Source: Candidatus Levyibacteriota bacterium
Lineage (GTDB): Bacteria > Patescibacteriota > Microgenomatia > Levybacterales > UBA12049
Length of the DNA: 64,000 bases
Direction: 5' to 3'
Assembly (NCBI GenBank): GCA_049519175.1
Contig: JBEKQZ010000001.1
Location: 335,679-399,678, forward strand
Part shown: positions 1-64,000 of the stretch, piece by piece
Layout of the letters: each line of letters opens with the position of its first letter
How positions within the stretch are numbered: the first letter of the stretch is position 1
Program-made: the position numbers and the translations under genes
The notes under the pieces: generated by a model
What the model saw: the letters and a program-made list of their open reading frames with translations, nothing else
The model's database searches: none
What the model was told of the DNA's origin: nothing

Positions 1-678
1 TATGACAAAGCCTCCGTTATTTCCTTAGGAATAATGGCTGCATGGACAGTGGCAATTTCGGGAGGATACAACACGCCCGTTTTTGCTTCAGGAATACTAT
101 TCTTATGCATATTTTTTTCATTGTATTATTTACTCAATTTAAATAAATCTCTTCAGACAATATTAACCAAAGTCTTAATCGTAATCCTAATTATTATTTT
201 TCCAATTTCCATAGCTAGTTTTTATTTTCTAAGAATTCATAATGTCTACGGCGAGCCTCGTCCGGCAACGCAGTTAACATATAGCGTTGAAAAATTATTG
301 CCGGGAGGAAAGAACATATTTGTTTCAAAAGAAATTTATGTAAAACTTAAGGATTTACAGCTGGCGGAACAAATCGCCAAAAAAGAAAATAAACCCTATG
401 CAATATTGCCGGCCTACGCCGGAATGTGGGTTAAATCCAAACAAGAAAATCCCCTACCGATGGACTTTCCTTTTATTACCAACAGCGAACAAGCTCTGGT
501 CCAGCCGTTAATGAAAGCTCTTAAAAAGGATAAAGGAAAAGTAATTATTATCGTAGATAAGTCCAGCTTAAGTCAACCAGAAGATTACTCAAGTGTGGCA
601 ATTTTCCCAATCTCGTTAATGCCTGGAAAATATTATCAAAAGCTCACCGAGACAAAGTATTTCGTTTTATATCAGTAA
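1..678 (+). CDS. Partial CDS (5' end outside window): C-terminal part of a polytopic membrane protein with an extracytoplasmic tail; function unknown, possibly another GT-C-like glycan-assembly protein
   Basis: Frame is open from base 1 through the annotated ORF 34..678, so the gene continues upstream. Several hydrophobic helices are followed by a soluble tail. No recognisable motif. Confidence 0.4.
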   Translation, partial: YDKASVISLGIMAAWTVAISGGYNTPVFASGILFLCIFFSLYYLLNLNKSLQTILTKVLIVILIIIFPISIASFYFLRIHNVYGEPRPATQLTYSVEKLLPGGKNIFVSKEIYVKLKDLQLAEQIAKKENKPYAILPAYAGMWVKSKQENPLPMDFPFITNSEQALVQPLMKALKKDKGKVIIIVDKSSLSQPEDYSSVAIFPISLMPGKYYQKLTETKYFVLYQ

Positions 679-1387
679 CCTTTATATTTAGATAAGTTTT
701 AAACAGCGATATAAGCATCTTGCTCCCATCACTGAAAACATTGTATTTCGATTTCCTAAGAATTTTCAGGTCATTTTTAACCGGTACTTCAACAACTTTC
801 AAACTAAATCTTTCGGAAAAAATTGCCAGTTGAGCGGAAAAGAAAGCGTTTTGACTGTCGCAATATTTAAGTAATGGAAGGATTACTTCTCTTCTCAAAA
901 AAACTGTTCCCTGGGTGTCTCCGACTTTGGTGTTAAAAAAGATTTTTAACAATTGACGGTAGATTTTAGAAGTAACTTTTCTAATAAACGGAGAATAAGT
1001 AATAGACTGGGGATGGGATTTTGAACCAAAAATAATATCATATCTGTCAGCTATTTTTAACATTTCTTTCAAATCCGAAAATCCAAATGGCAAATCAATT
1101 GCAGTTAGTAGAACATATTCTGCTCTTGTGTTAAAGATTGCCGTTTCCATTGCCAATCCGTGTCCTTTTTCTTTTAGCGTAATCACCTTTAAATTGTTGG
1201 CTGTAAATTTTCCTAGCTCTTTTAAGGTATTATCAGTGCTGCCATTCTCGACAATCAAAATTTCGTAGCTTTTCTTTTTTAAGATTCTCTCTAAACTTTT
1301 TTTTATCTCAATTATTTTAGAATGAATAATTTTTTCTTCGTTGTATACCGGAATACAAAAAGATAAATAATATTGATTATTTGGCAT
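644..1387 (-). CDS. Glycosyltransferase family 2 (Dpm1/polyprenyl-phosphate sugar transferase-like)
   Basis: N-terminus CIPVYNEE...ILIVENGSTDNT and a later DLPF..D block are the typical GT2 Rossmann/DXD architecture. TGA stop at 644-646. Confidence 0.85.
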   Translation of the reverse strand: MPNNQYYLSFCIPVYNEEKIIHSKIIEIKKSLERILKKKSYEILIVENGSTDNTLKELGKFTANNLKVITLKEKGHGLAMETAIFNTRAEYVLLTAIDLPFGFSDLKEMLKIADRYDIIFGSKSHPQSITYSPFIRKVTSKIYRQLLKIFFNTKVGDTQGTVFLRREVILPLLKYCDSQNAFFSAQLAIFSERFSLKVVEVPVKNDLKILRKSKYNVFSDGSKMLISLFKTYLNIKVTDIKRNTLSR

Positions 1388-1498
1388 TGTTTAAAATTAT
1401 TAGCTGATAGTTGTTACATTATAACAAAATATGCGAGCAACATTCTATCTGCTTGTGCCGTTTTAGGCAATGTCGTATACTTACAATCATTAAAAGTT

Positions 1499-2149
1499 AT
1501 GTTTACCGACAAAACAATTCTGGCAATTTCTCCTCATACCGATGACGTAGAGCTTGCCTGTGGAGGAGCAATAGCGGAGCTTACCGCTCATGGATCCCGC
1601 GTATATTATGTTGGTCTTTCGGATTGCCAAGACACATTAATCAATACCAGATTTCCAATCGATCAGTTAGCAAAAGAATGTAGGTCCGCTTTAAGAATTC
1701 TGGGAGTTAAAAATAAAGACATTTCTATTTTTCAACATCAGAATAAATTTTTTTGCCAGGATCCTAAGCAAATATTTAAGACTTTAGAGAAATTGCGCGA
1801 CAGTATCCAACCGGACCTTGTTTTAATTCCCGACGTTAATCAAACACATCAGGATCACAAAGTGGTTGCCGAGCAGGCAATTAGTGTTTTCAGAAGAAAA
1901 ACTTCGATGCTTTCCTATGAACAACCATGGAATGACTTGCAATTTACTCCTGATTTCTTTATTCAAATTTCCGCTAAATCGCTCTCTCTTAAAATGAAAG
2001 CCATAAAAACATACAAAACCCAAGTCGCTTTTAAAAGAGGTTACCTTTCCAAAGAATTTATTTATGGACTGGCTGCTGTCAGAGGTGTGCAGATAAACGT
2101 GCAATATGCCGAAGGATTTAAAGTGGTTAAGTTTATCGAAAAACTATGA
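1499..2149 (+). CDS. PIG-L/LmbE-family N-acetylglucosaminyl deacetylase
   Basis: ILAISPHTDDVELACGGAIA... is the PIG-L signature (HxDD, metal-binding). The ORF track starts at 1373, but the first 42 aa are non-conserved and overlap the divergent GT2 gene. ATG at 1499 is the likely start. Confidence 0.8.
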   Translation: MFTDKTILAISPHTDDVELACGGAIAELTAHGSRVYYVGLSDCQDTLINTRFPIDQLAKECRSALRILGVKNKDISIFQHQNKFFCQDPKQIFKTLEKLRDSIQPDLVLIPDVNQTHQDHKVVAEQAISVFRRKTSMLSYEQPWNDLQFTPDFFIQISAKSLSLKMKAIKTYKTQVAFKRGYLSKEFIYGLAAVRGVQINVQYAEGFKVVKFIEKL

Positions 2150-3216
2150 GGGAGTTAAAAATTCTTCTAACAGGCAGTGGTGCGCCCGGATGGGTGAGTA
2201 TTTATAGATGTTTAAAAGCCGCCGACAGAAATTTGGAAATTTTAGGTTGTGATATTTCTTCTAAAACCGCAGGCGGATACATTGCCAAGAAATCATTTAC
2301 TGTCTCTCCGGGAAATTCACCCAAATATATCGGCGAATTACTTTCTCTTTGCGTTAAGGAAAAAGTGGATGTTGTTTTACCGATTACCGACGCGGAATTA
2401 TTGCCGTTGGCAAAAAAGAGCGGTTTGTTCGAAAAGAAAGGAATTAAAATTTGCGTTTCGTCAGTTGCCTCTTTACAGATAGCCGCCGATAAATTATCTC
2501 TTTTTCGATTTTTAGAAAAAAACGGTTTAGGGAACCCTCAATATCAATTGGTAAATTCATGGAAAGGTTTCGTCGTAGCGATAAAAAAACTGGGATATCC
2601 CAAGAAAGCGGTTTGTTTTAAACCAACTATTTCTTGGGGAAGCCGCGGCTTCCGTATTCTTGATCCAAAAATTAATGCTTATACTATTTACATTCAGCAG
2701 AAACCAACCAGCGTCTACACTTCTTTGGAAGAAATGGAAAGAATCCTCAATCAGGCAAAACAGTTCCCACAGTTATTAGTGATGGAATATTTGCCGGGAG
2801 ATGAATATACTGTTGATGTTTTTGTATCTCAAGGACAAGCGCTTTTTGTTATTCCCAGAAAGCGTATTCAAACAACGGGTGGCATTACTACGGAAGGAGT
2901 AGTTGAAAATAATAAAGAAATAATTGCGTTAAGTAAAAAGATAATTGAGAAGTTGGGACTAAATTATTCGGTCGGCGTGCAACTTAAATATAGCATCAAT
3001 GGCAAACCAAAAGTTCTGGAAGTAAATCCCCGCTTGCAAGGGACATCGGTTATTTCTTTTGCAGCTGGAGTAAATTTACCATACCTAACCATTTTGCAAT
3101 CTCAAGAAAAGAAATTACCCAAAATAAAAATTAAATATGGTATCCATATGTACCGCCATTGGGAAGAGATATTCATAAAGAACAAAAAAGTTATTAAAAT
3201 ATTTAATGAAGATTAA
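2146..3216 (+). CDS. ATP-grasp domain ligase (carboxylate-amine ligase, PylC/CPSase-like)
   Basis: Central and C-terminal ATP-grasp blocks (..EYLPGDEYTVDVF.., ..LEVNPRLQGTSV..). Start overlaps the deacetylase stop (ATGA). Confidence 0.7.
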   Translation: MRELKILLTGSGAPGWVSIYRCLKAADRNLEILGCDISSKTAGGYIAKKSFTVSPGNSPKYIGELLSLCVKEKVDVVLPITDAELLPLAKKSGLFEKKGIKICVSSVASLQIAADKLSLFRFLEKNGLGNPQYQLVNSWKGFVVAIKKLGYPKKAVCFKPTISWGSRGFRILDPKINAYTIYIQQKPTSVYTSLEEMERILNQAKQFPQLLVMEYLPGDEYTVDVFVSQGQALFVIPRKRIQTTGGITTEGVVENNKEIIALSKKIIEKLGLNYSVGVQLKYSINGKPKVLEVNPRLQGTSVISFAAGVNLPYLTILQSQEKKLPKIKIKYGIHMYRHWEEIFIKNKKVIKIFNED

Positions 3217-3826
3217 TTGGAGTTATCATATTCATACTAGTTATACGCATGGGCAGAATTCTGTTGAGCAAATTGCCGCATATTGTAAAAAGCTGAAAAT
3301 ACAGGAAATTGCGATTACCGAGCATGTCCGCCGTAAACCTTCTTATCAATTTAATAAATTACGTAATGACATTATTAATGCAGCGGAAAAACATGACATT
3401 CAAATATTTACAGGAATCGAAGCAAAAATTCTTCCCGACGGTTCATTGGACGCGCCAATAGATATCCTTTCTAAAGCGGACGTCGTTATTGGTTCCGTAC
3501 ATAGTTGGCCGGAAAATAAGAGCTTAATGGATGCATATACGCTGCTTGTCAAATCGCCGGCAACAATTATCGGACATCCGAAAATAGTGAATGAAGGACT
3601 TATCAGATTGCTCATTAAATATAAAAAGGTAATGGAGGTAAGTTATAAATATCCATTAAATGATAAGCAATTATGTTTAATACAAAAATTTCCTAAATTG
3701 AAGCTGTCGTTTGGAACTGACGCGCATCAATTAGCGGATATCAAAAACGCCCAAGAATATTTCTATGAAATAAGCAAAAAATATAATTTTACAAATCAAC
3801 TTTGGAAAATTGGCAAAAAAGTATAA
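3206..3826 (+). CDS. PHP-domain phosphoesterase (histidinol-phosphatase/CpsB-like)
   Basis: N-terminal HIHTSYTHG...ITEH metal-binding His motifs of the PHP family. Overlaps upstream gene by 11 nt. Confidence 0.65.
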   Translation: MKINWSYHIHTSYTHGQNSVEQIAAYCKKLKIQEIAITEHVRRKPSYQFNKLRNDIINAAEKHDIQIFTGIEAKILPDGSLDAPIDILSKADVVIGSVHSWPENKSLMDAYTLLVKSPATIIGHPKIVNEGLIRLLIKYKKVMEVSYKYPLNDKQLCLIQKFPKLKLSFGTDAHQLADIKNAQEYFYEISKKYNFTNQLWKIGKKV

Positions 3827-3858
3827 AAATTAAACTGCCCGCGTTTTTAAAAAGTGCG

Positions 3859-3887
3859 TTGTTTACTGACAATAGCTATACTATAAT
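3859..3887 (+). promoter_or_regulatory. Sigma70-like promoter TTGTTT-N17-TATAAT, 6 nt upstream of the ATG at 3894 (possible leaderless transcript)
   Basis: TTGTTT at 3859-3864, 17-nt spacer, perfect TATAAT at 3882-3887. No Shine-Dalgarno fits between -10 and ATG. Confidence 0.35.
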
Positions 3888-3893
3888 ACGGAA

Positions 3894-4850
3894 ATGAATG
3901 TTGCGGTGATAGGCGTCGGACAAATGGGCAGGACTCATGCTAGAACATACGCTGGGATGAAAGATGTATCTTTGGTCGCAGTCTCCGATCTAAACGTCCA
4001 ACTTGGCGAAAAAACAGCCAGAGAATTTAAGACAAAATTTTATCAGGATTATAAACAGATGCTCCAGATGGAAAAAATCGATGCGGTCTCAATCTGTGTT
4101 CCTACGAAGTTTCATTATGAAGTAGCAAAATATACTATTAATAATAAGCTTAATACCCTGTTGGAGAAACCAATCACAATGGATGTTAAAGAAGGATATA
4201 ATTTGTTGGCTATGGCAAAAAAAAATAGGGTAAAGTTTCTGGTCGGGCATATTGAAAGATTTAATCCGGCAGTAATAAAAGTTAAGGAAATGATAGCCGC
4301 AAAAGAATTGGGAGAAATTATTGCGATTATGTCACGCCGCGTCGGAGGCTTCCCTCCACAAATTGACGATGCAAATATCGCCGTTGACTTATCGATTCAT
4401 GATATTGATGTCGTTAACTATTTGCTGGGCGATAGTCCGAAAAAAGTTTATGTCAATAAACAGAAAAATCATATTACTCAAAGAGAAGATTCAGTCGAGT
4501 TTTTTCTAAAATATAAAAAAGCGTCGGCATTTTTGCAAGCTAATTGGGTAACTCCGGTAAAAATTAGGAAACTGAATATTACCGGTAAAGAGGGTTACTT
4601 GGAGATGGATTACATTACACAAGAAATAACCTACTATAAAAGTAATTACCGTAAATTTAAAAAAAGATATAAAACTTTTTCGGATTACGTGTTGGAATTT
4701 TCTAAACCTAAAAAAACAAAAGTTTTAGTCGAAAAAAAAGAACCGTTAAAAGAAGAAATTACGTATTTTTTGAATTGCGTTAGGGAAAATATTCGGATTA
4801 ATTCGCAATTTGCGGTCGAAGCGCTCAAAATTGCATTAACAAATAACTAG
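3894..4850 (+). CDS. Gfo/Idh/MocA-family NAD-dependent sugar-nucleotide oxidoreductase (WbpB-like)
   Basis: N-terminal Rossmann MNVAVIGVGQMGRTHA and an EKP motif. TAG stop at 4848-4850 immediately followed by the next ATG. Confidence 0.85.
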   Translation: MNVAVIGVGQMGRTHARTYAGMKDVSLVAVSDLNVQLGEKTAREFKTKFYQDYKQMLQMEKIDAVSICVPTKFHYEVAKYTINNKLNTLLEKPITMDVKEGYNLLAMAKKNRVKFLVGHIERFNPAVIKVKEMIAAKELGEIIAIMSRRVGGFPPQIDDANIAVDLSIHDIDVVNYLLGDSPKKVYVNKQKNHITQREDSVEFFLKYKKASAFLQANWVTPVKIRKLNITGKEGYLEMDYITQEITYYKSNYRKFKKRYKTFSDYVLEFSKPKKTKVLVEKKEPLKEEITYFLNCVRENIRINSQFAVEALKIALTNN

Positions 4851-5345
4851 ATGATACACAAAACAGCCGATATCCATAGCACAGCGAAAATTGACAAAAC
4901 CAGTTCGGTTTGGAATTGGGTTAAGGTTCGGGAGAAGGCGGTTGTCGGTAAGAATTGCATATTGGCTAAAGGAGTTTACGTTGGGAAAAGAGTTTTAATT
5001 GGTGACAATGTCAAAATCCAAAATAACGCCTCAATTTATGAGGGAGTGACTATAGAAGACGGTGTATTTATTGGTCCGCACGTAGTTTTTACCAATGACA
5101 AGTATCCGTCGGCAATAAATGCTCAAGGCAAAATAAAAAGTGAAAAAGATTGGAAACTCGAAAAAACAATTGTGAAACAGGGAGCGTCAATTGGCGCTAA
5201 TGCAACTATTTTACCGGGAATCATAATAGGTAGATGCGCAATGATCGGAGCCGGTTCCGTTGTGACAAAGGATGTTCCTGATTTTGGACTTGTTTATGGT
5301 AATCCGGCAAAACTGATTAAAAAACTGAAGAGGAGTCATAAATGA
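4851..5345 (+). CDS. Hexapeptide-repeat (left-handed beta-helix) sugar N-acetyltransferase (WbpD/WbbJ-like)
   Basis: Repeated [LIV]G.N..I hexapeptide units throughout. Sits between the oxidoreductase and the aminotransferase. Confidence 0.8.
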
Positions 5346-6430
5346 TTGCGATATCAAAGCTTGAATTAGGTAGAGAAGAGTTGTTAGCAGTATCGAAAGT
5401 AATAAAATCAGGAAATCTGACTCAAGGGAAAAAAGTGGCAGAGTTTGAGCAGGCTTTTGCAAAGTTTATTGGAGCAAAATATGCCGTGGCAGTTTCCAGC
5501 GGAACTAGCGCACTTTATCTAAGCCTATTGGCTTTAGGTATTGGTAAAGGTGACGAAGTCATCACTACGCCATTTAGTTTTATTGCTTCTTCCAATGCCA
5601 TTCTTTACACAGGAGCCAAGCCGGTTTTTGTGGACATAGATGAAAAAACTTTTAATATAGATACTAAATTGATTGAAAGGAGAATCACTAAAAAAACAAA
5701 AGCTATTCTGCCCGTGCATCTTTATGGTCTGCCGTGCGACATAAAAAATATCATAAGCATTGCCAGAAAACACCAGCTGTTTGTAATTGAAGACGCTTGC
5801 CAAGCCCATGGTGCTTCGTTTGGAAATCAAATGGTAGGGACTTTTGGAAATCTTGGTTGTTTTTCTTTTTACGCTACAAAGAATATGACCACGGTTGAGG
5901 GAGGTATGATTACAACCAACAGTCAAAAATTAGCGGAAAAATTACTGTTATTAAGAAACCATGGTTCTAAAATAAAATATCAGCATGAAATTCTTGGATA
6001 TAATTTTAGGATGACTGACCTTAACGCCGCAATGGGCTTAGAACAATTAAAAAAACTGCAGAATTCTAATAAGATTAGAGTTAACAATGCCAGCTATCTT
6101 ACGCAGCATTTGTCAAAAAATAAAAACCTTGAAGTTCCTTTTGTTCCGCCCGAGTTTTCTCATGTTTTTCATCAGTATACAATCCGGTTAGGCGAAAGTA
6201 TCAATCGCACCAAGATAATTGCAGCTTTAGATAAAAAGGGAATACAAACAGGAATTTATTATCCAATCCCAATTCACAAACAAAAACTTTATCAATCCCT
6301 GGGATTTAAAGATAAACTTCCTGTTGCCGAGAAAGCGGCTCAAGCAGTATTATCTTTGCCGGTTCACCCATATTTAACCAAGACAGAACTTAAGCGAATC
6401 GTTTCCGCGCTTTCTTCAATTTTGCAATAA
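5342..6430 (+). CDS. DegT/DnrJ/EryC1/StrS-family PLP-dependent sugar aminotransferase (WbpE-like)
   Basis: Family-typical blocks: [40 protein letters not shown] (Lys-PLP region). ATGA overlap with upstream gene. Confidence 0.9.
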
Positions 6431-8189
6431 GCGTTGGATTTTTGCAGAAAACAAAGATGGTATAGCTTAAAATAGCTATTAGCGCTAAGATAAATCCAGA
6501 TTTCAAGATTTGCAGTATTGGTGGGTCTTTGTAGGCAACCATAATTTGTGTTTTGCCTTTGGGAATAGTAAAAGTAATGATGCCGGGATATCTTTTGTTA
6601 GTAAAATTAATCTCCGTTTGCTTTCCGTTAACGCTAACTGTCCAACCCGGATAATATAAAGTATTTTCTTTTAATACTGCGTCTCCTGTAGAGTTTACAG
6701 AGTAAAAATGCTTTGTGGATGTAATACTTAACACTTTTATTTCTGCTTGTCCTTTTAGCGTATCGATTTTACTGTCTGGAATTTTGTTAATCCAAACCGG
6801 CTGGTTACTAAACCAGATGCTATTTGCGATGTAATTTAGTCCCTCTCCTTGGTAGGTACTTAAAGGAAGGTTGTTTATCAATTGCGTGTCTGTAATTTGC
6901 GGAATGACTCTCCTGTTCCCCCAGTTTAAAATTGTAGAGCTGATAGCTAAGCCGATTACCAGCCAAACGATAACTTTTCTATTTCTATTTATAAGCGCGA
7001 AATAACCGGCAGCAAAGGAAATACCAAGTGTTATGACTGAAAGTATCCGACTACTCATCAATACATTCTTAAGCATTGGGGTGTTGAGCCAAATTATTGA
7101 GGAATATGGTGTGAGCATAAAGATTAAAAAGGCAGTCGTAGCTAACCAAATCGTAACTTCCATTGCGTATCTTGCTTTGGTCTTTTTAAGCAAGAGGTAA
7201 ACTAAAAGATATCCGAGTATAAAAAGTTGAGCATAGCCGATAAGATATGACAACTCTCCCTTTGGTCCTTGAAACAACAATCCGTATCTCCATGGTGAAT
7301 AAAGCAACTCTCTGACGCTAATAAAGCTTGGCAGTGCGTTAAAAAGCGTGGAAGACAGGTTGTATTTGGCAAAGATTAAATACGGTAACCAAACATAACT
7401 TGAAATTAGAATACCCAGTAAGAAAGCGGCTGCCAGTTTCATCCAAAGCCGAATTTGTCGTATTCTTTCTTGATTTTGCAAAAACTGAATTAATAAAAAG
7501 GCAACGATAGGAAAAAGAGCTAATAACGCAATTGCCTGATGTGACATTATCAAAAGAGCAAAACTTAATGCCGTCCAGAAAATGTAGACGATAGCCCCCC
7601 GCTTAAAAAGCCGGTAGGTAAAAAATAGCAAAAGCGGAATAAGTGTAAAGCAGAGAATCTCTCCGACATCGATTCTGAAATGTAAATCTACGAAGTGGTA
7701 AGGCATAAACAGATAAAAAATAGAGGAAGTGAAGGCCGCTAAATCATTTTTAAGCGTTTCTTTTGCCAAAAGATACATAAATAGCCCCGAGAGTATGTAA
7801 GCTAATGCAATGAAGATTTTCATGCTAGCAATAAACGAAAAATTCAAAAAATGAAAAAAGGAAATCAAATAATAGGGGAGTGGATTAAGAAAGACGAATA
7901 GGGGATACCCATAGGTAGCATTCAATTTCCCCGCCCATGATGGTAGTAAATTGCCGTCAACGAGATTCTGATAAAAAGCGATCGCTCTGTAAATGTGTAA
8001 GTTGAAATCCCCGCTTTCATAAACACCGGCTCTTAGTAAGCTTACGAGAGGCAGAAACGAAATGATAAGTAAAAAAATGAATAAATTAATTTTTCTTTTT
8101 GGGAAAATATACCGGTAAAAAAACGCTACTCCAAAGACCAGTAAGCAACCGATAAAATTAATAAATACCATTTGATAAGGTCCAATCAT
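6390..8189 (-). CDS. Large polytopic membrane protein with C-terminal extracytoplasmic domain; putative GT-C-fold glycosyltransferase or glycan polymerase
   Basis: About 12 predicted hydrophobic helices in the first ~430 aa, then a soluble ~170-aa domain. Overlaps the 3' end of the aminotransferase gene by 41 nt, convergently. Confidence 0.45.
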   Translation of the reverse strand: MIGPYQMVFINFIGCLLVFGVAFFYRYIFPKRKINLFIFLLIISFLPLVSLLRAGVYESGDFNLHIYRAIAFYQNLVDGNLLPSWAGKLNATYGYPLFVFLNPLPYYLISFFHFLNFSFIASMKIFIALAYILSGLFMYLLAKETLKNDLAAFTSSIFYLFMPYHFVDLHFRIDVGEILCFTLIPLLLFFTYRLFKRGAIVYIFWTALSFALLIMSHQAIALLALFPIVAFLLIQFLQNQERIRQIRLWMKLAAAFLLGILISSYVWLPYLIFAKYNLSSTLFNALPSFISVRELLYSPWRYGLLFQGPKGELSYLIGYAQLFILGYLLVYLLLKKTKARYAMEVTIWLATTAFLIFMLTPYSSIIWLNTPMLKNVLMSSRILSVITLGISFAAGYFALINRNRKVIVWLVIGLAISSTILNWGNRRVIPQITDTQLINNLPLSTYQGEGLNYIANSIWFSNQPVWINKIPDSKIDTLKGQAEIKVLSITSTKHFYSVNSTGDAVLKENTLYYPGWTVSVNGKQTEINFTNKRYPGIITFTIPKGKTQIMVAYKDPPILQILKSGFILALIAILSYTIFVFCKNPTLIAKLKKARKRFA

Positions 8190-8253
8190 AATTATCTAAA
8201 ACTGTGGTTTAATTATAGCGCAATGTGTTATACTCTGCCTACGGATTTATAAC

Positions 8254-9480
8254 ATGAAAACTTCTCTAATCTGTACGGTTGTAAACGAGGAAAAAACAAT
8301 TGCTGATTTTTTAAGTTCTATTTTCAATCAAACAAAATTGCCCGACGAAATAATAATTGTTGACGGCGGTTCAAGGGATAATACTATAGCTAAAATTTCC
8401 AATTTCCAATTTCCAATTTCCAAAAAGAAACTGCCAAATATCAAACTTTTGTTCAAAGTTGGAAACCGGTCGGTTGGTAGAAATGAGGCAATTAATAAAG
8501 CCACCGGAGATATAATTTTAATTTCCGACGCAGGTTGTATCTTGGACAAAAACTGGGTGAAAAATATTACCGCTCCCTTTTCGAATAGAAAGGTTGATGT
8601 AGTTGCGGGTTATTACAAAGGAGACGCAAAAAATATTTTCCAAAAATGTCTTATTCCTTATGTTTTAGTGATGGAAGATAAGCTGGTAGAAAATGATTTT
8701 TTGCCGGCAACCAGATCAATGGCTCTTCGAAAAACAGTTTGGAGAAAAGTAGGAAAATTCGATGAAAAACTTTCGCATAACGAGGACTACGCTTTCGCCA
8801 ACAAATTAAAAAAACACAAAGCGGAAATATTTTTTTGTAAAGACGCGGTTGTTAATTGGATTCCTAGAGCAAATTTAAAACAGGCTTTTGTTATGTTTTT
8901 TCGCTTTGCGTTGGGCGACGCAGAGGCAAAAATTTTTCGGGGTAAAGTAGTTTTCATTTTCCTAAGATATCTGTCTGCAATTTATTTACTTACACTTTGC
9001 TTAATTATGCACTCCGTGTTTCTTTGGATAATCTACATTTTTCTGGTTCTTCTATATGTCAATTGGACGATCTTAAAAAATTACAAATACGTCAATAACA
9101 TTAAGGCGTTTATATATTTACCCTTGTTGCAAATTACGTCGGACATCGCAGTCATGTCCGGTACAACGTATGGTCTAATTAAATTACCAGGGAATAATAT
9201 TAGATTTGTAAGAAGATCAAATAATGAATTTAAAAAGGTAATTATAAAAACGATTTTTGTCTACTTACTATCCATGGCTATTTTATTCGCCGGTTTCAGA
9301 AAGATAAGAGCCTTAATTCCACCGCCTGAAATATCGGAAGAAAAACTGGTAGGTTACGCGCAGTATTTTGGTTATCCGTTATCCTATGACACATATATTT
9401 TCATAGTAATAATACTGCTGCCGATTATTATTCTTATATTCTTCTCCTTTAAAATAAGAACAAATGAAAAGAGTAATTAA
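8254..9480 (+). CDS. Glycosyltransferase family 2 with C-terminal transmembrane segments
   Basis: ICTVVNEEKTI...IIVDGGSRDNT and a DAG block give the GT2 core. Contains the heptanucleotide repeat at 8394-8421. Confidence 0.8.
   Translation: MKTSLICTVVNEEKTIADFLSSIFNQTKLPDEIIIVDGGSRDNTIAKISNFQFPISKKKLPNIKLLFKVGNRSVGRNEAINKATGDIILISDAGCILDKNWVKNITAPFSNRKVDVVAGYYKGDAKNIFQKCLIPYVLVMEDKLVENDFLPATRSMALRKTVWRKVGKFDEKLSHNEDYAFANKLKKHKAEIFFCKDAVVNWIPRANLKQAFVMFFRFALGDAEAKIFRGKVVFIFLRYLSAIYLLTLCLIMHSVFLWIIYIFLVLLYVNWTILKNYKYVNNIKAFIYLPLLQITSDIAVMSGTTYGLIKLPGNNIRFVRRSNNEFKKVIIKTIFVYLLSMAILFAGFRKIRALIPPPEISEEKLVGYAQYFGYPLSYDTYIFIVIILLPIIILIFFSFKIRTNEKSN
8394..8421. repeat. Perfect tandem heptanucleotide repeat (AATTTCC)x4 inside the GT2 coding sequence
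   Basis: Units at 8394-8400, 8401-8407, 8408-8414 and 8415-8421. The unit length is not a multiple of 3. Confidence 0.9.
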
Positions 9481-11470
9481 TTTCTTAAAAAGCAACACGG
9501 ATTTATTGTTGGTATTCATTATTTCAACCGCTTTATCATTCGAGAATTTTTTGGAGATATGCACAGGATACCTACGCTACATGCGTTATGATCTACAACT
9601 AAATTTATTGTGGAATTATACGCAAATTACTCATCTAATTCCTTACAGAGATATCTACTATCCATATGGACTCCTGCGTTATTTTAGATTGGAGAATAAT
9701 GTTATTTCGTTATGCTATTACCTGATTATCCCGGTTCTTTTTACTATTCTTTACTTTATTCTTAAAAAAATTATCCAAGAGCGATTTTATAGGTATTTAT
9801 TCATTGCATTTATTGTATTTTTTGTTCTAAGATTTTCATATTTTGAAACGTTTACCCGTTATGGCTTATTTGCAGTATTATCGTTGTTTTTTACTTACGT
9901 GATTTATAGGTATGGTAAATATTCAAATAATTATACATTTCTTCCAGGAATACTCATAGGAGTGGTGATGTCTTTAATTAATGACCAGGGTTTATACATG
10001 TTTTTTGTGTTTTTGGGATTATTGGCATTCGATGCGATTGTAAAAATCAATAAAGGAGTGGTTTTTAATAGATACTTTATTAGCGCTTTCATAAGAAAGT
10101 TTCTCATGCTGGCACTTGGTATTTTTATAGGTATACTCCCTGTCTTAGTTTATTTATATTCCCGAGGCGGACTAGTCGAGTTTTTTCAATTTCCTTACAT
10201 AATCTCCCAGGTTGCAATCGTCGCTAAGGGTCCATTTTTTAATTATATACTTTATCCGGACAATCGCTTTACTTTAACTATTTTATTATTAGCCATTTTC
10301 ACAGTCATGATTAAACTGATTTTTTATAGACATAAGACAAGCTTGTTCTGGTATGTTGAAGCAGCTTTAATCTTGGCACTCTGTATTTTGGAGCAAAAAA
10401 GCATAATCAGGTCGATTGATTCCCAAATTACTTTTATCGCCTTTATTTTATTATTATTTTTAATTTACGATTTTATCGTTTGGTTTAAGCTAGATAAATC
10501 TCATCGGTTAGCCGGGAAAATAATCTATCTAGCGCTACCGTTGGTGGTTATAATGTTTTGGGGCCTATCGCCCTCATCAAATTTAAACACGAGCATAAAT
10601 AGTATGTTTAATAATTTTAGAGACGTTTATTCGAATACTTGCTTTAATACCGGTTTGATGAATAGTTATTCATCAAAGAATAATGATTACGTTAAAATTG
10701 TTAACTTACTAAAGAGTCAGCCGATATTTAACGGAAAGATTTATGCGTATCACCCAGGAGATTCTACTTTCTATATTTTACTGAAGCAAAAACCACCATA
10801 TTTTGACGGAGTTTTTGAAGATAATTCTGTTTCCACTCAAGAAAAAATGATTCAATATATAAAAGCAAACAATATTGAATATGTAACCTTAGACTTAAGC
10901 AAGGACTCCTTGCAAGACGGAGTGCCTCATTACATAAGAGAACCGATTGAATTTAAATATATTCTTAACAATTATTCCCCCTGGTTAATAATTGGGAATC
11001 ATTTAATCTTAAGAAAAAGTAGTCAGGATTTTTTTAGTGAACAATTACTTAATAAGATTTCTTTATATAAAAAGTATCTTTTAAGTGTTAACTTAGCAGT
11101 GATTCCCTTTTCGGAAGGATTTTATAAGTACCGTTATTTTACATTAGCGCCGTTAATTAAGACTAACAACGTAACTATTATAAATAATTTTCTTAAAAGA
11201 CAAAAAATGTCATCAGCGAATAAAGTGTTTGTTTTAATACCCAATAAGGAATTGAAGACTGTGTCACAAAATTACTTAAATCTAAGAACAAGTGATGGAA
11301 AAGAAACAGTTATTTATTTTAACGCTTGTAAGGTAAATAAACCATGTATAATAGACCTTTCAAATATACCGCTTTTTTACAAAAATAGGCAAATAAGCAG
11401 TTTATGCGTTGATAATAATTTTAAAGGAGATATCGAAATCTACAATATTAGTCTTAAGATTTTGTGGTAG
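9464..11470 (+). CDS. Large polytopic membrane protein (N-terminal ~370 aa multi-helix, C-terminal ~300 aa soluble domain); function unknown
   Basis: Hydrophobicity pattern only. Start overlaps the upstream GT2 stop. Confidence 0.4.
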   Translation: MKRVINFLKSNTDLLLVFIISTALSFENFLEICTGYLRYMRYDLQLNLLWNYTQITHLIPYRDIYYPYGLLRYFRLENNVISLCYYLIIPVLFTILYFILKKIIQERFYRYLFIAFIVFFVLRFSYFETFTRYGLFAVLSLFFTYVIYRYGKYSNNYTFLPGILIGVVMSLINDQGLYMFFVFLGLLAFDAIVKINKGVVFNRYFISAFIRKFLMLALGIFIGILPVLVYLYSRGGLVEFFQFPYIISQVAIVAKGPFFNYILYPDNRFTLTILLLAIFTVMIKLIFYRHKTSLFWYVEAALILALCILEQKSIIRSIDSQITFIAFILLLFLIYDFIVWFKLDKSHRLAGKIIYLALPLVVIMFWGLSPSSNLNTSINSMFNNFRDVYSNTCFNTGLMNSYSSKNNDYVKIVNLLKSQPIFNGKIYAYHPGDSTFYILLKQKPPYFDGVFEDNSVSTQEKMIQYIKANNIEYVTLDLSKDSLQDGVPHYIREPIEFKYILNNYSPWLIIGNHLILRKSSQDFFSEQLLNKISLYKKYLLSVNLAVIPFSEGFYKYRYFTLAPLIKTNNVTIINNFLKRQKMSSANKVFVLIPNKELKTVSQNYLNLRTSDGKETVIYFNACKVNKPCIIDLSNIPLFYKNRQISSLCVDNNFKGDIEIYNISLKILW

Positions 11471-11488
11471 TATAAGAAATAAGCACCG

Positions 11489-12736
11489 TTAAATAATCTT
11501 AAAGCCGGGTTCAATCAGGATAAATTTGCCTCCGTTGCTTTTGAACTTCCTATTTTTCTCAATAATTTCCTTACTGAAATTCCAGGCAAAAATTAGAAGA
11601 TAATCAGGTTTAGTTTCATAAATTTTATCTTCTGCATAGATAGGAATATGTGTTTCCGGAGTAAATAGGCCCTGTTTATACGGTGTTGAATCAACGATGT
11701 AATCGATTATCTTAGAGCCTATGCCAAAATAGTTAAGCAGTACATTTGCTTTTGCTGCGGCACCGTAGCCCACAATTGTTTTTTTAGATTTCTTTAATTT
11801 TATAAGTTTTTTGACCGTATTTATTTTAAGTTTTTCAACTCGTTTTGCGAATTCAATATAGGCATTAATTTCGTGCAGTCCGAATTTTTTTTCTTCATAT
11901 AATAACTTGTTAATAATATTTGTTCTTACTTTTATTTTTGTATTTTTCTTCTTTTTCCAAAATACCCTTAATGAGCCGCCGTCCAAATCGCTCTTTTGTA
12001 TGTCAAATATTTCCAGGGAAGAATCTTTTGCTAAATACATAAGAGACTTGACGCTAAAATAAGATAAATGTTCATGGTAGATGGTGTCGAACAAATTTTT
12101 TTCTAAAAGATCGTAGGAATAGGGAAAATGCATTACAAAAATTCCATCATCATCAAGAAGAATTTCTCCTCCCTTAATTACTTCATGAAGGTCTGGAATA
12201 TGTGCGATGACATTGGTTGCGGTAATAGCTTTGGCTTTGCCATATTTTTTAACAGCTTTCTTAGCAAGCGTAGAATCGAAATATCCAAGGATCGTTTCTA
12301 CGCCATTTAAGTTAGCGATTTTTACTAGATTTTCAGCAGGGTCAATCCCCAAAATTTTCATTCCAATGTTTTTAAAGCAAACCAAAAGGCTTCCATCATT
12401 ACTGCCGACGTCAATCACTAAAGAATTTTTCCTAAGCTTGCTAATTTTAGCGATTTCTTTCGCCATCTGTTTAAAATAATTAATCCTCGTCTTAGATGCA
12501 GATGGAATATATAAATAATTACCAAACATTATTTTTGAGTTCACTAAATATTTTAATTGCATTAGGGAACAGTTTGAGCAGAAACAGACGGAAAGCGCAT
12601 ATCTTGGTTCTTTTTGCTTTAAGTCTTCTTTTCTAAGAAACCCATTCGGGATCGGTTGTTCTCCCAAATCTATAACGTCCAAGAGCTTATTAGATCCGCA
12701 AATTCTGCATTTTTTTACCGTTATTAAGTTGATCAT
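11489..12736 (-). CDS. NDP-hexose C-methyltransferase-like protein (N-terminal Cys4 zinc ribbon + SAM methyltransferase + C-methyltransferase C-terminal domain; TylCIII/NovU-like architecture)
   Basis: CRICGS...CSNCS zinc ribbon at the N-terminus. SAM-binding block LVIDVGSNDG. Length ~415 aa matches the sugar C-methyltransferase family. Confidence 0.75.
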   Translation of the reverse strand: MINLITVKKCRICGSNKLLDVIDLGEQPIPNGFLRKEDLKQKEPRYALSVCFCSNCSLMQLKYLVNSKIMFGNYLYIPSASKTRINYFKQMAKEIAKISKLRKNSLVIDVGSNDGSLLVCFKNIGMKILGIDPAENLVKIANLNGVETILGYFDSTLAKKAVKKYGKAKAITATNVIAHIPDLHEVIKGGEILLDDDGIFVMHFPYSYDLLEKNLFDTIYHEHLSYFSVKSLMYLAKDSSLEIFDIQKSDLDGGSLRVFWKKKKNTKIKVRTNIINKLLYEEKKFGLHEINAYIEFAKRVEKLKINTVKKLIKLKKSKKTIVGYGAAAKANVLLNYFGIGSKIIDYIVDSTPYKQGLFTPETHIPIYAEDKIYETKPDYLLIFAWNFSKEIIEKNRKFKSNGGKFILIEPGFKII

Positions 12737-12753
12737 ATATTAAGATAATTCTC

Positions 12754-14016
12754 CTATATTACTGTAAATTTTGGTAGGGGAAAAATAAAATGGCCCCCGT
12801 TGTCTAAATATTTTTTCTCCCTTTGTAGAAATTCTTGCTTAAAAAACCAAGGTAGCACTAACATGTAATCTGGTTTTTCTTTTCTCGCCTGTTCCTCAGA
12901 AATAATTGGAATTCCCATGGAAGATATCATCTTGCCCCATTTCTCTGGGTTTCTTTCTACAGCCTTTTTAATCAGCGTATGGTCTAATTTAAAATATTGG
13001 AGAAGAGTATTTCCTCGGGTTGACGCTCCATAAAGATAAATTAATTTCCCTTTTTTACTTTCTTTCTTGACGAAATTTAGGATTTTTTCTTTATTATTTT
13101 TTATTTTTTTAGCAAAATTTAGATAAACTTTTCTATTATTTAGTTTAAGTCTTTTTTCCTGACTTTCCATTTTCAGAACTGCTTTGGTTATTTTTCTTTT
13201 TCCCTTCGTTGTAATATAGGTTCTGAAACTACCTCCATTAAGTTCTCTTTCTTCTAAATCAAAAACCTCCAGATTATGTTTTTCCAGCAAATTATTTAAA
13301 GATAAGAGAGAATAATATTCAAGGTGCTCGTGGACAATATTATCGAAAGCGCTTTGCTTTAGCATTTCAACCAAGTAGTTTTGTTGAATTATAAAAATTC
13401 CATCGTCTTTCATAATTTTTTTTACGTCTTCAATAAATTTGTTTGGTTCTGCCATATCATAGAAACAAGATATTGCTGTGACTATGTCAGCTTTTACATC
13501 TTTGACAACTTTTTGATAAGAGGCATAACTAAAAAAGTCATTAATTACTTTATTGGTATTTTTCTGAGATTCTTTTGCAAATTTCGTTATTGGCTCAACG
13601 GCAATCCTGTAGATATTTTTAGGATAATTTTTTAATAAAGTGCCATCATTTGCGCCGATGTCGACAACAACAGTATCTTTAGTTTTAGTCTTTATTCTCT
13701 TAAGTGCTTTTTGTGTAATTTCTTTAAGTTCGTTTTGCATAGTTTGATTAATGTCGGATTTATAACCATATCTTTCTGTGTAAAGATATTTTGCGGGCGT
13801 AGTGTAATCTAATTGAACAAGAAAGCATTTTTTACAAAGGACAATGCTAAGGGGAAAGGAGCGAGGTTTTCTATTAATTTTTGTAAAATCGGATAAATAT
13901 TGATTTCCTAAGGAAATAATATTAATTAAGTTTTTGGAATTGCAAGATCGACATTTTTTGATTTTCATCTCTGAGGCAGTCGGTCTATTATAGCCTTTAA
14001 AATCCTGAAATTTCAA
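12754..14016 (-). CDS. NDP-hexose C-methyltransferase-like protein, paralog of 11489..12736
   Basis: CRSCNS...CKKC zinc ribbon and VVVDIGANDG SAM block. Same length and collinear similarity to the adjacent gene. Confidence 0.75.
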   Translation of the reverse strand: MKFQDFKGYNRPTASEMKIKKCRSCNSKNLINIISLGNQYLSDFTKINRKPRSFPLSIVLCKKCFLVQLDYTTPAKYLYTERYGYKSDINQTMQNELKEITQKALKRIKTKTKDTVVVDIGANDGTLLKNYPKNIYRIAVEPITKFAKESQKNTNKVINDFFSYASYQKVVKDVKADIVTAISCFYDMAEPNKFIEDVKKIMKDDGIFIIQQNYLVEMLKQSAFDNIVHEHLEYYSLLSLNNLLEKHNLEVFDLEERELNGGSFRTYITTKGKRKITKAVLKMESQEKRLKLNNRKVYLNFAKKIKNNKEKILNFVKKESKKGKLIYLYGASTRGNTLLQYFKLDHTLIKKAVERNPEKWGKMISSMGIPIISEEQARKEKPDYMLVLPWFFKQEFLQREKKYLDNGGHFIFPLPKFTVI

Positions 14017-14020
14017 GTAG

Positions 14021-15124
14021 TTATTTCGGGGAGCTAATTAGCTTAAGCTTAATATCTCCGTATATTTTTCTAACAAAACTTATTTTTTGGTAAAGATGGT
14101 AATAAGTTAATTTTAAATAAACTTCCATTTCGCGTTTTTTAAAAAATGTTAAAGATTTACTTAAGTCTTTGTATATTTCAAAAAGTTCTTTGGGATTAAT
14201 TTCATATTTGTGTTTTTTGTAATGTTCGAGTCGATTAATAAGAAACATAATTACGTAGTCAGATAAAAACTTCTGATATTCCTCCTTACATTTAAACCGA
14301 TCTGCTAGTCGAGCAATGGTTTTATTAAACCCAATTACCCCTCTTTTATATTCATCAAGGGTATCTTTTTTTCTTCCGTAATTTTGTTCATGAAGGGCAA
14401 AACTTGCTAGCTCCTTGTTTATTATTACGAATTTAGTTTTGGCGGCAATTTTAAGTAAGTATGCAAAATCCGAAAAATGTGCAGAGTTATAATCGGGGAC
14501 TCCTGGAATTTCCGCTACCAAATCTCTTGATATTAAACTAGCGTTCCATAAATAATGTGGAAATATTTCCTGTTTAAAAAATTGTTTAAAAAATAACCGG
14601 GGTTCTAGTATTTCAATACTGCCATATTTTTTATTTTTGTTTACCAGTGAATTAAATCCAAACTTTAAGTGATTTACCTCTGCCACTTTTTTAGTTTTGA
14701 CGTCTGCGTAAGAAGCTCCCCAAAACGCTTTCATATTCGGATATTTCTTTAGCGCTCTAGCAAATACTACAAGCATATCAGCAGTGGGTGGATCATCGTC
14801 TGCCATAATGGAAACAAAATCACCTTTAGAAAGAGAAAAAGCTTTATTGAAACTTTTCACCATCCCGATGTGCTTTCTATTTTTATGATAAATTATTTTA
14901 TTTGATCTAAATGATGCTACGACTTTCTCCGAAGTGTTCTCGGAGGGGTCTTCTGAAATTACAATTTCAATGTTCGGATATTTTTGTTTAAGGATTATTT
15001 TAATGGTCGATTTTAAAAATTCAGGTCTTTTATACGTTGAGATACAGAAGCTGACTAACGGACACCGTTTCATTATAGGCAAAATAATAGCATTCTGGTT
15101 GGGAGTAGTCAATGTGAAAGTCAA
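14021..15124 (-). CDS. Glycosyltransferase family 2
   Basis: VSFCISTYKRPEFL...IVISEDPS... and DDD blocks typical of GT2. Confidence 0.8.
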   Translation of the reverse strand: MTFTLTTPNQNAIILPIMKRCPLVSFCISTYKRPEFLKSTIKIILKQKYPNIEIVISEDPSENTSEKVVASFRSNKIIYHKNRKHIGMVKSFNKAFSLSKGDFVSIMADDDPPTADMLVVFARALKKYPNMKAFWGASYADVKTKKVAEVNHLKFGFNSLVNKNKKYGSIEILEPRLFFKQFFKQEIFPHYLWNASLISRDLVAEIPGVPDYNSAHFSDFAYLLKIAAKTKFVIINKELASFALHEQNYGRKKDTLDEYKRGVIGFNKTIARLADRFKCKEEYQKFLSDYVIMFLINRLEHYKKHKYEINPKELFEIYKDLSKSLTFFKKREMEVYLKLTYYHLYQKISFVRKIYGDIKLKLISSPK

Positions 15125-15187
15125 GCAGCTTGAGCTATTCGCAATAACTAGATATAATACCTACATAATCAAATCTTTAGCTAAATT

Positions 15188-16168
15188 ATGAAAAAAAATA
15201 TACGAGTAATAGTTACAGGCGGAACGGGATTTATTGGCTGCAATATGATAGCTTTTCTTAAAAAGAAGGGTTTTTATGTCCGCTGCGTCGATATTAAAAT
15301 TTCCGAACGGGAAAAACAGCGAGGGAAAATGTTTAATCAAGCTGATGAAGTACTCAGGCTTGATTTAAGGGAGCAAAAAAATGTTGACAAAGCGGTTGCG
15401 GGAATGGATTGGGTGTTCCATTTTGCATCAGACATGGGAGGGGTAGGCTATTTCCATACGCGTAATTTCTACCCGATAATCAACAATATGCAAATAGATC
15501 TAAACATGCTTAGAGCGACGGAAGAGTCCCATATTAAAAGATTTTTTTATTCCTCTTCTGCATGTATTTATCCCACTAACCTGCAAATGGTAGAGAGTGA
15601 AGCAATTCGTCTGTCAGAAGAAATGAAATATCCTGCTTTTCCTGACCAAAATTACGGATGGGAGAAACTATTAATGTTAAGGCTTTGCGAAGAAGCGCCT
15701 TTCGACGCTAGAGTCGGGATTTTTAACACAATATATGGTATGTACCAGGAAATTGAAGGGGAACGGATGAAGTTTCCGACTGCAATTGCAACAAAAGTAT
15801 TAAAAAGCAAATTAAAAGGTAGGCCGATTGAGATATGGGGTAATGGGAAGCAAATTCGTTCGTTTCTCTACATAGACGATTTATGTGAAAGGGTATACAG
15901 GATTATGACCATGCCGTATAAAGGGCCAGTTAATGTCTCTGCCGAGGAATCTATTACGATTGAAGAAACTGCGAGAATGCTTTGCGAGATTGCCGGCATT
16001 AAGCCAAATTTTAAATTTAACTTAGATAAGCCGAGCGGGGTGTTATCAAGAGCTATCGATAACACGAAGTTTAACAGAGCTTATAAATATAAAGACAAAG
16101 TTTCGCTTCGGGAAGGGTTTACCCGCCTATATGCGTGGGTTGAAGAAGAACAAAAAGATACCGCATAG
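15188..16168 (+). CDS. NAD-dependent nucleotide-sugar epimerase/dehydratase (SDR family)
   Basis: VTGGTGFIG Rossmann motif at the N-terminus and a YxxxK-containing central region. Confidence 0.85.
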   Translation: MKKNIRVIVTGGTGFIGCNMIAFLKKKGFYVRCVDIKISEREKQRGKMFNQADEVLRLDLREQKNVDKAVAGMDWVFHFASDMGGVGYFHTRNFYPIINNMQIDLNMLRATEESHIKRFFYSSSACIYPTNLQMVESEAIRLSEEMKYPAFPDQNYGWEKLLMLRLCEEAPFDARVGIFNTIYGMYQEIEGERMKFPTAIATKVLKSKLKGRPIEIWGNGKQIRSFLYIDDLCERVYRIMTMPYKGPVNVSAEESITIEETARMLCEIAGIKPNFKFNLDKPSGVLSRAIDNTKFNRAYKYKDKVSLREGFTRLYAWVEEEQKDTA

Positions 16169-16186
16169 GCAACTTACTCACGATTT

Positions 16187-17650
16187 ATGGTCGAAGACAA
16201 AGATATTCTAAAAGCAAATATAATCCAAGGCTTTGGAACCCTCATCGCAAGAGAAGTCCTTTTGAAATTTTTTTCTTTTGTCGGGCAGATATTTTTAGCC
16301 CGGCTCTTGGCCCCATCGGACTTTGGTGTATATGTAATTATTGTTTTTGTTGTAAATTTCTTAAGTTTATTCTCCGACGTTGGATTATCGTTGGCTATTA
16401 TCCAAAAAACCAAAGAGCCTACAAAAGAAGAGCTATCAAGTGTGTTTTTCTTAAAAATGGGCCTATCTTGTTTAATTGTTATTCTTATTTGGATATTCGC
16501 ACCGTTTCTCAGAAGTTTTTATCCGGCATTTTCTGCTTCAAACGTATTAATGACAAGAATGTTGTCTCTAATTATAATTACGGGGAGTATCAGGTCTATT
16601 CCCATCTCATTATTGGAAAGAAAAATAAAATACAATCTGATTTCTTTAATCGACGTTTATGGAGTTTCAATTTATTACATCGTTTCCATAGCGTTTGCTT
16701 TAATGCATTTCGGGGCTTGGAGCTTTATCTTTGGAGCTTTGACAAAGGAAGTTGGAGAGACAATAATTTTATATGGAATCCAGCCTTTTTTCCCTAAGCT
16801 TGCTTATTCTAAGCATAATGTTAAAAGTATGATTAAATTTGGTATATACATACAAGGGAATGGTCTTGTTAATTTTCTTGGTTCTTCTATAACGCCATTA
16901 TTGGGAGGGAGGATTTTTGGGACATCTAGGGTAGGACTATTAGATTTTGCATATAGTATAGCTTCTTTGCCTGAGCTAGTGGGGGTAAACTTTGGAAGAG
17001 TGGCATTTGCTGGGTATTCAAGAATTCAAGAACAAAAAGAATTGCTATTAAAGTCCATTCGTAAATCAATGAGTATGCTTTCTATTTTATTATATATTTT
17101 TCCGGTTGTAGTACTTTGTTTTGGCAGTCAATTGGTGCCGTTATTTTTTTCCGACAAATGGATACCGGCAATACCTGCTTTATATTGGTATAGTTTGGAT
17201 GTGTTTTTTCTTCCTATTATTATTGCTTTAGGTCAAATAATCTTAGCGGTCGGAAGATCGAAAGAAGTATTCTGGGCAACATTTATTACTGCAGTCGCCG
17301 GATGGATCGGAATATTTTTCTTGATTCATATTTTTGGATTTGTGGGAATAGCGATAGATTATTTGTTAACAATTGTGCTATTGAGCATATTTTATCTTTC
17401 GATATCAGTCAAAAGTGGATTTAAGTTTCCGTTGGTATCAATCCTAGGTCCAAAAATGATTGTTGCCATTCTTACAATCGCCTTTTCTTTAATACTGGAT
17501 ACAGTCTTTAACCAAACCTTTGTTATGCTTATCGTGAAGCTTTGCATGAGTGGTGCATTATATTTATCCCTGATGTTCTTATTGGCAAAGAACGATACAG
17601 TGGAACTTTTTCTGCTGGTTATTAATTTTGTTAAGCAAAAACGAATATGA
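16187..17650 (+). CDS. Polysaccharide biosynthesis protein / Wzx-type oligosaccharide flippase (MOP superfamily)
   Basis: About 12-14 hydrophobic helices over 487 aa with a Wzx-like N-terminal region (..GFGTLIAREVLLKFFSFVGQIFLARLL..). Confidence 0.8.
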   Translation: MVEDKDILKANIIQGFGTLIAREVLLKFFSFVGQIFLARLLAPSDFGVYVIIVFVVNFLSLFSDVGLSLAIIQKTKEPTKEELSSVFFLKMGLSCLIVILIWIFAPFLRSFYPAFSASNVLMTRMLSLIIITGSIRSIPISLLERKIKYNLISLIDVYGVSIYYIVSIAFALMHFGAWSFIFGALTKEVGETIILYGIQPFFPKLAYSKHNVKSMIKFGIYIQGNGLVNFLGSSITPLLGGRIFGTSRVGLLDFAYSIASLPELVGVNFGRVAFAGYSRIQEQKELLLKSIRKSMSMLSILLYIFPVVVLCFGSQLVPLFFSDKWIPAIPALYWYSLDVFFLPIIIALGQIILAVGRSKEVFWATFITAVAGWIGIFFLIHIFGFVGIAIDYLLTIVLLSIFYLSISVKSGFKFPLVSILGPKMIVAILTIAFSLILDTVFNQTFVMLIVKLCMSGALYLSLMFLLAKNDTVELFLLVINFVKQKRI

Positions 17651-18615
17651 TTAAGCTCTCCGTAATTATTGTTTTGTACGAGGAATATGAATTAGTCGAA
17701 AAAACCCTCTCTTCAATTTATCAAAACGAAATAGCCAATATGGAAGTTATTCTAGTAGATAATACGCCTAACAATAAAGGACATAAAGCGGTGCTTAAGA
17801 AATTTCCTAAAATAAAATATTTTCATAATTCAGTCAATTCCGGTTTTGGCGGAGGAGTTAACTTCGGCTTAAATAAGGCAAAGAGTAAAAATATACTAAT
17901 GTTAACCCCAGATATGTATCTATTGCCGCAGACAATCCTTCAGACATTAAGCTATCTTGAAAAGCATCAGCGAGTTGGACTAGTCGGTTCGAAACTCATT
18001 GCTTCGCCCGGTGATCAGGAGCGCTCCGCAAATTCCAGTTATCCCAATTTGTCCACGATCCTTTATTATTACAATATGCCTTTCTATAAGTTAATTGATC
18101 GTTTCAATAAAAATTATCACCCAAATTATTTTTCATTGAAGAAACACCAGCATATTTTAGAGACAAAATGGATTAACGGACAGTATATGCTCGCAAGAAG
18201 AAAGGCACTAGATGATATTGGTGGTTTCGATGAGAGATTCTTTTTATATTTTGAGGACGTAGACTTGTGTAAGCGAATGGTTGAGTCCGGTTGGAAAGTT
18301 GTGTATCTTCCTGTTGGAGGAATTGTACAGAATGGAATAACTAAATGGAAAAAAACGACAATTACACAAGCAACATCTCCCTATATGGAAAGCTTGTATA
18401 AATTTTACATAAAACATTATGGAAGAGTATACGCGTTCGCGGCATGGCTTATCGGCACAACGTCTTCCTTAATAAGCGTGCCGTATCTAGTTTTTGTCGT
18501 ATTCATTAAAAAAATATTTGGTGTTAAGTCACAATCAAAGATACTTTTACCATTATGGATAGACATAGCAAGGTGGCACCTTACTAAAGGAGTAAAAGAG
18601 GTAATCAAATCATAA
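17647..18615 (+). CDS. Glycosyltransferase family 2 with C-terminal membrane anchor
   Basis: LSVIIVLYEEYELVEKTLSSI... and a DED (DXD) motif in FYFEDVDLCKR. ATGA overlap with the flippase gene. Confidence 0.85.
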   Translation: MIKLSVIIVLYEEYELVEKTLSSIYQNEIANMEVILVDNTPNNKGHKAVLKKFPKIKYFHNSVNSGFGGGVNFGLNKAKSKNILMLTPDMYLLPQTILQTLSYLEKHQRVGLVGSKLIASPGDQERSANSSYPNLSTILYYYNMPFYKLIDRFNKNYHPNYFSLKKHQHILETKWINGQYMLARRKALDDIGGFDERFFLYFEDVDLCKRMVESGWKVVYLPVGGIVQNGITKWKKTTITQATSPYMESLYKFYIKHYGRVYAFAAWLIGTTSSLISVPYLVFVVFIKKIFGVKSQSKILLPLWIDIARWHLTKGVKEVIKS

Positions 18616-18666
18616 ACTGAAATAAAGGTGGAAAATTTTTGTTGCCTGTGTCATTATTAAAGATAG

Positions 18667-19197
18667 ATGAAAGTAATTGATACAAAACTTCAGGGAGTAA
18701 AAGTTATTGAACCGGATAAATTCGATGACAATCGGGGGTATTATCTTAAATCGTTTGAAAAAAAAGCTTTCAGGGAGCAAGGAATTGATTTTGATATTGT
18801 TCAGGTAAGCCATTCTTCTAATCAGGCAAAAGGAACAATAAGGGGAATGCACTTTCAACTTGAACCCTTTGCTCAAGATAAAATCATTTTTTGTGTTAAA
18901 GGGAAAGTGTTCGATATAGCAATAGATTTACGTAAGAATTCCGCTACCTATGGAGAATGGTATGGGTTAGAGCTTTCAGAGGAGAATAAACAGATTTTGT
19001 ATATTCCAAAAGGCTTTGCGCATGGGTTTGAAACTCTGGTTGATAATACGGAGGTAATCTATTTTATTTCAGAAGTATATTCAAAAGAACATGAATCCGG
19101 AATTAAGTGGAATGAAGTTGCCTTTGGCATCGACTGGCCCTTAGAACCTACCGTAATCTCAGAGAAAGATCAAAAGTGGCCTGCATACGAAAGCTAA
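18667..19197 (+). CDS. rfbC: dTDP-4-dehydrorhamnose 3,5-epimerase
   Basis: Classic RmlC blocks: KVIEPDKFDDNRGYY, QVSHSSNQAKGTIRGMHFQ, FDIAIDLRKNSATYGEWYG, LYIPKGFAHGF. Confidence 0.9.
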   Translation: MKVIDTKLQGVKVIEPDKFDDNRGYYLKSFEKKAFREQGIDFDIVQVSHSSNQAKGTIRGMHFQLEPFAQDKIIFCVKGKVFDIAIDLRKNSATYGEWYGLELSEENKQILYIPKGFAHGFETLVDNTEVIYFISEVYSKEHESGIKWNEVAFGIDWPLEPTVISEKDQKWPAYES

Positions 19198-19283
19198 TTT
19201 CAGAAACGTAGCCAACCTCATATCTCATAGGTAGGATTACCGTGTATTGTAGAGTTAAAACTGCTATAATTTCAGTCAATAAT

Positions 19284-20387
19284 ATGAGAATAGCTTTTTT
19301 TCACGAGCTACATAAAGGAGGAGCAAGAAGAGGAACTAATGACTTTGCGAAACAGCTGAAGAAGAGAGGTCACGTGGTGGATCTATATACAATTAGCCCA
19401 AAAGTTAAAGAGGAAAAAGAGTTCTATAGCAATGCAAAGATTTATCAGTTTTTACCGGTTATTTGGAAAGGACGTAATTGGAGAAAAAAACTTTATAAAG
19501 ACACTGTCGAGTTAATAAAGCTAGTTTTGTTGGAAAGAAGAATTGCTGATGATATTGGAAGAAAAAAGTATGATTTAGTTTTTGTAGCGGCCTCGCAATA
19601 TATTGAATCGCCTTTTTTACTGCAATTTTTAAAAACTCCCAGCCTTTTTTACTGCAATGATCCATACTACAGAATTATTTATGAGCCGGAATTATTCCGT
19701 AAAGAAAGCGTTAATTTTTTTAAAATCAAATACGAATTATTAAACCGGCTGGCCAGAAAATATTTAGACAAGTGGAACATAAGTAAAGCGACTTATGTTG
19801 CTGCGAATTCAAAATTCACAAAAGAGCTATTTGAAAAAACCTACAAGAAAAAAGCCGATGTCTTATATTACGGAATTGATACCTTATTTTTTGTTCCTAG
19901 AAAATTTAAAAAAAATATCGATTTATTATTTGTAGGTTCTTATGATTTTCTCGATGGATACCCGTTCTTTAAAGAAGTGCTAAAACATATGCAAACCAAG
20001 CCAAAAGTCAGAGCAGTAGTATTTGAGGATGAATGGCTTACGGATTTGGAGCTTAAAGACGTTTATCAGCGGACAAAAATTTTAGTGGCGCCTGCCTATA
20101 AAGAACCGTTAGGCTTGGTGCCGCTTGAAGCAATGGCTTGTGGGGCAGTCGTAGTAGCGGTTGATGAAGGCGCACATAAAGAAACGGTTGTCAACGGCAA
20201 AACAGGGGTACTTTTAAAAAGGGATGCTATGCTTTTTGCAAAAAAGCTGGATGGGCTCTTAAATGATTCTGACACTTTGAAGAAAATGAGCCTTGAAGCC
20301 AAGAGTTACGTATCTTCGCAGTGGAGCTGGAAAAAAAGAGGGAATAATTTAGAAAGATACATACAGAGTAAATTTGATATTAAATAA
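19284..20387 (+). CDS. Glycosyltransferase family 1 (GT4-type, retaining)
   Basis: C-terminal EPLGLVPLEAMACG...VNGKTG motif of the GT4/GT1 family. ATG at 19284 (MRIAFFHE) preferred over the longer ORF start at 19242. Confidence 0.85.
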   Translation: MRIAFFHELHKGGARRGTNDFAKQLKKRGHVVDLYTISPKVKEEKEFYSNAKIYQFLPVIWKGRNWRKKLYKDTVELIKLVLLERRIADDIGRKKYDLVFVAASQYIESPFLLQFLKTPSLFYCNDPYYRIIYEPELFRKESVNFFKIKYELLNRLARKYLDKWNISKATYVAANSKFTKELFEKTYKKKADVLYYGIDTLFFVPRKFKKNIDLLFVGSYDFLDGYPFFKEVLKHMQTKPKVRAVVFEDEWLTDLELKDVYQRTKILVAPAYKEPLGLVPLEAMACGAVVVAVDEGAHKETVVNGKTGVLLKRDAMLFAKKLDGLLNDSDTLKKMSLEAKSYVSSQWSWKKRGNNLERYIQSKFDIK

Positions 20388-20395
20388 TTTTCGAG

Positions 20396-22573
20396 ATGAA
20401 ACTATCAATAATAGTCGTTAATTATGAGGTTAAAGAAAAAGTTTTAGAGTGTATAAAGTCAATCTATGATGCCAAATCAAAAACCGAGTTTGAAATAATT
20501 GTAGCTGATAACGGGGACACAGAAAGCATCCAGAATGTATTAAAAAAATATTTCCCAAAAGTGATTTATGTCAAAAGTCACAAAAACCTCGGCTATGGTG
20601 GGGGAAATAACTTGGGAGCAACTTACGCTAGGGGTAAATATTTATTTATTCTAAATCCCGATACTTTGGTTTTTAAAAATACGCTTGACGAATTGGTAAA
20701 ATTTCTTGATAAAAATCGAGACGTTGGAATTGTTTCCCCGCTGTTGGTAGACGAGGATAAAAATCCGTTTGCACTTCAGGGAGCAAGAGAATTAACTCCG
20801 TTTAGAGGCATTGTCTGCCTATCGTTTATTGATAAATTGTTCCCGAATAATCATTTTTCCAGAAAGTATTGGTTAAAAGATTGGAAGCACACGCAACTTA
20901 AAGAGGTAGATGTTTGTCCGGGAACCGCATTTATGATTTCAAAAAAGTTATTTAATGAGTTTGGTGGTTTTGACGAGAAGTTCTTCCTCTATTTTGAGGA
21001 GAATGATATTTCTAATCGCGTCAGAAGGTTGGGTTATAAAATATATATACTGACGAAAGCAAAAATATTTCATGAAGTTGGTGCCAGCACAAAGCAGTTA
21101 CAAAATTCCAATTATTTTTTTTTGAAAAGCAGGTACTTATATTTTAAAAAGTACTATGGAATTACAAAAGCCCTGTTGGTTGAGTCCTTTTTGAGGATTA
21201 ATAAGCTATCTTTGCTTATATTTTTTACGTTTTGCTTAGCGTTCTTCTTGCGAATTTATAATTTAACCAATGGAATGGAATTTATCGGCGATCAGGGCTG
21301 GTTTTATATATCGGCTAGAGATTTTTTAATTCACGGGAAGATTCCATTAGTCGGTATTACCTCCAGCCACATTTGGCTGCATCAAGGACCATTGTGGACC
21401 TATATGCTTTCAATCGCGTTACTATTATCTAAATTCAATCCGGTTTCTGGGGCGTATCTGACAGTTTTATTTGGTATAGCAACGACTTTTCTGATGTATG
21501 AATTGGGCAAAGAAATGTTTTCGCAAAAGGTTGGATTAATAGCGGCTTTATTATACGCAACGTCACCTTTGATAGTATCTTTTGACCGGATGCCGTTTGA
21601 CCCAAGTCCGATTCCTTTTTTCACGGTTTTGTATCTGTTCTCGTTAGTAAAATGGCTAAAAGGAAATTTAAATTATTTTCCCGTAATACTTTTTCTATTG
21701 GCTATTCTTTATAATTTGGAGCTGGCGACGTTTACCTTAGCTTTTCCGTTTGTTCTAATTTTTGTTTATGGTCTATTTAAACAATCAGGTTGGGTAAAGG
21801 GGTTACTAAATAAAAAAACAGTATCTTTTTCAATTCTTCTTCCAGTTCTGGTGATGCTGCCGGTTATAATTTATGATTTTTCGCATGGTTTTAAACAAAC
21901 TGTAGTATTTTTGGGTTGGACTTTATATAAGCCATTTAGCTTTCTTTTTAAACATTCGTCAACCAATCTAATTACTAATTTAAAGGTTATTGCCGATTTC
22001 GGACTGATAAATTTACAAAGATTACTTTTTCTAGATAGTGTTTTGTTCTCGTTATTGTTGTTTGCGGCCGGTGTATGCCTACTGTTCTTTCAGGTTTTTA
22101 AAAACAGAAAGCTAAACGATGCGAAATCAATCTTGCTGCTTCTACTAACAATTTCGCTTCTGGGAATAGTCGTAAATCAGACACCTTCAGATGCTTATCT
22201 TCCAATTGCTTTTCCTTTCGTCATTTTCGTATCCGCTATTTTATTTGAATACTTATTTAAAATTAGATTTTTAAAATTGATTGTTGCGATTGTGTTAATT
22301 TTAGTTGTTTTATTAAACTCTTGTGAAATTTTTAGAAATGATTTGACAGCCGAACTAAAAGATAGAATTAGTAGCGCCAATAAAATAATTATGCTTGCGG
22401 ATAATCAAAAATATAATTTAATCGGTAGGGGAGTCGGTAGTCAGTTTAGTAGTTTTACTATGAATTATGAATACTTATTATGGTGGAAGGGCCATCCTGT
22501 TTCGAATGAAAACGTTAGAACTAAAATCGTTGTGTGGGAAACGTCAAAAGGAATTATAATATATAAGCAGTAA
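20396..22573 (+). CDS. Fusion protein: N-terminal GT2 glycosyltransferase domain + C-terminal GT-C-type polytopic membrane domain (ArnT/PMT-like)
   Basis: GT2 core LSIIVVNYEVKEK...ADNGDT...DED in aa 1-250. Then ~470 aa with ~11 hydrophobic helices. A T9 homopolymer lies at 21115-21123. Confidence 0.7.
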   Translation: MKLSIIVVNYEVKEKVLECIKSIYDAKSKTEFEIIVADNGDTESIQNVLKKYFPKVIYVKSHKNLGYGGGNNLGATYARGKYLFILNPDTLVFKNTLDELVKFLDKNRDVGIVSPLLVDEDKNPFALQGARELTPFRGIVCLSFIDKLFPNNHFSRKYWLKDWKHTQLKEVDVCPGTAFMISKKLFNEFGGFDEKFFLYFEENDISNRVRRLGYKIYILTKAKIFHEVGASTKQLQNSNYFFLKSRYLYFKKYYGITKALLVESFLRINKLSLLIFFTFCLAFFLRIYNLTNGMEFIGDQGWFYISARDFLIHGKIPLVGITSSHIWLHQGPLWTYMLSIALLLSKFNPVSGAYLTVLFGIATTFLMYELGKEMFSQKVGLIAALLYATSPLIVSFDRMPFDPSPIPFFTVLYLFSLVKWLKGNLNYFPVILFLLAILYNLELATFTLAFPFVLIFVYGLFKQSGWVKGLLNKKTVSFSILLPVLVMLPVIIYDFSHGFKQTVVFLGWTLYKPFSFLFKHSSTNLITNLKVIADFGLINLQRLLFLDSVLFSLLLFAAGVCLLFFQVFKNRKLNDAKSILLLLLTISLLGIVVNQTPSDAYLPIAFPFVIFVSAILFEYLFKIRFLKLIVAIVLILVVLLNSCEIFRNDLTAELKDRISSANKIIMLADNQKYNLIGRGVGSQFSSFTMNYEYLLWWKGHPVSNENVRTKIVVWETSKGIIIYKQ

Positions 22574-23331
22574 TGATAAGCATAATTATTTTAACCAAAA
22601 ACGAAGAGAAAAATATTTTAGATTGTCTGGAAACCGTTAATTGGGCAGATGAAATAATTATTCTCGATGATAATTCAATTGACAGAACCGTCGAAATCGC
22701 AGAGTCACTAAAATTAAAGCATTTAAAAGTTTTACAGCGGGTGCTGGACGGAGATTTTTCCAAACAACGAAATTTTACTTTGTCGCATGTTAAGAGCGAA
22801 TGGGCGCTGTTTATCGACGCCGATGAAAGAGTAACGCCGCAGCTTCGTAAAGAAATCAATGATTTTATTATTGAAGAGAAAGAAAAGCCGGTATTTAACG
22901 GGATGTATCTAAAAAGACAGGATATGCTTTGGGGAAAATTGCTAAAACATGGTGAGACAGGAAATATAAAACTTTTGCGGTTGGCCAGAAAAGATGCCGG
23001 AATATGGCATGGTAAAGTACACGAACGGTGGGTGATTGAAGGGAAGACCGATACGTTTGAAAATTATTTAATTCATTATCCACATCAAACGGTGGCGGAT
23101 TTTTTAGCCGAAATTAATTTGTATACTACTATCCGGGCTAAAGAACTTTTCGAAAGTAATGAAAAAAGTTCAATCTTCAAAATCATTTTTTATCCAAAAG
23201 CCAAATTTATCCAGAATTTTATTTTCCGGTTAGGTTTTCTGGATGGATTAGAAGGATTAGTGCAGGCAATTCTAATGAGTTTCCATTCTTTTCTGGTAAG
23301 AGCTAAATTATGGACTTACCTAGACAAATAA
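22573..23331 (+). CDS. Glycosyltransferase family 2
   Basis: ISIIILTKNEEKNI...IIILDDNSIDRT and a DADE block. Confidence 0.85.
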   Translation: MISIIILTKNEEKNILDCLETVNWADEIIILDDNSIDRTVEIAESLKLKHLKVLQRVLDGDFSKQRNFTLSHVKSEWALFIDADERVTPQLRKEINDFIIEEKEKPVFNGMYLKRQDMLWGKLLKHGETGNIKLLRLARKDAGIWHGKVHERWVIEGKTDTFENYLIHYPHQTVADFLAEINLYTTIRAKELFESNEKSSIFKIIFYPKAKFIQNFIFRLGFLDGLEGLVQAILMSFHSFLVRAKLWTYLDK

Positions 23332-25079
23332 AAAAACACAAATGCACTAAATATTTACCTCATTTGTTAGCGTTCTTCTATTTTGTCGCAGCTACCATTT
23401 ACATTACTTTTCCCTTAATCTTCCACATGACCAATATGCTTTTTGAAAAGGTTGATGACGCGTATATTTCGTGGATAATTAATTGGGATATCCATTCATT
23501 TACGACTAACGCCTTGAATATCTTTAATGGCAATATTTATTATCCATACCACAACACACTTGCCTATTCCGATAATTATTTAACTTCTGCCGCAGTAGCG
23601 TTCTTTCCGGTTAAAATAGTGGGAGAGCCGGCGTTCGCCTATAACTTTTGTCTTATTTTTTCTTTCATAACTTTGGGTTTTTGTGTTTATCTGCTTGCTT
23701 TATATATTTCCAAAAGCCATCTGTCTTCGATTGCGGCTGGCACTATCGCCGCTTTTTCGCCTTATGCCCTGACGAAAGTAATGCATTTGCAATTATTAGG
23801 TATTTGTTGGGTTCCTCTATCAATATTATTTTTCTTGGTGTTTCTTGATAAAAAACTATTTAGGTATTTTATGATTGCGGTTTTTTTCTTTATTTTACAA
23901 ATGTATAATAGTTTTTTACCGGGTTACTTTATTCTTATTTCCTGTCTAATAATTTTAATTTGTTATTTTTTGACAAAAAAAATAACCTTCAAGCAATTGA
24001 ATATGTCAAAAATTATTCTGACAGGAATTTTTACCTTCTTAATTATCATCCCAATTGTGATTCCTTATTTTCAGGTTTCAAAACAGTTTAATTATGTCAG
24101 AGATATCCGTGATGCCATAAGATTTGCAAACCGTCCTGAATATACTCTTTATCCGGGGTTTACAACCAGACTGCGCGATTTTTTATTAGCCGTTTTTTAC
24201 AAAAATGATAAACATCCAATTACCTATGATGGCTTTATGGGTTTGGTATTTTTCATTTTATCGGCGGCTGCAATTATTTACCGGATTATAAACAAAAAGA
24301 AAAAGTGGTTTTTATTTGATAGCTTTCTTGTCATTGGAATTTTTAGCTATATCTTAAGTTTGGGACCGGCTTTGCAATGGGGAGACCATGTAATTAAGCA
24401 CCCGTTTATAATTCCTTTGCCTTACGCTCTGTTTTACTATCTTGCGCCCGGCTTTAACGGATTTAGGGATTCATCACGTTGGGAGATGTTGTTTCTGATG
24501 TCTTTTTCGATTTCGATTTCGATATTTCTAGCAGTCTTCCTTAAAAATAAAAACCGCTTGCTTAAATTATTTTTCGTTATGCTAATTTGTTTTGGAGTGT
24601 TATGGGAATTTAATCTTCCTTACGCTTACCACCAAGTTCCGACCAAAGAAAATTTCCCCAAAATTTATTATTTCATCAAAAATTTACCTCAACAAGCTGT
24701 AATTGCGGAATTTCCCATTTACAATTGGAGCACTTATCCGCTATTAAATTCCGAAAATTTCAGAGAATATTACGGAACTCTAAGTTTTAGAAAAACAATT
24801 AACGGCGCCTCTGGGTTTAGTCCGCCTCCTTGGCAAATTAAAATAAATTATCTAGTGAATAACTTTCCCAAAAACAACAGCCTTCAATTACTTAAAAATG
24901 TGGGAGTGAATTATATTATTATTCATGCTTGGGAATATGACCAATTGCATAACGCGCGATACACAGCGGAAAATAATTTTGTTTCTTCTGGTGCTGTTAT
25001 CAAATCGGAATTAGATAATAATAGCCAAGTTCAATTTGTTTATTCAACCGATAAAGATTACGTTTATAAAATAAAATGA
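23310..25079 (+). CDS. Large polytopic membrane protein (~11 helices + C-terminal soluble domain); putative GT-C-like glycan-assembly protein
   Basis: Hydrophobicity pattern only. Overlaps the upstream GT2 gene by 22 nt. Confidence 0.4.
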   Translation: MDLPRQIKKHKCTKYLPHLLAFFYFVAATIYITFPLIFHMTNMLFEKVDDAYISWIINWDIHSFTTNALNIFNGNIYYPYHNTLAYSDNYLTSAAVAFFPVKIVGEPAFAYNFCLIFSFITLGFCVYLLALYISKSHLSSIAAGTIAAFSPYALTKVMHLQLLGICWVPLSILFFLVFLDKKLFRYFMIAVFFFILQMYNSFLPGYFILISCLIILICYFLTKKITFKQLNMSKIILTGIFTFLIIIPIVIPYFQVSKQFNYVRDIRDAIRFANRPEYTLYPGFTTRLRDFLLAVFYKNDKHPITYDGFMGLVFFILSAAAIIYRIINKKKKWFLFDSFLVIGIFSYILSLGPALQWGDHVIKHPFIIPLPYALFYYLAPGFNGFRDSSRWEMLFLMSFSISISIFLAVFLKNKNRLLKLFFVMLICFGVLWEFNLPYAYHQVPTKENFPKIYYFIKNLPQQAVIAEFPIYNWSTYPLLNSENFREYYGTLSFRKTINGASGFSPPPWQIKINYLVNNFPKNNSLQLLKNVGVNYIIIHAWEYDQLHNARYTAENNFVSSGAVIKSELDNNSQVQFVYSTDKDYVYKIK

Positions 25080-25164
25080 AATATTTGTTGCAATTGTTTT
25101 ACGTCTTATTTTGCTTACTGGTATTAGCGTTTTACATTCAATACCTTTTTTGCAGAGGAGGTAT

Positions 25165-26787
25165 ATGTTTACATTAGCCATTCTGATTGGCATTTATTCG
25201 TATTTAATTTTCTTCTTGGGCATATTGGGATTGCTTTATCGACCGGTAGTTTTAATAACTACCATTGTATATTTTTCTATCCTTATAATTTTTGCTCAAA
25301 GAAAGCTTAAAGCCGGGTTGACAAACTTTGGGGTTAAGAAATTAGTGACTGAATTTAAAAGTAACAAGCTTTTTAGTTTAACTTTTTTGTTGATTATTTC
25401 TCAAGCGTTGATTAATTTAATTGGAGTTTTTGGCCCGGAAATTTCTTTTGACGCTCTTTGGTATCACTTGACTCTCCCAAGACTTTACATTGCTAAACAT
25501 TTAATCTTTTATATTCCCGGCTCAAATTTATTTTATTCCGCCATGCCAAAGTTGACCGAAATGCTTTATACGGCGGCTTTACTTTTAGCTAATGATTCAT
25601 TTGTCAAGCTAACCCATTTTTCATTTGGCATATTAACTTTAATTGCGATATACAAAATTTCCCGTAGATTTATGTCTAGGGAATTTTCAATTTTAGCCAG
25701 TGCTATTTTTTATGCCAATTTGGTGGTTGGATGGGAGACCATTACCGCTTATGTTGATTTGTCTTGGGCATTTTTTTCGCTGATGGCTTTTTGGGGTTTG
25801 TTAATTTGGTTGGAAAAGCGAAACAAGCGATGGCTGGTGTTGACGGGCATAATGTTTGGTTTGGCAGTCACAGCCAAACTGGCGGCTTTATTTGCTCTAC
25901 CGGTATTTTTGTTGATTTTAGTTTACGATAAGTATTTAGAACATGATAATTGGCTAAATTTAAGCAAAAGGTTCTTTTTATTAGTCATCATTACTTTGTT
26001 AATTCCGCTGCCTTGGCTGATATTTGCATTTGTTAATACCGGCAATCCGGTCTACCCTTATTTTACCAGCCAGCTGGTAGATTCGGGAAAAACACTGGTG
26101 TTGCCAAACTTTAAATATATTCTAACAGATTTATATAGTTTCTTTTTAAAATTGAATGATCCGATTTCACCGATCTATTTAATTGTTTTTCCATTAATTG
26201 TTACTAACTTCAAGAAATTCACCCTGAAAATTAAGATTTTAACTTTATATTGTTTTGGTAATTTTTTAATTTGGTATTTAACACAAGAACCAAGAGGCGG
26301 CAGATTTATTCTCCCGTATCTTCCTGTCTTTTCAATTTTAGCCGCTTATGTAATCGCCAAAGTTCAACGTCATTATTTAAGAAATTTTTTAATCGCGGTG
26401 GTAATTTTTATCACTTTGATTTCAATTGGCTACCGTAGCATTGCCAACGCTAAATTTGTGCCAGTCGAATTGGGAAGAGAAACTAAATCAGCATTTCTGG
26501 CCAAGTATTTGAATTTTTCTTTTGGAGATTTTTATGACACCGACAATTATTTTAAGAATCATCTTGGCAAAAATGACACTGTATTACTATATGGTTTTGG
26601 TAAGCTCTATTACGTTGATTTTAATTTTATTGATTCTAGTTGGGTTAAAAAGGGTGATAAATTTGACTATATTGCTGTTCAAAATAGCGTTTTGCCGAAG
26701 CGGTTTTCGGATTGGCGGCAAATTTACTATAATAAGTTAACTAAAGTTAAGCTTTATACAAAGGGAGAGAAAATATGCGTTTATTAA
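25165..26787 (+). CDS. Large polytopic membrane protein; putative GT-C-like (ArnT/PMT-type) glycosyltransferase
   Basis: Multi-helix N-terminus and a soluble C-terminal ~100 aa. AGAGGAGG Shine-Dalgarno precedes the ATG at 25165. The ORF track's alternative start is 25111. Confidence 0.4.
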   Translation: MFTLAILIGIYSYLIFFLGILGLLYRPVVLITTIVYFSILIIFAQRKLKAGLTNFGVKKLVTEFKSNKLFSLTFLLIISQALINLIGVFGPEISFDALWYHLTLPRLYIAKHLIFYIPGSNLFYSAMPKLTEMLYTAALLLANDSFVKLTHFSFGILTLIAIYKISRRFMSREFSILASAIFYANLVVGWETITAYVDLSWAFFSLMAFWGLLIWLEKRNKRWLVLTGIMFGLAVTAKLAALFALPVFLLILVYDKYLEHDNWLNLSKRFFLLVIITLLIPLPWLIFAFVNTGNPVYPYFTSQLVDSGKTLVLPNFKYILTDLYSFFLKLNDPISPIYLIVFPLIVTNFKKFTLKIKILTLYCFGNFLIWYLTQEPRGGRFILPYLPVFSILAAYVIAKVQRHYLRNFLIAVVIFITLISIGYRSIANAKFVPVELGRETKSAFLAKYLNFSFGDFYDTDNYFKNHLGKNDTVLLYGFGKLYYVDFNFIDSSWVKKGDKFDYIAVQNSVLPKRFSDWRQIYYNKLTKVKLYTKGEKICVY

Positions 26788-27977
26788 AAATAGTATTTAT
26801 TATTTTCATTTTGGCATTTTTCATTGTCGAAGTAGGCAGAGCCCAGTTGTTAAATGGTGTAGCAATTTCTGTCAACGATATTTTATTAGCCGCGGTAATT
26901 TTAGTTTGGATTATAAATCATTTTCTCCATAAGCAGAAATTCGTTCTAGGGAAATTATTCAAACCAATTCTGCTTTTTTCCGCCATTGGTTTAATTTCTC
27001 TACTGCTGAATTTTCCCAACCTTGGCGTTAATAATCTATTAGAATCATCTCTTTACCTAGTTAGGTGGATTGCCTATGCTTTAATTTACGTTATCGTCAG
27101 CGAGTTTGAGTCAAAGTTTAAAAACAAAATTGCTTATTCGTTATTAATTTCCGGTTCGATAGTTGTTGTGCTTGGATATATTCAATTTTTCTTTTATCCC
27201 AGTCTTCGTAATCTTTATTACTTGGGTTGGGATGAGCATCTTTACCGGATGTTCAGTAGCTTTCTAGACCCAAACTATGCGGGAGCATTTTTCGGAATAT
27301 TTTTTCTTTACACAGTTGCTTTTTTAAGAAACTATCTGGTAAAAAAAGAACTAATAAAATCCTTGCTGATAAGTTTAATATCACTTTTTACTTTTGTAGC
27401 GTTGTATTTAACTTATTCAAGAAGCGCTTTGATAATGCTTTTGACAGGAGTAATTATTTACTTAAGTCTTATTGGCAAAAAGAAGTTTATTGCTCTGGCA
27501 ATTGTGCTAATTTTTCTCTCCATTTTTATTTTGCCAAAATCATTTACAACTGAAGGGACAAATTTTTTAAGAGCAGTATCAAGCGAGGCCAGAATTAAAA
27601 ACGCACAAGAAGCGTTAATAGTAATTAAAAATAGTCCTCTTTATGGTGTAGGATTTAATGCTTATAGATATGCCGGAAACAGATTAGGAATAGTTACTGG
27701 ACTGGATTGGCAAGTTTCGCATGGAGGAGCAGGAACCGATAATAGTTTTTTGTTTGTTTTAGCAACAACAGGAATAATAGGCTTAATTATCTATCTTAAC
27801 TTTTTATATAGAATGATTATACTTGGATTAAGCAATCTTCAACGTAATAAATATGCAGTTGTGCTTGTCTCTTCATTGGCGGGTCTATTTGTAAGTAGCC
27901 TATTTATTAATAGCTTGTTCTATGTTTTTATGCTGGAATGGATTTGGATTATCGCTTCGTTTACGGAGAAAAGTTGA
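26775..27977 (+). CDS. O-antigen ligase/polymerase-like membrane protein (Wzy_C/WaaL family)
   Basis: About 10 helices with a larger extracytoplasmic loop carrying LYLTYSRSALIMLL, resembling the conserved Wzy_C motif. Overlaps the upstream gene by 13 nt. Confidence 0.55.
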   Translation: MRLLKIVFIIFILAFFIVEVGRAQLLNGVAISVNDILLAAVILVWIINHFLHKQKFVLGKLFKPILLFSAIGLISLLLNFPNLGVNNLLESSLYLVRWIAYALIYVIVSEFESKFKNKIAYSLLISGSIVVVLGYIQFFFYPSLRNLYYLGWDEHLYRMFSSFLDPNYAGAFFGIFFLYTVAFLRNYLVKKELIKSLLISLISLFTFVALYLTYSRSALIMLLTGVIIYLSLIGKKKFIALAIVLIFLSIFILPKSFTTEGTNFLRAVSSEARIKNAQEALIVIKNSPLYGVGFNAYRYAGNRLGIVTGLDWQVSHGGAGTDNSFLFVLATTGIIGLIIYLNFLYRMIILGLSNLQRNKYAVVLVSSLAGLFVSSLFINSLFYVFMLEWIWIIASFTEKS

Positions 27978-28680
27978 CTTTTAAATCTTTCTCAACTTTA
28001 TTTCCTGCCTGATCGGTAGCCACTATTTTAATTTGGTTATCACCGTTTTGTAAAGGAAGTGTGTAAGAAAAATTATTGCTGTCATCAACCACTGCCCAGA
28101 AACCGTTTACGGTTACGCTAACTCCTTGGTCGGTTTTACCGGTGACGTTAATCGTATTATTGGTGTTGACTTGGTTTTTATTAAAGCCTTGTCCGTCAGA
28201 AGGCGTTGAAATATCCAAAGTCGGCGGCGAATTTTTGTAGACAACATCAATAGTATCCGAAAAGGCACTCTGCTTATTGTTATATTCTGCCTTTGCATCT
28301 ATTTGATTATCCCCAGTGGTTAAATTTTCTTTAAAAACAAAATTGCCATTATTGTCGGCATTAACTTGGTCAACGTTGTTGTTATTAACGTAAAGTAAAA
28401 CTTGATAGTCTTTGGTTGATTGTCCGGTAATAATTATTTGTGCGCTGTTGGTTGCTTGCACTAAAGGGTTAAGAGTCGGTGCCGTAATGTAATTGATTTG
28501 ATTGCTGTTTTGCGTAGTGGTTTGATTCTTGTTGCCGGAAAGAAAAAGGCTAAAGTTCACTAATGCGTCAATGCCAAAGCGGAATAACAAAAATAAAATT
28601 ATCAGAATTCCGATAATGCTTAAAATAGTTGTCCGCTGTGTTCTCTTTTCGAAATTCTTATTCAGTCTTGATCTTCTCAT
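27961..28680 (-). CDS. Cell-surface protein: N-terminal signal-anchor followed by two Ig-like (Big-type) repeat domains rich in Asn/Thr/Gln
   Basis: MRRSRLNK...ILSIIGILIILFLLF anchor. Two similar ~90-aa repeats (..ITGQSTKDYQVLLYVNNNNVD.. and ..VTGKTDQGVSVTVNGFWAVVDD..). Start set at the ATG at 28680 because the longer ORF would overlap the tRNA. Confidence 0.5.
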   Translation of the reverse strand: MRRSRLNKNFEKRTQRTTILSIIGILIILFLLFRFGIDALVNFSLFLSGNKNQTTTQNSNQINYITAPTLNPLVQATNSAQIIITGQSTKDYQVLLYVNNNNVDQVNADNNGNFVFKENLTTGDNQIDAKAEYNNKQSAFSDTIDVVYKNSPPTLDISTPSDGQGFNKNQVNTNNTINVTGKTDQGVSVTVNGFWAVVDDSNNFSYTLPLQNGDNQIKIVATDQAGNKVEKDLKVNFSP

Positions 28681-28685
28681 AATTT

Positions 28686-28760
28686 TGGAGCCGAAGGTGA
28701 GAATCGAACTCACGGCCTAGTGTTTACGAAACACTTGCTCTACCACTGAGCCACTTCGGC
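28686..28760 (-). tRNA. tRNA-Thr (anticodon CGT), CCA encoded
   Basis: Reverse complement folds as acceptor GCCGAAG/CTTCGGC, D-arm GCTCAGTGGTAGAGC, anticodon stem AGTGT/ACACT with loop TTCGTAA, T-arm GTGAG-TTCGATT-CTCAC, then discriminator T and CCA. Confidence 0.9.
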
Positions 28761-28809
28761 GTACGTCTATATTTTATTCAATTAGACGAAAAAGAGCAAG
28801 ATTTGCAGA

Positions 28810-29220
28810 TTAAACTCTGACTTTGCGTTTGCGGGCAACTTTAAGTTGTAATAAAGATTTTGCCAGTTCAGCATTGGCCACCCGAAAGTCTTCTTCGGTT
28901 AGTTTTTCTTTCATCGCCTTTTGCGCCCGTTCTTTGGCTTCTTCAACTTTGGCGATTTCAATATCTTCGGCGTGAATGGCATAATCGGCCAAAACGTTGA
29001 CATGGTTATTTAATACTTCCAAAAATCCGCCTGTAATCGCAAATAAATCGGAATGAGCATTTTTTTTAATGACCATTTCTCCGGCAGCTATTTTAGTTAA
29101 CAAATTAACGTGGTTGGGGAGTATCGAAATTTCTCCGTCAACGGTGGGAATAGTAATTTCATCAACTTCTTCGGAAAGAACAACTTCTACCGGAGTGATT
29201 ATTTCTAACAACAGTTTCAT
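28810..29220 (-). CDS. atpC: F0F1 ATP synthase subunit epsilon
   Basis: N-terminal beta-sandwich (..VDEITIPTVDGEISILPNHVNLLT..) and C-terminal helical hairpin. Last gene of the atp operon. Confidence 0.85.
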   Translation of the reverse strand: MKLLLEIITPVEVVLSEEVDEITIPTVDGEISILPNHVNLLTKIAAGEMVIKKNAHSDLFAITGGFLEVLNNHVNVLADYAIHAEDIEIAKVEEAKERAQKAMKEKLTEEDFRVANAELAKSLLQLKVARKRKVRV

Positions 29221-29221
29221 C

Positions 29222-29291
29222 CCGTTAGAAAATCCTTTCTTTAATTATTTGATTTATATTCATAAATTCTAATATAACTGTTTTCTAACGG
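29222..29291. repeat. 11-bp perfect inverted repeat CCGTTAGAAAA ... TTTTCTAACGG flanking a 48-nt AT-rich spacer, in the atpD-atpC intergenic region
   Basis: Arms at 29222-29232 and 29281-29291. Lies between the atpD stop (29298) and the atpC start (29220). Confidence 0.6.
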
Positions 29292-29297
29292 AATTCA

Positions 29298-31539
<2,242 letters not shown>

Positions 31540-31542
31540 AAT

Positions 31543-33066
31543 TTAGGAAAAGCTTTTTTTGAATTCTTGCGCCGCTTTTTGAATTTTTTTAAGTAAATCT
31601 TCGGATGGTTTTTGTCCGGTTGACAATTCGTCTAAAAGCTTTTGTTCTTTTCGTCGCATGTAATCGTGAAATTCAGTTTCAAACCGGGAAATTTTTTCGA
31701 CTGCGACATCGTCCAGAGTACCGCTGGTAACAAGCCAGACACTTAAGTACTCCAGTGTTTCGGGAAGAGGCTCGTACTGCGGTTGTTTCAAGATCTCAAT
31801 TGTACGCTTACCCCTTTCCAATTGCTTAGTGGTGGCTTCGTCCAATTCGCTGCCAAATTGAGCAAAAGCAGCCAAACTATAATATTGTGCAAGCTCTAAT
31901 CTCATTTTACCCGCTACGGATCTGATTGCGCTGGACTGTGCGGCTCCGCCGACTCTAGAAACAGAGTTTCCTGCGTCAATGGCAGGTCGAATGCCGGCAT
32001 TAAACAAATCCGGTTGTAGAAAAATCTGTCCGTCAGTGATGGAGATAACGTTGGTTGGAATATAAGCGGAAATATCGTTGGCCTGAGTCTCGATAATTGG
32101 TAAGGCGGTTATTGAGCCGCCGCCGTTCTCCTTGTTCATTTTGACGGCTCTTTCCAAAAGTCTCGAATGAAGGTAAAAAATATCGCCGGGATAAGCTTCT
32201 CTTCCGGCCGGTCTTCTTAAAACCAAAGAAATTTGCCGGTAAGCCCAGGCGTGTTTGGTTAAATCGTCGTAGACGACCAGAACATCCTGTCCTTTTTCCA
32301 TAAAGTATTCGGCTATAGCCACTCCGGCATACGGAGCCAGATATTGTAGTGCCGCCGGGTCGGAAGCTGAAGCAACCATCACGATTGAATAATCCATCGC
32401 CCCAGTTTCTCTTAATTTTTCGACTACTCTGGCAATAGTGCTTTGTTTTTGACCGATTGCAACATAAATGCAAACCATTGGCTTGGCGCCTTTAATTTTA
32501 CTGGCTTGCTTCTGATTGATAATTGTGTCAATGGTGATAGCGGTTTTACCAATTCCGCGGTCACCAATAATTAATTCTCTCTGTCCACGACCAATTGGAA
32601 TCATTGTGTCAATCGCTTTGATGCCGGTTTTAACTGGAGTATTCACTGGTTCTCTTTGAATAACGCCGGCGGCGATTCTTTCCAAGGGCATCTTTTTACC
32701 GCCTCTAATTTTTGGTTTACCGTCAAGCGGCTCCCCCAACGGTCCAAGTACCCTGCCAATTAAATCTTCGGAAACCTCAATGCTTAAAAGAATACCGGTG
32801 GTTTTAACCGTGTCGCCCTCATTAATGTCGGTGGACTTGTCCAATAAAATAATTGAGCAGTAATCTTCGTCTAAATTAAGAACGACACCTTGTGCTCCAT
32901 TTCCAAAAATAACCAGTTCGGACATCATTACTTTGGATAGTCCCGAAACTACGATTACTCCGTCGGTATTTTTTTCTACCACGCCAACATTTTTAGATAC
33001 ACCATCAGTCGTAAAAGTTGTGAGCCTTTTTTCTAATTGCTTAATTATTTCTTCAGAGTTTTTCAT
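31543..33066 (-). CDS. atpA: F0F1 ATP synthase subunit alpha
   Basis: Walker A GDRGIGKT, plus the PAIDAGNSVSRVG and AQFGSELD blocks. Confidence 0.97.
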   Translation of the reverse strand: MKNSEEIIKQLEKRLTTFTTDGVSKNVGVVEKNTDGVIVVSGLSKVMMSELVIFGNGAQGVVLNLDEDYCSIILLDKSTDINEGDTVKTTGILLSIEVSEDLIGRVLGPLGEPLDGKPKIRGGKKMPLERIAAGVIQREPVNTPVKTGIKAIDTMIPIGRGQRELIIGDRGIGKTAITIDTIINQKQASKIKGAKPMVCIYVAIGQKQSTIARVVEKLRETGAMDYSIVMVASASDPAALQYLAPYAGVAIAEYFMEKGQDVLVVYDDLTKHAWAYRQISLVLRRPAGREAYPGDIFYLHSRLLERAVKMNKENGGGSITALPIIETQANDISAYIPTNVISITDGQIFLQPDLFNAGIRPAIDAGNSVSRVGGAAQSSAIRSVAGKMRLELAQYYSLAAFAQFGSELDEATTKQLERGKRTIEILKQPQYEPLPETLEYLSVWLVTSGTLDDVAVEKISRFETEFHDYMRRKEQKLLDELSTGQKPSEDLLKKIQKAAQEFKKSFS

Positions 33067-33068
33067 TA

Positions 33069-33419
33069 TTACCGATTAATATATGATACCAAATTTTCGA
33101 AAGTATTTTTCAGGTTAAAATCATATACATTATCGTTGTCGATTAATTTTACGCCGGCAATAAGCGACTTGTCTTCCGAAAACTGCAATTGTTTATCTGG
33201 AAATATTTTTTTTAGCTCTTTTGTCAGCGAACTGTTTGTATCCAACTTTGGCATAATCACCTGGACAGTCTTAGCCTGCTCAAAGTTTTTTAGAAACTGC
33301 ACATACCTTTTTAATTGTGCACGATTTAATAGTTTCGAAATCCGAGTTATTTTTTTTATATCCAATGATTTTCCCGTGTAACTTATTACCGCCAATTTTT
33401 TTATCAGTTTGGTCGTCAT
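33069..33419 (-). CDS. atpH: F0F1 ATP synthase subunit delta (OSCP), unusually short (116 aa)
   Basis: Position between atpF and atpA. Helical protein with a delta-like C-terminus. The call rests on synteny and weak similarity. Confidence 0.55.
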   Translation of the reverse strand: MTTKLIKKLAVISYTGKSLDIKKITRISKLLNRAQLKRYVQFLKNFEQAKTVQVIMPKLDTNSSLTKELKKIFPDKQLQFSEDKSLIAGVKLIDNDNVYDFNLKNTFENLVSYINR

Positions 33420-33420
33420 G

Positions 33421-33924
33421 CTAATTAGCCTTTTTAATTTTCTTAAGTGCTTTATTCAAAATTTGTTTTTGCTCTCTTTCTCCAAAAATTCCTTCCAACG
33501 ATCTTGTCAGCATTTCTTCAGCCAGTACACTTACTTTTTCTCCCAGTTCCTGTTCCATGCGCTTCGTATCCTGCTCGATTTGTGCCCTGGCGTCCAGCAA
33601 TATTTTTTCCGCTTGGTGTTTAGTATTCTCTTCAACTTCTTTTGAAACTTCAAGAGCTTGAGTTTTAGCATCCAGTACTAGCACCTTGGCTTCATCGTGT
33701 GCCTTGGCTAAAATCTTTTTTTCTTGATCAAGTGTTTTTTCCAATGTCAGTCTTGCTTCTTCGGCCTGTTTGATGCCCTCTTTAATTTTGTCTTCTCTGG
33801 TTTTAAGCATTCCGAGCACAGGTTTATATAAGAAACGCTTAAGCAAATAAAGAATTATTAGAAAATTTACAATTTGGGCACCCAACAAAATTGGATCAAC
33901 CCCAAAAGTTTTTAATATTTCCAT
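33421..33924 (-). CDS. atpF: F0F1 ATP synthase subunit b
   Basis: Single N-terminal TM helix followed by a long charged coiled-coil (EEA..AE..K repeats). Confidence 0.8.
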   Translation of the reverse strand: MEILKTFGVDPILLGAQIVNFLIILYLLKRFLYKPVLGMLKTREDKIKEGIKQAEEARLTLEKTLDQEKKILAKAHDEAKVLVLDAKTQALEVSKEVEENTKHQAEKILLDARAQIEQDTKRMEQELGEKVSVLAEEMLTRSLEGIFGEREQKQILNKALKKIKKAN

Positions 33925-33928
33925 AGTG

Positions 33929-34881
<953 letters not shown>

Positions 34882-34913
34882 CGTATTTATTCTAAAGGCA
34901 AGCTCTTCTCAAG

Positions 34914-37900
34914 TCAAGAAGAAAAATCTCTAATTCCCCGGATTTTATCGACAATAATGACCGGTTTTTCATTTTTAGTGTCAATCTTACCATAAACTAA
35001 AATTACATTGTCTTTGACTAGCAAGCTTTTGTAAATGTCAAAAATTTTCGGGAATACAACACATTCCAAAGTAATCCCATTCTCATTCGCGATAGTCACG
35101 AAAGCCATTTCTTTGCCGGTTTTTTTAGTAAAAATCCGTCTAATGGCTTCAATAATTCCACCAACAGTAACAACCGTTTGTTCTTTTTCTTCATCGAGAA
35201 ATTCAATCTCATGAGTAATGTCGTTTTTAATTTTCATTAAGTTATCAAGCTGCGGATGAGCAGTTAGATATAAACCTAAAAATTCTTTTTCAAACGCCAA
35301 TTTTTCATCCGATGTAAAATCCTCAAAGTCTTTGGTGGAAGATTTGGGAGCTGCTTGAAGATCAACCTCGTCGCCGAATAAACTGGCTTGTCCCAATTTT
35401 CCTTCCTTTTTCTTCTTAGTGGAAGAATCAACAATGTCCGGAAAATCAATCAACAATTGCGCCCGTTTACCAAAACGGTCCATCGCCCCGGCTTTAATCA
35501 GACTCTCCATGGTTTTTTTATTAATCGTACCAAGGTCTACCCGGTTACAGAAGTCTTCGAAACTCTGAAAATCTCCGTCGGACCTATTCTGTAAGATGTT
35601 GTTAATGGCAGCGGCGCCAACATTCTTAATTGCCGACAGACCAAAGCGTATCTTTGTATTTTCTTCAATTGAAAACTCGGCGTCAGACTTATTGATATCG
35701 GGTGGGAGAACTTGAATCTTTAAACGTTTACACTCCGCTACGGCTTGCGCAATTTTTTCGTTTTTTGCCGGACCGGTGGTACCTCTTGATTCGGCAGTTA
35801 AAAGCGCAGTCATTAATTCGACCGGATAATGTGCTTTAAGATAAGCGGTGCGAAAAGCAATCGTGGCATAACAAGCAGCGTGCGCTTTACCAAAACCATA
35901 ACCGGCAAACGGTTCAAACAGCGTCCATAAGACTTCTGCTTTATCCTTTTTCATACCATTCGTAACACAGCCTTGGACAAAGTGGTCGTGCTCTTTTTTC
36001 ATTTCCGATTGAATTTTTTTGCCGACCGCTTTTCTTAACTTGTCCGCTTCCAACCAAGAATATCCGGCTACGCTAACAGCGGTTAATAAAAGATCGTCCT
36101 GAAAAGTAATAATGCCGTAAGATTCCTTTAAGACGTCTTCCAAGCGTGGGTCTGGATATTTAATTAATTTCGGATTATTTTTGCGTTTGATAAATTCCGG
36201 AATGTTGGCCATCGGACCGGGCCGATAAAGCGCCACCATTGCCTGCAAATCGAAAATTGTAGTTGGTTTTAGTTCTTTAATATATCTTCTCATTCCTGGG
36301 GACTCAAGTTGAAAAATACCGGTTGTTTCGCCGGACGCCAAAAGCTTATAAGTTTTTTCATCTTCAAAAGGAATATTGGAAAAATCTACTATTTTATTCT
36401 GATTGACCTTAATAAAGCGCAAGCTCTCTTGGATAATAGTTAAATTCCGAAGTCCCAAGAAATCCATCTTTAACAAACCCACGCCGTCATAATCGGCACC
36501 AATAGAATACATATCGTATTGGGTAATAATTTTGTCGCCGTTACTTTCTCTTTGCAGCGGCGTGTATTCCGTAATGTCTTTGTCGGCAATCACTACTCCG
36601 GCGGCGTGCACGGAGGCATGACGGGCAACACCTTCGACTTTTCTGGCCAAATCTAAAATCTTCCGGGTGTCTTCTTCAATGCTGTAGGCAATTTTTAGTT
36701 CCGGACTTTGTTCTAAAGCCTTGTCAATCGTCATAGCGTGTCCTTGCCAGCCCGGCGGAATCATTTTGGAAATGCGGTCCGGAATTGCGTATGGGTATCC
36801 CAATACTCTTCCAATGTCGCGAACAGAGCCCCTGGCTTCCATTGTGCCAAAAGTAATAATCTGGGCTACTTTGTCGCGGCCGTATTTTTCGGTAACATAT
36901 TCAATTACTTCGTCGCGACGGTTATCAGCAAAATCCAAATCGATATCTGGAGGAGACGGACGCATAGGGTTTAAAAACCTTTCAAACGGCAGCTTAAAAT
37001 ATAATGGGTCGATGTCGGAAATGCTCAAAGCATATGATACAATCGAGCCGGCGTTAGAGCCTCTTCCTGGACCGACCGTAATTCCTTGAGACTTGGCCCA
37101 GTTGACAAAGTCGGCGACAATCAAAATATAAGTTTCATAACCCTTTTTTAGAATAACCGAAAGCTCATAATCAACCCTGTCCGTAATTTCTTTAGTAATT
37201 TCTTTATATCTTTTCTTCAGCCCCTCATCGACTTTAATTTTAATATATTCCGCCGCGGTTTTACCGTTGGGCACCTCCAAAACCGGCATAATCCATTTGC
37301 CCAAAGGAATTTCAACGTTGCACATCGCGGCAATTTTGACGGTATTTTCAATTGCCTCCGGTGTTTGCACAAATAACCCTGTCATTTCATCGGGAGATTT
37401 AATATAAAAGTCCGGGGAAGAAATCATTGACAGCTTTCTACTCGGCGTATCAACAGTGGTTTGGGTTTGGATGCAAAGCAGTGCTTCCTGCGCTTCAGCG
37501 TCACCACTGTAAACATAATGGTTATCATTAGTAGCCACTAGCGGAATTCCCAGCTTTTTGGACATTTCAATTAATTTTGCATTCAGAATTTCCTGATCGG
37601 GAAGATTAGTATGTTTTTGCAGTTCCAAATAAAAATTTCCTTGCCCAAAAATTTCATTTAGCTCTTTAGCCCGTTTTTCGGCTGTTTCCTGCTGATTATT
37701 CATCAGTGGCTCCGAAACAAATCCGCCAAGACAAGCCGTAAGACAAATTAAGCCCTCACGATGTTCTCTTAAAAGCTGCAAGTCGGTTCGTGGACGGTAG
37801 TAATAGCCTTCCAAATTGGCAATGGAAATAATTTTCATTAAATTTTCATAACCTTGAATATCTTTGGCCAAAAGCACTAGATGGTTGGAATCCGTGTCGA

Positions 37901-38144
37901 TCCCGGCTTCCTTATCGTGCAGTGTTCTTTTGCTAACATAGATTTCTGCACCTATAATTGGTTTTATTCCAACTTCGAGACATGCTTTATAAAAAGTAAT
38001 CACGCCATACATATTTCCGTGGTCGGTTAAAGCGATGGCGTTCATTCCCAAATCTTTGGCGCGTTTTGCCATGTCTTTAATTTTTGAAAGACCATCTAGT
38101 AAAGAAAATTCGCTATGATTGTGTAGGTGAACAAATTCAGCCAT
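34914..38144 (-). CDS. dnaE: DNA polymerase III subunit alpha
   Basis: N-terminal PHP domain HLHNHSEFSLLDG, a polymerase core and a C-terminal OB fold. 1076 aa. Confidence 0.95.
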   Translation of the reverse strand: MAEFVHLHNHSEFSLLDGLSKIKDMAKRAKDLGMNAIALTDHGNMYGVITFYKACLEVGIKPIIGAEIYVSKRTLHDKEAGIDTDSNHLVLLAKDIQGYENLMKIISIANLEGYYYRPRTDLQLLREHREGLICLTACLGGFVSEPLMNNQQETAEKRAKELNEIFGQGNFYLELQKHTNLPDQEILNAKLIEMSKKLGIPLVATNDNHYVYSGDAEAQEALLCIQTQTTVDTPSRKLSMISSPDFYIKSPDEMTGLFVQTPEAIENTVKIAAMCNVEIPLGKWIMPVLEVPNGKTAAEYIKIKVDEGLKKRYKEITKEITDRVDYELSVILKKGYETYILIVADFVNWAKSQGITVGPGRGSNAGSIVSYALSISDIDPLYFKLPFERFLNPMRPSPPDIDLDFADNRRDEVIEYVTEKYGRDKVAQIITFGTMEARGSVRDIGRVLGYPYAIPDRISKMIPPGWQGHAMTIDKALEQSPELKIAYSIEEDTRKILDLARKVEGVARHASVHAAGVVIADKDITEYTPLQRESNGDKIITQYDMYSIGADYDGVGLLKMDFLGLRNLTIIQESLRFIKVNQNKIVDFSNIPFEDEKTYKLLASGETTGIFQLESPGMRRYIKELKPTTIFDLQAMVALYRPGPMANIPEFIKRKNNPKLIKYPDPRLEDVLKESYGIITFQDDLLLTAVSVAGYSWLEADKLRKAVGKKIQSEMKKEHDHFVQGCVTNGMKKDKAEVLWTLFEPFAGYGFGKAHAACYATIAFRTAYLKAHYPVELMTALLTAESRGTTGPAKNEKIAQAVAECKRLKIQVLPPDINKSDAEFSIEENTKIRFGLSAIKNVGAAAINNILQNRSDGDFQSFEDFCNRVDLGTINKKTMESLIKAGAMDRFGKRAQLLIDFPDIVDSSTKKKKEGKLGQASLFGDEVDLQAAPKSSTKDFEDFTSDEKLAFEKEFLGLYLTAHPQLDNLMKIKNDITHEIEFLDEEKEQTVVTVGGIIEAIRRIFTKKTGKEMAFVTIANENGITLECVVFPKIFDIYKSLLVKDNVILVYGKIDTKNEKPVIIVDKIRGIRDFSS

Positions 38145-38952
38145 TGGTAGTTATTTCATCAACGTCTAAAAATTCTCCATCAGGGGTTTTTAATGCATAA
38201 TATCGTTTTCCTGTTGATGTGTCGGTATACACTTCTTTTCCATCAATTACTTCTCCCATAATAACTCTATCTTTACCCAGTTTTTTTGCTACCTGCAGAG
38301 CGGTATTAGCTCTACCTTCAAACGTATCTCTCTTCTCGTCTCTAATATAGTCAGTTTGTCCTACGCTAACTGTAATCCTGTGCCCATTTTCTGATTGGGC
38401 ATTCCCAATTGCTTCATGATGCCTTTCTGATATTAGTTTGTCTCCGCTTTTTTCAGGATTATGTGTTCTTCTGGATACTATAGCCAGTTCCTCGCCCCCA
38501 ATTCTAAACGCTAAGTCTGAAGCTCTTAATGTCTCATTTATAGTTTCTCCAACCGTTCGGAGAACTTCATCTCCCGTTGGAATTCCATATCGTTTATTAA
38601 ATACTCCGAAGTCATCAATGTCCATTAAAGTTAATTCTAGAGGGGACGATCTTCGATCTCTTTCTACAGTTGCTATCTCTCGGTCGAGTGTTGCATCAAA
38701 CAAAAATTTTGTTCCTAATTTAGTTAGAAAGTCCTTAGCCATTTTTTTTCTTGCTCCTGATAATTCTTTTCGCAATTTCTCTCTAACAATTTCTGAAGCA
38801 ACTTTATCCCTTGCTTGTTCAGTGGCAACCTCAGGAGAAACTTCTGGATGATGTGTTTGAATTTTCGAAACTTGCACATCAACTCTTCCTTGAACTTCCG
38901 GGCGTTTGCTTATTTTTATTGGGTTTTCTCTTGGTGTTATATCTCCTGCCAT
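38137..38952 (-). CDS. GGDEF-domain protein (diguanylate-cyclase-like; active-site motif reads GGEEL) with a ~100-aa low-complexity N-terminal region
   Basis: LMDIDDFGVFNKRYGIPTGDEVLR...RIGGEELAIV is the GGDEF fold with GG(D/E)EF changed to GGEEL. Stop overlaps dnaE start by 8 nt. Start abuts the gatB stop. Confidence 0.65.
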   Translation of the reverse strand: MAGDITPRENPIKISKRPEVQGRVDVQVSKIQTHHPEVSPEVATEQARDKVASEIVREKLRKELSGARKKMAKDFLTKLGTKFLFDATLDREIATVERDRRSSPLELTLMDIDDFGVFNKRYGIPTGDEVLRTVGETINETLRASDLAFRIGGEELAIVSRRTHNPEKSGDKLISERHHEAIGNAQSENGHRITVSVGQTDYIRDEKRDTFEGRANTALQVAKKLGKDRVIMGEVIDGKEVYTDTSTGKRYYALKTPDGEFLDVDEITTNG

Positions 38953-40256
38953 TATTTTAATTCCTCCAAAATTAATTTTCTCACAATATTAACATCTATT
39001 TTCTTCTTGATTATATACATTACCTGGCCGATTGCAAATTGAATAACGTTTTCTTTGCCGTTCTTAAATTCTGCGGTCACTTTTGGATTATCTTGAAGAA
39101 CTTTTTGCACAATTGCTCTTAATTCATTAATATTTATTTCTTCGGTTTTATTTGCTGTAAGAATATCTTCAATCAATTTTGCAGGTAAAATTTCGTCAAT
39201 GCTTATTTTTTTATTGATAATGTAGTTGGCGATTTGCTTTGGGGTAACTTTGCCACTAGCATCTTTAACCGCCTGTTCAAAATAATTCGCCTGTTGATCG
39301 TCTTTGACTAAAATTTCGGCATCATACATGGATAAAGAAAATTCTTTTTCGAATCTAGTAAGTTTTTCGTCAGGTAATTCCGGAATTTGTGATTTAAGAA
39401 TTTCAATTTGCTTCGCAGTCCAGCGGATTGGTGGAATATCAGGCTCCGGGAAATAGCGGTAATCATTAGCTTCCTCTTTAACTCTTTGCGAAACAGTGCC
39501 ATTTTTTTCTTCGTCCCAACCTCTGGTTTCTTGCTTGGGAGTGTCGCCTTTTTCCAGAATTTCTAGTTGTCTTTTAATTTCGAAATCAATTGCTTTTTCG
39601 ACAAAACCAAATGAATTAATATTTTTTACTTCAACTTTATATTTTGGCAAAATCTTGGAGTTTGAATTAAGTGTAATCGAAATATTGGGCTCCAAACGCA
39701 TTTGCCCTTTTTCCATATCGGCATCGGAAACACCCAAATACCGCACAATTTGCTGCAATTTCTGTAAGTAAGCTTTAACGTCTTTGGCATTGTCAAAATC
39801 CGGTTCAGTGACGATTTCGACCAAAGGTACACCACTTCTATTAAAATCAATTAAGCTTGACCCACCTTCATGTGTTAGCTTTCCCGTATCTTCTTCCATG
39901 TGCACGCGGGTAATGCCAAATTTCTTTCCTTTTATTTGAATGTGCCCGCCTAAACAGAAAGGCTCGTCATACTGGGAAATCTGATAACCTTTGGAAAGGT
40001 CGGGATAGAAATAGTTCTTACGGTCGAATTTAGCAAATAAGGGAATCTGACAGTTTAAAGCCAGGCCGATTTGCACACACCACTCGATTGCTTGTTGGTT
40101 TGGGACTGGCAAAGCACCCGGTAGCCCTAAACAAACTGGACAAGTATGACTATTTGGTTTCTGACCAAAATAATCTGTCAAACAACCGCAAAACATTTTC
40201 GACTGCGTTTTTAGCTCGACGTGCACTTCTAAACCAATAATTACTTTATAATTCAT
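38952..40256 (-). CDS. gatB: Asp-tRNA(Asn)/Glu-tRNA(Gln) amidotransferase subunit B
   Basis: MNYKVIIGLEVHVELKT is the canonical N-terminus. The ORF track gives a 12-codon longer alternative start at 40292. GatB/YqeY C-terminal domain present. Confidence 0.93.
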   Translation of the reverse strand: MNYKVIIGLEVHVELKTQSKMFCGCLTDYFGQKPNSHTCPVCLGLPGALPVPNQQAIEWCVQIGLALNCQIPLFAKFDRKNYFYPDLSKGYQISQYDEPFCLGGHIQIKGKKFGITRVHMEEDTGKLTHEGGSSLIDFNRSGVPLVEIVTEPDFDNAKDVKAYLQKLQQIVRYLGVSDADMEKGQMRLEPNISITLNSNSKILPKYKVEVKNINSFGFVEKAIDFEIKRQLEILEKGDTPKQETRGWDEEKNGTVSQRVKEEANDYRYFPEPDIPPIRWTAKQIEILKSQIPELPDEKLTRFEKEFSLSMYDAEILVKDDQQANYFEQAVKDASGKVTPKQIANYIINKKISIDEILPAKLIEDILTANKTEEININELRAIVQKVLQDNPKVTAEFKNGKENVIQFAIGQVMYIIKKKIDVNIVRKLILEELK

Positions 40257-41655
40257 AAGGCGTTTTTTCAAAAAATCTGGTTTCCTGTTCAAAAGTATGA
40301 CCGATTCTAAATAGTAATTCTTCGGAAAACTTTGGTCCTAAAAATTGGATGCCAACCGGCAGTCCTTGAATAAATCCGGATGGTACGGATAACCCGGGAA
40401 TTCCGGCTAGATTGCAATTGACAGTTAAAACGTCCGACAAGTACATTTTTAACGGGTCGTTAACTTTCTCGCCTATTTTCCAAACTACGGTTGGGGAGAC
40501 TGGAGAAACAATCGCGTCGACTTTTTTGTAAGCATTTTCGAAATCCTGAATAATTAAAGTTCTCACTTTCATTGCTTTTTTGTAGTAAGCATCATAGTAG
40601 CCAACGGATAAAGTAAAAGTTCCTAGCATGATCCTTCTTTTTGCTTCGTTGCCAAAAGATGCGCGGTCGTTCCCATAGCGAATACCATCGAACCTAGCTA
40701 AGTTAGAAGAAACTTCAGCGGGCTGAATAATGTAATAAACGGCAATTCCATATTCGGTATTGGGCAAAGAAATGTTGATGATTTCGGCTCCAAGTTTTCC
40801 CAAAATTTTCAGTGAACTTTTAAAGTTATTGAAAATTTCCGGTTCAATTCCTTCAATATATTCCTTTGGCACTCCAATTCTTAAACCATTTATTCCGTTT
40901 GGCAGCGATTTTAAATAGTCAGGAACAATTTCCGGTGGCGTGGTGGCGTCAAAACTATCTTTTCCAGCAGTCACATTTAAAAATAAAGCACTGTCTTCAA
41001 CGGTTTTGGTAAAATGGCCGACGCAGTCAAGTGAAGAAGCCATCGCAATTATTCCATAGCGGCTGACACGTCCATAAGTTGGTTTTAAACCCACAATGTT
41101 AGTAAAACTGGCCGGCAGTCTGATTGACCCGCCGGTATCGGTGCCGGTGGCAGCAAGTGCCATTCCTGACGTTACGCTAACCGCGGAGCCACTGCTTGAG
41201 CCGCCCGGGACATATTCCTCATTCCAGGGATTTTTAACCGCTCCAAAATCGGAATTTTCACCACTTGAACCGTGAGCCCAGGCATCTAAATTGGTTTTGC
41301 CAACAATAACTGCGCCGGCATTTTTCAATTTGGAAATTACGGTCGCGTCGTATGGAGGAATATAACTATCTAAGACTTTGGATGCAGCCGTTGTTTTAAC
41401 TCCTTTGGTACTAAAAATATCTTTCGCGGCAATTGGAATTCCCAAAAGCGGTAAATCCTGCCCGTCTTTAATTAAAACGTCGGCTTGCTTTGCTTGCTCT
41501 AAAGCTTTGTCTTCGCAAACCGTAATGAAAGCATTCAGGTTTTGGTTTCTCATTCTTATTTGGTCAAGACAAGCAGTAACCAGCTCAACGGAAGAATATT
41601 GTCTATCTTTTAATCCTTGCATGGCTTTTTTTATGGTTAGATTATTTAATTTCAT
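40246..41655 (-). CDS. gatA: Glutamyl-tRNA(Gln) amidotransferase subunit A (amidase signature family)
   Basis: Amidase signature GGSSSGSAVSV. 469 aa. Confidence 0.95.
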   Translation of the reverse strand: MKLNNLTIKKAMQGLKDRQYSSVELVTACLDQIRMRNQNLNAFITVCEDKALEQAKQADVLIKDGQDLPLLGIPIAAKDIFSTKGVKTTAASKVLDSYIPPYDATVISKLKNAGAVIVGKTNLDAWAHGSSGENSDFGAVKNPWNEEYVPGGSSSGSAVSVTSGMALAATGTDTGGSIRLPASFTNIVGLKPTYGRVSRYGIIAMASSLDCVGHFTKTVEDSALFLNVTAGKDSFDATTPPEIVPDYLKSLPNGINGLRIGVPKEYIEGIEPEIFNNFKSSLKILGKLGAEIINISLPNTEYGIAVYYIIQPAEVSSNLARFDGIRYGNDRASFGNEAKRRIMLGTFTLSVGYYDAYYKKAMKVRTLIIQDFENAYKKVDAIVSPVSPTVVWKIGEKVNDPLKMYLSDVLTVNCNLAGIPGLSVPSGFIQGLPVGIQFLGPKFSEELLFRIGHTFEQETRFFEKTPYEL

Positions 41656-41942
41656 TGTTCAAGAATTGCTTTGACTTTAAACGAACCGTTTTGTTGACTT
41701 TTTGTGTTGGTTAAAGCTTGATCTGGTGATAGCGAAGGAGCGGTAGAATCTTCCCGTGTAACATTTTCCAAATTCGTCACCTGACTGGTTTCGTGGACTT
41801 TGTCGGTATTAACTTTTTTTAGCTTTTCAATATATTCTAAAATCTCCAAAAGTTGTTCTTCGTATTTTTGAATTTGATCATCTTTTAAGGGGAGACTGGC
41901 TAATTTGGCGATGTGTAAAACATCTATTTTCATTGAATACAT
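41652..41942 (-). CDS. gatC: Glutamyl-tRNA(Gln) amidotransferase subunit C
   Basis: Begins ..IDVLHIAKLASLPLKDDQIQKYEEQLLEILEYIEKL.., like GatC. Sits immediately upstream of gatA with overlap. The true start may be the MKID Met four codons in. Confidence 0.8.
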   Translation of the reverse strand: MYSMKIDVLHIAKLASLPLKDDQIQKYEEQLLEILEYIEKLKKVNTDKVHETSQVTNLENVTREDSTAPSLSPDQALTNTKSQQNGSFKVKAILEQ

Positions 41943-42697
41943 TATATGGCAACCGAGAGCCGTTTGGCAATCGCCTCCCTGGCTTGGTTTTCTAGATTGT
42001 CGTCTAGTGTTTTCAGCGGAACTTTGGTCTGATATTTAATTTCGAGTGCTTGCTTAATTAAATAATCCGTCAGCAGGGGATTCTTGGGAAGTAGGGGACC
42101 GTGTAAATATGTTCCAATACTATTTTTATAAAGAATACCTTCGGTTTTATCTATACCGTTATTACCAAAACCCTTAACGACCTTTCCAAGCGGTTCGATT
42201 TTTTTACCTAGATAGGTTCTCCCTCCATGATTTTCAAATCCAATTAATCTGTAATTAAGTTTTTCAGAGTACGTGACGATATTGCCGATTAAGCGTTTAC
42301 CATCTTGCTCCGGACTTTCAGTGTAAAAATCGAAAATTCTCAGACCTTTTATTTTGTTGCCGTTAGCCTCTTTATAATAATTGCCCAACATTTGGTATGC
42401 GCCGCAAACATAAATGCCAGGAATGCCTTTTTCAATTGCAGTATTTAATACAGTGGCTTTTGCAAACAAATCTTTAGCCACTGCTTCTTGTTGTTTGTCT
42501 TGAGCGCCACCCATAAGGATTATGTCGCATTTTTCCAGTTCATTTTCCCTAAATCCAACCTCGAGTCTTAAGACTTTGGTTGCTATCTGTCTCCACTCGC
42601 AGCGTTTTTGTAAAACCGTCACGTTACCCCGATCACCGTAGATATTCATCAGTTCCGGATATAGCCACCCAATAGTTAAAGTAAAATTATTTTTCAT
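41942..42697 (-). CDS. gatD: CobB/CobQ-like glutamine amidotransferase, lipid II isoglutaminyl synthase glutaminase subunit (GatD of the MurT/GatD complex)
   Basis: ~250-aa class-I GATase-like domain (..DIILMGGAQD..VCGAYQMLG..HGPLL..), located immediately downstream of a MurT-like gene with a 4-nt overlap. Confidence 0.75.
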   Translation of the reverse strand: MKNNFTLTIGWLYPELMNIYGDRGNVTVLQKRCEWRQIATKVLRLEVGFRENELEKCDIILMGGAQDKQQEAVAKDLFAKATVLNTAIEKGIPGIYVCGAYQMLGNYYKEANGNKIKGLRIFDFYTESPEQDGKRLIGNIVTYSEKLNYRLIGFENHGGRTYLGKKIEPLGKVVKGFGNNGIDKTEGILYKNSIGTYLHGPLLPKNPLLTDYLIKQALEIKYQTKVPLKTLDDNLENQAREAIAKRLSVAI

Positions 42698-43974
42698 AAG
42701 ATTTTTTTACCGGTTAAAATTTTCCGTACTTCAAGCATCGCCGAATAAGTCGGCAAAATATAGAGTGTTTCATTTGGGTTCAGTTTTGCCGTTGCTATGT
42801 AAATTGCATCTTCAAGATTTTCAAATATTTCGTATTTTTGAGTTTCCAGGGAATATTTAATTCTTAAAGCCAAATCATAAACCCGGTCGCCCGCAAGATA
42901 TAAATTCATACTTTTTTTAATTAAAGTTTCAAAATCAATATCCCAAATCCAGGAAACGTCAGTGCCGTCGGGAATCCGGTCGTTTAGAATAATTAGTAAA
43001 TTATTAGCGTCTTTTTCAGCGATTGCCCGCAAGGATTCATTAAAACTGGTGGGGTTCTTAGAAAGGAAGAGCTGAATATTTTTGCCGGCAATTTTAAGCA
43101 GTTCCTGCCTCCCAAACGCGGGCTGAAATTTTTTCAGACCTTGATTGACTTGTTCTTTCGTGAGTCCAATTAATTTAGCTACTAAAGCAGCGGCTTGAAT
43201 ATCATAAATTGCATAAGTACCGCTCAGTGGTAAAAAGATATCGTTTTGTATTTCACGTTCCGGTCTTTTTAGTCCGCAGCTTAAACAGCTCCAATCGCCG
43301 AGATGCGAAAAATAATGAGTTGCAAAAGTTAATCTTTTTCCGCATTTCGGACAAAGAATTGAGTCGGCTGCGTGTTCTTCAACGTTATTTCCTTTAGAAT
43401 TTAATCCAAAATAATGCGTGTTTTTTAAACCATCACCTAAATATGCAATTTGCGGGTCATCGGCATTTAAAATAAACAGTGCTTTAGTTAGTTTTGTATA
43501 AGCTTCTTTCCATTTTTTAGCAATCGTATCGATTTCACCGTAGCGGTCAAGCTGATCACGGAAAAGATTCAAAGCAATAATATAATCTGGTTCAATAGTC
43601 TTAGTAATTTGTGGCAAAGTATTCTCATCAACTTCAAAAATAGCGAAATCTTCGCTTAAATTTCCTTGCAGATTACTACTTACAATAAGCGCTGAAGCAA
43701 TACCGTTTAAGAGATTTGCTCCAGAAGAGTTTAGCGTAACTCTCTTACTGTTAGTTTCTAAAATGGTTTGTAATAGTTTAGCTGTCGTTGTTTTACCGTT
43801 GGTTCCCGTTATTAAAATCACTTTTGTGTCTGAGTTATTTAATAATTGATTAATAAAATGCGGATTTAATTTTAAAGCGATGTGTCCCGGCCAAGTCGAA
43901 CCATGTCCGAGATTCAGAGCTTTACTGATGTTGGAAATTATTTTGCAAAAAAAAATAATGAGAGAATTTAACAT
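42694..43974 (-). CDS. murT: Mur-ligase-family protein MurT (lipid II isoglutaminyl synthase ligase subunit)
   Basis: Mur ligase P-loop ILITGTNGKTTTA. Internal Cys4 ribbon CPKCG...CLSCG is characteristic of MurT. A DUF1727-like C-terminus is present. Confidence 0.8.
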   Translation of the reverse strand: MLNSLIIFFCKIISNISKALNLGHGSTWPGHIALKLNPHFINQLLNNSDTKVILITGTNGKTTTAKLLQTILETNSKRVTLNSSGANLLNGIASALIVSSNLQGNLSEDFAIFEVDENTLPQITKTIEPDYIIALNLFRDQLDRYGEIDTIAKKWKEAYTKLTKALFILNADDPQIAYLGDGLKNTHYFGLNSKGNNVEEHAADSILCPKCGKRLTFATHYFSHLGDWSCLSCGLKRPEREIQNDIFLPLSGTYAIYDIQAAALVAKLIGLTKEQVNQGLKKFQPAFGRQELLKIAGKNIQLFLSKNPTSFNESLRAIAEKDANNLLIILNDRIPDGTDVSWIWDIDFETLIKKSMNLYLAGDRVYDLALRIKYSLETQKYEIFENLEDAIYIATAKLNPNETLYILPTYSAMLEVRKILTGKKIL

Positions 43975-44012
43975 AAATTTATCCTTCGATTTGACTCAAG
44001 ATGATGCTCGCA

Positions 44013-44915
44013 TCACATCGAGCGTAGGATTTTAATGCGTTCTGCAATCGGAGGGTGGGTATCAAAAAGCGAAGTAAACATTTGCTTGGTGTTTTTCCCT
44101 TTAAACGGGTTAACAATAAATAGATGCGCAGTGGCATTGCTGGCACTTTTTAAACTGTGCGGATCTTTAGAAATTTTTTCTAGAGCACTAGCTAAAGCTT
44201 CCGGATATCTGGTTAGTAAAACTCCCGAAGCGTCTGCTAACAGCTCCCGTTTTCGGGAAACCGCCAACTGAATTAAAGTTGCCACCACGGGCGAAAGAAT
44301 TGCCAGAACAATGCCAATAATCAAAAATATTATTTGGAGATTATTATTTCTATCTTCTCTGTCGCCGCCAATTCCGCCCCACCAAAGTTGCGTCATAAAA
44401 AGATTTGCCAGAATAGCAATAAAGCCAACCAGCACCGCCACAATTCCCATTAGCCGGATGTCGAAATTTCTGATATGCGAAAGTTCGTGGGCGATTACTC
44501 CTTCAAGTTCGCTTTTGTCCAAAAGCGGCAAAATTCCGCTGGTGACACAAACAATGGCGTGCTGTGGATCTCTTCCGGTTGCAAAAGCGTTTGGAGACGG
44601 GTCATCGATAATATAAATTTTGGGTATTGGTAAACCATCACCAATACAAAGATTTTCTACAGTGCGGAAGAGTTCTGGGTTATCGGATTTCTTAATTGGT
44701 TTAGCTCCCGATGTCGCTAATACAATTTTGTCCGAATAGTAATAACTACCGATGCTCATAATTCCCGCCAGAACCAAGGCGATGCCAACAAAACCCAAAC
44801 CATAACCTAAGGCGTTGCTAAAAACGTAAACGACGGTGGTGATTACCAACACAAACAAGACCATTATTAACCATGTTTTATTCTTATTGGCCGAAATAGC
44901 GGAATAAATGTTCAT
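44013..44915 (-). CDS. htpX: M48-family zinc metalloprotease HtpX
   Basis: HEXXH motif HELSHIRN. Four TM helices. Typical HtpX length of 300 aa. Confidence 0.85.
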   Translation of the reverse strand: MNIYSAISANKNKTWLIMVLFVLVITTVVYVFSNALGYGLGFVGIALVLAGIMSIGSYYYSDKIVLATSGAKPIKKSDNPELFRTVENLCIGDGLPIPKIYIIDDPSPNAFATGRDPQHAIVCVTSGILPLLDKSELEGVIAHELSHIRNFDIRLMGIVAVLVGFIAILANLFMTQLWWGGIGGDREDRNNNLQIIFLIIGIVLAILSPVVATLIQLAVSRKRELLADASGVLLTRYPEALASALEKISKDPHSLKSASNATAHLFIVNPFKGKNTKQMFTSLFDTHPPIAERIKILRSM

Positions 44916-44918
44916 AGT

Positions 44919-45470
44919 CTAGAAACTAACCTTGACGGGCTTTTTTTCTTCATCGGTCGTTCCAAAAAACTCTGCTTCCTGAAAATTTAAGATCTTGGCA
45001 AAAAGCATGTTCGGAAAAACTTTAAGCTTGGCATTGTAGTTTAAGACAATGCTGTTGTAGAACTGTCTGGCGTAAGCAATTTTATTTTCCGTATCGGAAA
45101 TCTCTTCCTGCAGTTCCATGAAATTCTGGCTGGCTTTCAAGTCAGGATAGGCTTCCGCGACAGCGAAAATTGATTTCAATGTTTGACTAAGTTTATTATT
45201 CGCTTCTGCTTTTTCCGCCGGACCTTTGGCCGAAACAAGACTGGCACGCGCCTCTGTTACTTTTTCAAACAGTTCCTTTTCATGTTTAGCATATCCTTTA
45301 ACTGTTGCAACCAAATTAGGAATTAAATCGGTTCTGCGTTTGAGCTGGACATCAATTTGCGACAAAGCTTCGGACACCCGCATTTTGGCCACGATAATAC
45401 TGTTATACAAATACCAGGTAAAAGCACCAATTATTAAAACGACTGCCAGTAAAATTAATGTGCTGTTCAT
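44919..45470 (-). CDS. lemA: LemA-family membrane protein
   Basis: N-terminal TM then ..VDVQLKRRTDLIPNLV..AEKA.A..FYN.. is the LemA signature. Confidence 0.85.
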   Translation of the reverse strand: MNSTLILLAVVLIIGAFTWYLYNSIIVAKMRVSEALSQIDVQLKRRTDLIPNLVATVKGYAKHEKELFEKVTEARASLVSAKGPAEKAEANNKLSQTLKSIFAVAEAYPDLKASQNFMELQEEISDTENKIAYARQFYNSIVLNYNAKLKVFPNMLFAKILNFQEAEFFGTTDEEKKPVKVSF

Positions 45471-45486
45471 TTACGACACCTCCTTT

Positions 45487-47256
45487 CTATTTTTGTAACC
45501 ATTCTAGAAATTCATTATACGATAATGTATTTAAGATGTCATTATTTGTCGCCCAACCGCGTCTAGCCATTGCGACCCCATATTTCATTAATCCCATTTG
45601 CCAAATGGCGTGGCTATCCGTGTCAATCACCATTTTTACACCGGCAGAAACTGCTAGTCTGATGATTGAATCAGGAAGATCGAGGCGCTCCGGCCAACTA
45701 TTAATTTCTAAAGCTTTATTATTCTGTTTACAAAATTCAAATATCTTTTCCCAATCAAGTTCATATCCGGACCTCTCGTTTAAGAGTCTGCCTGTCGGAT
45801 GGGCGAGAATTTTTGCTTTCGGGTGAGATAATCCGGCAATTATTCTTTTGGTCATTTCATCACGGTACAAATTAAAAACGCTATGGACAGCAACAATTGT
45901 TCCGTCTAAAATGTCTAGACATCTATTGTCAATTGCCAAATCTCCATTGGGTAAGATATCTGTTTCGAGTAATTTAAATATGCGAACATTTTTTATATCT
46001 GATTTTAGTTGTTCAATTTTTTCATCGCGTTTTTGTAAGATTTCGTATATTTTTTCAGGAGTGTGTTTTGCTTGACTTGGATTGTGTTCGGAAAAACCAA
46101 TATATTCATAGCCTAACTCGTTGGCTTTGGCTAAGATTTCGGAAAAATTATTTTTGCCCAGATCGTGACTTGGTTCAATTGGATAGTTTGAATGCAAGTG
46201 CAAGTCGCCTTTAATATTTTTTAGTTCAATCAATTTCGGTAGCCGGTTGTCTTGTGCCGCTTCAATTTCGCCCAAATCCTCACGGATTTCCGGCGGAATC
46301 CAAGGTAAACCGATTGCCTGATAAAATTTTTCCTCCGTGGCGAAAGCTTTAGTTGGTTGACCTTTCTCTTTTAGATATTTAATTCCGTATTCGGATAGCG
46401 AAAGTCCTTTTTTTAAAGCTAATTCCCTTAAATGAACGTTGTGGTTTTTGCTGCCGGTAAAATGTTGCAGAAGCGAGCCAAAGCGCTCCGGTGGCTGGAC
46501 TAAAAGGTCAATTTGTTTACCGCCGGAGGTTAAAATTGAAGAAGAAACATCACCCTTTTCGATTATTCTTTCCATGTAAGGATAAGCGGTGAAATGTTTA
46601 AGCACCGCTTTCGGATTACTAGAAGCTACGGCTAAATCAATATCGCCGATTGTCGCGACCTGTCTTCGTAAACTTCCTAACGGCTCAATCTTGACGACGT
46701 CGGAACAAGTCTGCATATGAGCGACGATTTTATCAGCAACTTCTTGAGCATATGGTAAAGTCATGCGGGTGGTTTTTCCGGCTCCTTGCCTAAATTCGGC
46801 GATGGCTCGTAGGATATCGGCTTGAGATTTTTCACCAAAGCCTTTGAGAGGCGCAATTTTGTTGTCTTTGGCTAGCTTCTCCAAGTCATCTAAAACAGTC
46901 GTCGGATTTTTTAACTTGAACTCAGCCGTTAATCGGTAGGCTTTTTTCGGACCAAAAGAGGGAACATCAAGTAGGACAAAAACAGAGAGGGGAATACCTT
47001 TGAGCGCCCATTCAAAATGCGAAACTTTGCCTTTTTCAAACAATTCTTGCAAACGCAACGTCAAAGTCTGTCCGATACCGGGAATATCTACCATTTTTCC
47101 TTCTTTATAGTAATCTTTGACTTCTTTAGTTAAGCTACTAATCGTTTCCGCGGCGTTTTGGTAAGCGACAATTTGAAAATGAAATTTTCGTTCATTTTTA
47201 ATTGTGTAAGCAGCTGCCACGTTTCTTAATAACTTGGCTAATTCTTGATTTGACAT
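45487..47256 (-). CDS. polX: Family X DNA polymerase with C-terminal PHP domain (PolX)
   Basis: N-terminal HhH-containing Pol-beta-like domain (..GIGQTLTLRLQE..) and C-terminal PHP His motifs (DLHLHSNY, FSEHN, HPTGR, DTDSH). 589 aa. Confidence 0.9.
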   Translation of the reverse strand: MSNQELAKLLRNVAAAYTIKNERKFHFQIVAYQNAAETISSLTKEVKDYYKEGKMVDIPGIGQTLTLRLQELFEKGKVSHFEWALKGIPLSVFVLLDVPSFGPKKAYRLTAEFKLKNPTTVLDDLEKLAKDNKIAPLKGFGEKSQADILRAIAEFRQGAGKTTRMTLPYAQEVADKIVAHMQTCSDVVKIEPLGSLRRQVATIGDIDLAVASSNPKAVLKHFTAYPYMERIIEKGDVSSSILTSGGKQIDLLVQPPERFGSLLQHFTGSKNHNVHLRELALKKGLSLSEYGIKYLKEKGQPTKAFATEEKFYQAIGLPWIPPEIREDLGEIEAAQDNRLPKLIELKNIKGDLHLHSNYPIEPSHDLGKNNFSEILAKANELGYEYIGFSEHNPSQAKHTPEKIYEILQKRDEKIEQLKSDIKNVRIFKLLETDILPNGDLAIDNRCLDILDGTIVAVHSVFNLYRDEMTKRIIAGLSHPKAKILAHPTGRLLNERSGYELDWEKIFEFCKQNNKALEINSWPERLDLPDSIIRLAVSAGVKMVIDTDSHAIWQMGLMKYGVAMARRGWATNNDILNTLSYNEFLEWLQK

Positions 47257-47320
47257 TATTATTATGAAGCATAACAGAGCATTGACTAGATTTCAATAAT
47301 TTGTTAGGATTGAACCGTTT

Positions 47321-47398
47321 GGGGTGGTAGCTCAGTTTGGTTAGAGCGCTTCCCTGTCACGGAAGAGGTCGCGGGTTCGAGTCCCGTTCACCCCGCCA
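47321..47398 (+). tRNA. tRNA-Asp (anticodon GTC), CCA encoded
   Basis: GGGGTGG acceptor, D-arm GCTCAGTTTGGTTAGAGC, anticodon stem CTTCC/GGAAG with loop CTGTCAC, T-arm GCGGGTTCGAGTCCCGT, then TCACCCC-G-CCA. Confidence 0.9.
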
Positions 47399-47441
47399 AA
47401 CAAGTTCTGCCCTCAAAATTTCTGCCTGGAAAGGAGTAAAA

Positions 47442-48023
47442 ATGCCAAAAGCGAAAAAAATAAAAACTGCCAAGAAAGAAGGGTTCTTAACGCAAATTAA
47501 ATGGGGAGAATCTTATACTAGTCTTTTTTTGGGAGCGGTGGTAGTAGTTGTTGCGTTAGTTTTAGTTTTTTCATTCATTAAGTCGAGGAACAATCTAAAC
47601 CGTCAACAAACCCAATCGTCCTCGACAGTTGCCAAAGAAGAGGTTAAGGTAATGCCGAAGACCTACACGGTCCAGTCGGGAGACTATCTTTGGTCAATTG
47701 CCGAAAAAATTTATGGATCAGGTTATAACTGGGTTGACTTAGCTAATGCGAATCATTTGCAAAATCCTGGAGTTATATATGCAGGAACAAAATTAGTTGT
47801 TCCGGATGTTGCGCCAAAAATGCTCACTGTTCAAGCTAAACCGGTTCAGGTCCAAAATCCGATTACCGGCGATACATACACGGTTGTTAAAGGCGATTAT
47901 CTTTGGGATATCGCAGTCAGAGCTTACGGAGACGGTTACCAATGGGTTGAAATAGCCAAAACCAATAACTTAACTAATCCTGATCTAATCTTTTCCGGAA
48001 ACGTTCTTCAACTGCCAAGATAG
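47442..48023 (+). CDS. LysM-domain protein with N-terminal transmembrane anchor (two LysM repeats)
   Basis: AAGGAG Shine-Dalgarno 8 nt before the ATG at 47442. Two repeats: YTVQSGDYLWSIAEKIYGSGYNWVDLANANHL and YTVVKGDYLWDIAVRAYGDGYQWVEIAKTNNL. The ORF track's upstream extension from 47337 overlaps the tRNA-Asp and is rejected. Confidence 0.85.
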   Translation: MPKAKKIKTAKKEGFLTQIKWGESYTSLFLGAVVVVVALVLVFSFIKSRNNLNRQQTQSSSTVAKEEVKVMPKTYTVQSGDYLWSIAEKIYGSGYNWVDLANANHLQNPGVIYAGTKLVVPDVAPKMLTVQAKPVQVQNPITGDTYTVVKGDYLWDIAVRAYGDGYQWVEIAKTNNLTNPDLIFSGNVLQLPR

Positions 48024-48065
48024 TTCTAGCTCAAATTGTTGTATAATTAACGCAAGAGTAATTTT

Positions 48066-48136
48066 GCGGGATTAGTACAATGGTAGTATGCTACCTTCCC
48101 AAGGTGGAGACGCGAGTTCGATTCTCGTATCCCGCT
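48066..48136 (+). tRNA. tRNA-Gly (anticodon CCC), no encoded CCA
   Basis: GCGGGAT acceptor, short D-arm GTAC-AATGGTA-GTAT, anticodon stem CTACC/GGTGG with loop TTCCCAA, T-arm GCGAG-TTCGATT-CTCGT, then ATCCCGC-T. Confidence 0.85.
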
Positions 48137-48180
48137 CTGAAGGTCTGTCGCGTTTAACGCGATCTGCCACTCAAAGATTT

Positions 48181-48552
48181 ATGTATCACGGAATTATTCT
48201 TGACGCTGAATTTAAAGATCCTTTGTTTCCTGAAGGATTTAAAGTCTTTGCAAAAAAGAAAAGTAGCACTAGCTCTTGGATTCTATATGGAATAGAAGTA
48301 AACGATAAGGATGTTAACGAAGTAATTTCTGATATTCAGGATAATATAAAAAGCAACGAACCATATTATGCACATTTATATAACGACGAAGAAGTAATAG
48401 TTATTTTTAAAAAGAGAGTTTTTCATGTCAAATCACATAATTCTACATGGATGCCAATAATAGAGTTTGGAAGAACATTAAATATTCCTGACGAGCAATT
48501 AGACTTTTGGCCAAACAGGTTTCAAGATGAAGTTCACTATTTCAAGAGTTAA
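48181..48552 (+). CDS. Hypothetical protein (123 aa)
   Basis: ORF 48088..48552 trimmed to the ATG at 48181 (MYHGIILD...) because the upstream part overlaps tRNA-Gly. No recognisable domain. Confidence 0.4.
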   Translation: MYHGIILDAEFKDPLFPEGFKVFAKKKSSTSSWILYGIEVNDKDVNEVISDIQDNIKSNEPYYAHLYNDEEVIVIFKKRVFHVKSHNSTWMPIIEFGRTLNIPDEQLDFWPNRFQDEVHYFKS

Positions 48553-48559
48553 GTTCTTA

Positions 48560-48588
48560 TTGACGGAATCGGAAAGGTTTGATAATAT
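48560..48588 (+). promoter_or_regulatory. Sigma70-like promoter TTGACG-N17-TAATAT ending 5 nt before the GTG start of pyrG (possible leaderless start)
   Basis: TTGACG at 48560-48565 and TAATAT at 48583-48588. GTG at 48594 is the only in-frame start upstream of the conserved pyrG N-terminus. Confidence 0.3.
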
Positions 48589-48593
48589 AAGTC

Positions 48594-50312
48594 GTGCCCG
48601 CAAGAAGTTCTAAATCGCAATCTACAAAATACATCTTTGTCTCCGGAGGAGTCATTTCCGGTATCGGTAAAGGCACCACCTCCGCTTCAATTGCGCTTTT
48701 GTTGAAAGCCGCCGGTTACAGAGTGGCCCCGCTAAAATTTGAAAATTATCTTAATCTAGATGCCGGAACCATTAATCCGATTGAACATGGCGATCCGTTT
48801 TTGTGTGATGACGGTACCGAAGCGGACATGGACATCGGCAGTTACGAAAAGTTTTTAAACGAAGACATGGGCAAAGATAATTTTGTCACCATGGGTAATA
48901 TTTACCAAACAGTCATTGACCGCGAAAGACGTTTTGAATATAACGGTGAAGATGTAGAAGCTATTCCTTACATTACGGACGAAATTATCAGCCGGATTGA
49001 AAATTTGGGACGCAAAAAAGACGCCGATATCGTAATGATAGAGTTAGGCGGAACCGCCGGCGAATATCAAAATGTTTTTTACTACGAAGCATCCCGCATG
49101 ATGACACTGAAAAAACCAAATGATGTTTTACATGTTCACGTTACTTATGTACCAACGCCCGGACATCTTGGTGAACCAAAAACCAAACCGGCGCAACTTT
49201 CAGTTAGAACTTTAAACTCAATGGGAATTCAGCCGGATTTCGTTGTTACCCGCGGCGAAAAATATCTGGACCAGCGAAGAAAAGATAGGTTGGCGCTTTT
49301 TTGCAATATGCATAAGGAAGACGTCATTTCCAACCCGGATTTACCGTCGGTTTACGAAATTCCGATGGTTTTACATCAGCAGGAATTGGAAACAAAAATT
49401 ATGACAAAACTTGGTCTGCCGATTAAAAAAGCTGTCCTTAAACCTTGGCAGGAATTTGTCGACAGCACCAAGAATACTAAAAATACGGTGGAAATTGCGA
49501 TTGTCGGTAAGTATTTTGGCACGGGTGAATATCAATTGCGTGATTCTTACGCGGCACTGTTTGATGCAATTGATCATGCCGCTTGGGCACAGGGAGTTCA
49601 CGTTATCACCAAATGGGTTGACGCCGAAAAAGTCGAATCAGCCATCGCTAAAGCTTTGGCCGACAAGAAAGAAGTCACAGATGGTGTTCGTGAAATAATT
49701 GGAGATGTAGCCGGCATTATTGTGCCAATCGGTTGGGGAGAGCGAGGCGCGGAAGGGATGATTGCCGCCGCTTCTTATGCCCGAGTCAACAAAATTCCTT
49801 ATTTAGGACTTTGTTATGGCATGCAGCTGGCAGTAATTGCTTTTGCCCGGGATGTACTTGGTTTTAAAGACGCCAACACTGAGGAAAACGACAAAAAAAC
49901 CAAACATCCGGTAATTCATTTTATCCCCAGTCAAAAAGAATTAGTTAAACATCGTGCTTATGGTGGAACAATGCGACTGGGTGGCTGGGATGCAAAAATA
50001 AAAGTTGGCACCAGGGCATTTGAAATTTATCAGAGACATCACGATTTTAAAAATGCCGAAAAGGGGATTACCAGTGAACGGCACAGACACAGATATGAAT
50101 TTAATGATGATTTTGCCAAAGATTTTGAAAAACACGGGATGATAATCTCTGCCCGCTCCGTCATCGAAAATTTGGCTGAGATTGTCGAGCTACCAAAAGC
50201 AATACATCCATTTTATTTAGGCACTCAAGGACATCCGGAATACAAAAGCCGACCGCTTCATCCCCATCCAATCTTTTTGGAGTTTATAAAAGCCTGTAAA
50301 AATAATTCTTGA
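48594..50312 (+). CDS. pyrG: CTP synthase
   Basis: KYIFVSGGVISGIGKG P-loop region. C-terminal class-I GATase with the GLCYGMQ catalytic Cys and a HPEY motif. Confidence 0.95.
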   Translation: MPARSSKSQSTKYIFVSGGVISGIGKGTTSASIALLLKAAGYRVAPLKFENYLNLDAGTINPIEHGDPFLCDDGTEADMDIGSYEKFLNEDMGKDNFVTMGNIYQTVIDRERRFEYNGEDVEAIPYITDEIISRIENLGRKKDADIVMIELGGTAGEYQNVFYYEASRMMTLKKPNDVLHVHVTYVPTPGHLGEPKTKPAQLSVRTLNSMGIQPDFVVTRGEKYLDQRRKDRLALFCNMHKEDVISNPDLPSVYEIPMVLHQQELETKIMTKLGLPIKKAVLKPWQEFVDSTKNTKNTVEIAIVGKYFGTGEYQLRDSYAALFDAIDHAAWAQGVHVITKWVDAEKVESAIAKALADKKEVTDGVREIIGDVAGIIVPIGWGERGAEGMIAAASYARVNKIPYLGLCYGMQLAVIAFARDVLGFKDANTEENDKKTKHPVIHFIPSQKELVKHRAYGGTMRLGGWDAKIKVGTRAFEIYQRHHDFKNAEKGITSERHRHRYEFNDDFAKDFEKHGMIISARSVIENLAEIVELPKAIHPFYLGTQGHPEYKSRPLHPHPIFLEFIKACKNNS

Positions 50313-50345
50313 GTAATTCCCAAAAGTAAGTTATAATAATTAGCT

Positions 50346-50630
50346 ATGATTTCAACTATTGATTTTGTTCCGGGAGACGTCGTTAAAGTTTATCAAAAAA
50401 TTCAGGAGGGTGAAAAATCCAGAACGCAGATTTTTGAAGGTGTTGTTTTAGCAATTAAAGGCCGCGGGGAAAATAAAATGTTCACTGTTAGGAAATTAGT
50501 TGGTGATGTCGCAGTCGAAAGAATTTTTCCCATTGGTTCCCCAAGTATCGAAAAAGTTGCTGTTAAAGCTCATTCCAAAAATACAGTCCGCAGAGCTAAA
50601 CTTTATTACTTAAGAGATCTACAAAAATAA
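50346..50630 (+). CDS. rplS: 50S ribosomal protein L19
   Basis: ..FxPGDxVxV..KIxEGxKxRxQxFEGVV..RKL..G.xVER.FP.xSP.I is the L19 fold/signature. 94 aa. Confidence 0.9.
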   Translation: MISTIDFVPGDVVKVYQKIQEGEKSRTQIFEGVVLAIKGRGENKMFTVRKLVGDVAVERIFPIGSPSIEKVAVKAHSKNTVRRAKLYYLRDLQK

Positions 50631-50633
50631 TCA

Positions 50634-50996
50634 ATGTTTATTCCCAGTCCGACTGCCAGACTTGGAGAAGAAATCGCTTCCAAATTCCTCGCTAAAAAGG
50701 GTTACCAAATTATTGACCGGAATTTCCGTAAAGGATACGGTGAGATTGATATCGTCGCAACTTATCAAAACATTTTAGTCTTCGTAGAAGTTAAAACCAG
50801 GACAACCGGTCTTTACGGTGGTGCCATCGAAGCGATTAGCTACTCAAAACTAAAAAAACTCACCAGAACTTGTGAATATTACAAAATGCTTCATCCCAAA
50901 CTTCCACAAGCTTTAAGAATTGATGCAATTTTAATCGATTTGGAAAACGGGGAACCCAAAAACATCGAGCATATTGAAAACATCAGCGGATTTTAA
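50634..50996 (+). CDS. yraN: YraN-family (UPF0102) endonuclease-like protein
   Basis: GEEIASKFLAKKGYQIIDRNFR...GEIDIVA...VFVEVKTR is the YraN/PD-(D/E)xK signature. Confidence 0.8.
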   Translation: MFIPSPTARLGEEIASKFLAKKGYQIIDRNFRKGYGEIDIVATYQNILVFVEVKTRTTGLYGGAIEAISYSKLKKLTRTCEYYKMLHPKLPQALRIDAILIDLENGEPKNIEHIENISGF

Positions 50997-51008
50997 TAGA
51001 ATTACTAT

Positions 51009-51530
51009 ATGGAATTTATCAATGTTCTTAAAAATAGGAGGTCAACGCGGAAGTTTTTGGATAAAAAAGTTTCAGGGCAACTAATAAAAGAAGTAATTGA
51101 ATTGGCAAATTCTTCCCCTTCCGCCGGAAATATTCAGGCAAGGTCAATAGTAGTAGTTAAAGACTCAAACATTATCAATGAAATTAAACAATCTGCAAAA
51201 GGATTAATGAATTTCGAAGGAGAAATTCCTCTTCTTTTAGTCATTTTGGCCAAACCGAAGGAATCCGGCGAAAGATATGGAGAGCGCGGAGAAACACTGT
51301 ACGCTTTACAAGATGCCACAATTTTGGCTTCCTACATTCAGCTAGTTGCGGTATCAAGGGGTTTAGCGACTTGTTGGGTTGGATATTTTGAAGAAAAGAA
51401 AGTTTCTCAAATTTTAAAACTGCCTAATAATGTAAGACCGGTTGCGATGATTCCGCTTGGCTATCCATTTGAGAAAGTTCCCGCAAAAGAACGAAAAAAA
51501 TTGAATGAAATTATCCTCAAGGAAGTATAA
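51009..51530 (+). CDS. Nitroreductase-family flavoprotein
   Basis: RRSTRKF...SPSAGNIQ FMN-binding nitroreductase N-terminal motif. Confidence 0.85.
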   Translation: MEFINVLKNRRSTRKFLDKKVSGQLIKEVIELANSSPSAGNIQARSIVVVKDSNIINEIKQSAKGLMNFEGEIPLLLVILAKPKESGERYGERGETLYALQDATILASYIQLVAVSRGLATCWVGYFEEKKVSQILKLPNNVRPVAMIPLGYPFEKVPAKERKKLNEIILKEV

Positions 51531-51562
51531 GGTATACATCGAAAAGATTTCTGGATTTTAAG

Positions 51563-51591
51563 TTGACATCCAAATTCATTAGTATTATTAT
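51563..51591 (+). promoter_or_regulatory. Near-consensus sigma70-like promoter TTGACA-N17-TATTAT upstream of ORF 51606
   Basis: TTGACA at 51563-51568, 17-nt spacer, TATTAT at 51586-51591, and the ATG 14 nt downstream. Confidence 0.45.
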
Positions 51592-51605
51592 TTGTTCACA
51601 AATTC

Positions 51606-51824
51606 ATGAACATAGAAATTTTTGGACATACGATAATTGATACAAGAGAACGTGACGAGTTCGGGAGATTATATAGTCAACCTTTGACAGAAAAAGAAAT
51701 AAGAGCATCTGACCATATTCTTAGAAGAGCGAATCAGGACTATGTTCCACGTCTTAAGGACTTAACTCTGAGAGATAGAATTCAAGAGATACGTGAAGAA
51801 ATTGGTCGTTTGATAAAAAGATAG
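51606..51824 (+). CDS. Small hypothetical protein (72 aa) terminated by an in-frame TAG; the frame stays open 95 more codons downstream
   Basis: ATG start with a strong upstream promoter. Charged helical sequence MNIEIFGHTIIDTRERDEFGRLYSQPLTEKEIRASDHILRRANQDY... Confidence 0.4.
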   Translation: MNIEIFGHTIIDTRERDEFGRLYSQPLTEKEIRASDHILRRANQDYVPRLKDLTLRDRIQEIREEIGRLIKR

Positions 51825-52110
51825 CCATTAACCACATCAAAAACATCAGCGGATATTGACTTTGGAGTTAAGCGAACATATACTATTTTCAATATAACAG
51901 AGGCATATAAAACACCAAAGCATTCTTTATTAAGAGACGTCATAATAGATGGAGACGTACAGGGTTGTATTGAATGGATTAACGTACAACCGAACGGAGC
52001 TTTATTTATGCAACCGGTATTAAATAGAAGACATGATCTAGCTAGAAATCCACAAGTAAGAGCGGCAATACGAGTCCAAAAAGGAAGACCACCGGTTACG
52101 TCTCAATAAC
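51825..52110 (+). other. Stop-free 95-codon continuation of the 51606 reading frame with no in-frame ATG/GTG/TTG until near its end; candidate disrupted gene or recoding
   Basis: Translating in the frame of 51606 past the TAG at 51822-51824 gives PLTTSKTSADIDFGVKRTYTIFNITEAY...RVQKGRPPVTSQ, ending at TAA 52108-52110. Confidence 0.3.
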
Positions 52111-52115
52111 CCTAA

Positions 52116-54101
52116 TTAACTCTTTAGAAGCCTGATTTGGTCTCGTAAAATCGTGGCGGTTTCGAAATCTAATTCCTTAGCGGCTTCGTGCATTTCCTTA
52201 CTTAATCTTTTGACTAACTTCTCTTTTTCATCCGACAACAAGACGTCTTTTTTACTCAAAGTTAACAAATAATTTATTTCTTCTTCGTGTTGTTCTTTTT
52301 CCACCATTCTCTCCCGGATAATTTTTTCAATCGAGCGGGGAGTAGTATGGTTTTTTTTGTTATAAGTCAATTGAATATCGCGTCTTCTGTCGACTTCGTC
52401 AATGGCTGCTTTCATCGATCCTGTTACTACGTCGGCATACATTAGCACTTCGGCGTCAACATTTCTGGCCGCTCTTCCCATGGTTTGAATAAGTGATGTT
52501 CGGCTTCTTAAAAAACCTTCTTTGTCAGCGTCTAGAATAACAACCAGTGAAACTTCGGGCAAATCTAAACCCTCCCTTAATAAGTTTATTCCGACCAGAA
52601 CGTCATGGTCTCCCCGTCTTAACCTGTCCAAAACGTCCTGTCTTTCCAAAGTCTCAATGTCCGAATGTAAATAAGCAACTTTAATATTTCTTTCTTCAAG
52701 ATAGGAAGACAAATCTTCGGCCATTCTTTTGGTCAGAGTAGTAACCAAAACCCGCTGTTTTTTCTTAACCCGTTTGGCAATTTCTAAAATTAAATCCTCA
52801 ATTTGTCCCTTCGTCGGCCGGATCGTTACTCTCGGATCAACTAAACCGGTTGGCCGCACTAATTGTTCGACAATTCCGTCATTTTCGGTTGCCAAAGACA
52901 ATTCATATTCGTCCGGTGTCGCGCTAACGTAAATACGTTGCTTAGTCCTTGGCATAAATTCCTCAAACCGGAGCGGGCGATTGTCTAAAGCCGAAGGTAA
53001 ACGGAATCCGTATTCAATTAAAGTTTCTTTTCTGGCCCGATCGCCGTTATACATTCCCCTAATTTGCGGAACCGTGATGTGTGATTCATCAATAATGGTT
53101 AAGAAATCGTCGGAACATTTTTTGAAATAGTCTAGTAGAGTATAAGGCGGCTGCCCCGGCTGCCGACCATCAAAATAGCGGGAATAATTTTCGATGCCGT
53201 TAACGTAACCCAGTTCACGAATCATATCTAAATCAAAATTGGTGCGCTGATTCAATCGTTGCGCTTCTAATAATTTACCCCGATTTTTCAGTTCGGTTAC
53301 ACGTTTATCCAGGTCGCTTCGAATCTGAGGAAAAACATCTTTGTAAGAATTTGGGTCGGTCATATAGTGTTTGGCCGGATAAATCACCGCCGTTTTTAAT
53401 TCATTAATTGTTTCGCCGGTCAACGGGTCAAATTCCAAAATCGCCTGGACGATACTATTCTTCATAACCATTCTTAAACCGTAGTCCAAATACGCCGGGA
53501 ATAAATCGATATCTTCACCCCTAACTCTAAATGTTCCGCGGCTGGCGCCATAATCGTTTCGCTCATATTGCAAATCGGCCAGGCGCACGAGAATGCTTTT
53601 TTGGTCAATCCTCACGCCCTGAGCCAATTCCATAACAAATTTGCCATACTCCAGAGGCGACCCAAGATTGTAAATGCAGGAAACCGAAGCGACGACGATG
53701 ACGTCTTTTCTGGTCAAAAGGTTAGTGGTTGCTGCCAACCGTAATTTGTCGATTTCTTCATTAATCTCAACCTCTTTTTCAATATAGGTATCACTTTGCG
53801 GTATGTAGGCTTCAGGTTGATAATAATCGTAGTAAGAAACAAAGTAGCAAACGGCATTGCTAGGGAAAAAATCCCGAAATTCCTGATAAAGTTGTCCAGC
53901 CAAAGTTTTGTTGTGGGAAATTATCAGTGTTGGCTTTTGCACGTTTTGAATAACGTTTGCCATCGTAAAAGTTTTTCCACTGCCGGTAACTCCTAAAAGA
54001 ACTTGGTTTTCTTTATTTTCTTCTAGTCCCTGGGTTAATTTTTCTATCGCCTGTGGTTGATCGCCGGTTGGCTTAAAATCCGAAACCAGTTTAAATTTCA
54101 T
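52116..54101 (-). CDS. uvrB: Excinuclease ABC subunit B
   Basis: Walker A GVTGSGKT, helicase motifs, and a C-terminal UvrB/UvrC-interaction coiled coil (..ELDFETATILRDQIRLLKS). Confidence 0.97.
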   Translation of the reverse strand: MKFKLVSDFKPTGDQPQAIEKLTQGLEENKENQVLLGVTGSGKTFTMANVIQNVQKPTLIISHNKTLAGQLYQEFRDFFPSNAVCYFVSYYDYYQPEAYIPQSDTYIEKEVEINEEIDKLRLAATTNLLTRKDVIVVASVSCIYNLGSPLEYGKFVMELAQGVRIDQKSILVRLADLQYERNDYGASRGTFRVRGEDIDLFPAYLDYGLRMVMKNSIVQAILEFDPLTGETINELKTAVIYPAKHYMTDPNSYKDVFPQIRSDLDKRVTELKNRGKLLEAQRLNQRTNFDLDMIRELGYVNGIENYSRYFDGRQPGQPPYTLLDYFKKCSDDFLTIIDESHITVPQIRGMYNGDRARKETLIEYGFRLPSALDNRPLRFEEFMPRTKQRIYVSATPDEYELSLATENDGIVEQLVRPTGLVDPRVTIRPTKGQIEDLILEIAKRVKKKQRVLVTTLTKRMAEDLSSYLEERNIKVAYLHSDIETLERQDVLDRLRRGDHDVLVGINLLREGLDLPEVSLVVILDADKEGFLRSRTSLIQTMGRAARNVDAEVLMYADVVTGSMKAAIDEVDRRRDIQLTYNKKNHTTPRSIEKIIRERMVEKEQHEEEINYLLTLSKKDVLLSDEKEKLVKRLSKEMHEAAKELDFETATILRDQIRLLKS

Positions 54102-54130
54102 CCTTCAATTTTAACACATATTGATACTGT

Positions 54131-54168
54131 TTGACTGCTTGACAATGTTTGAATAATTTTCGTATAAA
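54131..54168 (+). promoter_or_regulatory. Candidate lexA promoter/operator region: overlapping TTGACT-N16-ATAATT and TTGACA-N18-TATAAA, with a direct repeat TGTTTGA(N18)TGTTTGA
   Basis: Lies in the 101-nt divergent uvrB-lexA intergenic region. Repeats read directly from the sequence. Confidence 0.3.
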
Positions 54169-54202
54169 ATAATAGGACACAAATTTTGCGTCCAAAAGAA
54201 AT

Positions 54203-54832
54203 ATGTCAGGAGTTTTATACCGAAAAGAAAGAGCAGTGCTGGAGTTTTTAGCCCAATTTCAAAGGCAATTTGGTTACTCGCCGACATTGGCTGAAATAGC
54301 CCAAGGCACGGGGCATAAAAGTAATTCGACTGTCCATACCTTAATCAGATCTTTAGTTGATAAAGGCTATGTACAAAAAGTGGACGGTAATACACGGGTG
54401 CTAAAAATCGTTGACGAAAAAGTGACACTGTCTTTAATGGGTAGTAAACCGGCGATTGAACTGCCGTTGTTAGGCTTTATTGCCGCCGGAAAGCCATTGG
54501 AACCATATACCGACCCAAACGCTTCTTTTTTTGTGTCGGCATCACTTTTGTCTGGGAAAAGCACCGCTTATGTTTTACAGATAAAAGGCAAGTCAATGAT
54601 TGAAGACGGCATTTTAGACGGGGACTATGTCGTGATTGAAAAAGTGGCCGAAGCGGTAAACGGCGACATTGTGGTGGCGATTGTCGACGATAATCTGGCG
54701 ACACTAAAAAAATTCTTTAAGGAAGATGGCCGAGTGGTTTTGCGACCGGCCAATTCGGAAATGTCACCAATTTATCCAACGCAATTAACGATTCAAGGAA
54801 AAGTGGTAGGATTGGTGAGGAAATTTGAATAA
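54203..54832 (+). CDS. lexA: LexA repressor (S24 peptidase)
   Basis: N-terminal winged HTH. Ala-Gly cleavage site in FIAAGKP. Catalytic Ser in KGKSM and Lys in LKKF. Confidence 0.9.
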   Translation: MSGVLYRKERAVLEFLAQFQRQFGYSPTLAEIAQGTGHKSNSTVHTLIRSLVDKGYVQKVDGNTRVLKIVDEKVTLSLMGSKPAIELPLLGFIAAGKPLEPYTDPNASFFVSASLLSGKSTAYVLQIKGKSMIEDGILDGDYVVIEKVAEAVNGDIVVAIVDDNLATLKKFFKEDGRVVLRPANSEMSPIYPTQLTIQGKVVGLVRKFE

Positions 54833-55006
54833 GCCATGGAAAGAAGAGGTAAAAATACCAGTCCAGTTCAAGCTGATGCCACATCAAGATATCAAGCGTT
54901 AATGTATGAACGAACAAGACAGTCTGTTCCGCAACCTGCTTCTTGTCTGGCAAGTTATCTAAGGAGGAGAAGCACCAGAGGGTCTACTCGACAAAGCTAG
55001 AATAGT

Positions 55007-55630
55007 TTATCTTCTGAATTTAATAATTTTTAATTTGTAGTTGATATAAAATAAGCAGCCGAGAATTAAAAAAACTACAATCGCCAATTCAAATTTACGG
55101 AAATATCCGCCCAAAATTCCCCATTTACTGCCCAAATAAAAACCGACATAGGTAACCAAAGGGACATAAATTAATACAGCCAGCAGATTGCTAATTATAA
55201 ACTTCGTGAATTTAACTTCGGTAATACCAGCGGCAACGGCGATGAAAGATTTGACTCCCGGTAACATTTTGCCTACAAAAACTACCGGTGCTCCGTATTT
55301 TTTGATCCACGTTGTTGCTAATTTGTAATCATGTTCCGTCACCAGAATAAATTTACCATATCTTTTGATTAATGAGAGCAGTAAATTTTCTTCTAACAAA
55401 AACCCAATGGCGTAACCGATTAAAGAACCAACAAAATCACCGAAAATTCCAGCTATAATCACGAAAAGTAAAACTAAATTTCCTTGACTAGACAAAAATC
55501 CGGCAAAAGGCAACGTTACCTCCGAGGGAATTGGAATTGCGGAAGCGTTTAAAACCATTAAGGCGAAAACGCCGAAGTAGCCTGCGGATTGGATTAAGTG
55601 TATAATAATGCCTGGGAAACTTTCTAACAT
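55007..55630 (-). CDS. DedA/SNARE-associated (VTT-domain) membrane protein
   Basis: ..GYFGVFALMVLNASAIPIPSEVTLPFAGFL.. is the DedA signature. Start taken at the MLESF Met, since the longer ORF start at 55663 would overlap rsmI by 31 nt. Confidence 0.75.
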   Translation of the reverse strand: MLESFPGIIIHLIQSAGYFGVFALMVLNASAIPIPSEVTLPFAGFLSSQGNLVLLFVIIAGIFGDFVGSLIGYAIGFLLEENLLLSLIKRYGKFILVTEHDYKLATTWIKKYGAPVVFVGKMLPGVKSFIAVAAGITEVKFTKFIISNLLAVLIYVPLVTYVGFYLGSKWGILGGYFRKFELAIVVFLILGCLFYINYKLKIIKFRR

Positions 55631-55632
55631 AA

Positions 55633-56322
55633 ATGGGAATTTTATACATTGTATCAACACCAATCGGAAATTTACAAGACATCACTCTTCGGGCAATCGA
55701 AATTATTAAGAAAACCGAATATATTGCTTGTGAAGATACCCGCAAAACCGGATTTTTAATTAAAGCTTTGTCGGAACAGTTTGGTTCGTTTGGCGACAAA
55801 TTTCTGTTTTCGGTTTACGAAGAGAATGAAATTAAAAGAATTCCGGAAGTACTAAATGTTTTGGAAAACGGCAAGAATGTGGTTTTAGTTTCCGACGCCG
55901 GCACACCGCTTATTTCCGACCCTGGATTTAAATTAGTCCGCGAGTGCATCGCTAAAGGAGCCCGAGTCGAATCAATTCCCGGGCCCTCATCGGTGATTTC
56001 AGCCTTAGTTGTTTCGGGACTTCCTACGGATAAATTTACCTTTGTCGGTTTCTTGCCAAAAAAACCCGGACATAGATTATCGCTTTTAGAAAATTTGCAG
56101 AAATCCTTGGAATTAGTTAAATCTACAATCATCTTGTTTGAGTCGCCTTTTCGTTTGGTCAAAACGCTGGAGGAGCTAAAACAGGTTTTTGGTGATAGGG
56201 AAGTAGTTGTGGTCCGGGAGCTGACTAAAATTCACGAGGAAGTGAAAAGAGGAAAAATCTCGGAATTGATTACACATTTTCAAAAAATTAAACCCAAAGG
56301 AGAAATCATCGTGCTTTTCTAA
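55633..56322 (+). CDS. rsmI: 16S rRNA (cytidine1402-2'-O)-methyltransferase
   Basis: GILYIVSTPIGNLQDITLRA...ACEDTR is the tetrapyrrole-methylase-fold RsmI N-terminus. Confidence 0.9.
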   Translation: MGILYIVSTPIGNLQDITLRAIEIIKKTEYIACEDTRKTGFLIKALSEQFGSFGDKFLFSVYEENEIKRIPEVLNVLENGKNVVLVSDAGTPLISDPGFKLVRECIAKGARVESIPGPSSVISALVVSGLPTDKFTFVGFLPKKPGHRLSLLENLQKSLELVKSTIILFESPFRLVKTLEELKQVFGDREVVVVRELTKIHEEVKRGKISELITHFQKIKPKGEIIVLF

Positions 56323-57578
56323 AGCGACTTCAGTTGGTTTTGAATCTGCGAAAGCCGGTTATATTTCGCGACCCGTTCGCCTCTAGCCGGTGCGCCAAAC
56401 TTAACGTAATCAGCCGATGCGGCCACCGCAAAATCGGCGATAAAATCATCATTTGTTTCGCCGGAACGATGGGAAACTGTAATTTTTAGTCCCGCTGCCC
56501 GTGCCATTTCCACTACCGCCAAAGCCTCAATCACCGTCCCAATTTGGTTTGGTTTAACGATAATTCCCGTAATCGCTTTTTTCTGCAAAGCGGTCTGTAA
56601 TCGATAAGGATTAGTTGCCGTTAAATCGTCTCCCACAATTAACATTTGACTGCCTAACTGCGAACAAAGCTCTGTCCAGTTGTCCCAGTCATCCTCGGAT
56701 AAACCATCTTCAAGATAAAGAAAATGATATTGTTCGTTGAGCATTTTGTAAAAAGCGATTAAGTCTTTGGCCGAAAGAGAAGACGATTTGTCCTTAATGT
56801 GATATTGATTTTGCGAATAGAAATTGTCGGCGGCCGTATCCATGCCAAAAAACACATCAAAACCCAGTCTTAAGTTAGTTGATTCAACCGCACGTTTTAA
56901 AAGCAGTAACGCTTCTTGGTTAGAGGCCAGTTTCGGCGAAAAACCTCCTTCATCACCGATTAAAGTCGATAAGTTATTGGTTTCGATATTTTTTCTTAGA
57001 GAATAATAAATATCGGAAATCATTTTTAGCGATTCCTCGTAGGATTTAGATGTCGCCGGAATCACCAAAAATTCCTGAAAATCAAAATTATCCTCGGCGT
57101 GTTTACCACCATTGATTAAATTAAATAAGGGAGAGGGAATTTTTAGCGGTAGACTTTCTTTTTTAATAAATTCCCTAAGATATAAAAACAACGGCAGAAC
57201 AGAGCTTTTAGCTGAAGCTTTGGCAACTGCCATTGAAACCGAAAGGGTCGCATTGGCACCCAGGCGCCCTTTGTTTGACGTGCCATCCAAATCAATCATT
57301 TTTTTATCAATTTCCTGTTGACGGGAAGCGTCCATACCAATTAAATTGGGGGCAATTAATTTATTAACGTTCATAAGCGCGTTTAGTACTCCCAAACCCT
57401 GAAAGCGCGCTTGGTCATTATCTTTTAAATCAACCGCTTCATATTTTCCGACCGAAGTTCCGGTGGGAGATGAGGCAATGCCGGTGGCGCCATCGGACAA
57501 AATCACTGTCGTTTCAACGGTCGGATTGCCTTTGGCGTTGAGGATTTCCCGGGCAGATATCTGTTTAATTTTGGCCAT
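56319..57578 (-). CDS. eno: Enolase (phosphopyruvate hydratase)
   Basis: ARE.L...GNPTVE N-terminus and metal-binding DD/E blocks. 419 aa. Confidence 0.97.
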   Translation of the reverse strand: MAKIKQISAREILNAKGNPTVETTVILSDGATGIASSPTGTSVGKYEAVDLKDNDQARFQGLGVLNALMNVNKLIAPNLIGMDASRQQEIDKKMIDLDGTSNKGRLGANATLSVSMAVAKASAKSSVLPLFLYLREFIKKESLPLKIPSPLFNLINGGKHAEDNFDFQEFLVIPATSKSYEESLKMISDIYYSLRKNIETNNLSTLIGDEGGFSPKLASNQEALLLLKRAVESTNLRLGFDVFFGMDTAADNFYSQNQYHIKDKSSSLSAKDLIAFYKMLNEQYHFLYLEDGLSEDDWDNWTELCSQLGSQMLIVGDDLTATNPYRLQTALQKKAITGIIVKPNQIGTVIEALAVVEMARAAGLKITVSHRSGETNDDFIADFAVAASADYVKFGAPARGERVAKYNRLSQIQNQLKSL

Positions 57579-57583
57579 AGCGG

Positions 57584-59839
57584 TTATTTACGTAATAATT
57601 CTTTTTCGGTTTGCGCCAGCAGTTTCCGGGTTATATCAATGGCATCGGGTGAAACCGAAACACTGGTTATTCCCCAGGACACTAAATCTCTTACCAGCTC
57701 AGGATAAGTTGAAACAGCTTGTCCGCACATCGAAGCGGTAATGCCGTATTTATGGGCAGTTTTAACGACGTGTTCAAAAGCCCATAGCGGCGCCGGATAC
57801 ATTTCGTTAAATTCACTGGCAACTTCCGAATTGTCTCTATCAGTTCCCATTATCAACATCGTTAAGTCGTTGGAACCAATCGAAACGCCGTCGATGCCAA
57901 CTTCGATAAACTTTTCAAACATTATGACGTTAGAAGGAATTTCCACCATCATCCACAATTTAAAAGTGGACGAGCGTTCCAAGCCCGCTTCGTTAATCAG
58001 TTTTTTAACCGCCACTAATTCTTCCACCGTCCGGACAAACGGAATCATAATCCACAAATTTTTATAGCCCATTTTGTTACGGACGATTTTAATTGCTTCG
58101 AGTTCCAGTTTAAAAACTTCGGGATCATGAACGTAACGGAAAGCACCCCGAAAGCCTAGCATCGGATTACTTTCTTCCGGCTCAAAATCCTTGCCGCCGA
58201 CTAAATTGCGGTATTCATTGGTTTTGAAATCCGAAGCGCGGTAAACCACCGGCCGCGGGTCAAAAGCCGAGCAAAATTTACCCAAATCGGTTGCTAATCG
58301 TTCAATAAATTCATGACGTTTGCCGTCTCTGATCATTTTTTTTGGATGCACACCAATGCCCGCCATCATAAATTCAGCCCGCAGTAGTCCAACGCCATCC
58401 ACGTTTCGTTTGGCAATTCCGTCGGCCAAATCCGGTTCCGCCAAATTGACATACAGTTTAGTCGCGGTTTTAACATTGAGATATGGATTATCAACGTGTC
58501 GGGTTTGTTTGGTGGCAAATCCACCTTTGTAGACTTCACCGGTCGTGCCGTTAACCGTAATAATATTACCGTTTTTAATCATTTTTGTGGCTTTGACTGT
58601 GCCGACCACCGCCGGAACACCCAGTTCCCGCGAAACAATTGCCGCGTGAGAAGTTCGTCCGCCGCTGTCAGTAACAATGGCGACAGCTTTTTTCATCGCC
58701 GGCACAAAATCCGGGTTGGTTTCCGGCGCGACTAATACATCGCCGGGCAAAACTTTGTCAATTTCTTTGGCGGAAAAAATCACCCGCGCCGGACCGGCGG
58801 CAATCCCGGGACTGGCCGGATCACCTTTAAGAATGACGTCCGACGCCGGCACATTTTTAACCGTGACCACATCGTTGGTAGTTTTGGTGGTAGTGACAGA
58901 ACGGGTTTGTACAATAAAAATCTGGTTTTCCTCAATTGCCCATTCAATGTCCTGCGGAAAATAATAATGTTTTTCCAGTTTCTCTCCAAGTTTTGCCAAG
59001 TCGACAATCTGCGCATCGCTTATTTTTTGTTTGGAGCCCATTTTTTCCGACAGCTTAACTTCTTTGTTTTTGGTGCCGACTTTGACCAGCATTTCATGCT
59101 GCAAGGAAAACTTTTTGGTGGTAATCGAAAAATCGGATTTTAAAACTTCGTAATGGTCAGGGTTTTCCTCACCCTGCACAATCAATTCACCTAATCCATA
59201 AATTGCTTCGATCACAATCTTCGATTTATCATTGGTGACCGGGTCAATCGTAAACATCACGCCGGATTTTTCCGACTCAATCATTTTTTCCACCACCAAA
59301 GCAATACCTACCAAGACGTGATCGAAGTGTTGTTGGTGGCGGTAAAAAATTGCCCGCGCATCAAAAAGCGACGCCCAACCCTCTTTTATTTTTTCTAAAA
59401 GCACAGCGTCTCCTTTAACGTTTAAGAAAGTTTCCTGAGCGCCGGCGAATGAAGCGTTAGCCAAATCCTCGGCGGTTGCAGACGATCTGACAGCTACCAG
59501 TGGATGCTCCAAGGCTCCACCGAGCTTGTTATAGGCAGTCACGATTTGTTTAGTTAAATCCTCGGAAAGTTTTCCCGTGCGGACTAATTTTTTAATTTGC
59601 GCCGAAAGTTTATCCAAAGAATCCGAATTATCAAACTTGGCGGTAGACAACAGGTGCTTTATTTTAACATCGAGTTGATTATCTTTAATAAATTCATAGT
59701 ATGCATGCGAAGTAACGACGAAACCGTTGGGAACAGGGAAACCGGCGTTAGCCATTTCACCGAGATTTGCACCCTTACCACCGACCAGCGGCACATCATT
59801 TTTGTCTATTTCCGTAAACCATGCAACAAATTTAGGCAT
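57584..59839 (-). CDS. ppsA: Phosphoenolpyruvate synthase (pyruvate, water dikinase); PPDK is not fully excluded
   Basis: N-terminal ATP-grasp-like PPDK_N (..VGGKGANLGEM..). Phospho-His domain GGRTSHAAIVSRELGVPAVVG. C-terminal PEP-utilising TIM barrel. At 751 aa the length fits PpsA better than PPDK. Confidence 0.8.
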   Translation of the reverse strand: MPKFVAWFTEIDKNDVPLVGGKGANLGEMANAGFPVPNGFVVTSHAYYEFIKDNQLDVKIKHLLSTAKFDNSDSLDKLSAQIKKLVRTGKLSEDLTKQIVTAYNKLGGALEHPLVAVRSSATAEDLANASFAGAQETFLNVKGDAVLLEKIKEGWASLFDARAIFYRHQQHFDHVLVGIALVVEKMIESEKSGVMFTIDPVTNDKSKIVIEAIYGLGELIVQGEENPDHYEVLKSDFSITTKKFSLQHEMLVKVGTKNKEVKLSEKMGSKQKISDAQIVDLAKLGEKLEKHYYFPQDIEWAIEENQIFIVQTRSVTTTKTTNDVVTVKNVPASDVILKGDPASPGIAAGPARVIFSAKEIDKVLPGDVLVAPETNPDFVPAMKKAVAIVTDSGGRTSHAAIVSRELGVPAVVGTVKATKMIKNGNIITVNGTTGEVYKGGFATKQTRHVDNPYLNVKTATKLYVNLAEPDLADGIAKRNVDGVGLLRAEFMMAGIGVHPKKMIRDGKRHEFIERLATDLGKFCSAFDPRPVVYRASDFKTNEYRNLVGGKDFEPEESNPMLGFRGAFRYVHDPEVFKLELEAIKIVRNKMGYKNLWIMIPFVRTVEELVAVKKLINEAGLERSSTFKLWMMVEIPSNVIMFEKFIEVGIDGVSIGSNDLTMLIMGTDRDNSEVASEFNEMYPAPLWAFEHVVKTAHKYGITASMCGQAVSTYPELVRDLVSWGITSVSVSPDAIDITRKLLAQTEKELLRK

Positions 59840-59871
59840 TAAGATTATTATGGGAGAAATTTACAAAATTA

Positions 59872-60492
59872 TCAAGCGGCTTGTTTCTTTAGGGGGTATT
59901 CTGAAACTTCGATGATTTGAATGTCGGGAGCCCTTTTGTACTTTGGATTTTTTTTGAGCGTTGGCTGGCCGTTTTCTTCAATCACATAATAGCAAAAGCC
60001 CTGCATTTTTTTAACCGCTTCGTAATCGGCGTGCCCAGGCACGCTCACCGGGTTTGCTTCATCGAAATTAACGGGGGAGTCATCGGCGGTAACAAAATAG
60101 GTCTTGGAAATGTTTACCACTAAGTGCCCCCATTCGGAAGGAATAAAAATATGGTCGCCAGGCTTAACGTGCACCACAAAGACTTGTTCTATTTCGTCAT
60201 CAATCGGATTTCCGTTTGCATCCAAAGCTCTCTTTTGTAAAATCGCGATACCGTCGCCGAAAATTATCCAATAAGTTTCGTCCAATTTGCCAACGTGATA
60301 GTGTCCGTAGGTTTTAATGTATTCTCCGCCAACCGTTCCCGGTTCCCAAACCGTAATATTTTTTTGCTCACTACCACCGCGCACCATATGGTATTGAATT
60401 TCCGGGCCAGGAGCTTGTGGATCCATTAGTACTTCTTGCATTTTTTCGTAGGTTCTGGGCGCGTAATGTTTAGTAGAAAAATCTTGACTCAT
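59872..60492 (-). CDS. Cupin-type glucose-6-phosphate isomerase (archaeal-type cPGI)
   Basis: TYGHYH...ETYWII and IPSEWGHLVVN match the cPGI metal-binding signature (TxGHxH...ExY, P.xxxHxxxN). Confidence 0.65.
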   Translation of the reverse strand: MSQDFSTKHYAPRTYEKMQEVLMDPQAPGPEIQYHMVRGGSEQKNITVWEPGTVGGEYIKTYGHYHVGKLDETYWIIFGDGIAILQKRALDANGNPIDDEIEQVFVVHVKPGDHIFIPSEWGHLVVNISKTYFVTADDSPVNFDEANPVSVPGHADYEAVKKMQGFCYYVIEENGQPTLKKNPKYKRAPDIQIIEVSEYPLKKQAA

Positions 60493-60926
60493 AAATCTTT
60501 TCTCTCTTCTTTTCTCAATTCTTCTGTTTCATCCGGTCTTTTGTAATCATCTTCCAACCTAAAAGTAGTACCAATTTCCGGCGTTGATACTTCCAAAACA
60601 TCGCAATCGGTTATACCAACTAACCTATGTCTTTGTCCGATCGAGCAACTGTAGCCTTTGCCGCTTTCTAATTCGGTTTCAATTAATTCGCCTTGAGTAT
60701 TGTCCCAAACCACTTTCGCCCGACCATTCAAAAGTAGCCAACTTTCTTGTTTTTGGTCGTGGACCTGCAATGAAAGTCTTTTTCCTTCATTAATATGTAA
60801 AATTTTCCCCATATAGGGTTTGTCTTCGGGCACCCAGTGTATTTCGTAGCCCCAAGGTTTTTCAATCCTTTTTGCAAAAGGGGAATTGCTGAACTTGGTT
60901 TTGTCAAACTGACTTAAATCAATCAT
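60489..60926 (-). CDS. Cupin-domain protein resembling the C-terminal cupin of type II mannose-6-phosphate isomerase
   Basis: ..KPWGYEIHW...KILHINEGKRLSLQVHDQKQESWLLLNGRA.. has the PMI-type cupin motifs. ATGA overlap with the downstream cPGI gene. Confidence 0.6.
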   Translation of the reverse strand: MIDLSQFDKTKFSNSPFAKRIEKPWGYEIHWVPEDKPYMGKILHINEGKRLSLQVHDQKQESWLLLNGRAKVVWDNTQGELIETELESGKGYSCSIGQRHRLVGITDCDVLEVSTPEIGTTFRLEDDYKRPDETEELRKEERKDL

Positions 60927-60928
60927 AT

Positions 60929-62317
60929 CTAAGACGCTGTTTTGGCAATCGAGTTTATAAAAGTTTTTAACTCATTAAATTTTTCGTCGACAACCTTCTT
61001 ATCATATCCTTCAACGTTAAGCCGCAGTAACGGTTCCGTATTGGATGTCCGGACGTTAAAACGCCAACCGGGATAGGAAAAAGAAACTCCATCAATGTCA
61101 TTGAATTCTCCGTCTTTATATTTCTCTTTTAGCGCAGCGAGAATTTCTTTAGAGTTTAACACCGCGAAATTAAATTCGCCAGATTCATAGCTCCTTCTTA
61201 GCTCCTCAACTATTTGAGACAGGGATTTATTTTCCTCGGAAATAACTTTAAGAACAATTAATATTATCGGTAAATTAGATTCAGCGTTGCCATTTGCTCT
61301 AAAGAACATGTGCCCTGACGACTCACCCGCAAAAATTCCTCCGGTCTTATTCATAGCCTCCGTTATGTAGGCGTGCCCAACTCTGACAATTTCCGATTTC
61401 CCGCCGAATTCTTTAACTATTTTCTGCGGACCCAAAATATCCCGAATATCAAAATAAATAATTTCTCCCGGATATTTTTTTAATAGTTCCCTGGCAACAA
61501 TCGCCGTAATACTGGTAGCGTGAACAATGTTTCCTTTTTCGTCGATAAAATATAGCCTATCGGCATCGCCGTCTGTCGCCAAACCGAGATCGGCATGTTC
61601 TTCAATCACTTTTGCTTGAAGATCTTTTAAGGTTTCGAAGTTGAGGGGGTTTGGTTCATGAACAGGAAAACTGCCATCCAGCTCAAAATTCATTTTGATT
61701 AAATCAGCGGGAACTTTATCAAATAAAGCACTGATATATTGCGCTCCCATAGCATTTCCCGGATCCGCAACTATTTTTAATTTTTTAACCGTGGGATTTC
61801 CAAGTAAGTCTAAAGCAACTTTAACTTCATCTTCCAAGATTCCTGTTTTAGGAGTTATTTTACCCGGTTGGGACGGAGTAATTACTATTTTCTCTTCAGC
61901 AAGGCGCTTAACCTCGTCCATTCCGGTTGGCTTACCAATTTTCACTAATCCTTTCGGGCCACGTAAAGCAAACTTCATACCATTGTATTCTTTCGGATTA
62001 TGGGAAGCAGTTATTTGTATTCCACAGTCATAACCATAATGGAAAACGGCAAAGTAAAAAGATGGCGTTGAAAGTTGCCCGGCGTCTATAACATTTGCAC
62101 CTATCTCAACGAGGGTTTTCTTTGCTACTGCAAAAAGTTGGGGACCCGAGAGTCTCATGTCATACGCAAGGACAATGCTAAGCTGATTTTTACCTATCTT
62201 CTTAAGAAAAAATTTATAAATTGCTTTAATTATTTGAGCGGTGTTCTCTTCGTTTATTTGCGTAGGGTAAATTCCGCGGATGTCGTAAGACTTAAAAATT
62301 GACGGATCTATTTGCAT
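60929..62317 (-). CDS. Phosphoglucomutase/phosphomannomutase (alpha-D-phosphohexomutase family)
   Basis: Active-site Ser loop ITASHNP, metal loop DGDADR and sugar-binding GEESGH blocks. Confidence 0.9.
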   Translation of the reverse strand: MQIDPSIFKSYDIRGIYPTQINEENTAQIIKAIYKFFLKKIGKNQLSIVLAYDMRLSGPQLFAVAKKTLVEIGANVIDAGQLSTPSFYFAVFHYGYDCGIQITASHNPKEYNGMKFALRGPKGLVKIGKPTGMDEVKRLAEEKIVITPSQPGKITPKTGILEDEVKVALDLLGNPTVKKLKIVADPGNAMGAQYISALFDKVPADLIKMNFELDGSFPVHEPNPLNFETLKDLQAKVIEEHADLGLATDGDADRLYFIDEKGNIVHATSITAIVARELLKKYPGEIIYFDIRDILGPQKIVKEFGGKSEIVRVGHAYITEAMNKTGGIFAGESSGHMFFRANGNAESNLPIILIVLKVISEENKSLSQIVEELRRSYESGEFNFAVLNSKEILAALKEKYKDGEFNDIDGVSFSYPGWRFNVRTSNTEPLLRLNVEGYDKKVVDEKFNELKTFINSIAKTAS

Positions 62318-62326
62318 AAATTAATC

Positions 62327-63013
62327 TTATAAATCGGCTAGGAAAAAGTCAATGGACCGCTCCAGAGAATAGGGAATTTTACCGGTTTTTAAAGCTAAAT
62401 CCATCTCGAATAAATTTTGATAAGAAGACTTCAGTTTTTCTTCGCCAAACATTTTCGCTTGTCTTTGCATTTTCCCCAGTTGCCACGGCGCCATTCTTTT
62501 TACCTCGTCAATTTTGTCCGAACCGTCAAGATCAAGCATTATTCTGAACTGCCGAACTAGCATAAAGAAAATTAACTCAACTTCCATGCTTTGTTTTAAT
62601 TCATGAAAAAGTTTGATCAGCATTTCCGCATTATTTGGTCTAACATTATCTAAAAAAGTGAATAGGATTTGCGGAAAAGAAAAAGTTTTAACCGTGGCGT
62701 TTTTTAAAAGCGCTTGACTTGTTTTAGAAAGTTCGGTCGATTCCCAAAAAACAATTGACAAGTTTTTATTGCTATTTAGATACTCGACAATCTTTTTCGT
62801 TTCGATTGCCGTCGATTTATTCTTAGTGAAAAAGTTTTCAACTAGAATCGTCTGCTCGCTGCCAAACAGCGATTTATTTTCGGCGTTTTGGAAAAACTGG
62901 TCGAAAGTTAAACCATCCCCTTCCAATAAAATTACATCAATCAGTTTATTTTTTTCCTCGAAATAAAAGTTACGCGAAGCCGCTAAATCGTTTCCGTGAA
63001 TTAGCAATATCAT
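62327..63013 (-). CDS. Possible short DNA polymerase III delta subunit (HolA-like); weak
   Basis: Helical 228-aa protein with a HolA-like N-terminal LLIHGND...L pattern. Low confidence. Confidence 0.4.
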   Translation of the reverse strand: MILLIHGNDLAASRNFYFEEKNKLIDVILLEGDGLTFDQFFQNAENKSLFGSEQTILVENFFTKNKSTAIETKKIVEYLNSNKNLSIVFWESTELSKTSQALLKNATVKTFSFPQILFTFLDNVRPNNAEMLIKLFHELKQSMEVELIFFMLVRQFRIMLDLDGSDKIDEVKRMAPWQLGKMQRQAKMFGEEKLKSSYQNLFEMDLALKTGKIPYSLERSIDFFLADL

Positions 63014-63014
63014 A

Positions 63015-63449
63015 CTATTTATTAATTATAGCCTTTCTATACTCGTCATACAGCATATTGGCGGTTTTTTGCAAATGACGACTTTGCGTAATATGTGGAA
63101 CCAAGGCGCCGGAAAAATTGCGGGGAATATGCAGTAACTCGTGGATTAAGACCTTAATTTTTTCTTCCGGACCCAATTTATCGTAGTGCCTCGCTAAAAC
63201 TTCTATGACATACGCCGGTTCCAATCCCAAAGCGTCCTGAAAAATCTTGGGAAACGACCAAATCCGGGCATAAGAACGCGATTTTGAACCCTGGGTGCGG
63301 TAACAAAAAATTTTATTCGGCTTAACGTAAGGCAAGTCGATAGTTCTGAGGATTTGCGTAACGTCTTTTTTAACATCCGGCGCTTTTTCCCATCCCAATT
63401 TCGAAGTTTGAATTTTGGTTTGCGTAGTTTTGACTTTTGAAAATTTCAT
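63015..63449 (-). CDS. Small HExxH-motif protein, putative zinc metallopeptidase/hydrolase
   Basis: HELLH at residues ~113-117, followed by a further His (..LVPH..). Confidence 0.35.
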   Translation of the reverse strand: MKFSKVKTTQTKIQTSKLGWEKAPDVKKDVTQILRTIDLPYVKPNKIFCYRTQGSKSRSYARIWSFPKIFQDALGLEPAYVIEVLARHYDKLGPEEKIKVLIHELLHIPRNFSGALVPHITQSRHLQKTANMLYDEYRKAIINK

Positions 63450-63467
63450 TAATCTTTAATCAGTAAT

Positions 63468-63995
63468 CTAGGTGTGTTTGTCTGCCACATAAGATGCAGC
63501 ATAGGCATTCGGCTTGGTTCTGGCGACAAAACCGTTGCCGGTGACCATTCCAACCACTTCTTTAATCATGTTGCGTGTTTCGCCGTGCTCGCCAACATCA
63601 ACGTGAATTTCCAGATTATAATTCGGCGCTTTGCCGTTTAGTTGCCTACGAAAAAGCGGCACGAAAACGGTAGCGAAATTTAAGGAGGTTAATGTTTCAG
63701 TATAAATTTTCTCCCGCAAGGTGTGGATGTTTTTCACCGTTTGTCTTCGCCAGAAATACTGTCCGCCAAAACCTTTACGGTGAATGACAATTGCCGTCAC
63801 CAAATTAATATCCTTGGTTCCGTCAAGCGGTTTTTTCGAAGCGGTTTTTTCGTGCGAATCGGTGCCAATTACCAAGCTATATTCGGCATTCGGGTCTTCT
63901 TCCAAAAAATGTTTAATGTCACCGATAATTTGGTCTACATCCTGTTTACCATAGGTTGCGCTTTGAAAAATTTCGTCCGTCAAATCCTGGTTCAT
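63468..63995 (-). CDS. Hypothetical protein (175 aa), possibly RNase-H-like fold (YkuK/DUF458-like); weak
   Basis: Only a vague resemblance (..YSLVIGTDSH.., acidic residues). No firm motif. Confidence 0.3.
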   Translation of the reverse strand: MNQDLTDEIFQSATYGKQDVDQIIGDIKHFLEEDPNAEYSLVIGTDSHEKTASKKPLDGTKDINLVTAIVIHRKGFGGQYFWRRQTVKNIHTLREKIYTETLTSLNFATVFVPLFRRQLNGKAPNYNLEIHVDVGEHGETRNMIKEVVGMVTGNGFVARTKPNAYAASYVADKHT

Positions 63996-64000
63996 AAATT

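Follow-up and report, generated by a model that had tools for sequence, protein, structure and literature searches.

We have analyzed a ~33-kb chromosomal block that is very probably a vertically inherited locus for the biosynthesis of an envelope glycan, equipped with a Wzx flippase and GT-C enzymes. Its host is a Candidatus Levyibacteriota bacterium (Microgenomates, CPR/Patescibacteria), an uncultivated, ultra-small organism. Positions 1-28760 of the window, by which we mean the whole 64-kb stretch of DNA analyzed, contain the larger part of the locus; coordinates below are those of the window and genes are on the plus strand unless marked (-). An earlier sequence-only reading had confined the block to these 28.7 kb. 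It in fact continues for 4.4 kb beyond the window start, to tRNA-Val(CAC), past which GC is back to 0.40, and this extension holds the rest of a 536-aa protein, RmlD, a GT2 and a GT4. On the right the locus is flanked by tRNA-Thr(CGT) (28686-28760, -), the edge of the low-GC block, and by the atp operon. The tRNA is indeed where that reading placed it, but the block does not end exactly there: the final glycan gene ends at 27977, and a gene for an Ig-like membrane protein (27961-28680, -), which shares its strand with the tRNA and the atp operon, intervenes. The tRNA has its 3' end 5 nt upstream of this gene, facing the glycan block. Pfam confirmed the gene inventory proposed for 1-28760, namely six GT2 proteins, one of which is fused to a GT-C domain, together with one GT4, a Wzx flippase, a Wzy/WaaL-like protein and a set of sugar-nucleotide tailoring enzymes.

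The left part of the window has 34.2% GC and the right part 40.1%. A contrast in composition had been claimed and is real, but the values then quoted (23%, 13% and 45%) are tails of the distributions. The median GC of 60-nt windows is 35% on the left vs 40% on the right; the left part has 21.7% at its 5th percentile and the right part 51.7% at its 95th. The minimum, 10%, lies at 13082, where a methyltransferase has a linker rich in Lys and Asn. Left and right differ significantly at each of the three codon positions (GC1 0.394/0.489, GC2 0.305/0.341, GC3 0.327/0.381, left/right).

The tailoring enzymes begin with a PIG-L/LmbE-family de-N-acetylase at 1499-2149 (PIG-L 64 bits; BshB1-like 82 bits, below cut-off), which is 216 aa long according to gene callers, the longest ORF starting at 1373. 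It is followed by an ATP-grasp ligase at 2146-3216 (ATPgrasp_Ter, ATP-grasp_3, PylC-like_N; NCBIfam PRK12767-like, below cut-off), which may couple an amino sugar with an amino acid or a carboxylate, and by a PHP-domain phosphoesterase at 3206-3826 (Pfam PHP). Next come a GFO/IDH/MocA oxidoreductase resembling UDP-GlcNAc 3-dehydrogenase (3894-4850; Pfam, and NF040723 at 294 bits, below the cut-off of 450), a hexapeptide-repeat sugar N-acetyltransferase of the NeuD/PglB/VioB type (4851-5345; Pfam, NCBIfam) and a DegT/DnrJ/EryC1 sugar aminotransferase (5342-6430; Pfam 445 bits, PseC-like 346 bits, below cut-off). RmlC, the dTDP-4-dehydrorhamnose 3,5-epimerase, lies apart at 18667-19197 and matches TIGR01221 at 212 bits, above the cut-off of 155.75; RmlD is just outside the window on the left, and no RmlA or RmlB is in view. 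For the sugar enzymes, NCBIfam scores are mostly under the curated cut-offs, so the identities of the sugars are family-level guesses.

Three further tailoring genes belong to a strain-variable cassette of 4.7 kb (11470-16182), delimited by blastn and tblastn against the near-identical strain L094. They encode an NDP-hexose C-methyltransferase (11489-12736, -; Methyltransf_13/_14), a second NDP-hexose C-methyltransferase (12754-14016, -; Pfam) and an SDR epimerase/dehydratase/reductase (15188-16168; Pfam), the latter two absent from L094. The cassette also carries a 367-aa GT2 (14021-15124, -; Pfam) whose L094 counterpart is only 60% identical. L094 has a different 2.4-kb segment at this place, between flanks that are 94-97% identical in DNA. 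The cassette has clearly been swapped between near-identical strains.

The soluble 247-aa GT2 at 644-1387 (-) (Pfam Glycos_transf_2) is a candidate polyprenyl-phosphate sugar synthase of the ArnC/GtrB/PgfS/dolichyl-P-hexose-transferase type. Its PDB sequence matches are to ArnC (1e-9, residues 8-217), GtrB sll0501 and DPMS, and its top NCBIfam matches are PgfS, ArnC and dolichyl-phosphate hexose transferase, each below cut-off. A membrane GT2 of 408 aa is found at 8254-9480 (Glycos_transf_2, Glyco_transf_21; 4 TM). Its residues 1-310 match the GT2 half of 861/866-aa GT2::PMT_2 fusions in relatives (tblastn 58-69%) and residues 343-395 correspond to an ORF of 110 aa that is separate in L089 (tblastn 55% identity), while the GT-C domain of those fusions is absent here. 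The Wzx-type MOP flippase occupies 16187-17650 (Polysacc_synt_3 194 bits; NCBIfam MOP flippase; ~13 TM). Pfam also identifies a 322-aa GT2 (17647-18615), the GT4 (19242-20387) and a 252-aa GT2 (22573-23331). The GT4 is the first gene of a segment common to the relatives L006 and L090 (44-47% identical) and not seen in L007 or L092; the 252-aa GT2 is conserved in L006, L090 and L092, and its nearest solved relatives are GmaR and SunS. The 400-aa Wzy_C-domain protein (26775-27977; Wzy_C 58.6 bits; 10 TM), with a weak match to oligosaccharide repeat unit polymerase, may be of either the polymerase or the ligase/oligosaccharyltransferase type. In relatives it always adjoins the Ig-like protein, a type-II membrane protein of 239 aa whose N-terminus is short and basic and which has a single TM, a linker rich in T/N/Q and two Ig-like domains (Glucodextran_B/Big). 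The whole 33 kb contains neither a chain-length regulator nor an initiating phosphoglycosyl transferase, whether of the Bac_transf or of the WecA/MraY type. We also recognised no GtrA-type flippase and no small activator like GacJ/WpsB.

At least six large membrane proteins had been counted in addition to these and to the fusion. There are five: four complete stand-alone polytopic proteins (599, 668, 589 and 558 aa) and the C-terminal 214 aa of the 536-aa protein, which is cut by the window edge (1-678, visible 34-678; 2 TM in the visible part; full gene L086 10710-12320). Their expected assignment to the GT-C class was borne out in large measure, with Pfam GT-C signatures in three proteins, the fusion included, and predicted GT-C folds in two that have no Pfam match, but the 536-aa protein has no Pfam or NCBIfam family match and no profile match to the 589-aa family. 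The 599-aa protein (6390-8189, -) is a GT-C-type membrane glycosyltransferase (PTPS_related/PMT_2) with ~15 hydrophobic segments, scoring above cut-off for both PF10131 (41 bits) and PMT_2 (26.3 bits); a homolog in L089 is 46% identical. The 668-aa protein (9464-11470), of a Pfam-less family, is predicted to combine a GT-C fold with a beta-rich domain at the C-terminus that looks like a carbohydrate-binding module, and the best structural match of the model is the arabinofuranosyltransferase AftA. The 725-aa fusion (20396-22573; Pfam) consists of a cytoplasmic GT2 (residues 1-~260) and a PMT_2 GT-C membrane domain (~273-725). More than 110 full-length homologs share this architecture; in L092 a gene of its own encodes the counterpart of the GT-C half. 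Similarity to chondroitin synthase, GalT1, TarS, rhamnosyltransferase and GlfT1 is seen in the GT2 half. An AF2 model of the 589-aa protein (23310-25079; pLDDT 90) has a predicted overall architecture like that of STT3, DPY19 and AglB (Foldseek E 7e-10 to 3e-4), with PglB also among the best structural matches. This protein has >213 homologs, some with a precomputed PF19830 match, and its family has an invariant D49 after TM1. The last of the set, a PMT_2/ArnT-like GT-C protein of 558 aa (540 aa by gene callers; 25111-26787; PMT_2 38 bits), also has TMEM260-like matches and is conserved in L006, L007, L090 and L092. Coupling of GT2 and GT-C enzymes is suggested by the overlap of GT2/GT-C gene pairs at 9464-9480 and 23310-23331 (22 nt) and by the conservation of the fusion. 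Since neither the GT2 half of the fusion nor the 252-aa GT2 is GtrB/ArnC-like by sequence, a supply of donors from each GT2 to the adjacent GT-C is a proposal that only gene order supports.

The block had been read as an island ending at a tRNA. On this account it came by horizontal transfer from a donor richer in AT, was inserted at the 3' end of tRNA-Thr(CGT), and later lost the integrase. The GC of the block, 6 points under its flanks, the orientation of the tRNA, the second tRNA at the opposite end, a difference in GC3 as well as GC1, and the exchanged internal cassette all agree with such an origin. Known tRNA-linked genomic islands likewise adjoin a tRNA 3' end and deviate in composition. 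Against it, the glycan block is at the same site in all relatives examined. Its tRNA-proximal core (the 252-aa GT2, the 589-aa GT-C, the PMT_2 GT-C, the Wzy_C protein and the Ig-like protein) has the same neighbours, tRNA-Thr(CGT) and atpC, in four genomes that are more distant, L006, L007, L090 and L092, with AtpD identities of 77-87% and core protein identities of 39-68%; in L094 the order of the protein genes compared is unchanged. A GC dip of 5-6 points is present at this locus in three of the four (L006, L007 and L090), and L092 has a comparable dip in 2-kb windows. Low GC is a lineage-wide property of the glycan locus, not a sign of recent transfer. The junction was expected to vary among relatives if the block were an island, yet conservation is highest in the tRNA-proximal genes and the variable part is the internal cassette. 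Pfam revealed no integrase or transposase domain in any ORF scanned, as the sequence-only reading had noted for integrase; no phage genes were found in the block, and no repeat of the tRNA-Thr 3' end in the window or left flank. The 64-kb window contains three tRNAs, and therefore adjacency to one is not improbable by chance. The reading as a tRNA-bounded mobile island is not supported, given the shared junction and GC dip together with the lack of integrase and of a tRNA-derived repeat; the account is largely refuted for any recent event, and we regard it as very unlikely overall. Because the core stands at the same junction in all four genomes with the same or a similar GC dip, we take this to be a vertically inherited chromosomal locus in which the tRNA-proximal core is conserved, the distal part varies and the internal cassette is exchanged between strains. 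The earlier proviso that the block might be old and fixed, or its composition due to the kind of genes, fits better than the island.

Judged by its gene families, the locus probably builds a complex surface sugar polymer with an unusually large set of membrane-embedded sugar transferases. From these assignments and the predicted GT-C fold of the 589- and 668-aa proteins we infer the following route. Cytoplasmic enzymes would produce unusual activated sugars along three branches: UDP-GlcNAc would be oxidised at position 3, transaminated and N-acetylated to give a 2,3-diacetamido sugar; a dTDP-6-deoxyhexose or rhamnose would be made, with two C-methyltransferases acting; and the de-N-acetylase, ATP-grasp and PHP trio would probably re-acylate an amino sugar. 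An oligosaccharide would then be assembled on a polyprenyl phosphate carrier by the soluble GT2s and GT4 together with the fusion's GT2 half, while ArnC/GtrB-like GT2s (644-1387 and another just outside the window) would load polyprenyl phosphate with single sugars. Wzx would flip the lipid-linked intermediates. Outside the membrane the Wzy_C protein would polymerise or ligate the glycan, and the five GT-C-fold transferases (599, 668, 725-fusion, 589 and 558 aa) would use lipid-linked donors, presumably polyprenyl-phosphate sugars for extracytoplasmic glycosylation, to add side sugars or to move the glycan to its final acceptor, which would be either surface proteins or a polymer linked to the wall. 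There is a known paradigm for multi-component transmembrane glycosylation that employs GT-C enzymes (PMC8035078, PMC10821137, PMC11127046).

A wall-linked acceptor has not quite an even chance in our estimate. The product would be a secondary cell-wall polysaccharide like the rhamnose-rich CWPS of lactococci and streptococci or mycobacterial arabinogalactan, its backbone or repeat unit made on the lipid carrier and then extended, decorated and attached outside by several GT-Cs. RmlC and RmlD are consistent with this, though RmlA and RmlB are missing from view. ArnC/GacI-like soluble GT2s, Wzx and GT-Cs make up the four-component scheme of GAC and PSP, but the similarity to GacI/WpsA is at superfamily level only. 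The lack of a diphosphate-forming initiating transferase fits polyprenyl monophosphate assembly as proposed for lactococcal PSP; on the other hand the locus has no LCP-family ligase, ABC transporter or TagO-type initiator. MurT/GatD, present in the window, indicate Gram-positive-type wall chemistry and peptidoglycan. The weak resemblance of the fusion's GT2 half to rhamnosyltransferase and GlfT1 points the same way, as do the putative carbohydrate-binding module and AftA resemblance of the 668-aa model, which speak for a glycan acceptor and against a protein.

The alternative, that the acceptor is a protein, is rather unlikely in our view. The locus would then serve O- (or N-) glycosylation of S-layer, pilin or other surface proteins, with the Wzy_C protein as O-oligosaccharyltransferase and the 589-aa protein as protein glycosyltransferase. 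PglL, PilO and WsaB, which are O-OTases, belong to the Wzy_C family, and the best structural matches of the 589-aa model are protein glycosyltransferases. Such GT-C fold matches do not discriminate between acceptors, however, and a WWDYG-type motif occurs in 0 of 60 sequences of the 589-aa family. The adjoining 252-aa GT2 is nearest to the flagellin O-GlcNAc transferase GmaR and to SunS-type peptide glycosyltransferases, and the PMT_2 and TMEM260-like matches of the 558-aa protein tend in the same direction. The locus contains no S-layer or pilin gene; the conserved Ig-like membrane protein next door does have a T/N/Q-rich linker, and GT-C enzymes of streptococci are reported to glycosylate membrane proteins in their Ser/Thr-rich regions (PMC12041528).

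Four known kinds of system invite comparison. S-layer and pilin O-glycosylation loci use Wzy_C-type oligosaccharyltransferases (WsaB/WsfB, PglL, PilO), and the Levyibacteriota locus shares with them a Wzy_C protein in a monoderm-type organism. Both also have rhamnose and methyltransferase genes, along with a flippase and a lipid-linked glycan. The present locus differs in that no target protein was identified, and those loci are not known to carry multiple GT-C enzymes. Wzx/Wzy O-antigen and capsule loci likewise have Wzx, a Wzy_C-domain protein, nucleotide-sugar genes and GT2/GT4 enzymes, and, as here, GC under the genome average and exchangeable cassettes; our locus lacks their initiating phosphoglycosyl transferase and Wzz/PCP and has far more GT-C enzymes. 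The host has no sign of lipid A-core, and a WaaL-type acceptor is therefore unlikely. The mycobacterial and corynebacterial arabinogalactan-LAM machinery (EmbA/B/C and AftA-D GT-Cs, GlfT1/2, WbbL), whose genes are clustered in the genome, was reached through structure matches at a sequence identity of only ~6-12%. Its sugars differ; the present locus has no UbiA-type polyprenyl-phosphoribose synthase or DprE genes, and possesses a Wzx flippase and a Wzy_C protein.

The lactococcal cwps/PSP (WpsA/B, WpsG, WpsH/I, WpsJ) and streptococcal GacI/J/K/L are Gram-positive multi-component transmembrane glycosylation systems (PMC8035078, PMC10821137). The likeness to them extends to soluble ArnC/GtrB-like GT2s, a Wzx-type flippase, cytoplasmic GT2/GT4 elongation, rhamnose-pathway genes, several GT-Cs acting outside the membrane, a polymerase-like membrane protein, and a division into conserved and strain-variable parts. 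Unlike them, the Levyibacteriota locus has no recognised GacJ/WpsB-type activator, LCP ligase or ABC-transporter backbone pathway, and it belongs to a CPR bacterium and is known from genes alone. The cwps/PSP and Gac loci have two to three GT-C enzymes each, whereas the locus described here has five (possibly six) GT-C proteins, one of them fused to a GT2 and two from families without a Pfam model.

The left part of the window is filled by 25 genes, which leave almost no space between them, and ends at a tRNA-Thr(CGT) gene (28686-28760, minus strand) identified by ARAGORN. Gene families were assigned by Pfam and NCBIfam scans. The glycosyltransferases comprise six GT2 enzymes (644-1387(-), 8254-9480, 14021-15124(-), 17647-18615, 20396-22573 and 22573-23331) and a GT4 enzyme (19242-20387). 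A Wzx/MOP flippase (16187-17650; Polysacc_synt_3, 194 bits) accompanies a Wzy_C protein (26775-27977; Wzy_C, 58.6 bits), so that the flippase and a Wzy-like protein of a Wzx/Wzy-dependent polysaccharide pathway are both represented. The locus also encodes sugar-nucleotide enzymes: a PIG-L deacetylase (the longest ORF begins with TTG at 1373, which differs from the called start), an ATP-grasp ligase, a PHP phosphoesterase, a hexapeptide N-acetyltransferase, a DegT aminotransferase, two NDP-hexose C-methyltransferases, an SDR, RmlC (above the curated cut-off) and a GFO/IDH/MocA enzyme whose nearest match is UDP-GlcNAc 3-dehydrogenase. The right part of the window consists of housekeeping genes (the atp operon, dnaE, gatA/B, MurT/GatD, pyrG, uvrB, eno, ppsA, glmM and lexA). 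Among them, at 59872-62317(-), three consecutive genes encode a cupin-type glucose-6-phosphate isomerase, a mannose-6-phosphate-isomerase-like cupin and a phosphoglucosamine/phosphoglucomutase. They lie 30 kb away from the glycan locus and are likely a module that supplies sugar precursors.

The glycan block runs 4.4 kb past the left edge of the window, where the adjoining DNA (L086) encodes the rest of a 536-aa membrane protein, RmlD, a 242-aa GT2 and a GT4. Some 4.0 kb to the left of the window start, a tRNA-Val(CAC) gene (L086 15367-15439) marks the far end of the low-GC block. Beyond it are lepB, parB, rpmA, rplU, ftsW and ileS, and GC is back at 0.40. This brings the full length of the locus, bracketed by two tRNA genes, to about 33 kb. 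The same contig has been recovered in several metagenomes; the genome is present in samples ERZ27250144 and JGI 3300051094.

Relatives were obtained by an AtpD-based scan of reference genomes and by homolog look-ups. From the scan only two loci (L006 and L007) entered the synteny comparison, since the others (L008-L085) gave no matches to the membrane-protein genes of the locus, only scattered GT2 and DegT matches. Together with L090 and L092, the latter part of the 1.6-Mb chromosome OZ246394.1, these represent four more distant relatives, with AtpD 77-87% identical and core proteins 39-68% identical across genomes. All four display the order atpC, tRNA-Thr(CGT), Ig-like membrane protein, Wzy_C protein and PMT_2 GT-C. 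The PMT_2 gene is followed in L090 and L092 by a GT-C gene of the 589-aa family and then the 252-aa GT2; L006 has the 252-aa GT2 and no 589-family gene, and L007 is divergent past the PMT_2 gene. The GT2::GT-C fusion and the GT4 gene come next in L006 and L090. L092 has the GT-C half of the 725-aa fusion alone, as a separate 471-aa gene (5032-6447), and this locus carries an extra M23 and GT87 insertion, the GT87-family GT-C (11380-12516) lying between the PMT_2 gene and Wzy_C; both domain fusion and GT-C number thus vary within the lineage. An extra 280-aa ORF is inserted in L006. The near-identical strain (L094) shows the same order of protein-coding genes.

The gene that adjoins Wzy_C in 5 of 5 relatives encodes a 239-aa type-II membrane protein (27961-28680, minus strand) with a Thr/Asn/Gln-rich linker and two Ig-like (Glucodextran_B/Big) domains. 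The gene shares its strand with the atp operon, begins 5 nt past tRNA-Thr and has 17 nt in common with the end of Wzy_C. Its product might work alongside the glycosylation machinery as a partner or be one of its substrates.

The sequence-only reading took the block for a genomic island ending at the tRNA. The evidence goes against this: the core is kept at the same tRNA-Thr(CGT)/atpC site in the four more distant relatives. The core was present at this tRNA gene in each of L006, L007, L090 and L092, with no presence/absence polymorphism. The same reading was right that no integrase is present; none occurs among ORFs of at least 100 aa, each of which has another assignment or no match. Neither tRNA-Thr nor tRNA-Val has mobility genes or accompanying repeats beside it, and no att-like copy of the last 14-30 nt of the tRNA 3' end, with 1-5 mismatches allowed, exists in the window or the DNA to its left. 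GC is 34.2% in positions 1-28685 and 40.1% in 28761-64000, a much smaller difference than the contrast first drawn from sampled stretches, which reflected the tails of the distribution. The difference is seen at all codon positions (GC1 0.394 in the left part and 0.489 in the right; GC3 0.327 and 0.381). The same dip appears in L006, L007 and L090 (0.311 vs 0.365, 0.319 vs 0.361 and 0.342 vs 0.408), and a similar one is seen in 2-kb windows in L092, which makes it a feature of the locus in this lineage. Surface-polysaccharide loci are commonly low in GC. The 60-nt stretch of the window with the lowest GC (10%), at 13040-13140(-), encodes a Lys/Asn-rich linker (…KKIKNNKEKILNFVKKESKKGK…) in the second C-methyltransferase and is ordinary coding sequence, not a non-coding insert. 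Low GC and a flanking tRNA occur here without a mobile island, which calls for caution in genome scanning.

The window encodes four complete stand-alone membrane proteins of 558-668 aa, namely the 599-aa (6390-8189(-)), 668-aa (9464-11470), 589-aa (23310-25079) and 558-aa (25111-26787) proteins, and a 725-aa GT2::PMT_2 fusion (20396-22573). The 536-aa membrane protein has its last 214 aa inside the window and starts before it. Pfam GT-C signatures scored above cut-off in three of these proteins: the 599-aa protein (PTPS_related and PMT_2), the fusion (PMT_2) and the 558-aa protein (PMT_2). The 668-aa and 589-aa proteins had no match in Pfam or NCBIfam. A hydropathy scan found 8-15 hydrophobic segments per large protein, and the AF2 models are helical bundles with a helix-loop region following TM1. 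GT-C enzymes are defined by a polytopic membrane domain of ~7-13 helices and a small extracytoplasmic domain after TM1 (PMC11127046). Five of the large proteins exhibit this topology, and similarity to established GT-C enzymes was found by sequence or fold. Pfam signatures and predicted folds thus bear out the earlier claim of many GT-C-like proteins in one locus, but its count of seven or more is reduced to five and one unclassified. Candidate synthases of polyprenyl-phosphate sugar donors are encoded in the same locus as the GT-C-fold proteins.

For the two proteins that matched no model, homologs were gathered and aligned (alignments A1 and A2) and structures were predicted. The AF2 model of the 589-aa protein (pLDDT 90) matches STT3, DPY19, AglB, PglB and AftA with Foldseek E values from 7e-10 to 2e-3. 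Shortly past TM1, D49 is invariant in all 60 sequences of the 589 family, as is D63 in all 22 sequences of the 668 family. The catalytic Asp of solved GT-Cs is likewise located shortly after TM1 (PMC11127046); D49 and D63 correspond to the conserved acidic residue of GT-C enzymes and are putative catalytic residues. Despite its fold match, the 589 family is not an STT3/PglB-family oligosaccharyltransferase, because the WWDYG-type motif found in the C-terminal domain of STT3, PglB and AglB (W[WYF]D[YWFN]G) is absent from its members (0 of 60). Profile searches with both families against all PDB chains returned nothing meaningful, and their link to GT-C enzymes is through predicted-structure comparison only. 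No relationship to the 589 family was found by hhalign for either the 668 family or the 536-aa protein, and blastp among the large membrane proteins gave weak PMT_2-level matches only. As judged from sequence, the large membrane proteins are not recent paralogs.

A word-indexed protein search turned up only 22 relatives of the 668-aa protein, against 743 cluster representatives at E<=1e-3 and 185 at E<=1e-30 in an exhaustive HMM search, the larger count (about 740) being one of clusters at 50% identity. Several members have N-terminal extensions of 120-240 aa that contain no Pfam domain; the idea that these are fused GT2 domains gained no support from a Pfam scan of ten longer members. A Pfam scan of all members of both families detected no informative domain.

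Two of the GT2 enzymes, that at 644-1387(-) and the 242-aa protein left of the window, match ArnC, GtrB, DPMS and PgfS across the whole catalytic domain, with scores below the NCBIfam cut-offs, and are candidates for synthases of polyprenyl-phosphate sugars. The remaining GT2s are more like enzymes of glycan elongation or protein glycosylation, among them chondroitin synthase, TarS, rhamnosyltransferase, GlfT1, GmaR and SunS. Sequence matches ruled out the notion that every GT2 adjacent to a GT-C gene is a GtrB-like donor synthase in the cases of the GT2 domain of the fusion and the 252-aa GT2 (22573-23331), so that it is retained only for the first two. The architecture of the GT2::GT-C fusion, already labelled a GT2/ArnT-like glycosyltransferase in public annotation, is conserved in well over a hundred homologs. 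In the 408-aa GT2 (8254-9480), residues 1-310 are 58-69% identical to the N-terminal GT2 of 861/866-aa GT2::PMT_2 fusions (L089, a further relative, 7112-10004; L090, 164-2749), and residues 343-395 are 55% identical to a separate 110-aa ORF. The gene thus appears to combine the GT2 half of a fusion with a homolog of the 110-aa ORF, and a GT-C domain of ~550 aa seems to have been deleted from it in this genome. The locus has one Wzx-type MOP flippase, which might also serve the lipid-linked monosaccharide donors; the gaps between genes contain no GtrA-type protein and no other small membrane ORF. In the housekeeping half, a DedA/VTT-domain membrane protein is encoded at 55007-55663(-). Proteins of the DedA/VTT family have been linked to undecaprenyl phosphate recycling across the membrane, a function that would matter to a cell using many lipid-linked sugar donors.

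The distal half of the locus varies by species. L090 has other tailoring genes and the 861-aa GT2::PMT fusion, and L089 has the 866-aa GT2::PMT_2 and an 883-aa GT4::PMT_2 fusion. Variation extends to the level of strains: a 4.7-kb segment of the window (11470-16182), containing two C-methyltransferases, a GT2 and an SDR, is replaced in the near-identical strain by a different segment of 2.4 kb (L094 3411-5787) between flanks of 94-97% DNA identity. The replacement encodes one methyltransferase 41% identical and a GT2 60% identical at the protein level; the second C-methyltransferase and the SDR are absent. These alignments suggest a specificity cassette that can be exchanged within a conserved locus, and the swap marks where antigenic or receptor specificity for phage or host recognition is most likely determined.

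A tentative pathway can be outlined from these assignments. The oxidoreductase, aminotransferase and acetyltransferase, whose matches are below curated cut-offs, would convert UDP-GlcNAc to a 2,3-diacetamido sugar; RmlC, RmlD and the two C-methyltransferases may produce a methyl-branched 6-deoxyhexose; and the PIG-L, ATP-grasp and PHP enzymes could carry out de-N-acetylation followed by re-acylation. The GT2s at 644-1387 and of 242 aa would charge polyprenyl phosphate with sugars, and Wzx, the Wzy_C protein and the five GT-Cs would combine transmembrane glycosylation with lipid-linked repeat-unit assembly. Such a combination of multi-component transmembrane glycosylation and lipid-linked assembly is the published scheme for lactococcal PSP and streptococcal GAC (PMC10821137, PMC8035078), which appears to be matched here by the Wzx flippase, the Wzy_C protein and the five GT-Cs; the mycobacterial arabinan machinery is alike in how many GT-Cs act in series. 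The domains expected of an initiating transferase or chain-length regulator, namely Bac_transf, Glycos_transf_4 (MraY/WecA) and Wzz, are absent from every gene of the 33 kb. The lack of a diphosphate-forming initiating transferase in the locus fits assembly on polyprenyl monophosphate, or an enzyme encoded elsewhere.

The acceptor may be a polysaccharide or a protein. A CBM-like domain and the resemblance to AftA favour the former. Protein glycosylation is compatible with the STT3-like architecture, the GmaR/SunS-like GT2, the Wzy_C protein and its conserved Ig-like neighbour. No PDB entry is related in sequence to the Wzy_C protein, which may be either a ligase or a polymerase. A GatD/MurT pair (lipid II isoglutamine amidation) at 41942-43974(-) points to peptidoglycan chemistry of the Gram-positive type in this CPR bacterium, and a wall of that type makes it less likely that the Wzy_C protein has a lipid A-core acceptor. 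We regard as unlikely the more ambitious proposal that the conserved core beside the atp operon, made up of the GT2::GT-C fusion, the GT2, the 589-aa GT-C, the PMT_2 GT-C, the Wzy_C protein and the Ig-like membrane protein, makes an undescribed envelope glycoconjugate characteristic of Microgenomates-type CPR, with the GT2::GT-C fusions acting as single-polypeptide machines that couple cytoplasmic and extracytoplasmic transfer and the 668-aa and 589-aa proteins founding new CAZy families.

CPR/Patescibacteria are believed to live attached to other cells; their surface chemistry is almost unknown, and few have been cultivated. The locus provides a defined set of genes, conserved in the lineage, for what is probably a major surface glycan of the Levyibacteriota. 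The kind of system is already known, and the presence of several dolichol-phosphate mannosyltransferase-like genes in CPR genomes has been remarked on earlier (PMC4736985, PMC6031116); literature searches on GT-C in Patescibacteria and on Levyibacteria found nothing beyond those general remarks. In the literature searched we found no description of a core of three GT-C-fold genes and Wzy_C fixed beside the atp operon across the lineage, of GT2::GT-C fusions as a conserved architecture, of the two GT-C-fold families without a Pfam model, or of the strain-level cassette.

Several minor features were seen in the housekeeping half. A GGDEF-domain protein is encoded at 38137-38952(-), between dnaE and gatB and overlapping each; cyclic-di-GMP signalling genes are uncommon in small CPR genomes. 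A 144-aa protein (63015-63449(-)) with a match to the Pfam "putative phage metallopeptidase" lies amid housekeeping genes. A 228-aa ORF at 47337-48023(+) overlaps tRNA-Asp and is probably spurious.

Follow-up and report, generated by a model that had tools for sequence, protein, structure and literature searches.

What is the function of three overlapping genes, predicted to encode a deacetylase, an ATP-grasp ligase and a PHP phosphoesterase, in a bacterial surface-glycan cluster? The genes are located in a genome of Candidatus Levyibacteriota (CPR), of which a 64-kb stretch of DNA, here called the window, was analysed. An earlier note on this DNA had described them as a coupled triad inside a glycan cluster, and this description holds. 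All three ORFs lie where it had placed them, on the forward strand: 1499..2149 (putative PIG-L/LmbE-family zinc de-N-acetylase, 216 aa), 2146..3216 (ATP-grasp carboxylate-amine ligase, 356 aa) and 3206..3826 (putative stand-alone PHP-family metal-dependent phosphoesterase, 206 aa), and their profile matches exceed the cut-offs. As read from the sequence, the deacetylase stop overlaps the ligase start by 4 nt (ATGA at 2146-2149), and the ligase and PHP frames share 11 nt (3206-3216). The surrounding cluster, about 28 kb long, contains GT2 and GT4 genes, GT-C-like membrane proteins, a Wzx-type flippase, Wzy_C, RmlC, C-methyltransferases and an epimerase.

The triad is located directly upstream of three contiguous genes which, from their profile matches, may encode WbpB, WbpD and WbpE homologues. 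The first (3894..4850, forward strand) encodes a GFO/IDH/MocA oxidoreductase (Pfam GFO_IDH_MocA) resembling WbpB or UDP-GlcNAc 3-dehydrogenase, although its score against NCBIfam NF040723 (UDP-GlcNAc 3-dehydrogenase), 294 bits, is under the cut-off of 450. It abuts a gene for a WbpD-like left-handed beta-helix (LbH) N-acetyltransferase (4851..5345, forward strand; Hexapep 85 bits, NeuD/PglB/VioB family 94.8 bits), which overlaps by 4 nt a gene for a WbpE-like DegT/DnrJ/EryC1 sugar aminotransferase (5342..6430, forward strand; PF01041, 445 bits). Two reverse-strand genes flank this block and are possible parts of the same module. One, divergent from the triad, encodes a small GT2 (644..1387, Pfam GT2) resembling polyprenyl-phosphate sugar synthases; its best NCBIfam matches (PgfS, ArnC, Dol-P hexose transferase, AglJ and PpgS) are all weak and are all polyprenyl-P glycosyltransferases. 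The other encodes a GT-C-like polytopic membrane protein (6390..8189, Pfam PTPS_related and PMT_2) which could be the final transferase. A promoter and terminator scan of positions 1300-6600 gave no excess over shuffled sequence, and it therefore says nothing about operon boundaries.

The product of 1499..2149 is a predicted PIG-L/LmbE de-N-acetylase, as indicated by its profile (PF02585, 64.8 bits against a cut-off of 28.2) and by intact catalytic motifs. Translation realistically begins with the ATG at 1499: the longer ORF from the TTG at 1373 would run into the divergent GT2 gene, and a start at 1499 gives 216 aa, the length of the orthologue in the close relative L084 (comparison loci carry L numbers). 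The motifs PHTDD (H13, D15, D16) and HQDH (H117, D119, H120) are invariant in 36 orthologues and align to 2ixd and BshB1; together with diacetylchitobiose deacetylase, these are also its sequence relatives in the PDB. The nearest curated model is BshB1 (TIGR04001), but the score of 83.6 bits is under the equivalog cut-off of 182.5, which does not support BshB1 identity. Characterised PIG-L enzymes use GlcNAc glycosides, mostly the alpha-linked products of retaining GT4 enzymes, and not nucleotide sugars, as in the GT4-then-PIG-L pairs PIG-A/PIG-L, MshA/MshB and BshA/BshB. In many of the compared loci a GT4 gene is likewise found directly upstream of the PIG-L gene, but in the window itself no GT4 gene is adjacent to the triad.

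The product of 2146..3216 is a member of the ATP-grasp superfamily by its profiles (ATPgrasp_Ter, 114.3 bits against 29.1; ATP-grasp_3, 57.8 against 23.2; PylC-like_N, 44.8 against 27), three-domain fold and conserved residues. With its AF2 model (pLDDT 94.3), Foldseek returned 2pn1 first, followed by PurT, PurK, biotin carboxylase, PurD and PylC, with a probability of 1.00 for 2pn1, PurT, PurK and biotin carboxylase. The closest solved structure, 2pn1, is an uncharacterised structural-genomics protein. In 73 ligase sequences K159, E292, N294 and R296 are invariant; K159 would be the central-domain lysine, E292 and N294 the Mg ligands of an E-x-N motif and R296 the arginine that follows, all putative ATP/Mg2+ residues. 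Other invariant residues include E214, R238, R240 and R337, as well as the N-terminal G12-x-P14 in a conserved glycine-rich loop, TGxGAPG. The earlier note had named membership of a housekeeping carbamoyl-phosphate synthase (CPS) or biotin carboxylase (BC) clade as evidence against its proposal, and the protein falls outside both. It scores 23.3 bits against 1027 for TIGR01369 and 22.1 against 599 for PRK05294, it is a 356-aa single module where CarB is a duplicated protein of about 1050 aa and BC has about 450 aa, and it shares 13-18% identity with BC and CPS structures. The best curated matches are NCBIfam PRK12767 'CPS-like' models, themselves uncharacterised (156.7 bits against 390 and 148.2 against 218), and all five sub-models are under their cut-offs. 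Judged from these scores, the ligase is a subfamily related to, yet distinct from, the PRK12767 'carbamoyl phosphate synthase-like' equivalogs. The database names in its family are all generic, and no Rosetta-stone fusion of an ATP-grasp domain with PHP or PIG-L was present among the homologues listed.

The product of 3206..3826 is a predicted PHP phosphoesterase, which is consistent with its profile (PF02811, 46.3 bits against 26.4), the distorted TIM-barrel fold of its AF2 model (pLDDT 95.5) and its metal ligands. The latter (H8, H10, H40, E72, H99, H124, D172 and H174) are invariant in orthologues and make up the full canonical set. The fold is nearest to the PolX PHP domain and YcdX (TM 0.76-0.81), and then to histidinol-phosphate phosphatase (2yxo and 4gyf; TM only 0.68). 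Assignment to the HisJ family was rejected (TIGR01856, 32.3 bits against a subfamily cut-off of 90.2). The protein is also not a recent copy of the PHP domain of the PolX encoded in the same window, to which it is just 25% identical.

Conservation of this arrangement was assessed in 77 ATP-grasp loci, one genome per species; about 50 of them are outside a derived Chitinophagaceae clade in which the ligase has an unrelated context. Complete PIG-L-ligase-PHP triads were found in Patescibacteria, Peptococcaceae, Lachnoclostridium, Anaerocolumna, Anaerolineaceae, Arcobacteraceae, Methanophagales and Methanosarcinales; in Hadarchaeum the genes are rearranged. As a unit the triad spans Patescibacteria, Bacillota, Chloroflexota and Campylobacterota as well as archaea; a lack of such conservation had been named in the earlier note as evidence against its proposal. 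Since the adjacency recurs in dozens of species-representative genomes, in several phyla and in both prokaryotic domains, it is not due to chance. When PHP served as the query in place of the ligase, the homologues were again encoded next to this type of ATP-grasp gene.

The gene after the ligase gave the result that is new here. In 42 of the approximately 50 loci outside the Chitinophagaceae clade a phosphatase gene directly follows the ligase gene; in 18 it encodes a PHP protein and in 24 a HAD protein. The HAD protein stands at the position of PHP in Bacteroidota and haloarchaea, which is a non-orthologous replacement. Because the position is filled by a phosphatase of either family, a phosphomonoester step is an integral part of the pathway. 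The suggestion that the PHP enzyme removes a phosphate is strengthened by this exchange.

The exchange also bears on whether the three genes share a pathway at all. They could be mere neighbours, PHP being a CpsB/Wzh-like phosphotyrosine phosphatase that controls polysaccharide export. Capsule loci of Gram-positive bacteria often encode tyrosine phosphatases of the PHP family, and Cps4B is among the fold matches of the PHP model, but only at rank 32 (E 3e-4), far behind PolX-PHP, YcdX and HisJ. Moreover, the overlapping frames are kept across bacterial phyla and archaea, the HAD proteins that take the position of PHP are small-molecule phosphatases, and a BY-kinase was not found among the annotated genes of the cluster. 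A CpsB/Wzh assignment is not supported, and we regard this explanation as very improbable.

At the other end of the cassette, a putative deacetylase gene lies beside the ligase gene in 40 of the approximately 50 loci. In 35 it encodes PIG-L and in five more, in the absence of PIG-L, a CE4-like protein, c18, which gave no Pfam or NCBIfam match. As c18 has a weak profile match to a CE4 peptidoglycan deacetylase (E 0.04) as well as HDVD and HxxxxH motifs, it is probably a deacetylase. There are exceptions (e.g. L004, L043 and L048) with ligase and phosphatase and no recognisable deacetylase, or with ligase and PIG-L and no phosphatase. The close CPR relatives L084 and L085 keep the order GT2 (reverse strand), PIG-L, ligase, PHP, GFO and DegT. 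L084, which is 74% identical, is without the LbH acetyltransferase and keeps the GT-C-like protein at the same position; a PMT_2 protein is encoded nearby in L086. The GFO gene is upstream of the triad in L019, L031, L034 and L049 and downstream in L084 and L085, and DegT co-occurs with GFO and the triad in other loci. L085 bears in addition a parallel pair of PIG-L and formyltransferase genes, which shows the same design of deacetylation followed by reacylation.

The commonest architecture, GT4-PIG-L-ligase-phosphatase, recalls the thiol pathways. In mycothiol (MshA/A2/B/C) and bacillithiol (BshA/B/C) biosynthesis, a GT4 forms an alpha-GlcNAc glycoside, a PIG-L/LmbE enzyme removes the N-acetyl group and an amino acid is ligated at the expense of ATP; mycothiol also needs a phosphatase. 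All four activities of the mycothiol logic are thus represented, BshB1 is the nearest curated model for the PIG-L protein, and in Bacteroidales the operon has a conserved chromosomal position adjoining glyS. The cassette could accordingly make a low-molecular-weight compound, soluble or lipid-bound, and not a glycan repeat: the GT4 would put GlcNAc on a phosphorylated acceptor, the phosphatase would play the role of MshA2, PIG-L would deacetylate and the ATP-grasp enzyme, as functional analogue of MshC or BshC, would attach an amino acid to GlcN. The known ligases, however, are the Cys-tRNA-synthetase-like MshC or BshC and not ATP-grasp enzymes, and those pathways yield soluble thiols. In the window and its close relatives the triad has a glycan-assembly context, with Wbp-like nucleotide-sugar enzymes, a flippase, Wzy_C and GT-C proteins around it, and no GT4 is next to it in the window; the Bacteroidales loci also carry a flippase, a YfhO-like GT-C and further GT4s. 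The PIG-L and GT4 proteins are far under the BshB, BshA, MshA and MshB equivalog cut-offs. For the Bacillota loci (Alicyclobacillus, B. dakarensis), too, the suspicion that the ligase adjoins genuine bshA/bshB1 was rejected (GT4 27 bits against 274, PIG-L 43 against 183). A small glycoside of this kind is therefore quite unlikely.

Another close known system is the Wbp/Vim pathway, found in Porphyromonas gingivalis and Tannerella forsythia, which comprises WbpA/B/E/D, VimE, VimA, WbpS and VimF and in which the 2-N-acetyl group of the WbpB/E/D product is swapped for serine or glycine (PMC7468200). The cassette would share with it a UDP-GlcNAc start, a WbpB-type 3-dehydrogenase, a WbpE aminotransferase, a WbpD acetyltransferase and replacement of the 2-N-acetyl by another acyl group; both have a surface-glycan context and an associated GT4. 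The two systems differ in their enzymes: the deacetylase is of the CE4 type in Wbp/Vim (VimE) and of the PIG-L/LmbE type in the cassette, acylation is performed by a FemAB-like transferase (VimA) in the former and would be performed by an ATP-grasp ligase in the latter, and only the cassette has a dedicated phosphatase. By tblastn with family representatives, no UDP-sugar 6-dehydrogenase (WbpA), Asn-synthase-like amidotransferase (the WbpS type), FemAB-like (VimA), CE4-like (VimE) or HAD gene was detected in the 64-kb window. In L031, L034 and L049, VimA-like and VimE-like genes coexist with the triad. The deacetylate-then-acylate logic proposed earlier gains support from this precedent (PMC7468200), from the 40 or so of 50 loci with a deacetylase beside the ligase, and from the pair in L085.

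In the Arn (ArnC/ArnD/ArnT), FlmF2/NaxD/FlmK and PpgS type of system, a small GT2 loads an N-acylated amino sugar on polyprenyl phosphate, the amine is then set free on the lipid carrier by a deacylase, and transfer of the sugar outside the cell is the task of a GT-C enzyme. The ArnC-like GT2, the deacetylase and the GT-C protein that flank the module in the window are similar to this set. However, these systems end at the free amine, and their deacylases are CE4 or YdjC proteins, not PIG-L. The insertion of an ATP-grasp enzyme and a phosphatase implies re-acylation.

For acylation by an ATP-grasp enzyme, Pyl of the UDP-yelosamine pathway in Bacillus cereus ATCC 14579 is described as N-acylating a UDP-amino sugar (Hwang et al. 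2014, cited in PMC11626204 and PMC8987622). Compared by description, Pyl and the cassette ligase are both ATP-grasp proteins of glycan operons that form, or would form, an amide from a free carboxylic acid and the amine of an amino sugar. The Pyl target, however, is a 4-amino group that an aminotransferase introduces directly, the donor is 2-oxoglutarate, and neither a deacetylase nor a phosphatase is reported for the pathway. Two ligase searches, one of them with a Bacillaceae query, listed no B. cereus protein in their top 120 matches.

A role for the phosphatase has a precedent in the HS:2 capsule of Campylobacter jejuni, where the ATP-grasp enzyme Cj1438C works with co-substrates that bear a phosphate, which is afterwards taken off by the phosphatase Cj1435 (PMC11800379). 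The likeness lies in an ATP-grasp amide former, a phosphatase that clears the phosphate of the co-substrate, and a sugar in a growing surface polysaccharide. In Cj1438C, however, the sugar (GlcA) gives the carboxylate and the small molecule gives the amine, and there is no deacetylase. Following this precedent (PMC11800379), the ligase might activate the C6 carboxylate of a hexuronic acid, possibly a 2,3-diacetamido hexuronic acid, and couple it to a phosphorylated amine such as ethanolamine-P, serinol-P, Ser-P or Thr-P; the phosphatase would then remove the phosphate and PIG-L would be a separate decoration. A UDP-sugar 6-dehydrogenase gene is indeed present in the same cluster in L001, L011, L014, L019, L031, L034 and L049, but none was found in the window and none was seen in L084 or L085. 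In L008, L017, L064 and L083 a WbpS-like Asn-synthase-like amidotransferase, which would have the same carboxylate as its target, is already present. Such amidation would also leave the tight coupling of PIG-L and ligase unexplained, and the ligase has no match to the TupA-like family of Cj1438C (Pfam, E <= 0.01). We consider this amidation unlikely.

Taken together, these comparisons leave the triad as an uncharacterised cassette of bacteria and archaea that probably swaps the acetyl group of a cell-surface amino sugar for another acyl group. For the specific model, a cytoplasmic 'acetyl-swap' module acting on a GlcNAc-derived sugar by de-N-acetylation, ATP-dependent N-acylation and dephosphorylation, we see about an even chance. 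In this model the GFO, DegT and LbH proteins would turn UDP-GlcNAc into a 3-amino or 3-acetamido derivative, as their homology to WbpB/E/D suggests. PIG-L would then, from the behaviour of its family, strip the 2-N-acetyl group and leave a free amine. Since the characterised members of this family use GlcNAc glycosides and not nucleotide sugars, deacetylation probably follows transfer to a lipid or glycan acceptor, which may be carried out by the divergent ArnC-like GT2 or by a GT4. The ATP-grasp ligase would activate a carboxylate as an acyl phosphate and join the acyl group to the freed amine, and the PHP/HAD exchange suggests that the phosphatase would finally remove a phosphomonoester that had stayed on one substrate during ligation. 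This substrate would most likely be a phosphorylated acyl donor, with O-phosphoserine giving N-seryl or phosphoglycerate giving N-glyceroyl; the phosphorylated species could instead be the acceptor. Acyl groups other than amino acids are also conceivable, since the fold neighbours PurT, PurK and biotin carboxylase take very small carboxylates (formate, bicarbonate). Gene order makes the amine freed by PIG-L no more than a candidate for the ligase nucleophile; in L084, where the LbH acetyltransferase is missing, acylation could take place at N-3 instead of N-2. The earlier view that this is not a textbook pathway stands in so far as no direct description of the triad, or of any characterised member of the ligase family, was found in the literature searched; the chemistry itself has known analogues.

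Non-acetyl N-acyl groups are widespread on the amino sugars of O-antigens, capsules, and S-layer and flagellin glycans, and to our knowledge the enzymes for most of them are unknown. In the linking sugar of Prevotella intermedia, the pathway that adds alanine is stated to be unknown (PMC11969387). The cassette offers a compact, easily recognised and testable candidate for this chemistry, and the phosphorylated intermediate predicted from the PHP/HAD exchange is an unusual mechanistic feature which can be checked. Its carriers, with thousands of genomes, range from CPR bacteria to haloarchaea and relatives of methanogens, and those in culture include Lachnoclostridium phytofermentans, Breznakiella homolactica, Halorubrum and Alicyclobacillus tolerans. 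A bolder proposal, to which we give a distinctly low probability, is that the cassette is a hitherto unrecognised bacterial and archaeal route, enzymatically independent of Vim, for installing aminoacyl or hydroxyacyl groups (e.g. seryl via phosphoserine) on GlcN-type residues, and that the free amine or hydroxyl introduced with these groups may be the handle by which surface proteins are anchored covalently. If so, it might account for alternative T9SS 'linking sugars' in Bacteroidota without VimA/VimE, or for sortase- or archaeosortase-type anchoring in CPR bacteria and archaea. For the CPR bacteria, whose surfaces are essentially uncharacterised, the cassette predicts a non-standard decoration of amino sugars.

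The three genes of the triad lie in a row on the forward strand of a Candidatus Levyibacteriota (CPR/Patescibacteria) genome, and the translational coupling proposed in the earlier note was confirmed; the ATP-grasp protein is 100% identical to one deposited from a MAG. The first (1499-2149) encodes a PIG-L/LmbE de-N-acetylase (PF02585, 64.8 bits), the second (2146-3216) an ATP-grasp protein matching ATPgrasp_Ter, ATP-grasp_3 and PylC-like_N, and the third (3206-3826) a PHP phosphoesterase (PF02811), with profile matches above cut-off. As read from the sequence, the PIG-L and ligase frames share 4 nt (ATGA) and those of the ligase and PHP protein 11 nt. The ATG at 1499 is the realistic PIG-L start, since the longer TTG ORF would overlap the divergent GT2 gene upstream and the orthologue in L084, a locus from a 74%-identical CPR relative, is also 216 aa long. 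The catalytic residues of PIG-L (H13, D15, D16 and H117-x-D119-H120) and of the PHP protein (H8, H10, H40, E72, H99, H124, D172 and H174) are intact and invariant among orthologues. The ligase has a conserved N-terminal glycine-rich TGxGAPG loop, and its K159, E292, N294, R296 and several more arginines are likewise invariant.

The earlier note had read the ATP-grasp protein as a tailoring ligase, and its place outside the housekeeping carbamoyl-phosphate synthases and biotin carboxylases held. True CarB models gave only 22-23 bits against cut-offs of 599-1027, which rules out a housekeeping CarB, and biotin carboxylase was only a remote fold match. The curated models that matched best were the uncharacterised ones named "PRK12767 carbamoyl-phosphate-synthase-like", and none of them reached its cut-off. 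The structural-genomics protein 2pn1 was the sole sequence relative in the PDB and also the best structural match of the AF2 model (pLDDT 94.3), followed by PurT, PurK, biotin carboxylase, PurD, PylC and RizA at 13-20% identity. The family is large: the indexed candidates include over 3,500 members at E <= 1e-10, and among the matches listed the names are generic throughout. Literature searches returned no account of the triad or of any characterised member of the ligase family.

For the PHP protein, the nearest folds to the AF2 model (pLDDT 95.5) were the PolX PHP domain, YcdX and histidinol-phosphate phosphatase, while the CpsB-type tyrosine phosphatase was a remote match. The window also encodes, on the reverse strand, a DnaE with an N-terminal PHP domain (34914-38144) and a PolX with a C-terminal one (45487-47256). 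A recent copying of the latter domain into the triad was ruled out, the two being only 25% identical.

Conservation was examined in 80 species-representative loci encoding ligase relatives; partners were sought by phmmer, all neighbouring ORFs were clustered and a tree of the ligases was built. In the approximately 50 loci outside one derived Chitinophagaceae clade, a phosphatase gene lies directly downstream of the ligase in 42, PIG-L adjoins the ligase in 35, and a protein family of about 250 aa, here called c18, takes the place of PIG-L in five more. The exact PIG-L-ligase-PHP triad, whose conservation as a unit the earlier note had set as a test, recurs in Patescibacteria, Peptococcaceae, Lachnoclostridium phytofermentans, Anaerocolumna, Anaerolineaceae, Arcobacteraceae, Methanophagales and Methanosarcinales, and in a rearranged order in Hadarchaeum. 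When the search was begun from PHP, its homologues again adjoined this type of ATP-grasp protein, once in reversed order.

In Bacteroidota the arrangement is PIG-L-ligase-HAD, usually with a GT4 gene first, and in haloarchaea it is c18-GT2-ligase-HAD, so that a HAD-superfamily phosphatase occupies the PHP position. As two unrelated phosphatase folds share one operon position, we argue that the pathway has phosphomonoester hydrolysis built into it, seemingly in close association with the ligase. That the three genes are mere neighbours, with PHP acting as a CpsB-like regulatory phosphatase, is very improbable, given a coupling that spans bacteria and archaea, the replacement of PHP by HAD and a fold ranking that opposes a CpsB-like function.

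Two Bacteroidota lineages deserve separate mention. In five Bacteroidales loci (L025, L030, L046, L047 and L050) a GT4-PIG-L-ligase-HAD operon lies directly downstream of glycyl-tRNA synthetase, a conserved chromosomal position, and is followed by more GT4s, a methyltransferase, a flippase and a YfhO-like GT-C, suggesting that the product is a conserved core glycoconjugate and not a variable capsule. The derived Chitinophagaceae clade is nested inside the PIG-L-ligase-HAD group. In its loci (L021, L027, L062 and about 24 others) the ligase has lost both partners and lies in a different context, a conserved block of enolase-superfamily, beta-barrel-like, UbiD-like decarboxylase (overlapping the ligase), ligase and TraB/GumN-like genes (e.g. 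L062:2844-10557).

The c18 proteins (L019:6573-7343, L001:9234-9956, L031:6501-7277 and L005:6094-6831, for example) have no match in Pfam or NCBIfam, and by profile they match CE4 peptidoglycan deacetylase only weakly (E 0.04). They carry invariant RHDVD and HxxxxH motifs and more His residues, and in bacteria as in haloarchaea their genes are always just upstream of PIG-L or the ligase. In four Firmicutes and Chloroflexota loci, WbpA-B-D-E-like genes are followed by c18 and then by the triad.

In the window, three close-packed genes begin 68 bases downstream of the triad. The first encodes a GFO/IDH/MocA oxidoreductase, whose 294 bits against an archaeal UDP-GlcNAc 3-dehydrogenase model fall short of the cut-off, the second a hexapeptide-repeat acetyltransferase and the third a DegT aminotransferase. 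By homology they would be WbpB/WbpD/WbpE-like and together yield a 3-amino or 3-acetamido GlcNAc derivative. A gene for a GT-C-like membrane protein converges on DegT, and the best curated matches of the small divergent GT2, all weak, are polyprenyl-phosphate sugar synthases, including ArnC, PgfS, Dol-P-hexose transferase and PpgS. The larger block GT2(-)/PIG-L/ligase/PHP/GFO/DegT/GT-C is kept in close CPR relatives. L084:9736-11778 lacks the acetyltransferase that separates GFO and DegT in the window; there the 3-amino group may be left unacylated or be the ligase's own target.

The first 28 kb are a low-GC surface-glycan cluster with GT2s, one GT4, a Wzx-type flippase, Wzy_C, RmlC, two C-methyltransferases and PMT_2-type proteins. 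ORF 20396-22573 encodes a GT2-PMT_2 (GT-C) fusion. The C-methyltransferases, tandem paralogues of Methyltransf_13/14 architecture (11489-12736 and 12754-14016, reverse strand), would imply branched-chain or C-methylated sugars in a CPR glycan cluster. Three forward-strand membrane proteins of the glycan cluster are without any Pfam match: one of 214 aa (34-678) and two large polytopic ones of 668 and 589 aa (9464-11470 and 23310-25079). The G+C content rises from about 0.31-0.37 in 1-28000 to about 0.39-0.44 in 28000-64000, and a tRNA-Thr gene (28686-28760, reverse strand) sits at the boundary. Because this tRNA gene overlaps the GTG start given for ORF 27961-28713, the ORF probably begins further downstream. 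The remainder of the window is housekeeping (ATP synthase, DnaE, GatA/B, MurT/GatD and PolX); its MurT/GatD pair, a Mur-ligase-like protein and a CobB/CobQ-type amidotransferase (41942-43974, reverse strand), points to peptidoglycan stem-peptide amidation in this CPR bacterium. No UDP-sugar 6-dehydrogenase, Asn-synthase-like amidotransferase, FemAB-like or CE4-like protein was found in the 64-kb window.

We favour, with moderate confidence, an acetyl-swap module of PIG-L deacetylation, ATP-grasp acylation and dephosphorylation, whose substrates and step order are all inferred. GFO, DegT and the acetyltransferase (LbH) would make a 3-amino or 3-acetamido GlcNAc nucleotide, from which PIG-L would remove the 2-N-acetyl group. 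The PIG-L/LmbE enzymes that have been characterised act as de-N-acetylases on GlcNAc glycosides, in most cases alpha-linked products of retaining GT4 enzymes, as in PIG-A/PIG-L, MshA/MshB, BshA/BshB and the aminoglycoside GT/deacetylase pairs. Given these substrates, a GT4 gene directly upstream of PIG-L in many loci, and the ArnC-like GT2 and GT-C that flank the module much as in the ArnC/ArnD/ArnT logic, deacetylation likely follows transfer of the sugar to a carrier. A mycothiol/bacillithiol-like small-glycoside pathway, with the phosphatase as an MshA2 analogue, matches the four activities, but it is unlikely, as the genomic context is glycan assembly and every equivalog cut-off was missed. 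A further pointer to deacetylation followed by reacylation comes from L085, from a 58%-identical CPR relative, where the triad's glycan cluster holds, apart from the triad, another PIG-L gene that is translationally coupled to one for a Formyl_trans_N formyltransferase (L085:3611-5178), an apparent deacetylate-then-formylate counterpart.

The ATP-grasp enzyme would then convert a carboxylate to an acyl phosphate and acylate the new amine, and the phosphatase would strip a phosphate that had stayed on one of the substrates during ligation. The simplest reading is that the acyl donor is phosphorylated, for example O-phosphoserine or a phosphoglycerate. There is precedent for such a phosphate in Campylobacter jejuni, where Cj1438C uses ethanolamine-P or serinol-P and Cj1435 then removes the phosphate (PMC11800379). 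The ligase might instead form an amide between a uronic acid and a phospho-amine, following the Cj1438C/Cj1435 pattern, and some loci do have a 6-dehydrogenase. This is unlikely, however, because the enzyme is missing from the window and its close relatives, PIG-L would be left without explanation, and a WbpS-like amidotransferase is already present in several loci.

The closest published system to the acetyl-swap module by outcome is Wbp/Vim of Porphyromonas gingivalis and Tannerella forsythia, in which WbpA/B/E/D synthesise UDP-GlcNAc3NAcA. VimE, a CE4 enzyme, has been proposed to take off the 2-N-acetyl group, Ser or Gly is attached by VimA, which is FemAB-like, and the resulting sugar connects T9SS cargo with LPS (PMC7468200). 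As a similar kind of product would here come from unrelated enzymes (PIG-L, ATP-grasp and phosphatase), the triad is an analogue of Wbp/Vim and not a member. Directly after the triad of L. phytofermentans (L031:7277-9730) lie, at L031:10007-16162, a geranylgeranyl-reductase-like flavoprotein, a GT2, two FemAB-like Acetyltransf_6 proteins (VimA-like), DUF354 and a weak CE4-like (VimE-like) match, and L034 and L049 are similar. With these genes a few positions downstream of the triad, Vim-type and ATP-grasp-type acylation machineries would coexist in one cluster. There are known cases of amino-sugar N-acylation by ATP-grasp enzymes: Pyl forms UDP-yelosamine in Bacillus cereus (cited in PMC11626204; PMC8987622 ref. 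100), and genetic evidence shows that the peptidylamido sugar of Clostridioides difficile type B flagellin needs an ATP-grasp enzyme (PMC5207246). The deacetylate-then-ligate logic of the earlier note withstood the housekeeping and conservation tests and gained support from conservation, while its whole interpretation, an N-aminoacyl amino-sugar branch modelled on mycothiol and bacillithiol, is only partly supported. Its proposed chemistry is of a known kind, and the triad itself is widespread and directly testable.

Follow-up and report, generated by a model that had tools for sequence, protein, structure and literature searches.

Two predicted C-methyltransferases of deep divergence in a surface-glycan cluster of a Levybacteria-like CPR genome

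Two adjacent genes for apparent NDP-hexose C-methyltransferases, here called MT1 and MT2, lie in the variable part of a Wzx-type surface-glycan cluster, some 33 kb long, in the Levybacteria-like genome of an uncultured, ultra-small bacterium of the CPR. The question raised by this locus is what the two enzymes do, and whether they act on one sugar or on two. By "the window" we mean the whole stretch of DNA analysed, 64,000 nucleotides in length; the features discussed are listed in Table 1. Over the 11,387 bp compared, the window is 100% identical to its parent contig of 579,907 bp (ENA ERZ27250144, k141_64433). The earlier note on this DNA had described two neighbouring same-strand genes for proteins of about 415 residues each, and the pair is indeed present on the minus strand, with MT1 at 415 residues and MT2 at 404. 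The MT2 reading frame would extend over 12754-14016 if read from a TTG at 14016, but the homologs of MT2 are 403-404 residues long, making the ATG at 13968 the likelier start. The TTG at 14016 overlaps a -35-like hexamer. A promoter scan gave no excess over shuffled sequence, a terminator scan found none, and the only Rfam matches in the window are three tRNAs, none of them in the MT region.

Table 1. Coordinates, in the window, of the methyltransferase genes, their key sites and the neighbouring genes
Feature	Position	Strand	Remarks
MT1, predicted NDP-hexose C-methyltransferase, TcaB9/KijD1/MtmC subfamily (His179, Tyr220)	11489..12736	-	415 aa, ATG start
MT2, predicted NDP-hexose C-methyltransferase, TylCIII/EryBIII subfamily (Asp171, Val212)	12754..13968	-	404 aa
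MT1 Cys4 zinc ribbon, C10/C13/C53/C56	12569..12709	-	PF08421, 5.5e-21
MT2 Cys4 zinc ribbon, C6/C9/C45/C48	13825..13953	-	PF08421, 2.3e-12
MT1 active-site motif I-Y220-H-E222-H223 (TcaB9 Tyr222, Glu224, His225)	12068..12082	-	alignment to TcaB9/KijD1/MtmC
MT2 active-site motif I-V212-H-E214-H215	13324..13338	-	alignment; Val at TcaB9 Tyr222, where TylCIII has Cys
MT2 Asp171 codon (TcaB9 His181 position), subfamily-defining substitution	13456..13458	-	alignment
60-bp stretch with the lowest GC of the window (10%)	13082..13141		inside MT2; Lys/Asn-rich helix linking core to C-terminal domain
Family-2 glycosyltransferase (GT2), first gene of apparent GT2-MT2-MT1 operon	14021..15124	-	PF00535, 3e-16
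GDP-mannose 3,5-epimerase (GME)-like SDR	15188..16168	+	divergent from MT operon; PDB 2c59, 4e-53
Wzx/MOP-family flippase of the glycan locus	16187..17650	+	PF13440, 3e-57
RmlC, dTDP-4-dehydrorhamnose 3,5-epimerase	18667..19197	+	PF00908, 3e-65; TIGR01221, 212 bits (cutoff 155.75)
668-aa polytopic membrane protein, converging on MT1	9464..11470	+	nine hydrophobic segments, then a soluble tail of ~300 aa

Both proteins score above the gathering threshold for three Pfam models, the zinc-binding domain PF08421, the SAM methyltransferase domain PF13489 and the C-methyltransferase C-terminal domain PF08484 (E values from 1e-12 to 1e-55), so that the architecture proposed earlier, a Cys4 ribbon, a SAM core and a C-methyltransferase C-terminal domain, holds for each of them, including the C-terminal domain on which the assignment turned. 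MT1 matches three sugar C3-methyltransferase structures over its full length (4rv9 at 2e-85, 5t64 at 1e-68 and 3ndi at 2e-66), while MT2 matches 4rv9 at 5e-46 and aligns end to end with structures of this kind. An AlphaFold2 model of MT2 (pLDDT 79) was compared by Foldseek with MtmC, KijD1 and TcaB9, giving TM scores of 0.85-0.87 over about 400 columns, where the next-best folds reach only about 0.3. Neither protein contains hydrophobic segments, and both are predicted to be soluble. The TylCIII-type family assignment of the earlier note thus agrees with alignment, fold and, for MT2, the tree described below. MT1 and MT2 are ordinary members of a large and widespread C-methyltransferase family, for which the annotation is sound and unsurprising, and their most likely activity is to place methyl branches on carbon atoms of activated sugars.

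We inspected the positions known from TcaB9. The zinc-ribbon cysteines of both proteins align with C13/C16/C54/C57 of TcaB9, and the counterparts of its Tyr76, Glu224 and His225 are kept, together with the GxNDG SAM motif, as Y74, E222, H223 and VGSNDG in MT1 and as Y67, E214, H215 and IGANDG in MT2. Across 104 family members, residues N115, D116, E224 and H225 (TcaB9 numbering) are at least 95% conserved. The five residues that have been mutated in TcaB9, according to the mutant names in PDB titles (Tyr76, His181, Tyr222, Glu224 and His225), are all present in MT1, whose residue signature is YHYHEH; the mutagenesis work reportedly gave His225 a catalytic role. Both reading frames are intact and keep all catalytic residues. 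The claim of extreme AT-richness, with stretches of about 13% GC, is correct for short stretches and modest at the level of whole genes: MT2 has 30.2% GC (second lowest of 50 genes) and MT1 32.9% (sixth lowest), against a window mean of 37.5%, and the lowest stretch codes for the linker helix of MT2, which spans residues 279-305 in the model.

The two proteins had been called tandem paralogs, which is right insofar as they are adjacent and of one family, but they are not a recent duplication. They are 32-33% identical by alignment and are parted by the basal split of a neighbor-joining tree of 104 sequences, a combination that rules out a recent tandem duplication. One side of the split, with Asp at position 181 (TcaB9 numbering), holds MT2, TylCIII, EryBIII, AviG1 and Coxiella CBU_0691; the other, with His181 and Tyr222, holds MT1, MtmC, KijD1 and TcaB9. 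The same division is visible in larger samples, as Asp occupies position 181 in 142 of the 150 best MT2 representatives, none of which has Tyr at 222, while His and Tyr stand at these positions in 118 of 120 MT1-type matches. Asp171 of MT2 is invariant in 28 MT2 orthologs. TylCIII, EryBIII, AviG1 and CBU_0691 show FYDL and CHEH at the signature sites in a published alignment (PMC3539893, supplement). By D171, V212 and its clade, MT2 belongs to the TylCIII/EryBIII subfamily, and by H179, Y220 and its clade MT1 belongs to that of TcaB9, KijD1 and MtmC. Since Asp with Val or Cys is the normal pattern of the TylCIII/EryBIII subfamily, it gives no sign of lost function in MT2. This two-residue signature, Asp with Cys or Val as against His with Tyr at TcaB9 181/222, separates TylCIII-type from TcaB9-type enzymes and may be of practical use.

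The best-known relatives on each side come from antibiotic pathways. TylCIII (also TylC3), EryBIII and AviG1 are actinomycete 3-C-methyltransferases of dTDP-4-keto-2,6-dideoxyhexoses in mycarose-type pathways. MT2 shares their three domains, is 33-36% identical to them over its full length, and has in common with them FYD(M/L), with the Asp at TcaB9 181, (V/C)HEHLEYY, YGAST(R/K)GN and LVLPW, but it lies in a surface-glycan locus rather than an antibiotic cluster, and its nearest relatives outside the CPR are linked to Gmd, of the GDP pathway. TcaB9, KijD1 and MtmC are dTDP-sugar C3-methyltransferases of solved structure (PDB 3NDI, 5T64 and 4RV9, respectively), and MT1 is 31-36% identical to them over its full length (E values from 2e-85 to 2e-66). 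They act, however, on 2,6-dideoxy or 3-amino-2,3,6-trideoxy dTDP sugars, and the matching pathway genes are absent here; the closest annotated relatives of MT1 (39% identical) instead follow the CDP-glucose genes rfbF-rfbG.

Turning to the neighboring genes, the GT2, MT2 and MT1 genes share a strand and are separated by short gaps (4-52 bp between GT2 and MT2, 17 bp between MT2 and MT1), suggesting that they form one operon. The order of GT2 followed by an MT gene is kept at four other loci (L003, L004, L086 and L087), and GT2 is a candidate transferase for the methylated sugar. This apparent operon, together with the Wzx and glycosyltransferase surroundings, supports the surface-glycan role proposed earlier. 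The earlier note had also placed the pair next to RmlC and an SDR epimerase, which is true only loosely: the SDR gene is 1.2 kb away, beyond GT2 and divergent, and the RmlC gene is 4.65 kb away within the same cluster. Nor is the SDR a generic epimerase. It resembles GDP-mannose 3,5-epimerase, scoring 184 bits to PDB 2c59 as against 78 bits for GDP-fucose synthase, and it conserves the GME residues Cys145, Tyr174, Lys178, Lys217 and Arg306, whose roles are described in PMC6678494. An RmlD gene lies about 1 kb outside the window edge, and genes for a phosphomannomutase and a mannose-6-phosphate isomerase cupin are found at 60.5-62.3 kb. The 668-residue membrane protein has no Pfam or NCBIfam match; its homologs adjoin MT2 at three other loci (L044, L084 and L029) and are recurrent neighbors of MT2 orthologs, and it could possibly be a GT-C-type transferase. 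A Wzx gene is likewise a usual neighbor: of 17 CPR-type loci, 10 have one no more than 3 kb from MT2.

From the domains, fold, conserved residues, subfamilies and locus context we infer the substrate, methylation position, nucleotide and downstream steps as follows. It is reasonably probable that MT1 and MT2 are anciently diverged, non-redundant SAM-dependent C-methyltransferases of NDP-4-keto-6-deoxyhexoses, serving two sugars or two nucleotides in the making of a surface glycan. A 4,6-dehydratase encoded elsewhere in the genome of about 580 kb would supply the NDP-4-keto-6-deoxyhexose; by analogy with the family, the conserved Glu-His pair would take the C3 proton beside the 4-keto group, and the resulting enolate would attack the methyl group of SAM. 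The branched 4-keto sugar might then be epimerized, reduced, or both, for which RmlC, RmlD and the GME-like SDR are candidates at this locus, and the neighboring GT2 would probably transfer it onto a lipid-linked glycan. Most likely each enzyme has its own sugar or nucleotide (one dTDP-linked and one GDP-linked, for example) and the two do not share one molecule, and the best reading is of two separate C-methyl deoxysugar branches that feed a variable surface glycan.

It is also conceivable that both enzymes act in sequence on a single 4-keto-6-deoxyhexose, one at C3 and the other at C5, to give a doubly C-branched deoxysugar such as the earlier note suggested. An enolate can form on either side of the 4-keto group, at C3 or at C5, and enzymes with this scaffold are able to methylate C5: NovU, CouU and CloU, all of the same family and architecture, are dTDP-sugar 5-C-methyltransferases of the noviose pathway. 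C3 and C5 regiochemistry is not deducible from sequence. Moreover, TylCIII-type and TcaB9-type genes are directly adjacent not only here and in the relatives L003 and L004 but also, independently, in the distant loci L045 and L063, where RmlC-like cupin genes follow the pair. Copy number, however, argues against this. In 13 of 17 well-flanked CPR-type loci there is no second MT gene within 10 kb of MT2; in L001, L086 and L087 an MT1-type gene occurs by itself; and close relatives have one, two or three MT genes, the three-gene cases including a third gene, MTa. Independent roles are favored by MT2 standing alone at most related loci and MT1-type genes at some others. The enzymes nearest to both proteins are also of known or proposed C3-methylating activity, and we know of no natural sugar with methyl branches at both C3 and C5. 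We therefore regard sequential action on one sugar as unlikely, and the specific proposal that one nucleotide sugar is methylated at both C3 and C5 by a TylCIII-type and a TcaB9-type enzyme together, with a third enzyme in close relatives, as improbable.

These neighborhoods come from a metagenome scan and exact-protein look-ups, the genome-contig scan with MT1 having given two loci only. Homologs themselves are plentiful. A search with MT2 returned 2,538 clusters (at 50% identity) with E<=1e-30, including many CPR and proteobacterial members; each of the two proteins has thousands of CPR homologs; and copies of the C-methyltransferase family occur on 169 plasmids, mostly rhizobial or from Bacillus, Brachyspira and Roseibium. 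The idea that such genes are rare outside actinomycetes is therefore wrong at the gene level.

A further possibility is that MT1, MT2 or both do not C-methylate NDP-4-keto sugars, but instead carry out 4-ketoreduction, as MtmC can, or methylate a lipid-linked or finished glycan or some other metabolite. No 4,6-dehydratase (RmlB, Gmd or RfbG) and no sugar-1-phosphate nucleotidyltransferase was found in the window or in the 10 kb on each side, so substrate supply is assumed and the nucleotide is not fixed by the locus. A search for the same two activities across all CPR-type loci likewise found none, and in those loci MT2 usually lies away from sugar-nucleotide genes, among glycosyltransferases, Wzx and GT-C-like proteins. 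MtmC is bifunctional, reducing the 4-keto group when NADPH is bound (PMC10269268), and MT2 has no counterparts of TcaB9 His181 and Tyr222. Against this, the Asp/Val pattern is, as noted, the usual state of its subfamily; both enzymes retain their C-terminal domain and SAM motif along with the Tyr and the Glu-His pair; the two soluble proteins have no hydrophobic segments; and homologs are fused to or lie beside 4,6-dehydratases. Gmd is the commonest neighbor of MT2-type genes (19 of 146 neighbors), is found 2-32 bp upstream at about 10 loci and is commonly adjacent among the nearest non-CPR relatives of MT2. MT2-type proteins also occur in fusion with SDRs of the Gmd family, with a nucleotidyltransferase and with a GT4. 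MT1-type genes directly follow rfbF-rfbG on Roseibium and Bacillus plasmids. These neighborhoods and fusions support nucleotide-sugar substrates, and we give a different chemistry little credence.

As to the kind of nucleotide sugar, no mycarose-type partners (2,3-dehydratase or 3-ketoreductase) were found among the 50 ORFs of the window, so a mycarose-like product is not expected and the enzyme would probably use a 6-deoxy sugar, not a 2,6-dideoxy one. We considered whether Gmd adjacency and fusions mark the Asp181 clade as GDP-specific, but this is ruled out, as the dTDP-dependent TylCIII, EryBIII and AviG1 share its signature and clade. MT1-type relatives are linked to the CDP pathway. Nucleotide preference (dTDP, GDP or CDP) clearly varies within both subfamilies and is not readable from sequence. 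A close parallel outside the actinomycetes is CBU_0691 of Coxiella burnetii, a TylCIII-type protein 37% identical to MT2 and encoded in an LPS/glycan locus. The order proposed for GDP-virenose in Coxiella is a dehydratase (Gmd, CBU_0689), then the C-methyltransferase, then a GDP-sugar epimerase/reductase (Fcl-like, CBU_0688) (PMC3539893, PMC13252051), a pathway biochemically unproven as of 2026. A GDP-sugar epimerase-like SDR stands beside the MT operon here as well, but neither the window nor its flanks contain Gmd.

Finally, functional redundancy, in which the two enzymes would yield an identical C-methyl sugar, one of the genes being either a spare of recent acquisition or in the course of being lost, is consistent with the variable gene content of close relatives (MTa is absent from this locus, and the GME-like and RmlC genes present here are absent from L003 and L004) and with the 30-33% GC of the 9.4-15.1 kb block, which is below the rest of the window and typical of exchangeable glycan cassettes, but it is doubtful given two intact reading frames with complete catalytic residues, the deep split between the proteins, and the fact that the orthologs of each gene are conserved separately among CPR genomes (70-98% identity).

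Most known C-branched deoxysugars come from antibiotics and from a small number of LPS antigens. This locus and its thousands of homologs indicate that CPR/Patescibacteria routinely encode enzymes for C-branched sugars in the variable parts of surface-glycan clusters. Proteins from both subfamilies have links or fusions to GDP- and CDP-sugar dehydratases, and are candidates for assays of long-proposed but unproven routes such as that to GDP-virenose. If a pair of this kind did methylate both C3 and C5, a CPR surface would carry a doubly, even triply, C-branched deoxyhexose new to glycobiology, and such a sugar might influence recognition between episymbiont and host. More generally, very little is known of the surface chemistry of the CPR, and because CPR bacteria are believed to live attached to host cells, uncommon sugars on their surface could plausibly determine recognition by hosts or phages.

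Both MT1 and MT2 (C-methyltransferases of 415 and 404 aa) carry the PF08421 zinc-binding domain, the PF13489 class I SAM methyltransferase core and the PF08484 C-methyltransferase C-terminal domain, all far over threshold in Pfam; NCBIfam gave no specific model for either. They align end to end with the solved sugar C3-methyltransferases MtmC (4RV9), KijD1 (5T64) and TcaB9 (3NDI), at 2e-85, 1e-68 and 2e-66 for MT1 and 5e-46, ~7e-37 and ~1e-37 for MT2. An AlphaFold model of MT2 (pLDDT 79, pTM 0.78) matches these three structures with TM 0.85-0.87, against ~0.3 for all other methyltransferase folds. MT1 and MT2 are therefore C-methyltransferase-family proteins, as the earlier note had proposed, and the C-terminal domain on which that proposal turned is present in both.

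The two proteins share 32-33% identity, and MT1 is nearer to MtmC (36%) than to MT2. The five residues mutated in TcaB9, as confirmed by PDB titles, are Tyr76, His181, Tyr222, Glu224 and His225; the TcaB9 work reportedly assigned roles to them, with His225 as the proposed base. Aligned to the solved enzymes, MT1 retains all five (Y74, H179, Y220, E222 and H223). MT2 retains Y67, E214 and H215, with Asp171 at position 181 and Val212 at position 222 (TcaB9 numbering), both unchanged across 28 MT2 orthologs. When 1.84 billion representatives were searched without bias, Asp filled position 181 in 142 of the 150 top-ranking MT2-type proteins, with Tyr at position 222 in none of them, and His/Tyr was found at 181/222 in 118 of 120 MT1-type hits. 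Neighbour joining of 104 sequences gives a tree whose basal split parts an Asp type from a His/Tyr type, without mixing. The alignment in the supplement of PMC3539893 prints TylCIII, EryBIII, AviG1 and Coxiella burnetii CBU_0691, and each of the four shows the Asp/Cys signature together with the remaining MT2 motifs; they are 33-37% identical to MT2 versus 27-30% to MT1, and fall inside the Asp-type clade. Because signature, identity and clade are shared with these four, MT2 is of the TylCIII/EryBIII type, and MT1 is of the TcaB9/KijD1/MtmC type. With such low identity and positions on opposite sides of the basal split, the two are not recent duplicates, and the "tandem paralogs" of the earlier note do not hold as a duplication.

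Homologs of MT2 are nearly all 403-404 aa, so its true start is probably the ATG at 13968. The TTG that opens the longer ORF is the -35 hexamer of the region's top promoter-like match, TTGAAA-18-TATAAT (11/12, 13987-14016, minus strand), a consensus match only; the promoter scan overall gave no excess above shuffled sequence. This overlap would support the ATG start, and the match hints at a possible internal promoter for MT2-MT1. Since GT2, MT2 and MT1 are co-directional with short gaps (4-52 bp for GT2/MT2 and 17 bp for MT2/MT1), the arrangement suggests a single operon, from which SDR-Wzx-GT2-RmlC-GT4 is transcribed divergently. The "extreme AT content" ascribed to the pair stands at short scale, as the most AT-rich 60 bp of the window (13082-13141, 10% GC) lies inside MT2, where it codes for a Lys/Asn-rich helix, but is too strong at gene level, where MT2 has 30.2% GC and MT1 32.9% (ranks two and six from the bottom among 50 genes) versus a window mean of 37.5%. 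GC is low across the entire 9.4-15.1 kb block, a common trait of exchangeable glycan cassettes.

Features of the methyltransferase region and of related loci (window positions unless a contig is named)
Feature	Position	Strand	Remarks
MT1	11489-12736	-	intact ORF, 415 aa, ATG start
MT2	12754-14016 from TTG; ATG 13968	-	intact ORF; 404 aa from ATG
GT2	14021-15124	-	co-directional with MT2 and MT1
GME-like SDR	15188-16168	+	best solved relative by far GDP-mannose 3,5-epimerase 2c59, 4e-53; GDP-fucose synthase 78 bits
RmlD	L090 12441-13274		~1.05-1.9 kb left of window position 1; true RmlD, same glycan cluster; 5u9c, 2.6e-57
PIG-L deacetylase, ATP-grasp ligase, PHP phosphoesterase	1373-3826		ahead of WbpB/D/E-like trio
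GFO/IDH/MocA oxidoreductase, LbH acetyltransferase, DegT aminotransferase	3894-6430	+	WbpB/WbpD/WbpE-like route to 2,3-diacetamido sugar
Large protein without family match	9464-11470	+	nine predicted hydrophobic segments, ~300-aa soluble tail
Large protein without family match	23310-25079	+	nine predicted hydrophobic segments
GGDEF diguanylate cyclase	38137-38952	-	overlaps dnaE end
Phosphomannomutase and 145-aa mannose-6-P isomerase cupin (both in 60.5-62.3 kb), cupin-type glucose-6-P isomerase	59872-62317	-	in a row
MTa-MT2-MT1	L003 7461-11248; L004 7448-11248		after same GT2 gene
TcaB9-type methyltransferase	L094 3587-9184		region in which it lies right after rfbF-rfbG, Roseibium plasmid
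TcaB9-type methyltransferase	L095 5149-8236		region in which it lies right after rfbF-rfbG, Bacillus thuringiensis plasmid
TylCIII-type fusion proteins			P0260, P0276, P0280, P0286, P0289, P0293, P0302, P0312, P0327, P0259, P0268, P0379

Sequence beyond the left window edge was taken from a longer contig (L090), 100% identical to the window over the 11,387 bp compared. The glycan cluster covers ~33 kb, window positions 1-28,000 and ~4 kb further left, where it stops at genes for a signal peptidase, for ParB and for the ribosomal proteins L27 and L21. GT2 and GT4 genes are numerous in it, alongside GT2-PMT_2 fusions, polytopic proteins that are PMT-like or unknown, a flippase of the Wzx kind, a Wzy_C-like protein and a WbpB/D/E-like trio; the genes ahead of the trio suggest an amino-acid-decorated amino sugar. 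The two large proteins without a family match could be GT-C-like transferases or polymerases of a novel kind, and homologs of the one with the soluble tail adjoin MT2 in three other loci (L029, L044 and L084). The neighbouring SDR, previously taken for a generic epimerase, is GDP-mannose 3,5-epimerase-like by its best solved relative and by its conserved GME catalytic residues (Cys, Tyr/Lys, Lys and Arg). A GME-type enzyme in a glycan locus of the Patescibacteria-type ultra-small bacteria (CPR) suggests L-galactose/L-gulose-type sugars, or else that it serves as a GDP-4-keto epimerase/reductase. With 212 bits against a cutoff of 155.75, RmlC ranks as a true equivalog. Elsewhere in the window, the phosphomannomutase and isomerase genes form a compact hexose-phosphate supply operon, in which no GDP-mannose pyrophosphorylase was seen, and this reduced CPR genome has a diguanylate cyclase gene.

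The best-supported reading is that MT1 and MT2 are non-redundant SAM-dependent C-methyltransferases acting on NDP-4-keto-6-deoxyhexoses. Because no 4,6-dehydratase or nucleotidyltransferase is found in the 64 kb window or 10 kb either side, the gene for the dehydratase making the substrate is assumed to lie in another part of the genome. Genes for a 2,3-dehydratase and a 3-ketoreductase are absent from the 50 window ORFs scanned, which favours 6-deoxy products (of the 3-C-methyl-rhamnose, evalose or virenose type) over 2,6-dideoxy ones. Each enzyme would supply one branched deoxysugar to a strain-variable surface glycan, with the adjacent GT2 as its likely transferase. As the locus has the dTDP enzymes RmlC and RmlD together with the GDP-type GME-like SDR, a dTDP/GDP split between the two methyltransferases is plausible but unproven.

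The homologs that carry a name belong to Candidatus Levybacteria, Curtissbacteria, Gottesmanbacteria and "Patescibacteria group". Two loci at 82-86% identity (L003 and L004) keep the GT2-MT arrangement with three methyltransferase genes in a row, MTa being the additional one, and are without the GME-like and RmlC genes; near-identical backbones differ in their sugar-modifying genes. Near MT2 in 17 well-flanked CPR-type loci are GT4 (11), large GT2 (11), Wzx (10) and GT2-PMT fusion (9) genes; no RmlC and no GME-like SDR is present within 10 kb in any of them. L045 and L063, two unrelated loci, likewise have a TylCIII-type gene directly adjoining a TcaB9-type gene, with RmlC-like genes following in both; in L045, Gmd (a sugar-nucleotide 4,6-dehydratase) and an Fcl-like SDR lie ~1.6-2.5 kb upstream of the pair. 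This recurrent pairing hints that both enzymes might methylate one sugar twice, which is chemically possible, but loci with a single methyltransferase gene prevail, a second being within 10 kb of MT2 in only 4 of the 17 and MT1-type genes occurring alone too, each time after a GT2 gene; we regard a doubly methylated product as improbable.

In non-CPR metagenome loci, Gmd very often precedes MT2-type genes (19 of 146 neighbours; 2-32 bp upstream in ~10 loci). About a quarter of the best 150 MT2-type (TylCIII-type) representatives (34/150) are fusions. The ten scanned carry a Gmd-family SDR (seven), a nucleotidyltransferase, a GT4 domain or a UDP-glucose dehydrogenase fragment (one each); the SDR part may be N- or C-terminal, and in an NCBIfam scan of ten fusions the gmd model was the best match for 9 of 9 with an SDR part. 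Another activity, such as ketoreduction as in MtmC (PMC10269268) or use of a non-NDP substrate, is disfavoured by such dehydratase fusions and by the conserved catalytic set.

We considered, from Gmd adjacency and fusions, the possibility that the Asp-type clade is GDP-specific; this was rejected, as the dTDP-dependent TylCIII, EryBIII and AviG1 carry the same signature within the same clade. The Asp/Cys-Val versus His/Tyr signature sorts subfamilies, not nucleotides. The annotated proteins closest to MT1 (39% identity, His/Tyr type) are on Roseibium and Bacillus plasmids, directly after the CDP-glucose genes rfbF-rfbG. For plasmids of the Bacillus cereus group and of marine alphaproteobacteria, that adjacency implies C-methyl sugars linked to CDP, which recall vinelose. 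Evidently, enzymes of this family have been recruited for sugars carried on dTDP, GDP and CDP.

Rarity of these genes beyond the actinomycetes is unsupported, because the family is large and widespread, with 2,538 clusters (50% identity) at E<=1e-30 and 6,916 at E<=1e-10, thousands of 90%-identity clusters in CPR, and members on 169 plasmids (mainly Sinorhizobium, Streptomyces, Rhizobium, Bacillus, Leisingera and Brachyspira), and because MT2 orthologs are already labelled "NDP-4-keto-2,6-dideoxyhexose 3-C-methyltransferase" by JGI. What is rare is chemical characterisation of these sugars, the Coxiella virenose route being still unproven in 2026. The annotation of the pair is correct, if somewhat refined here. 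The natural TylCIII-type fusions are ready-made candidates for substrate definition, and multiply C-branched sugars on CPR surfaces would be a low-probability but interesting possibility.
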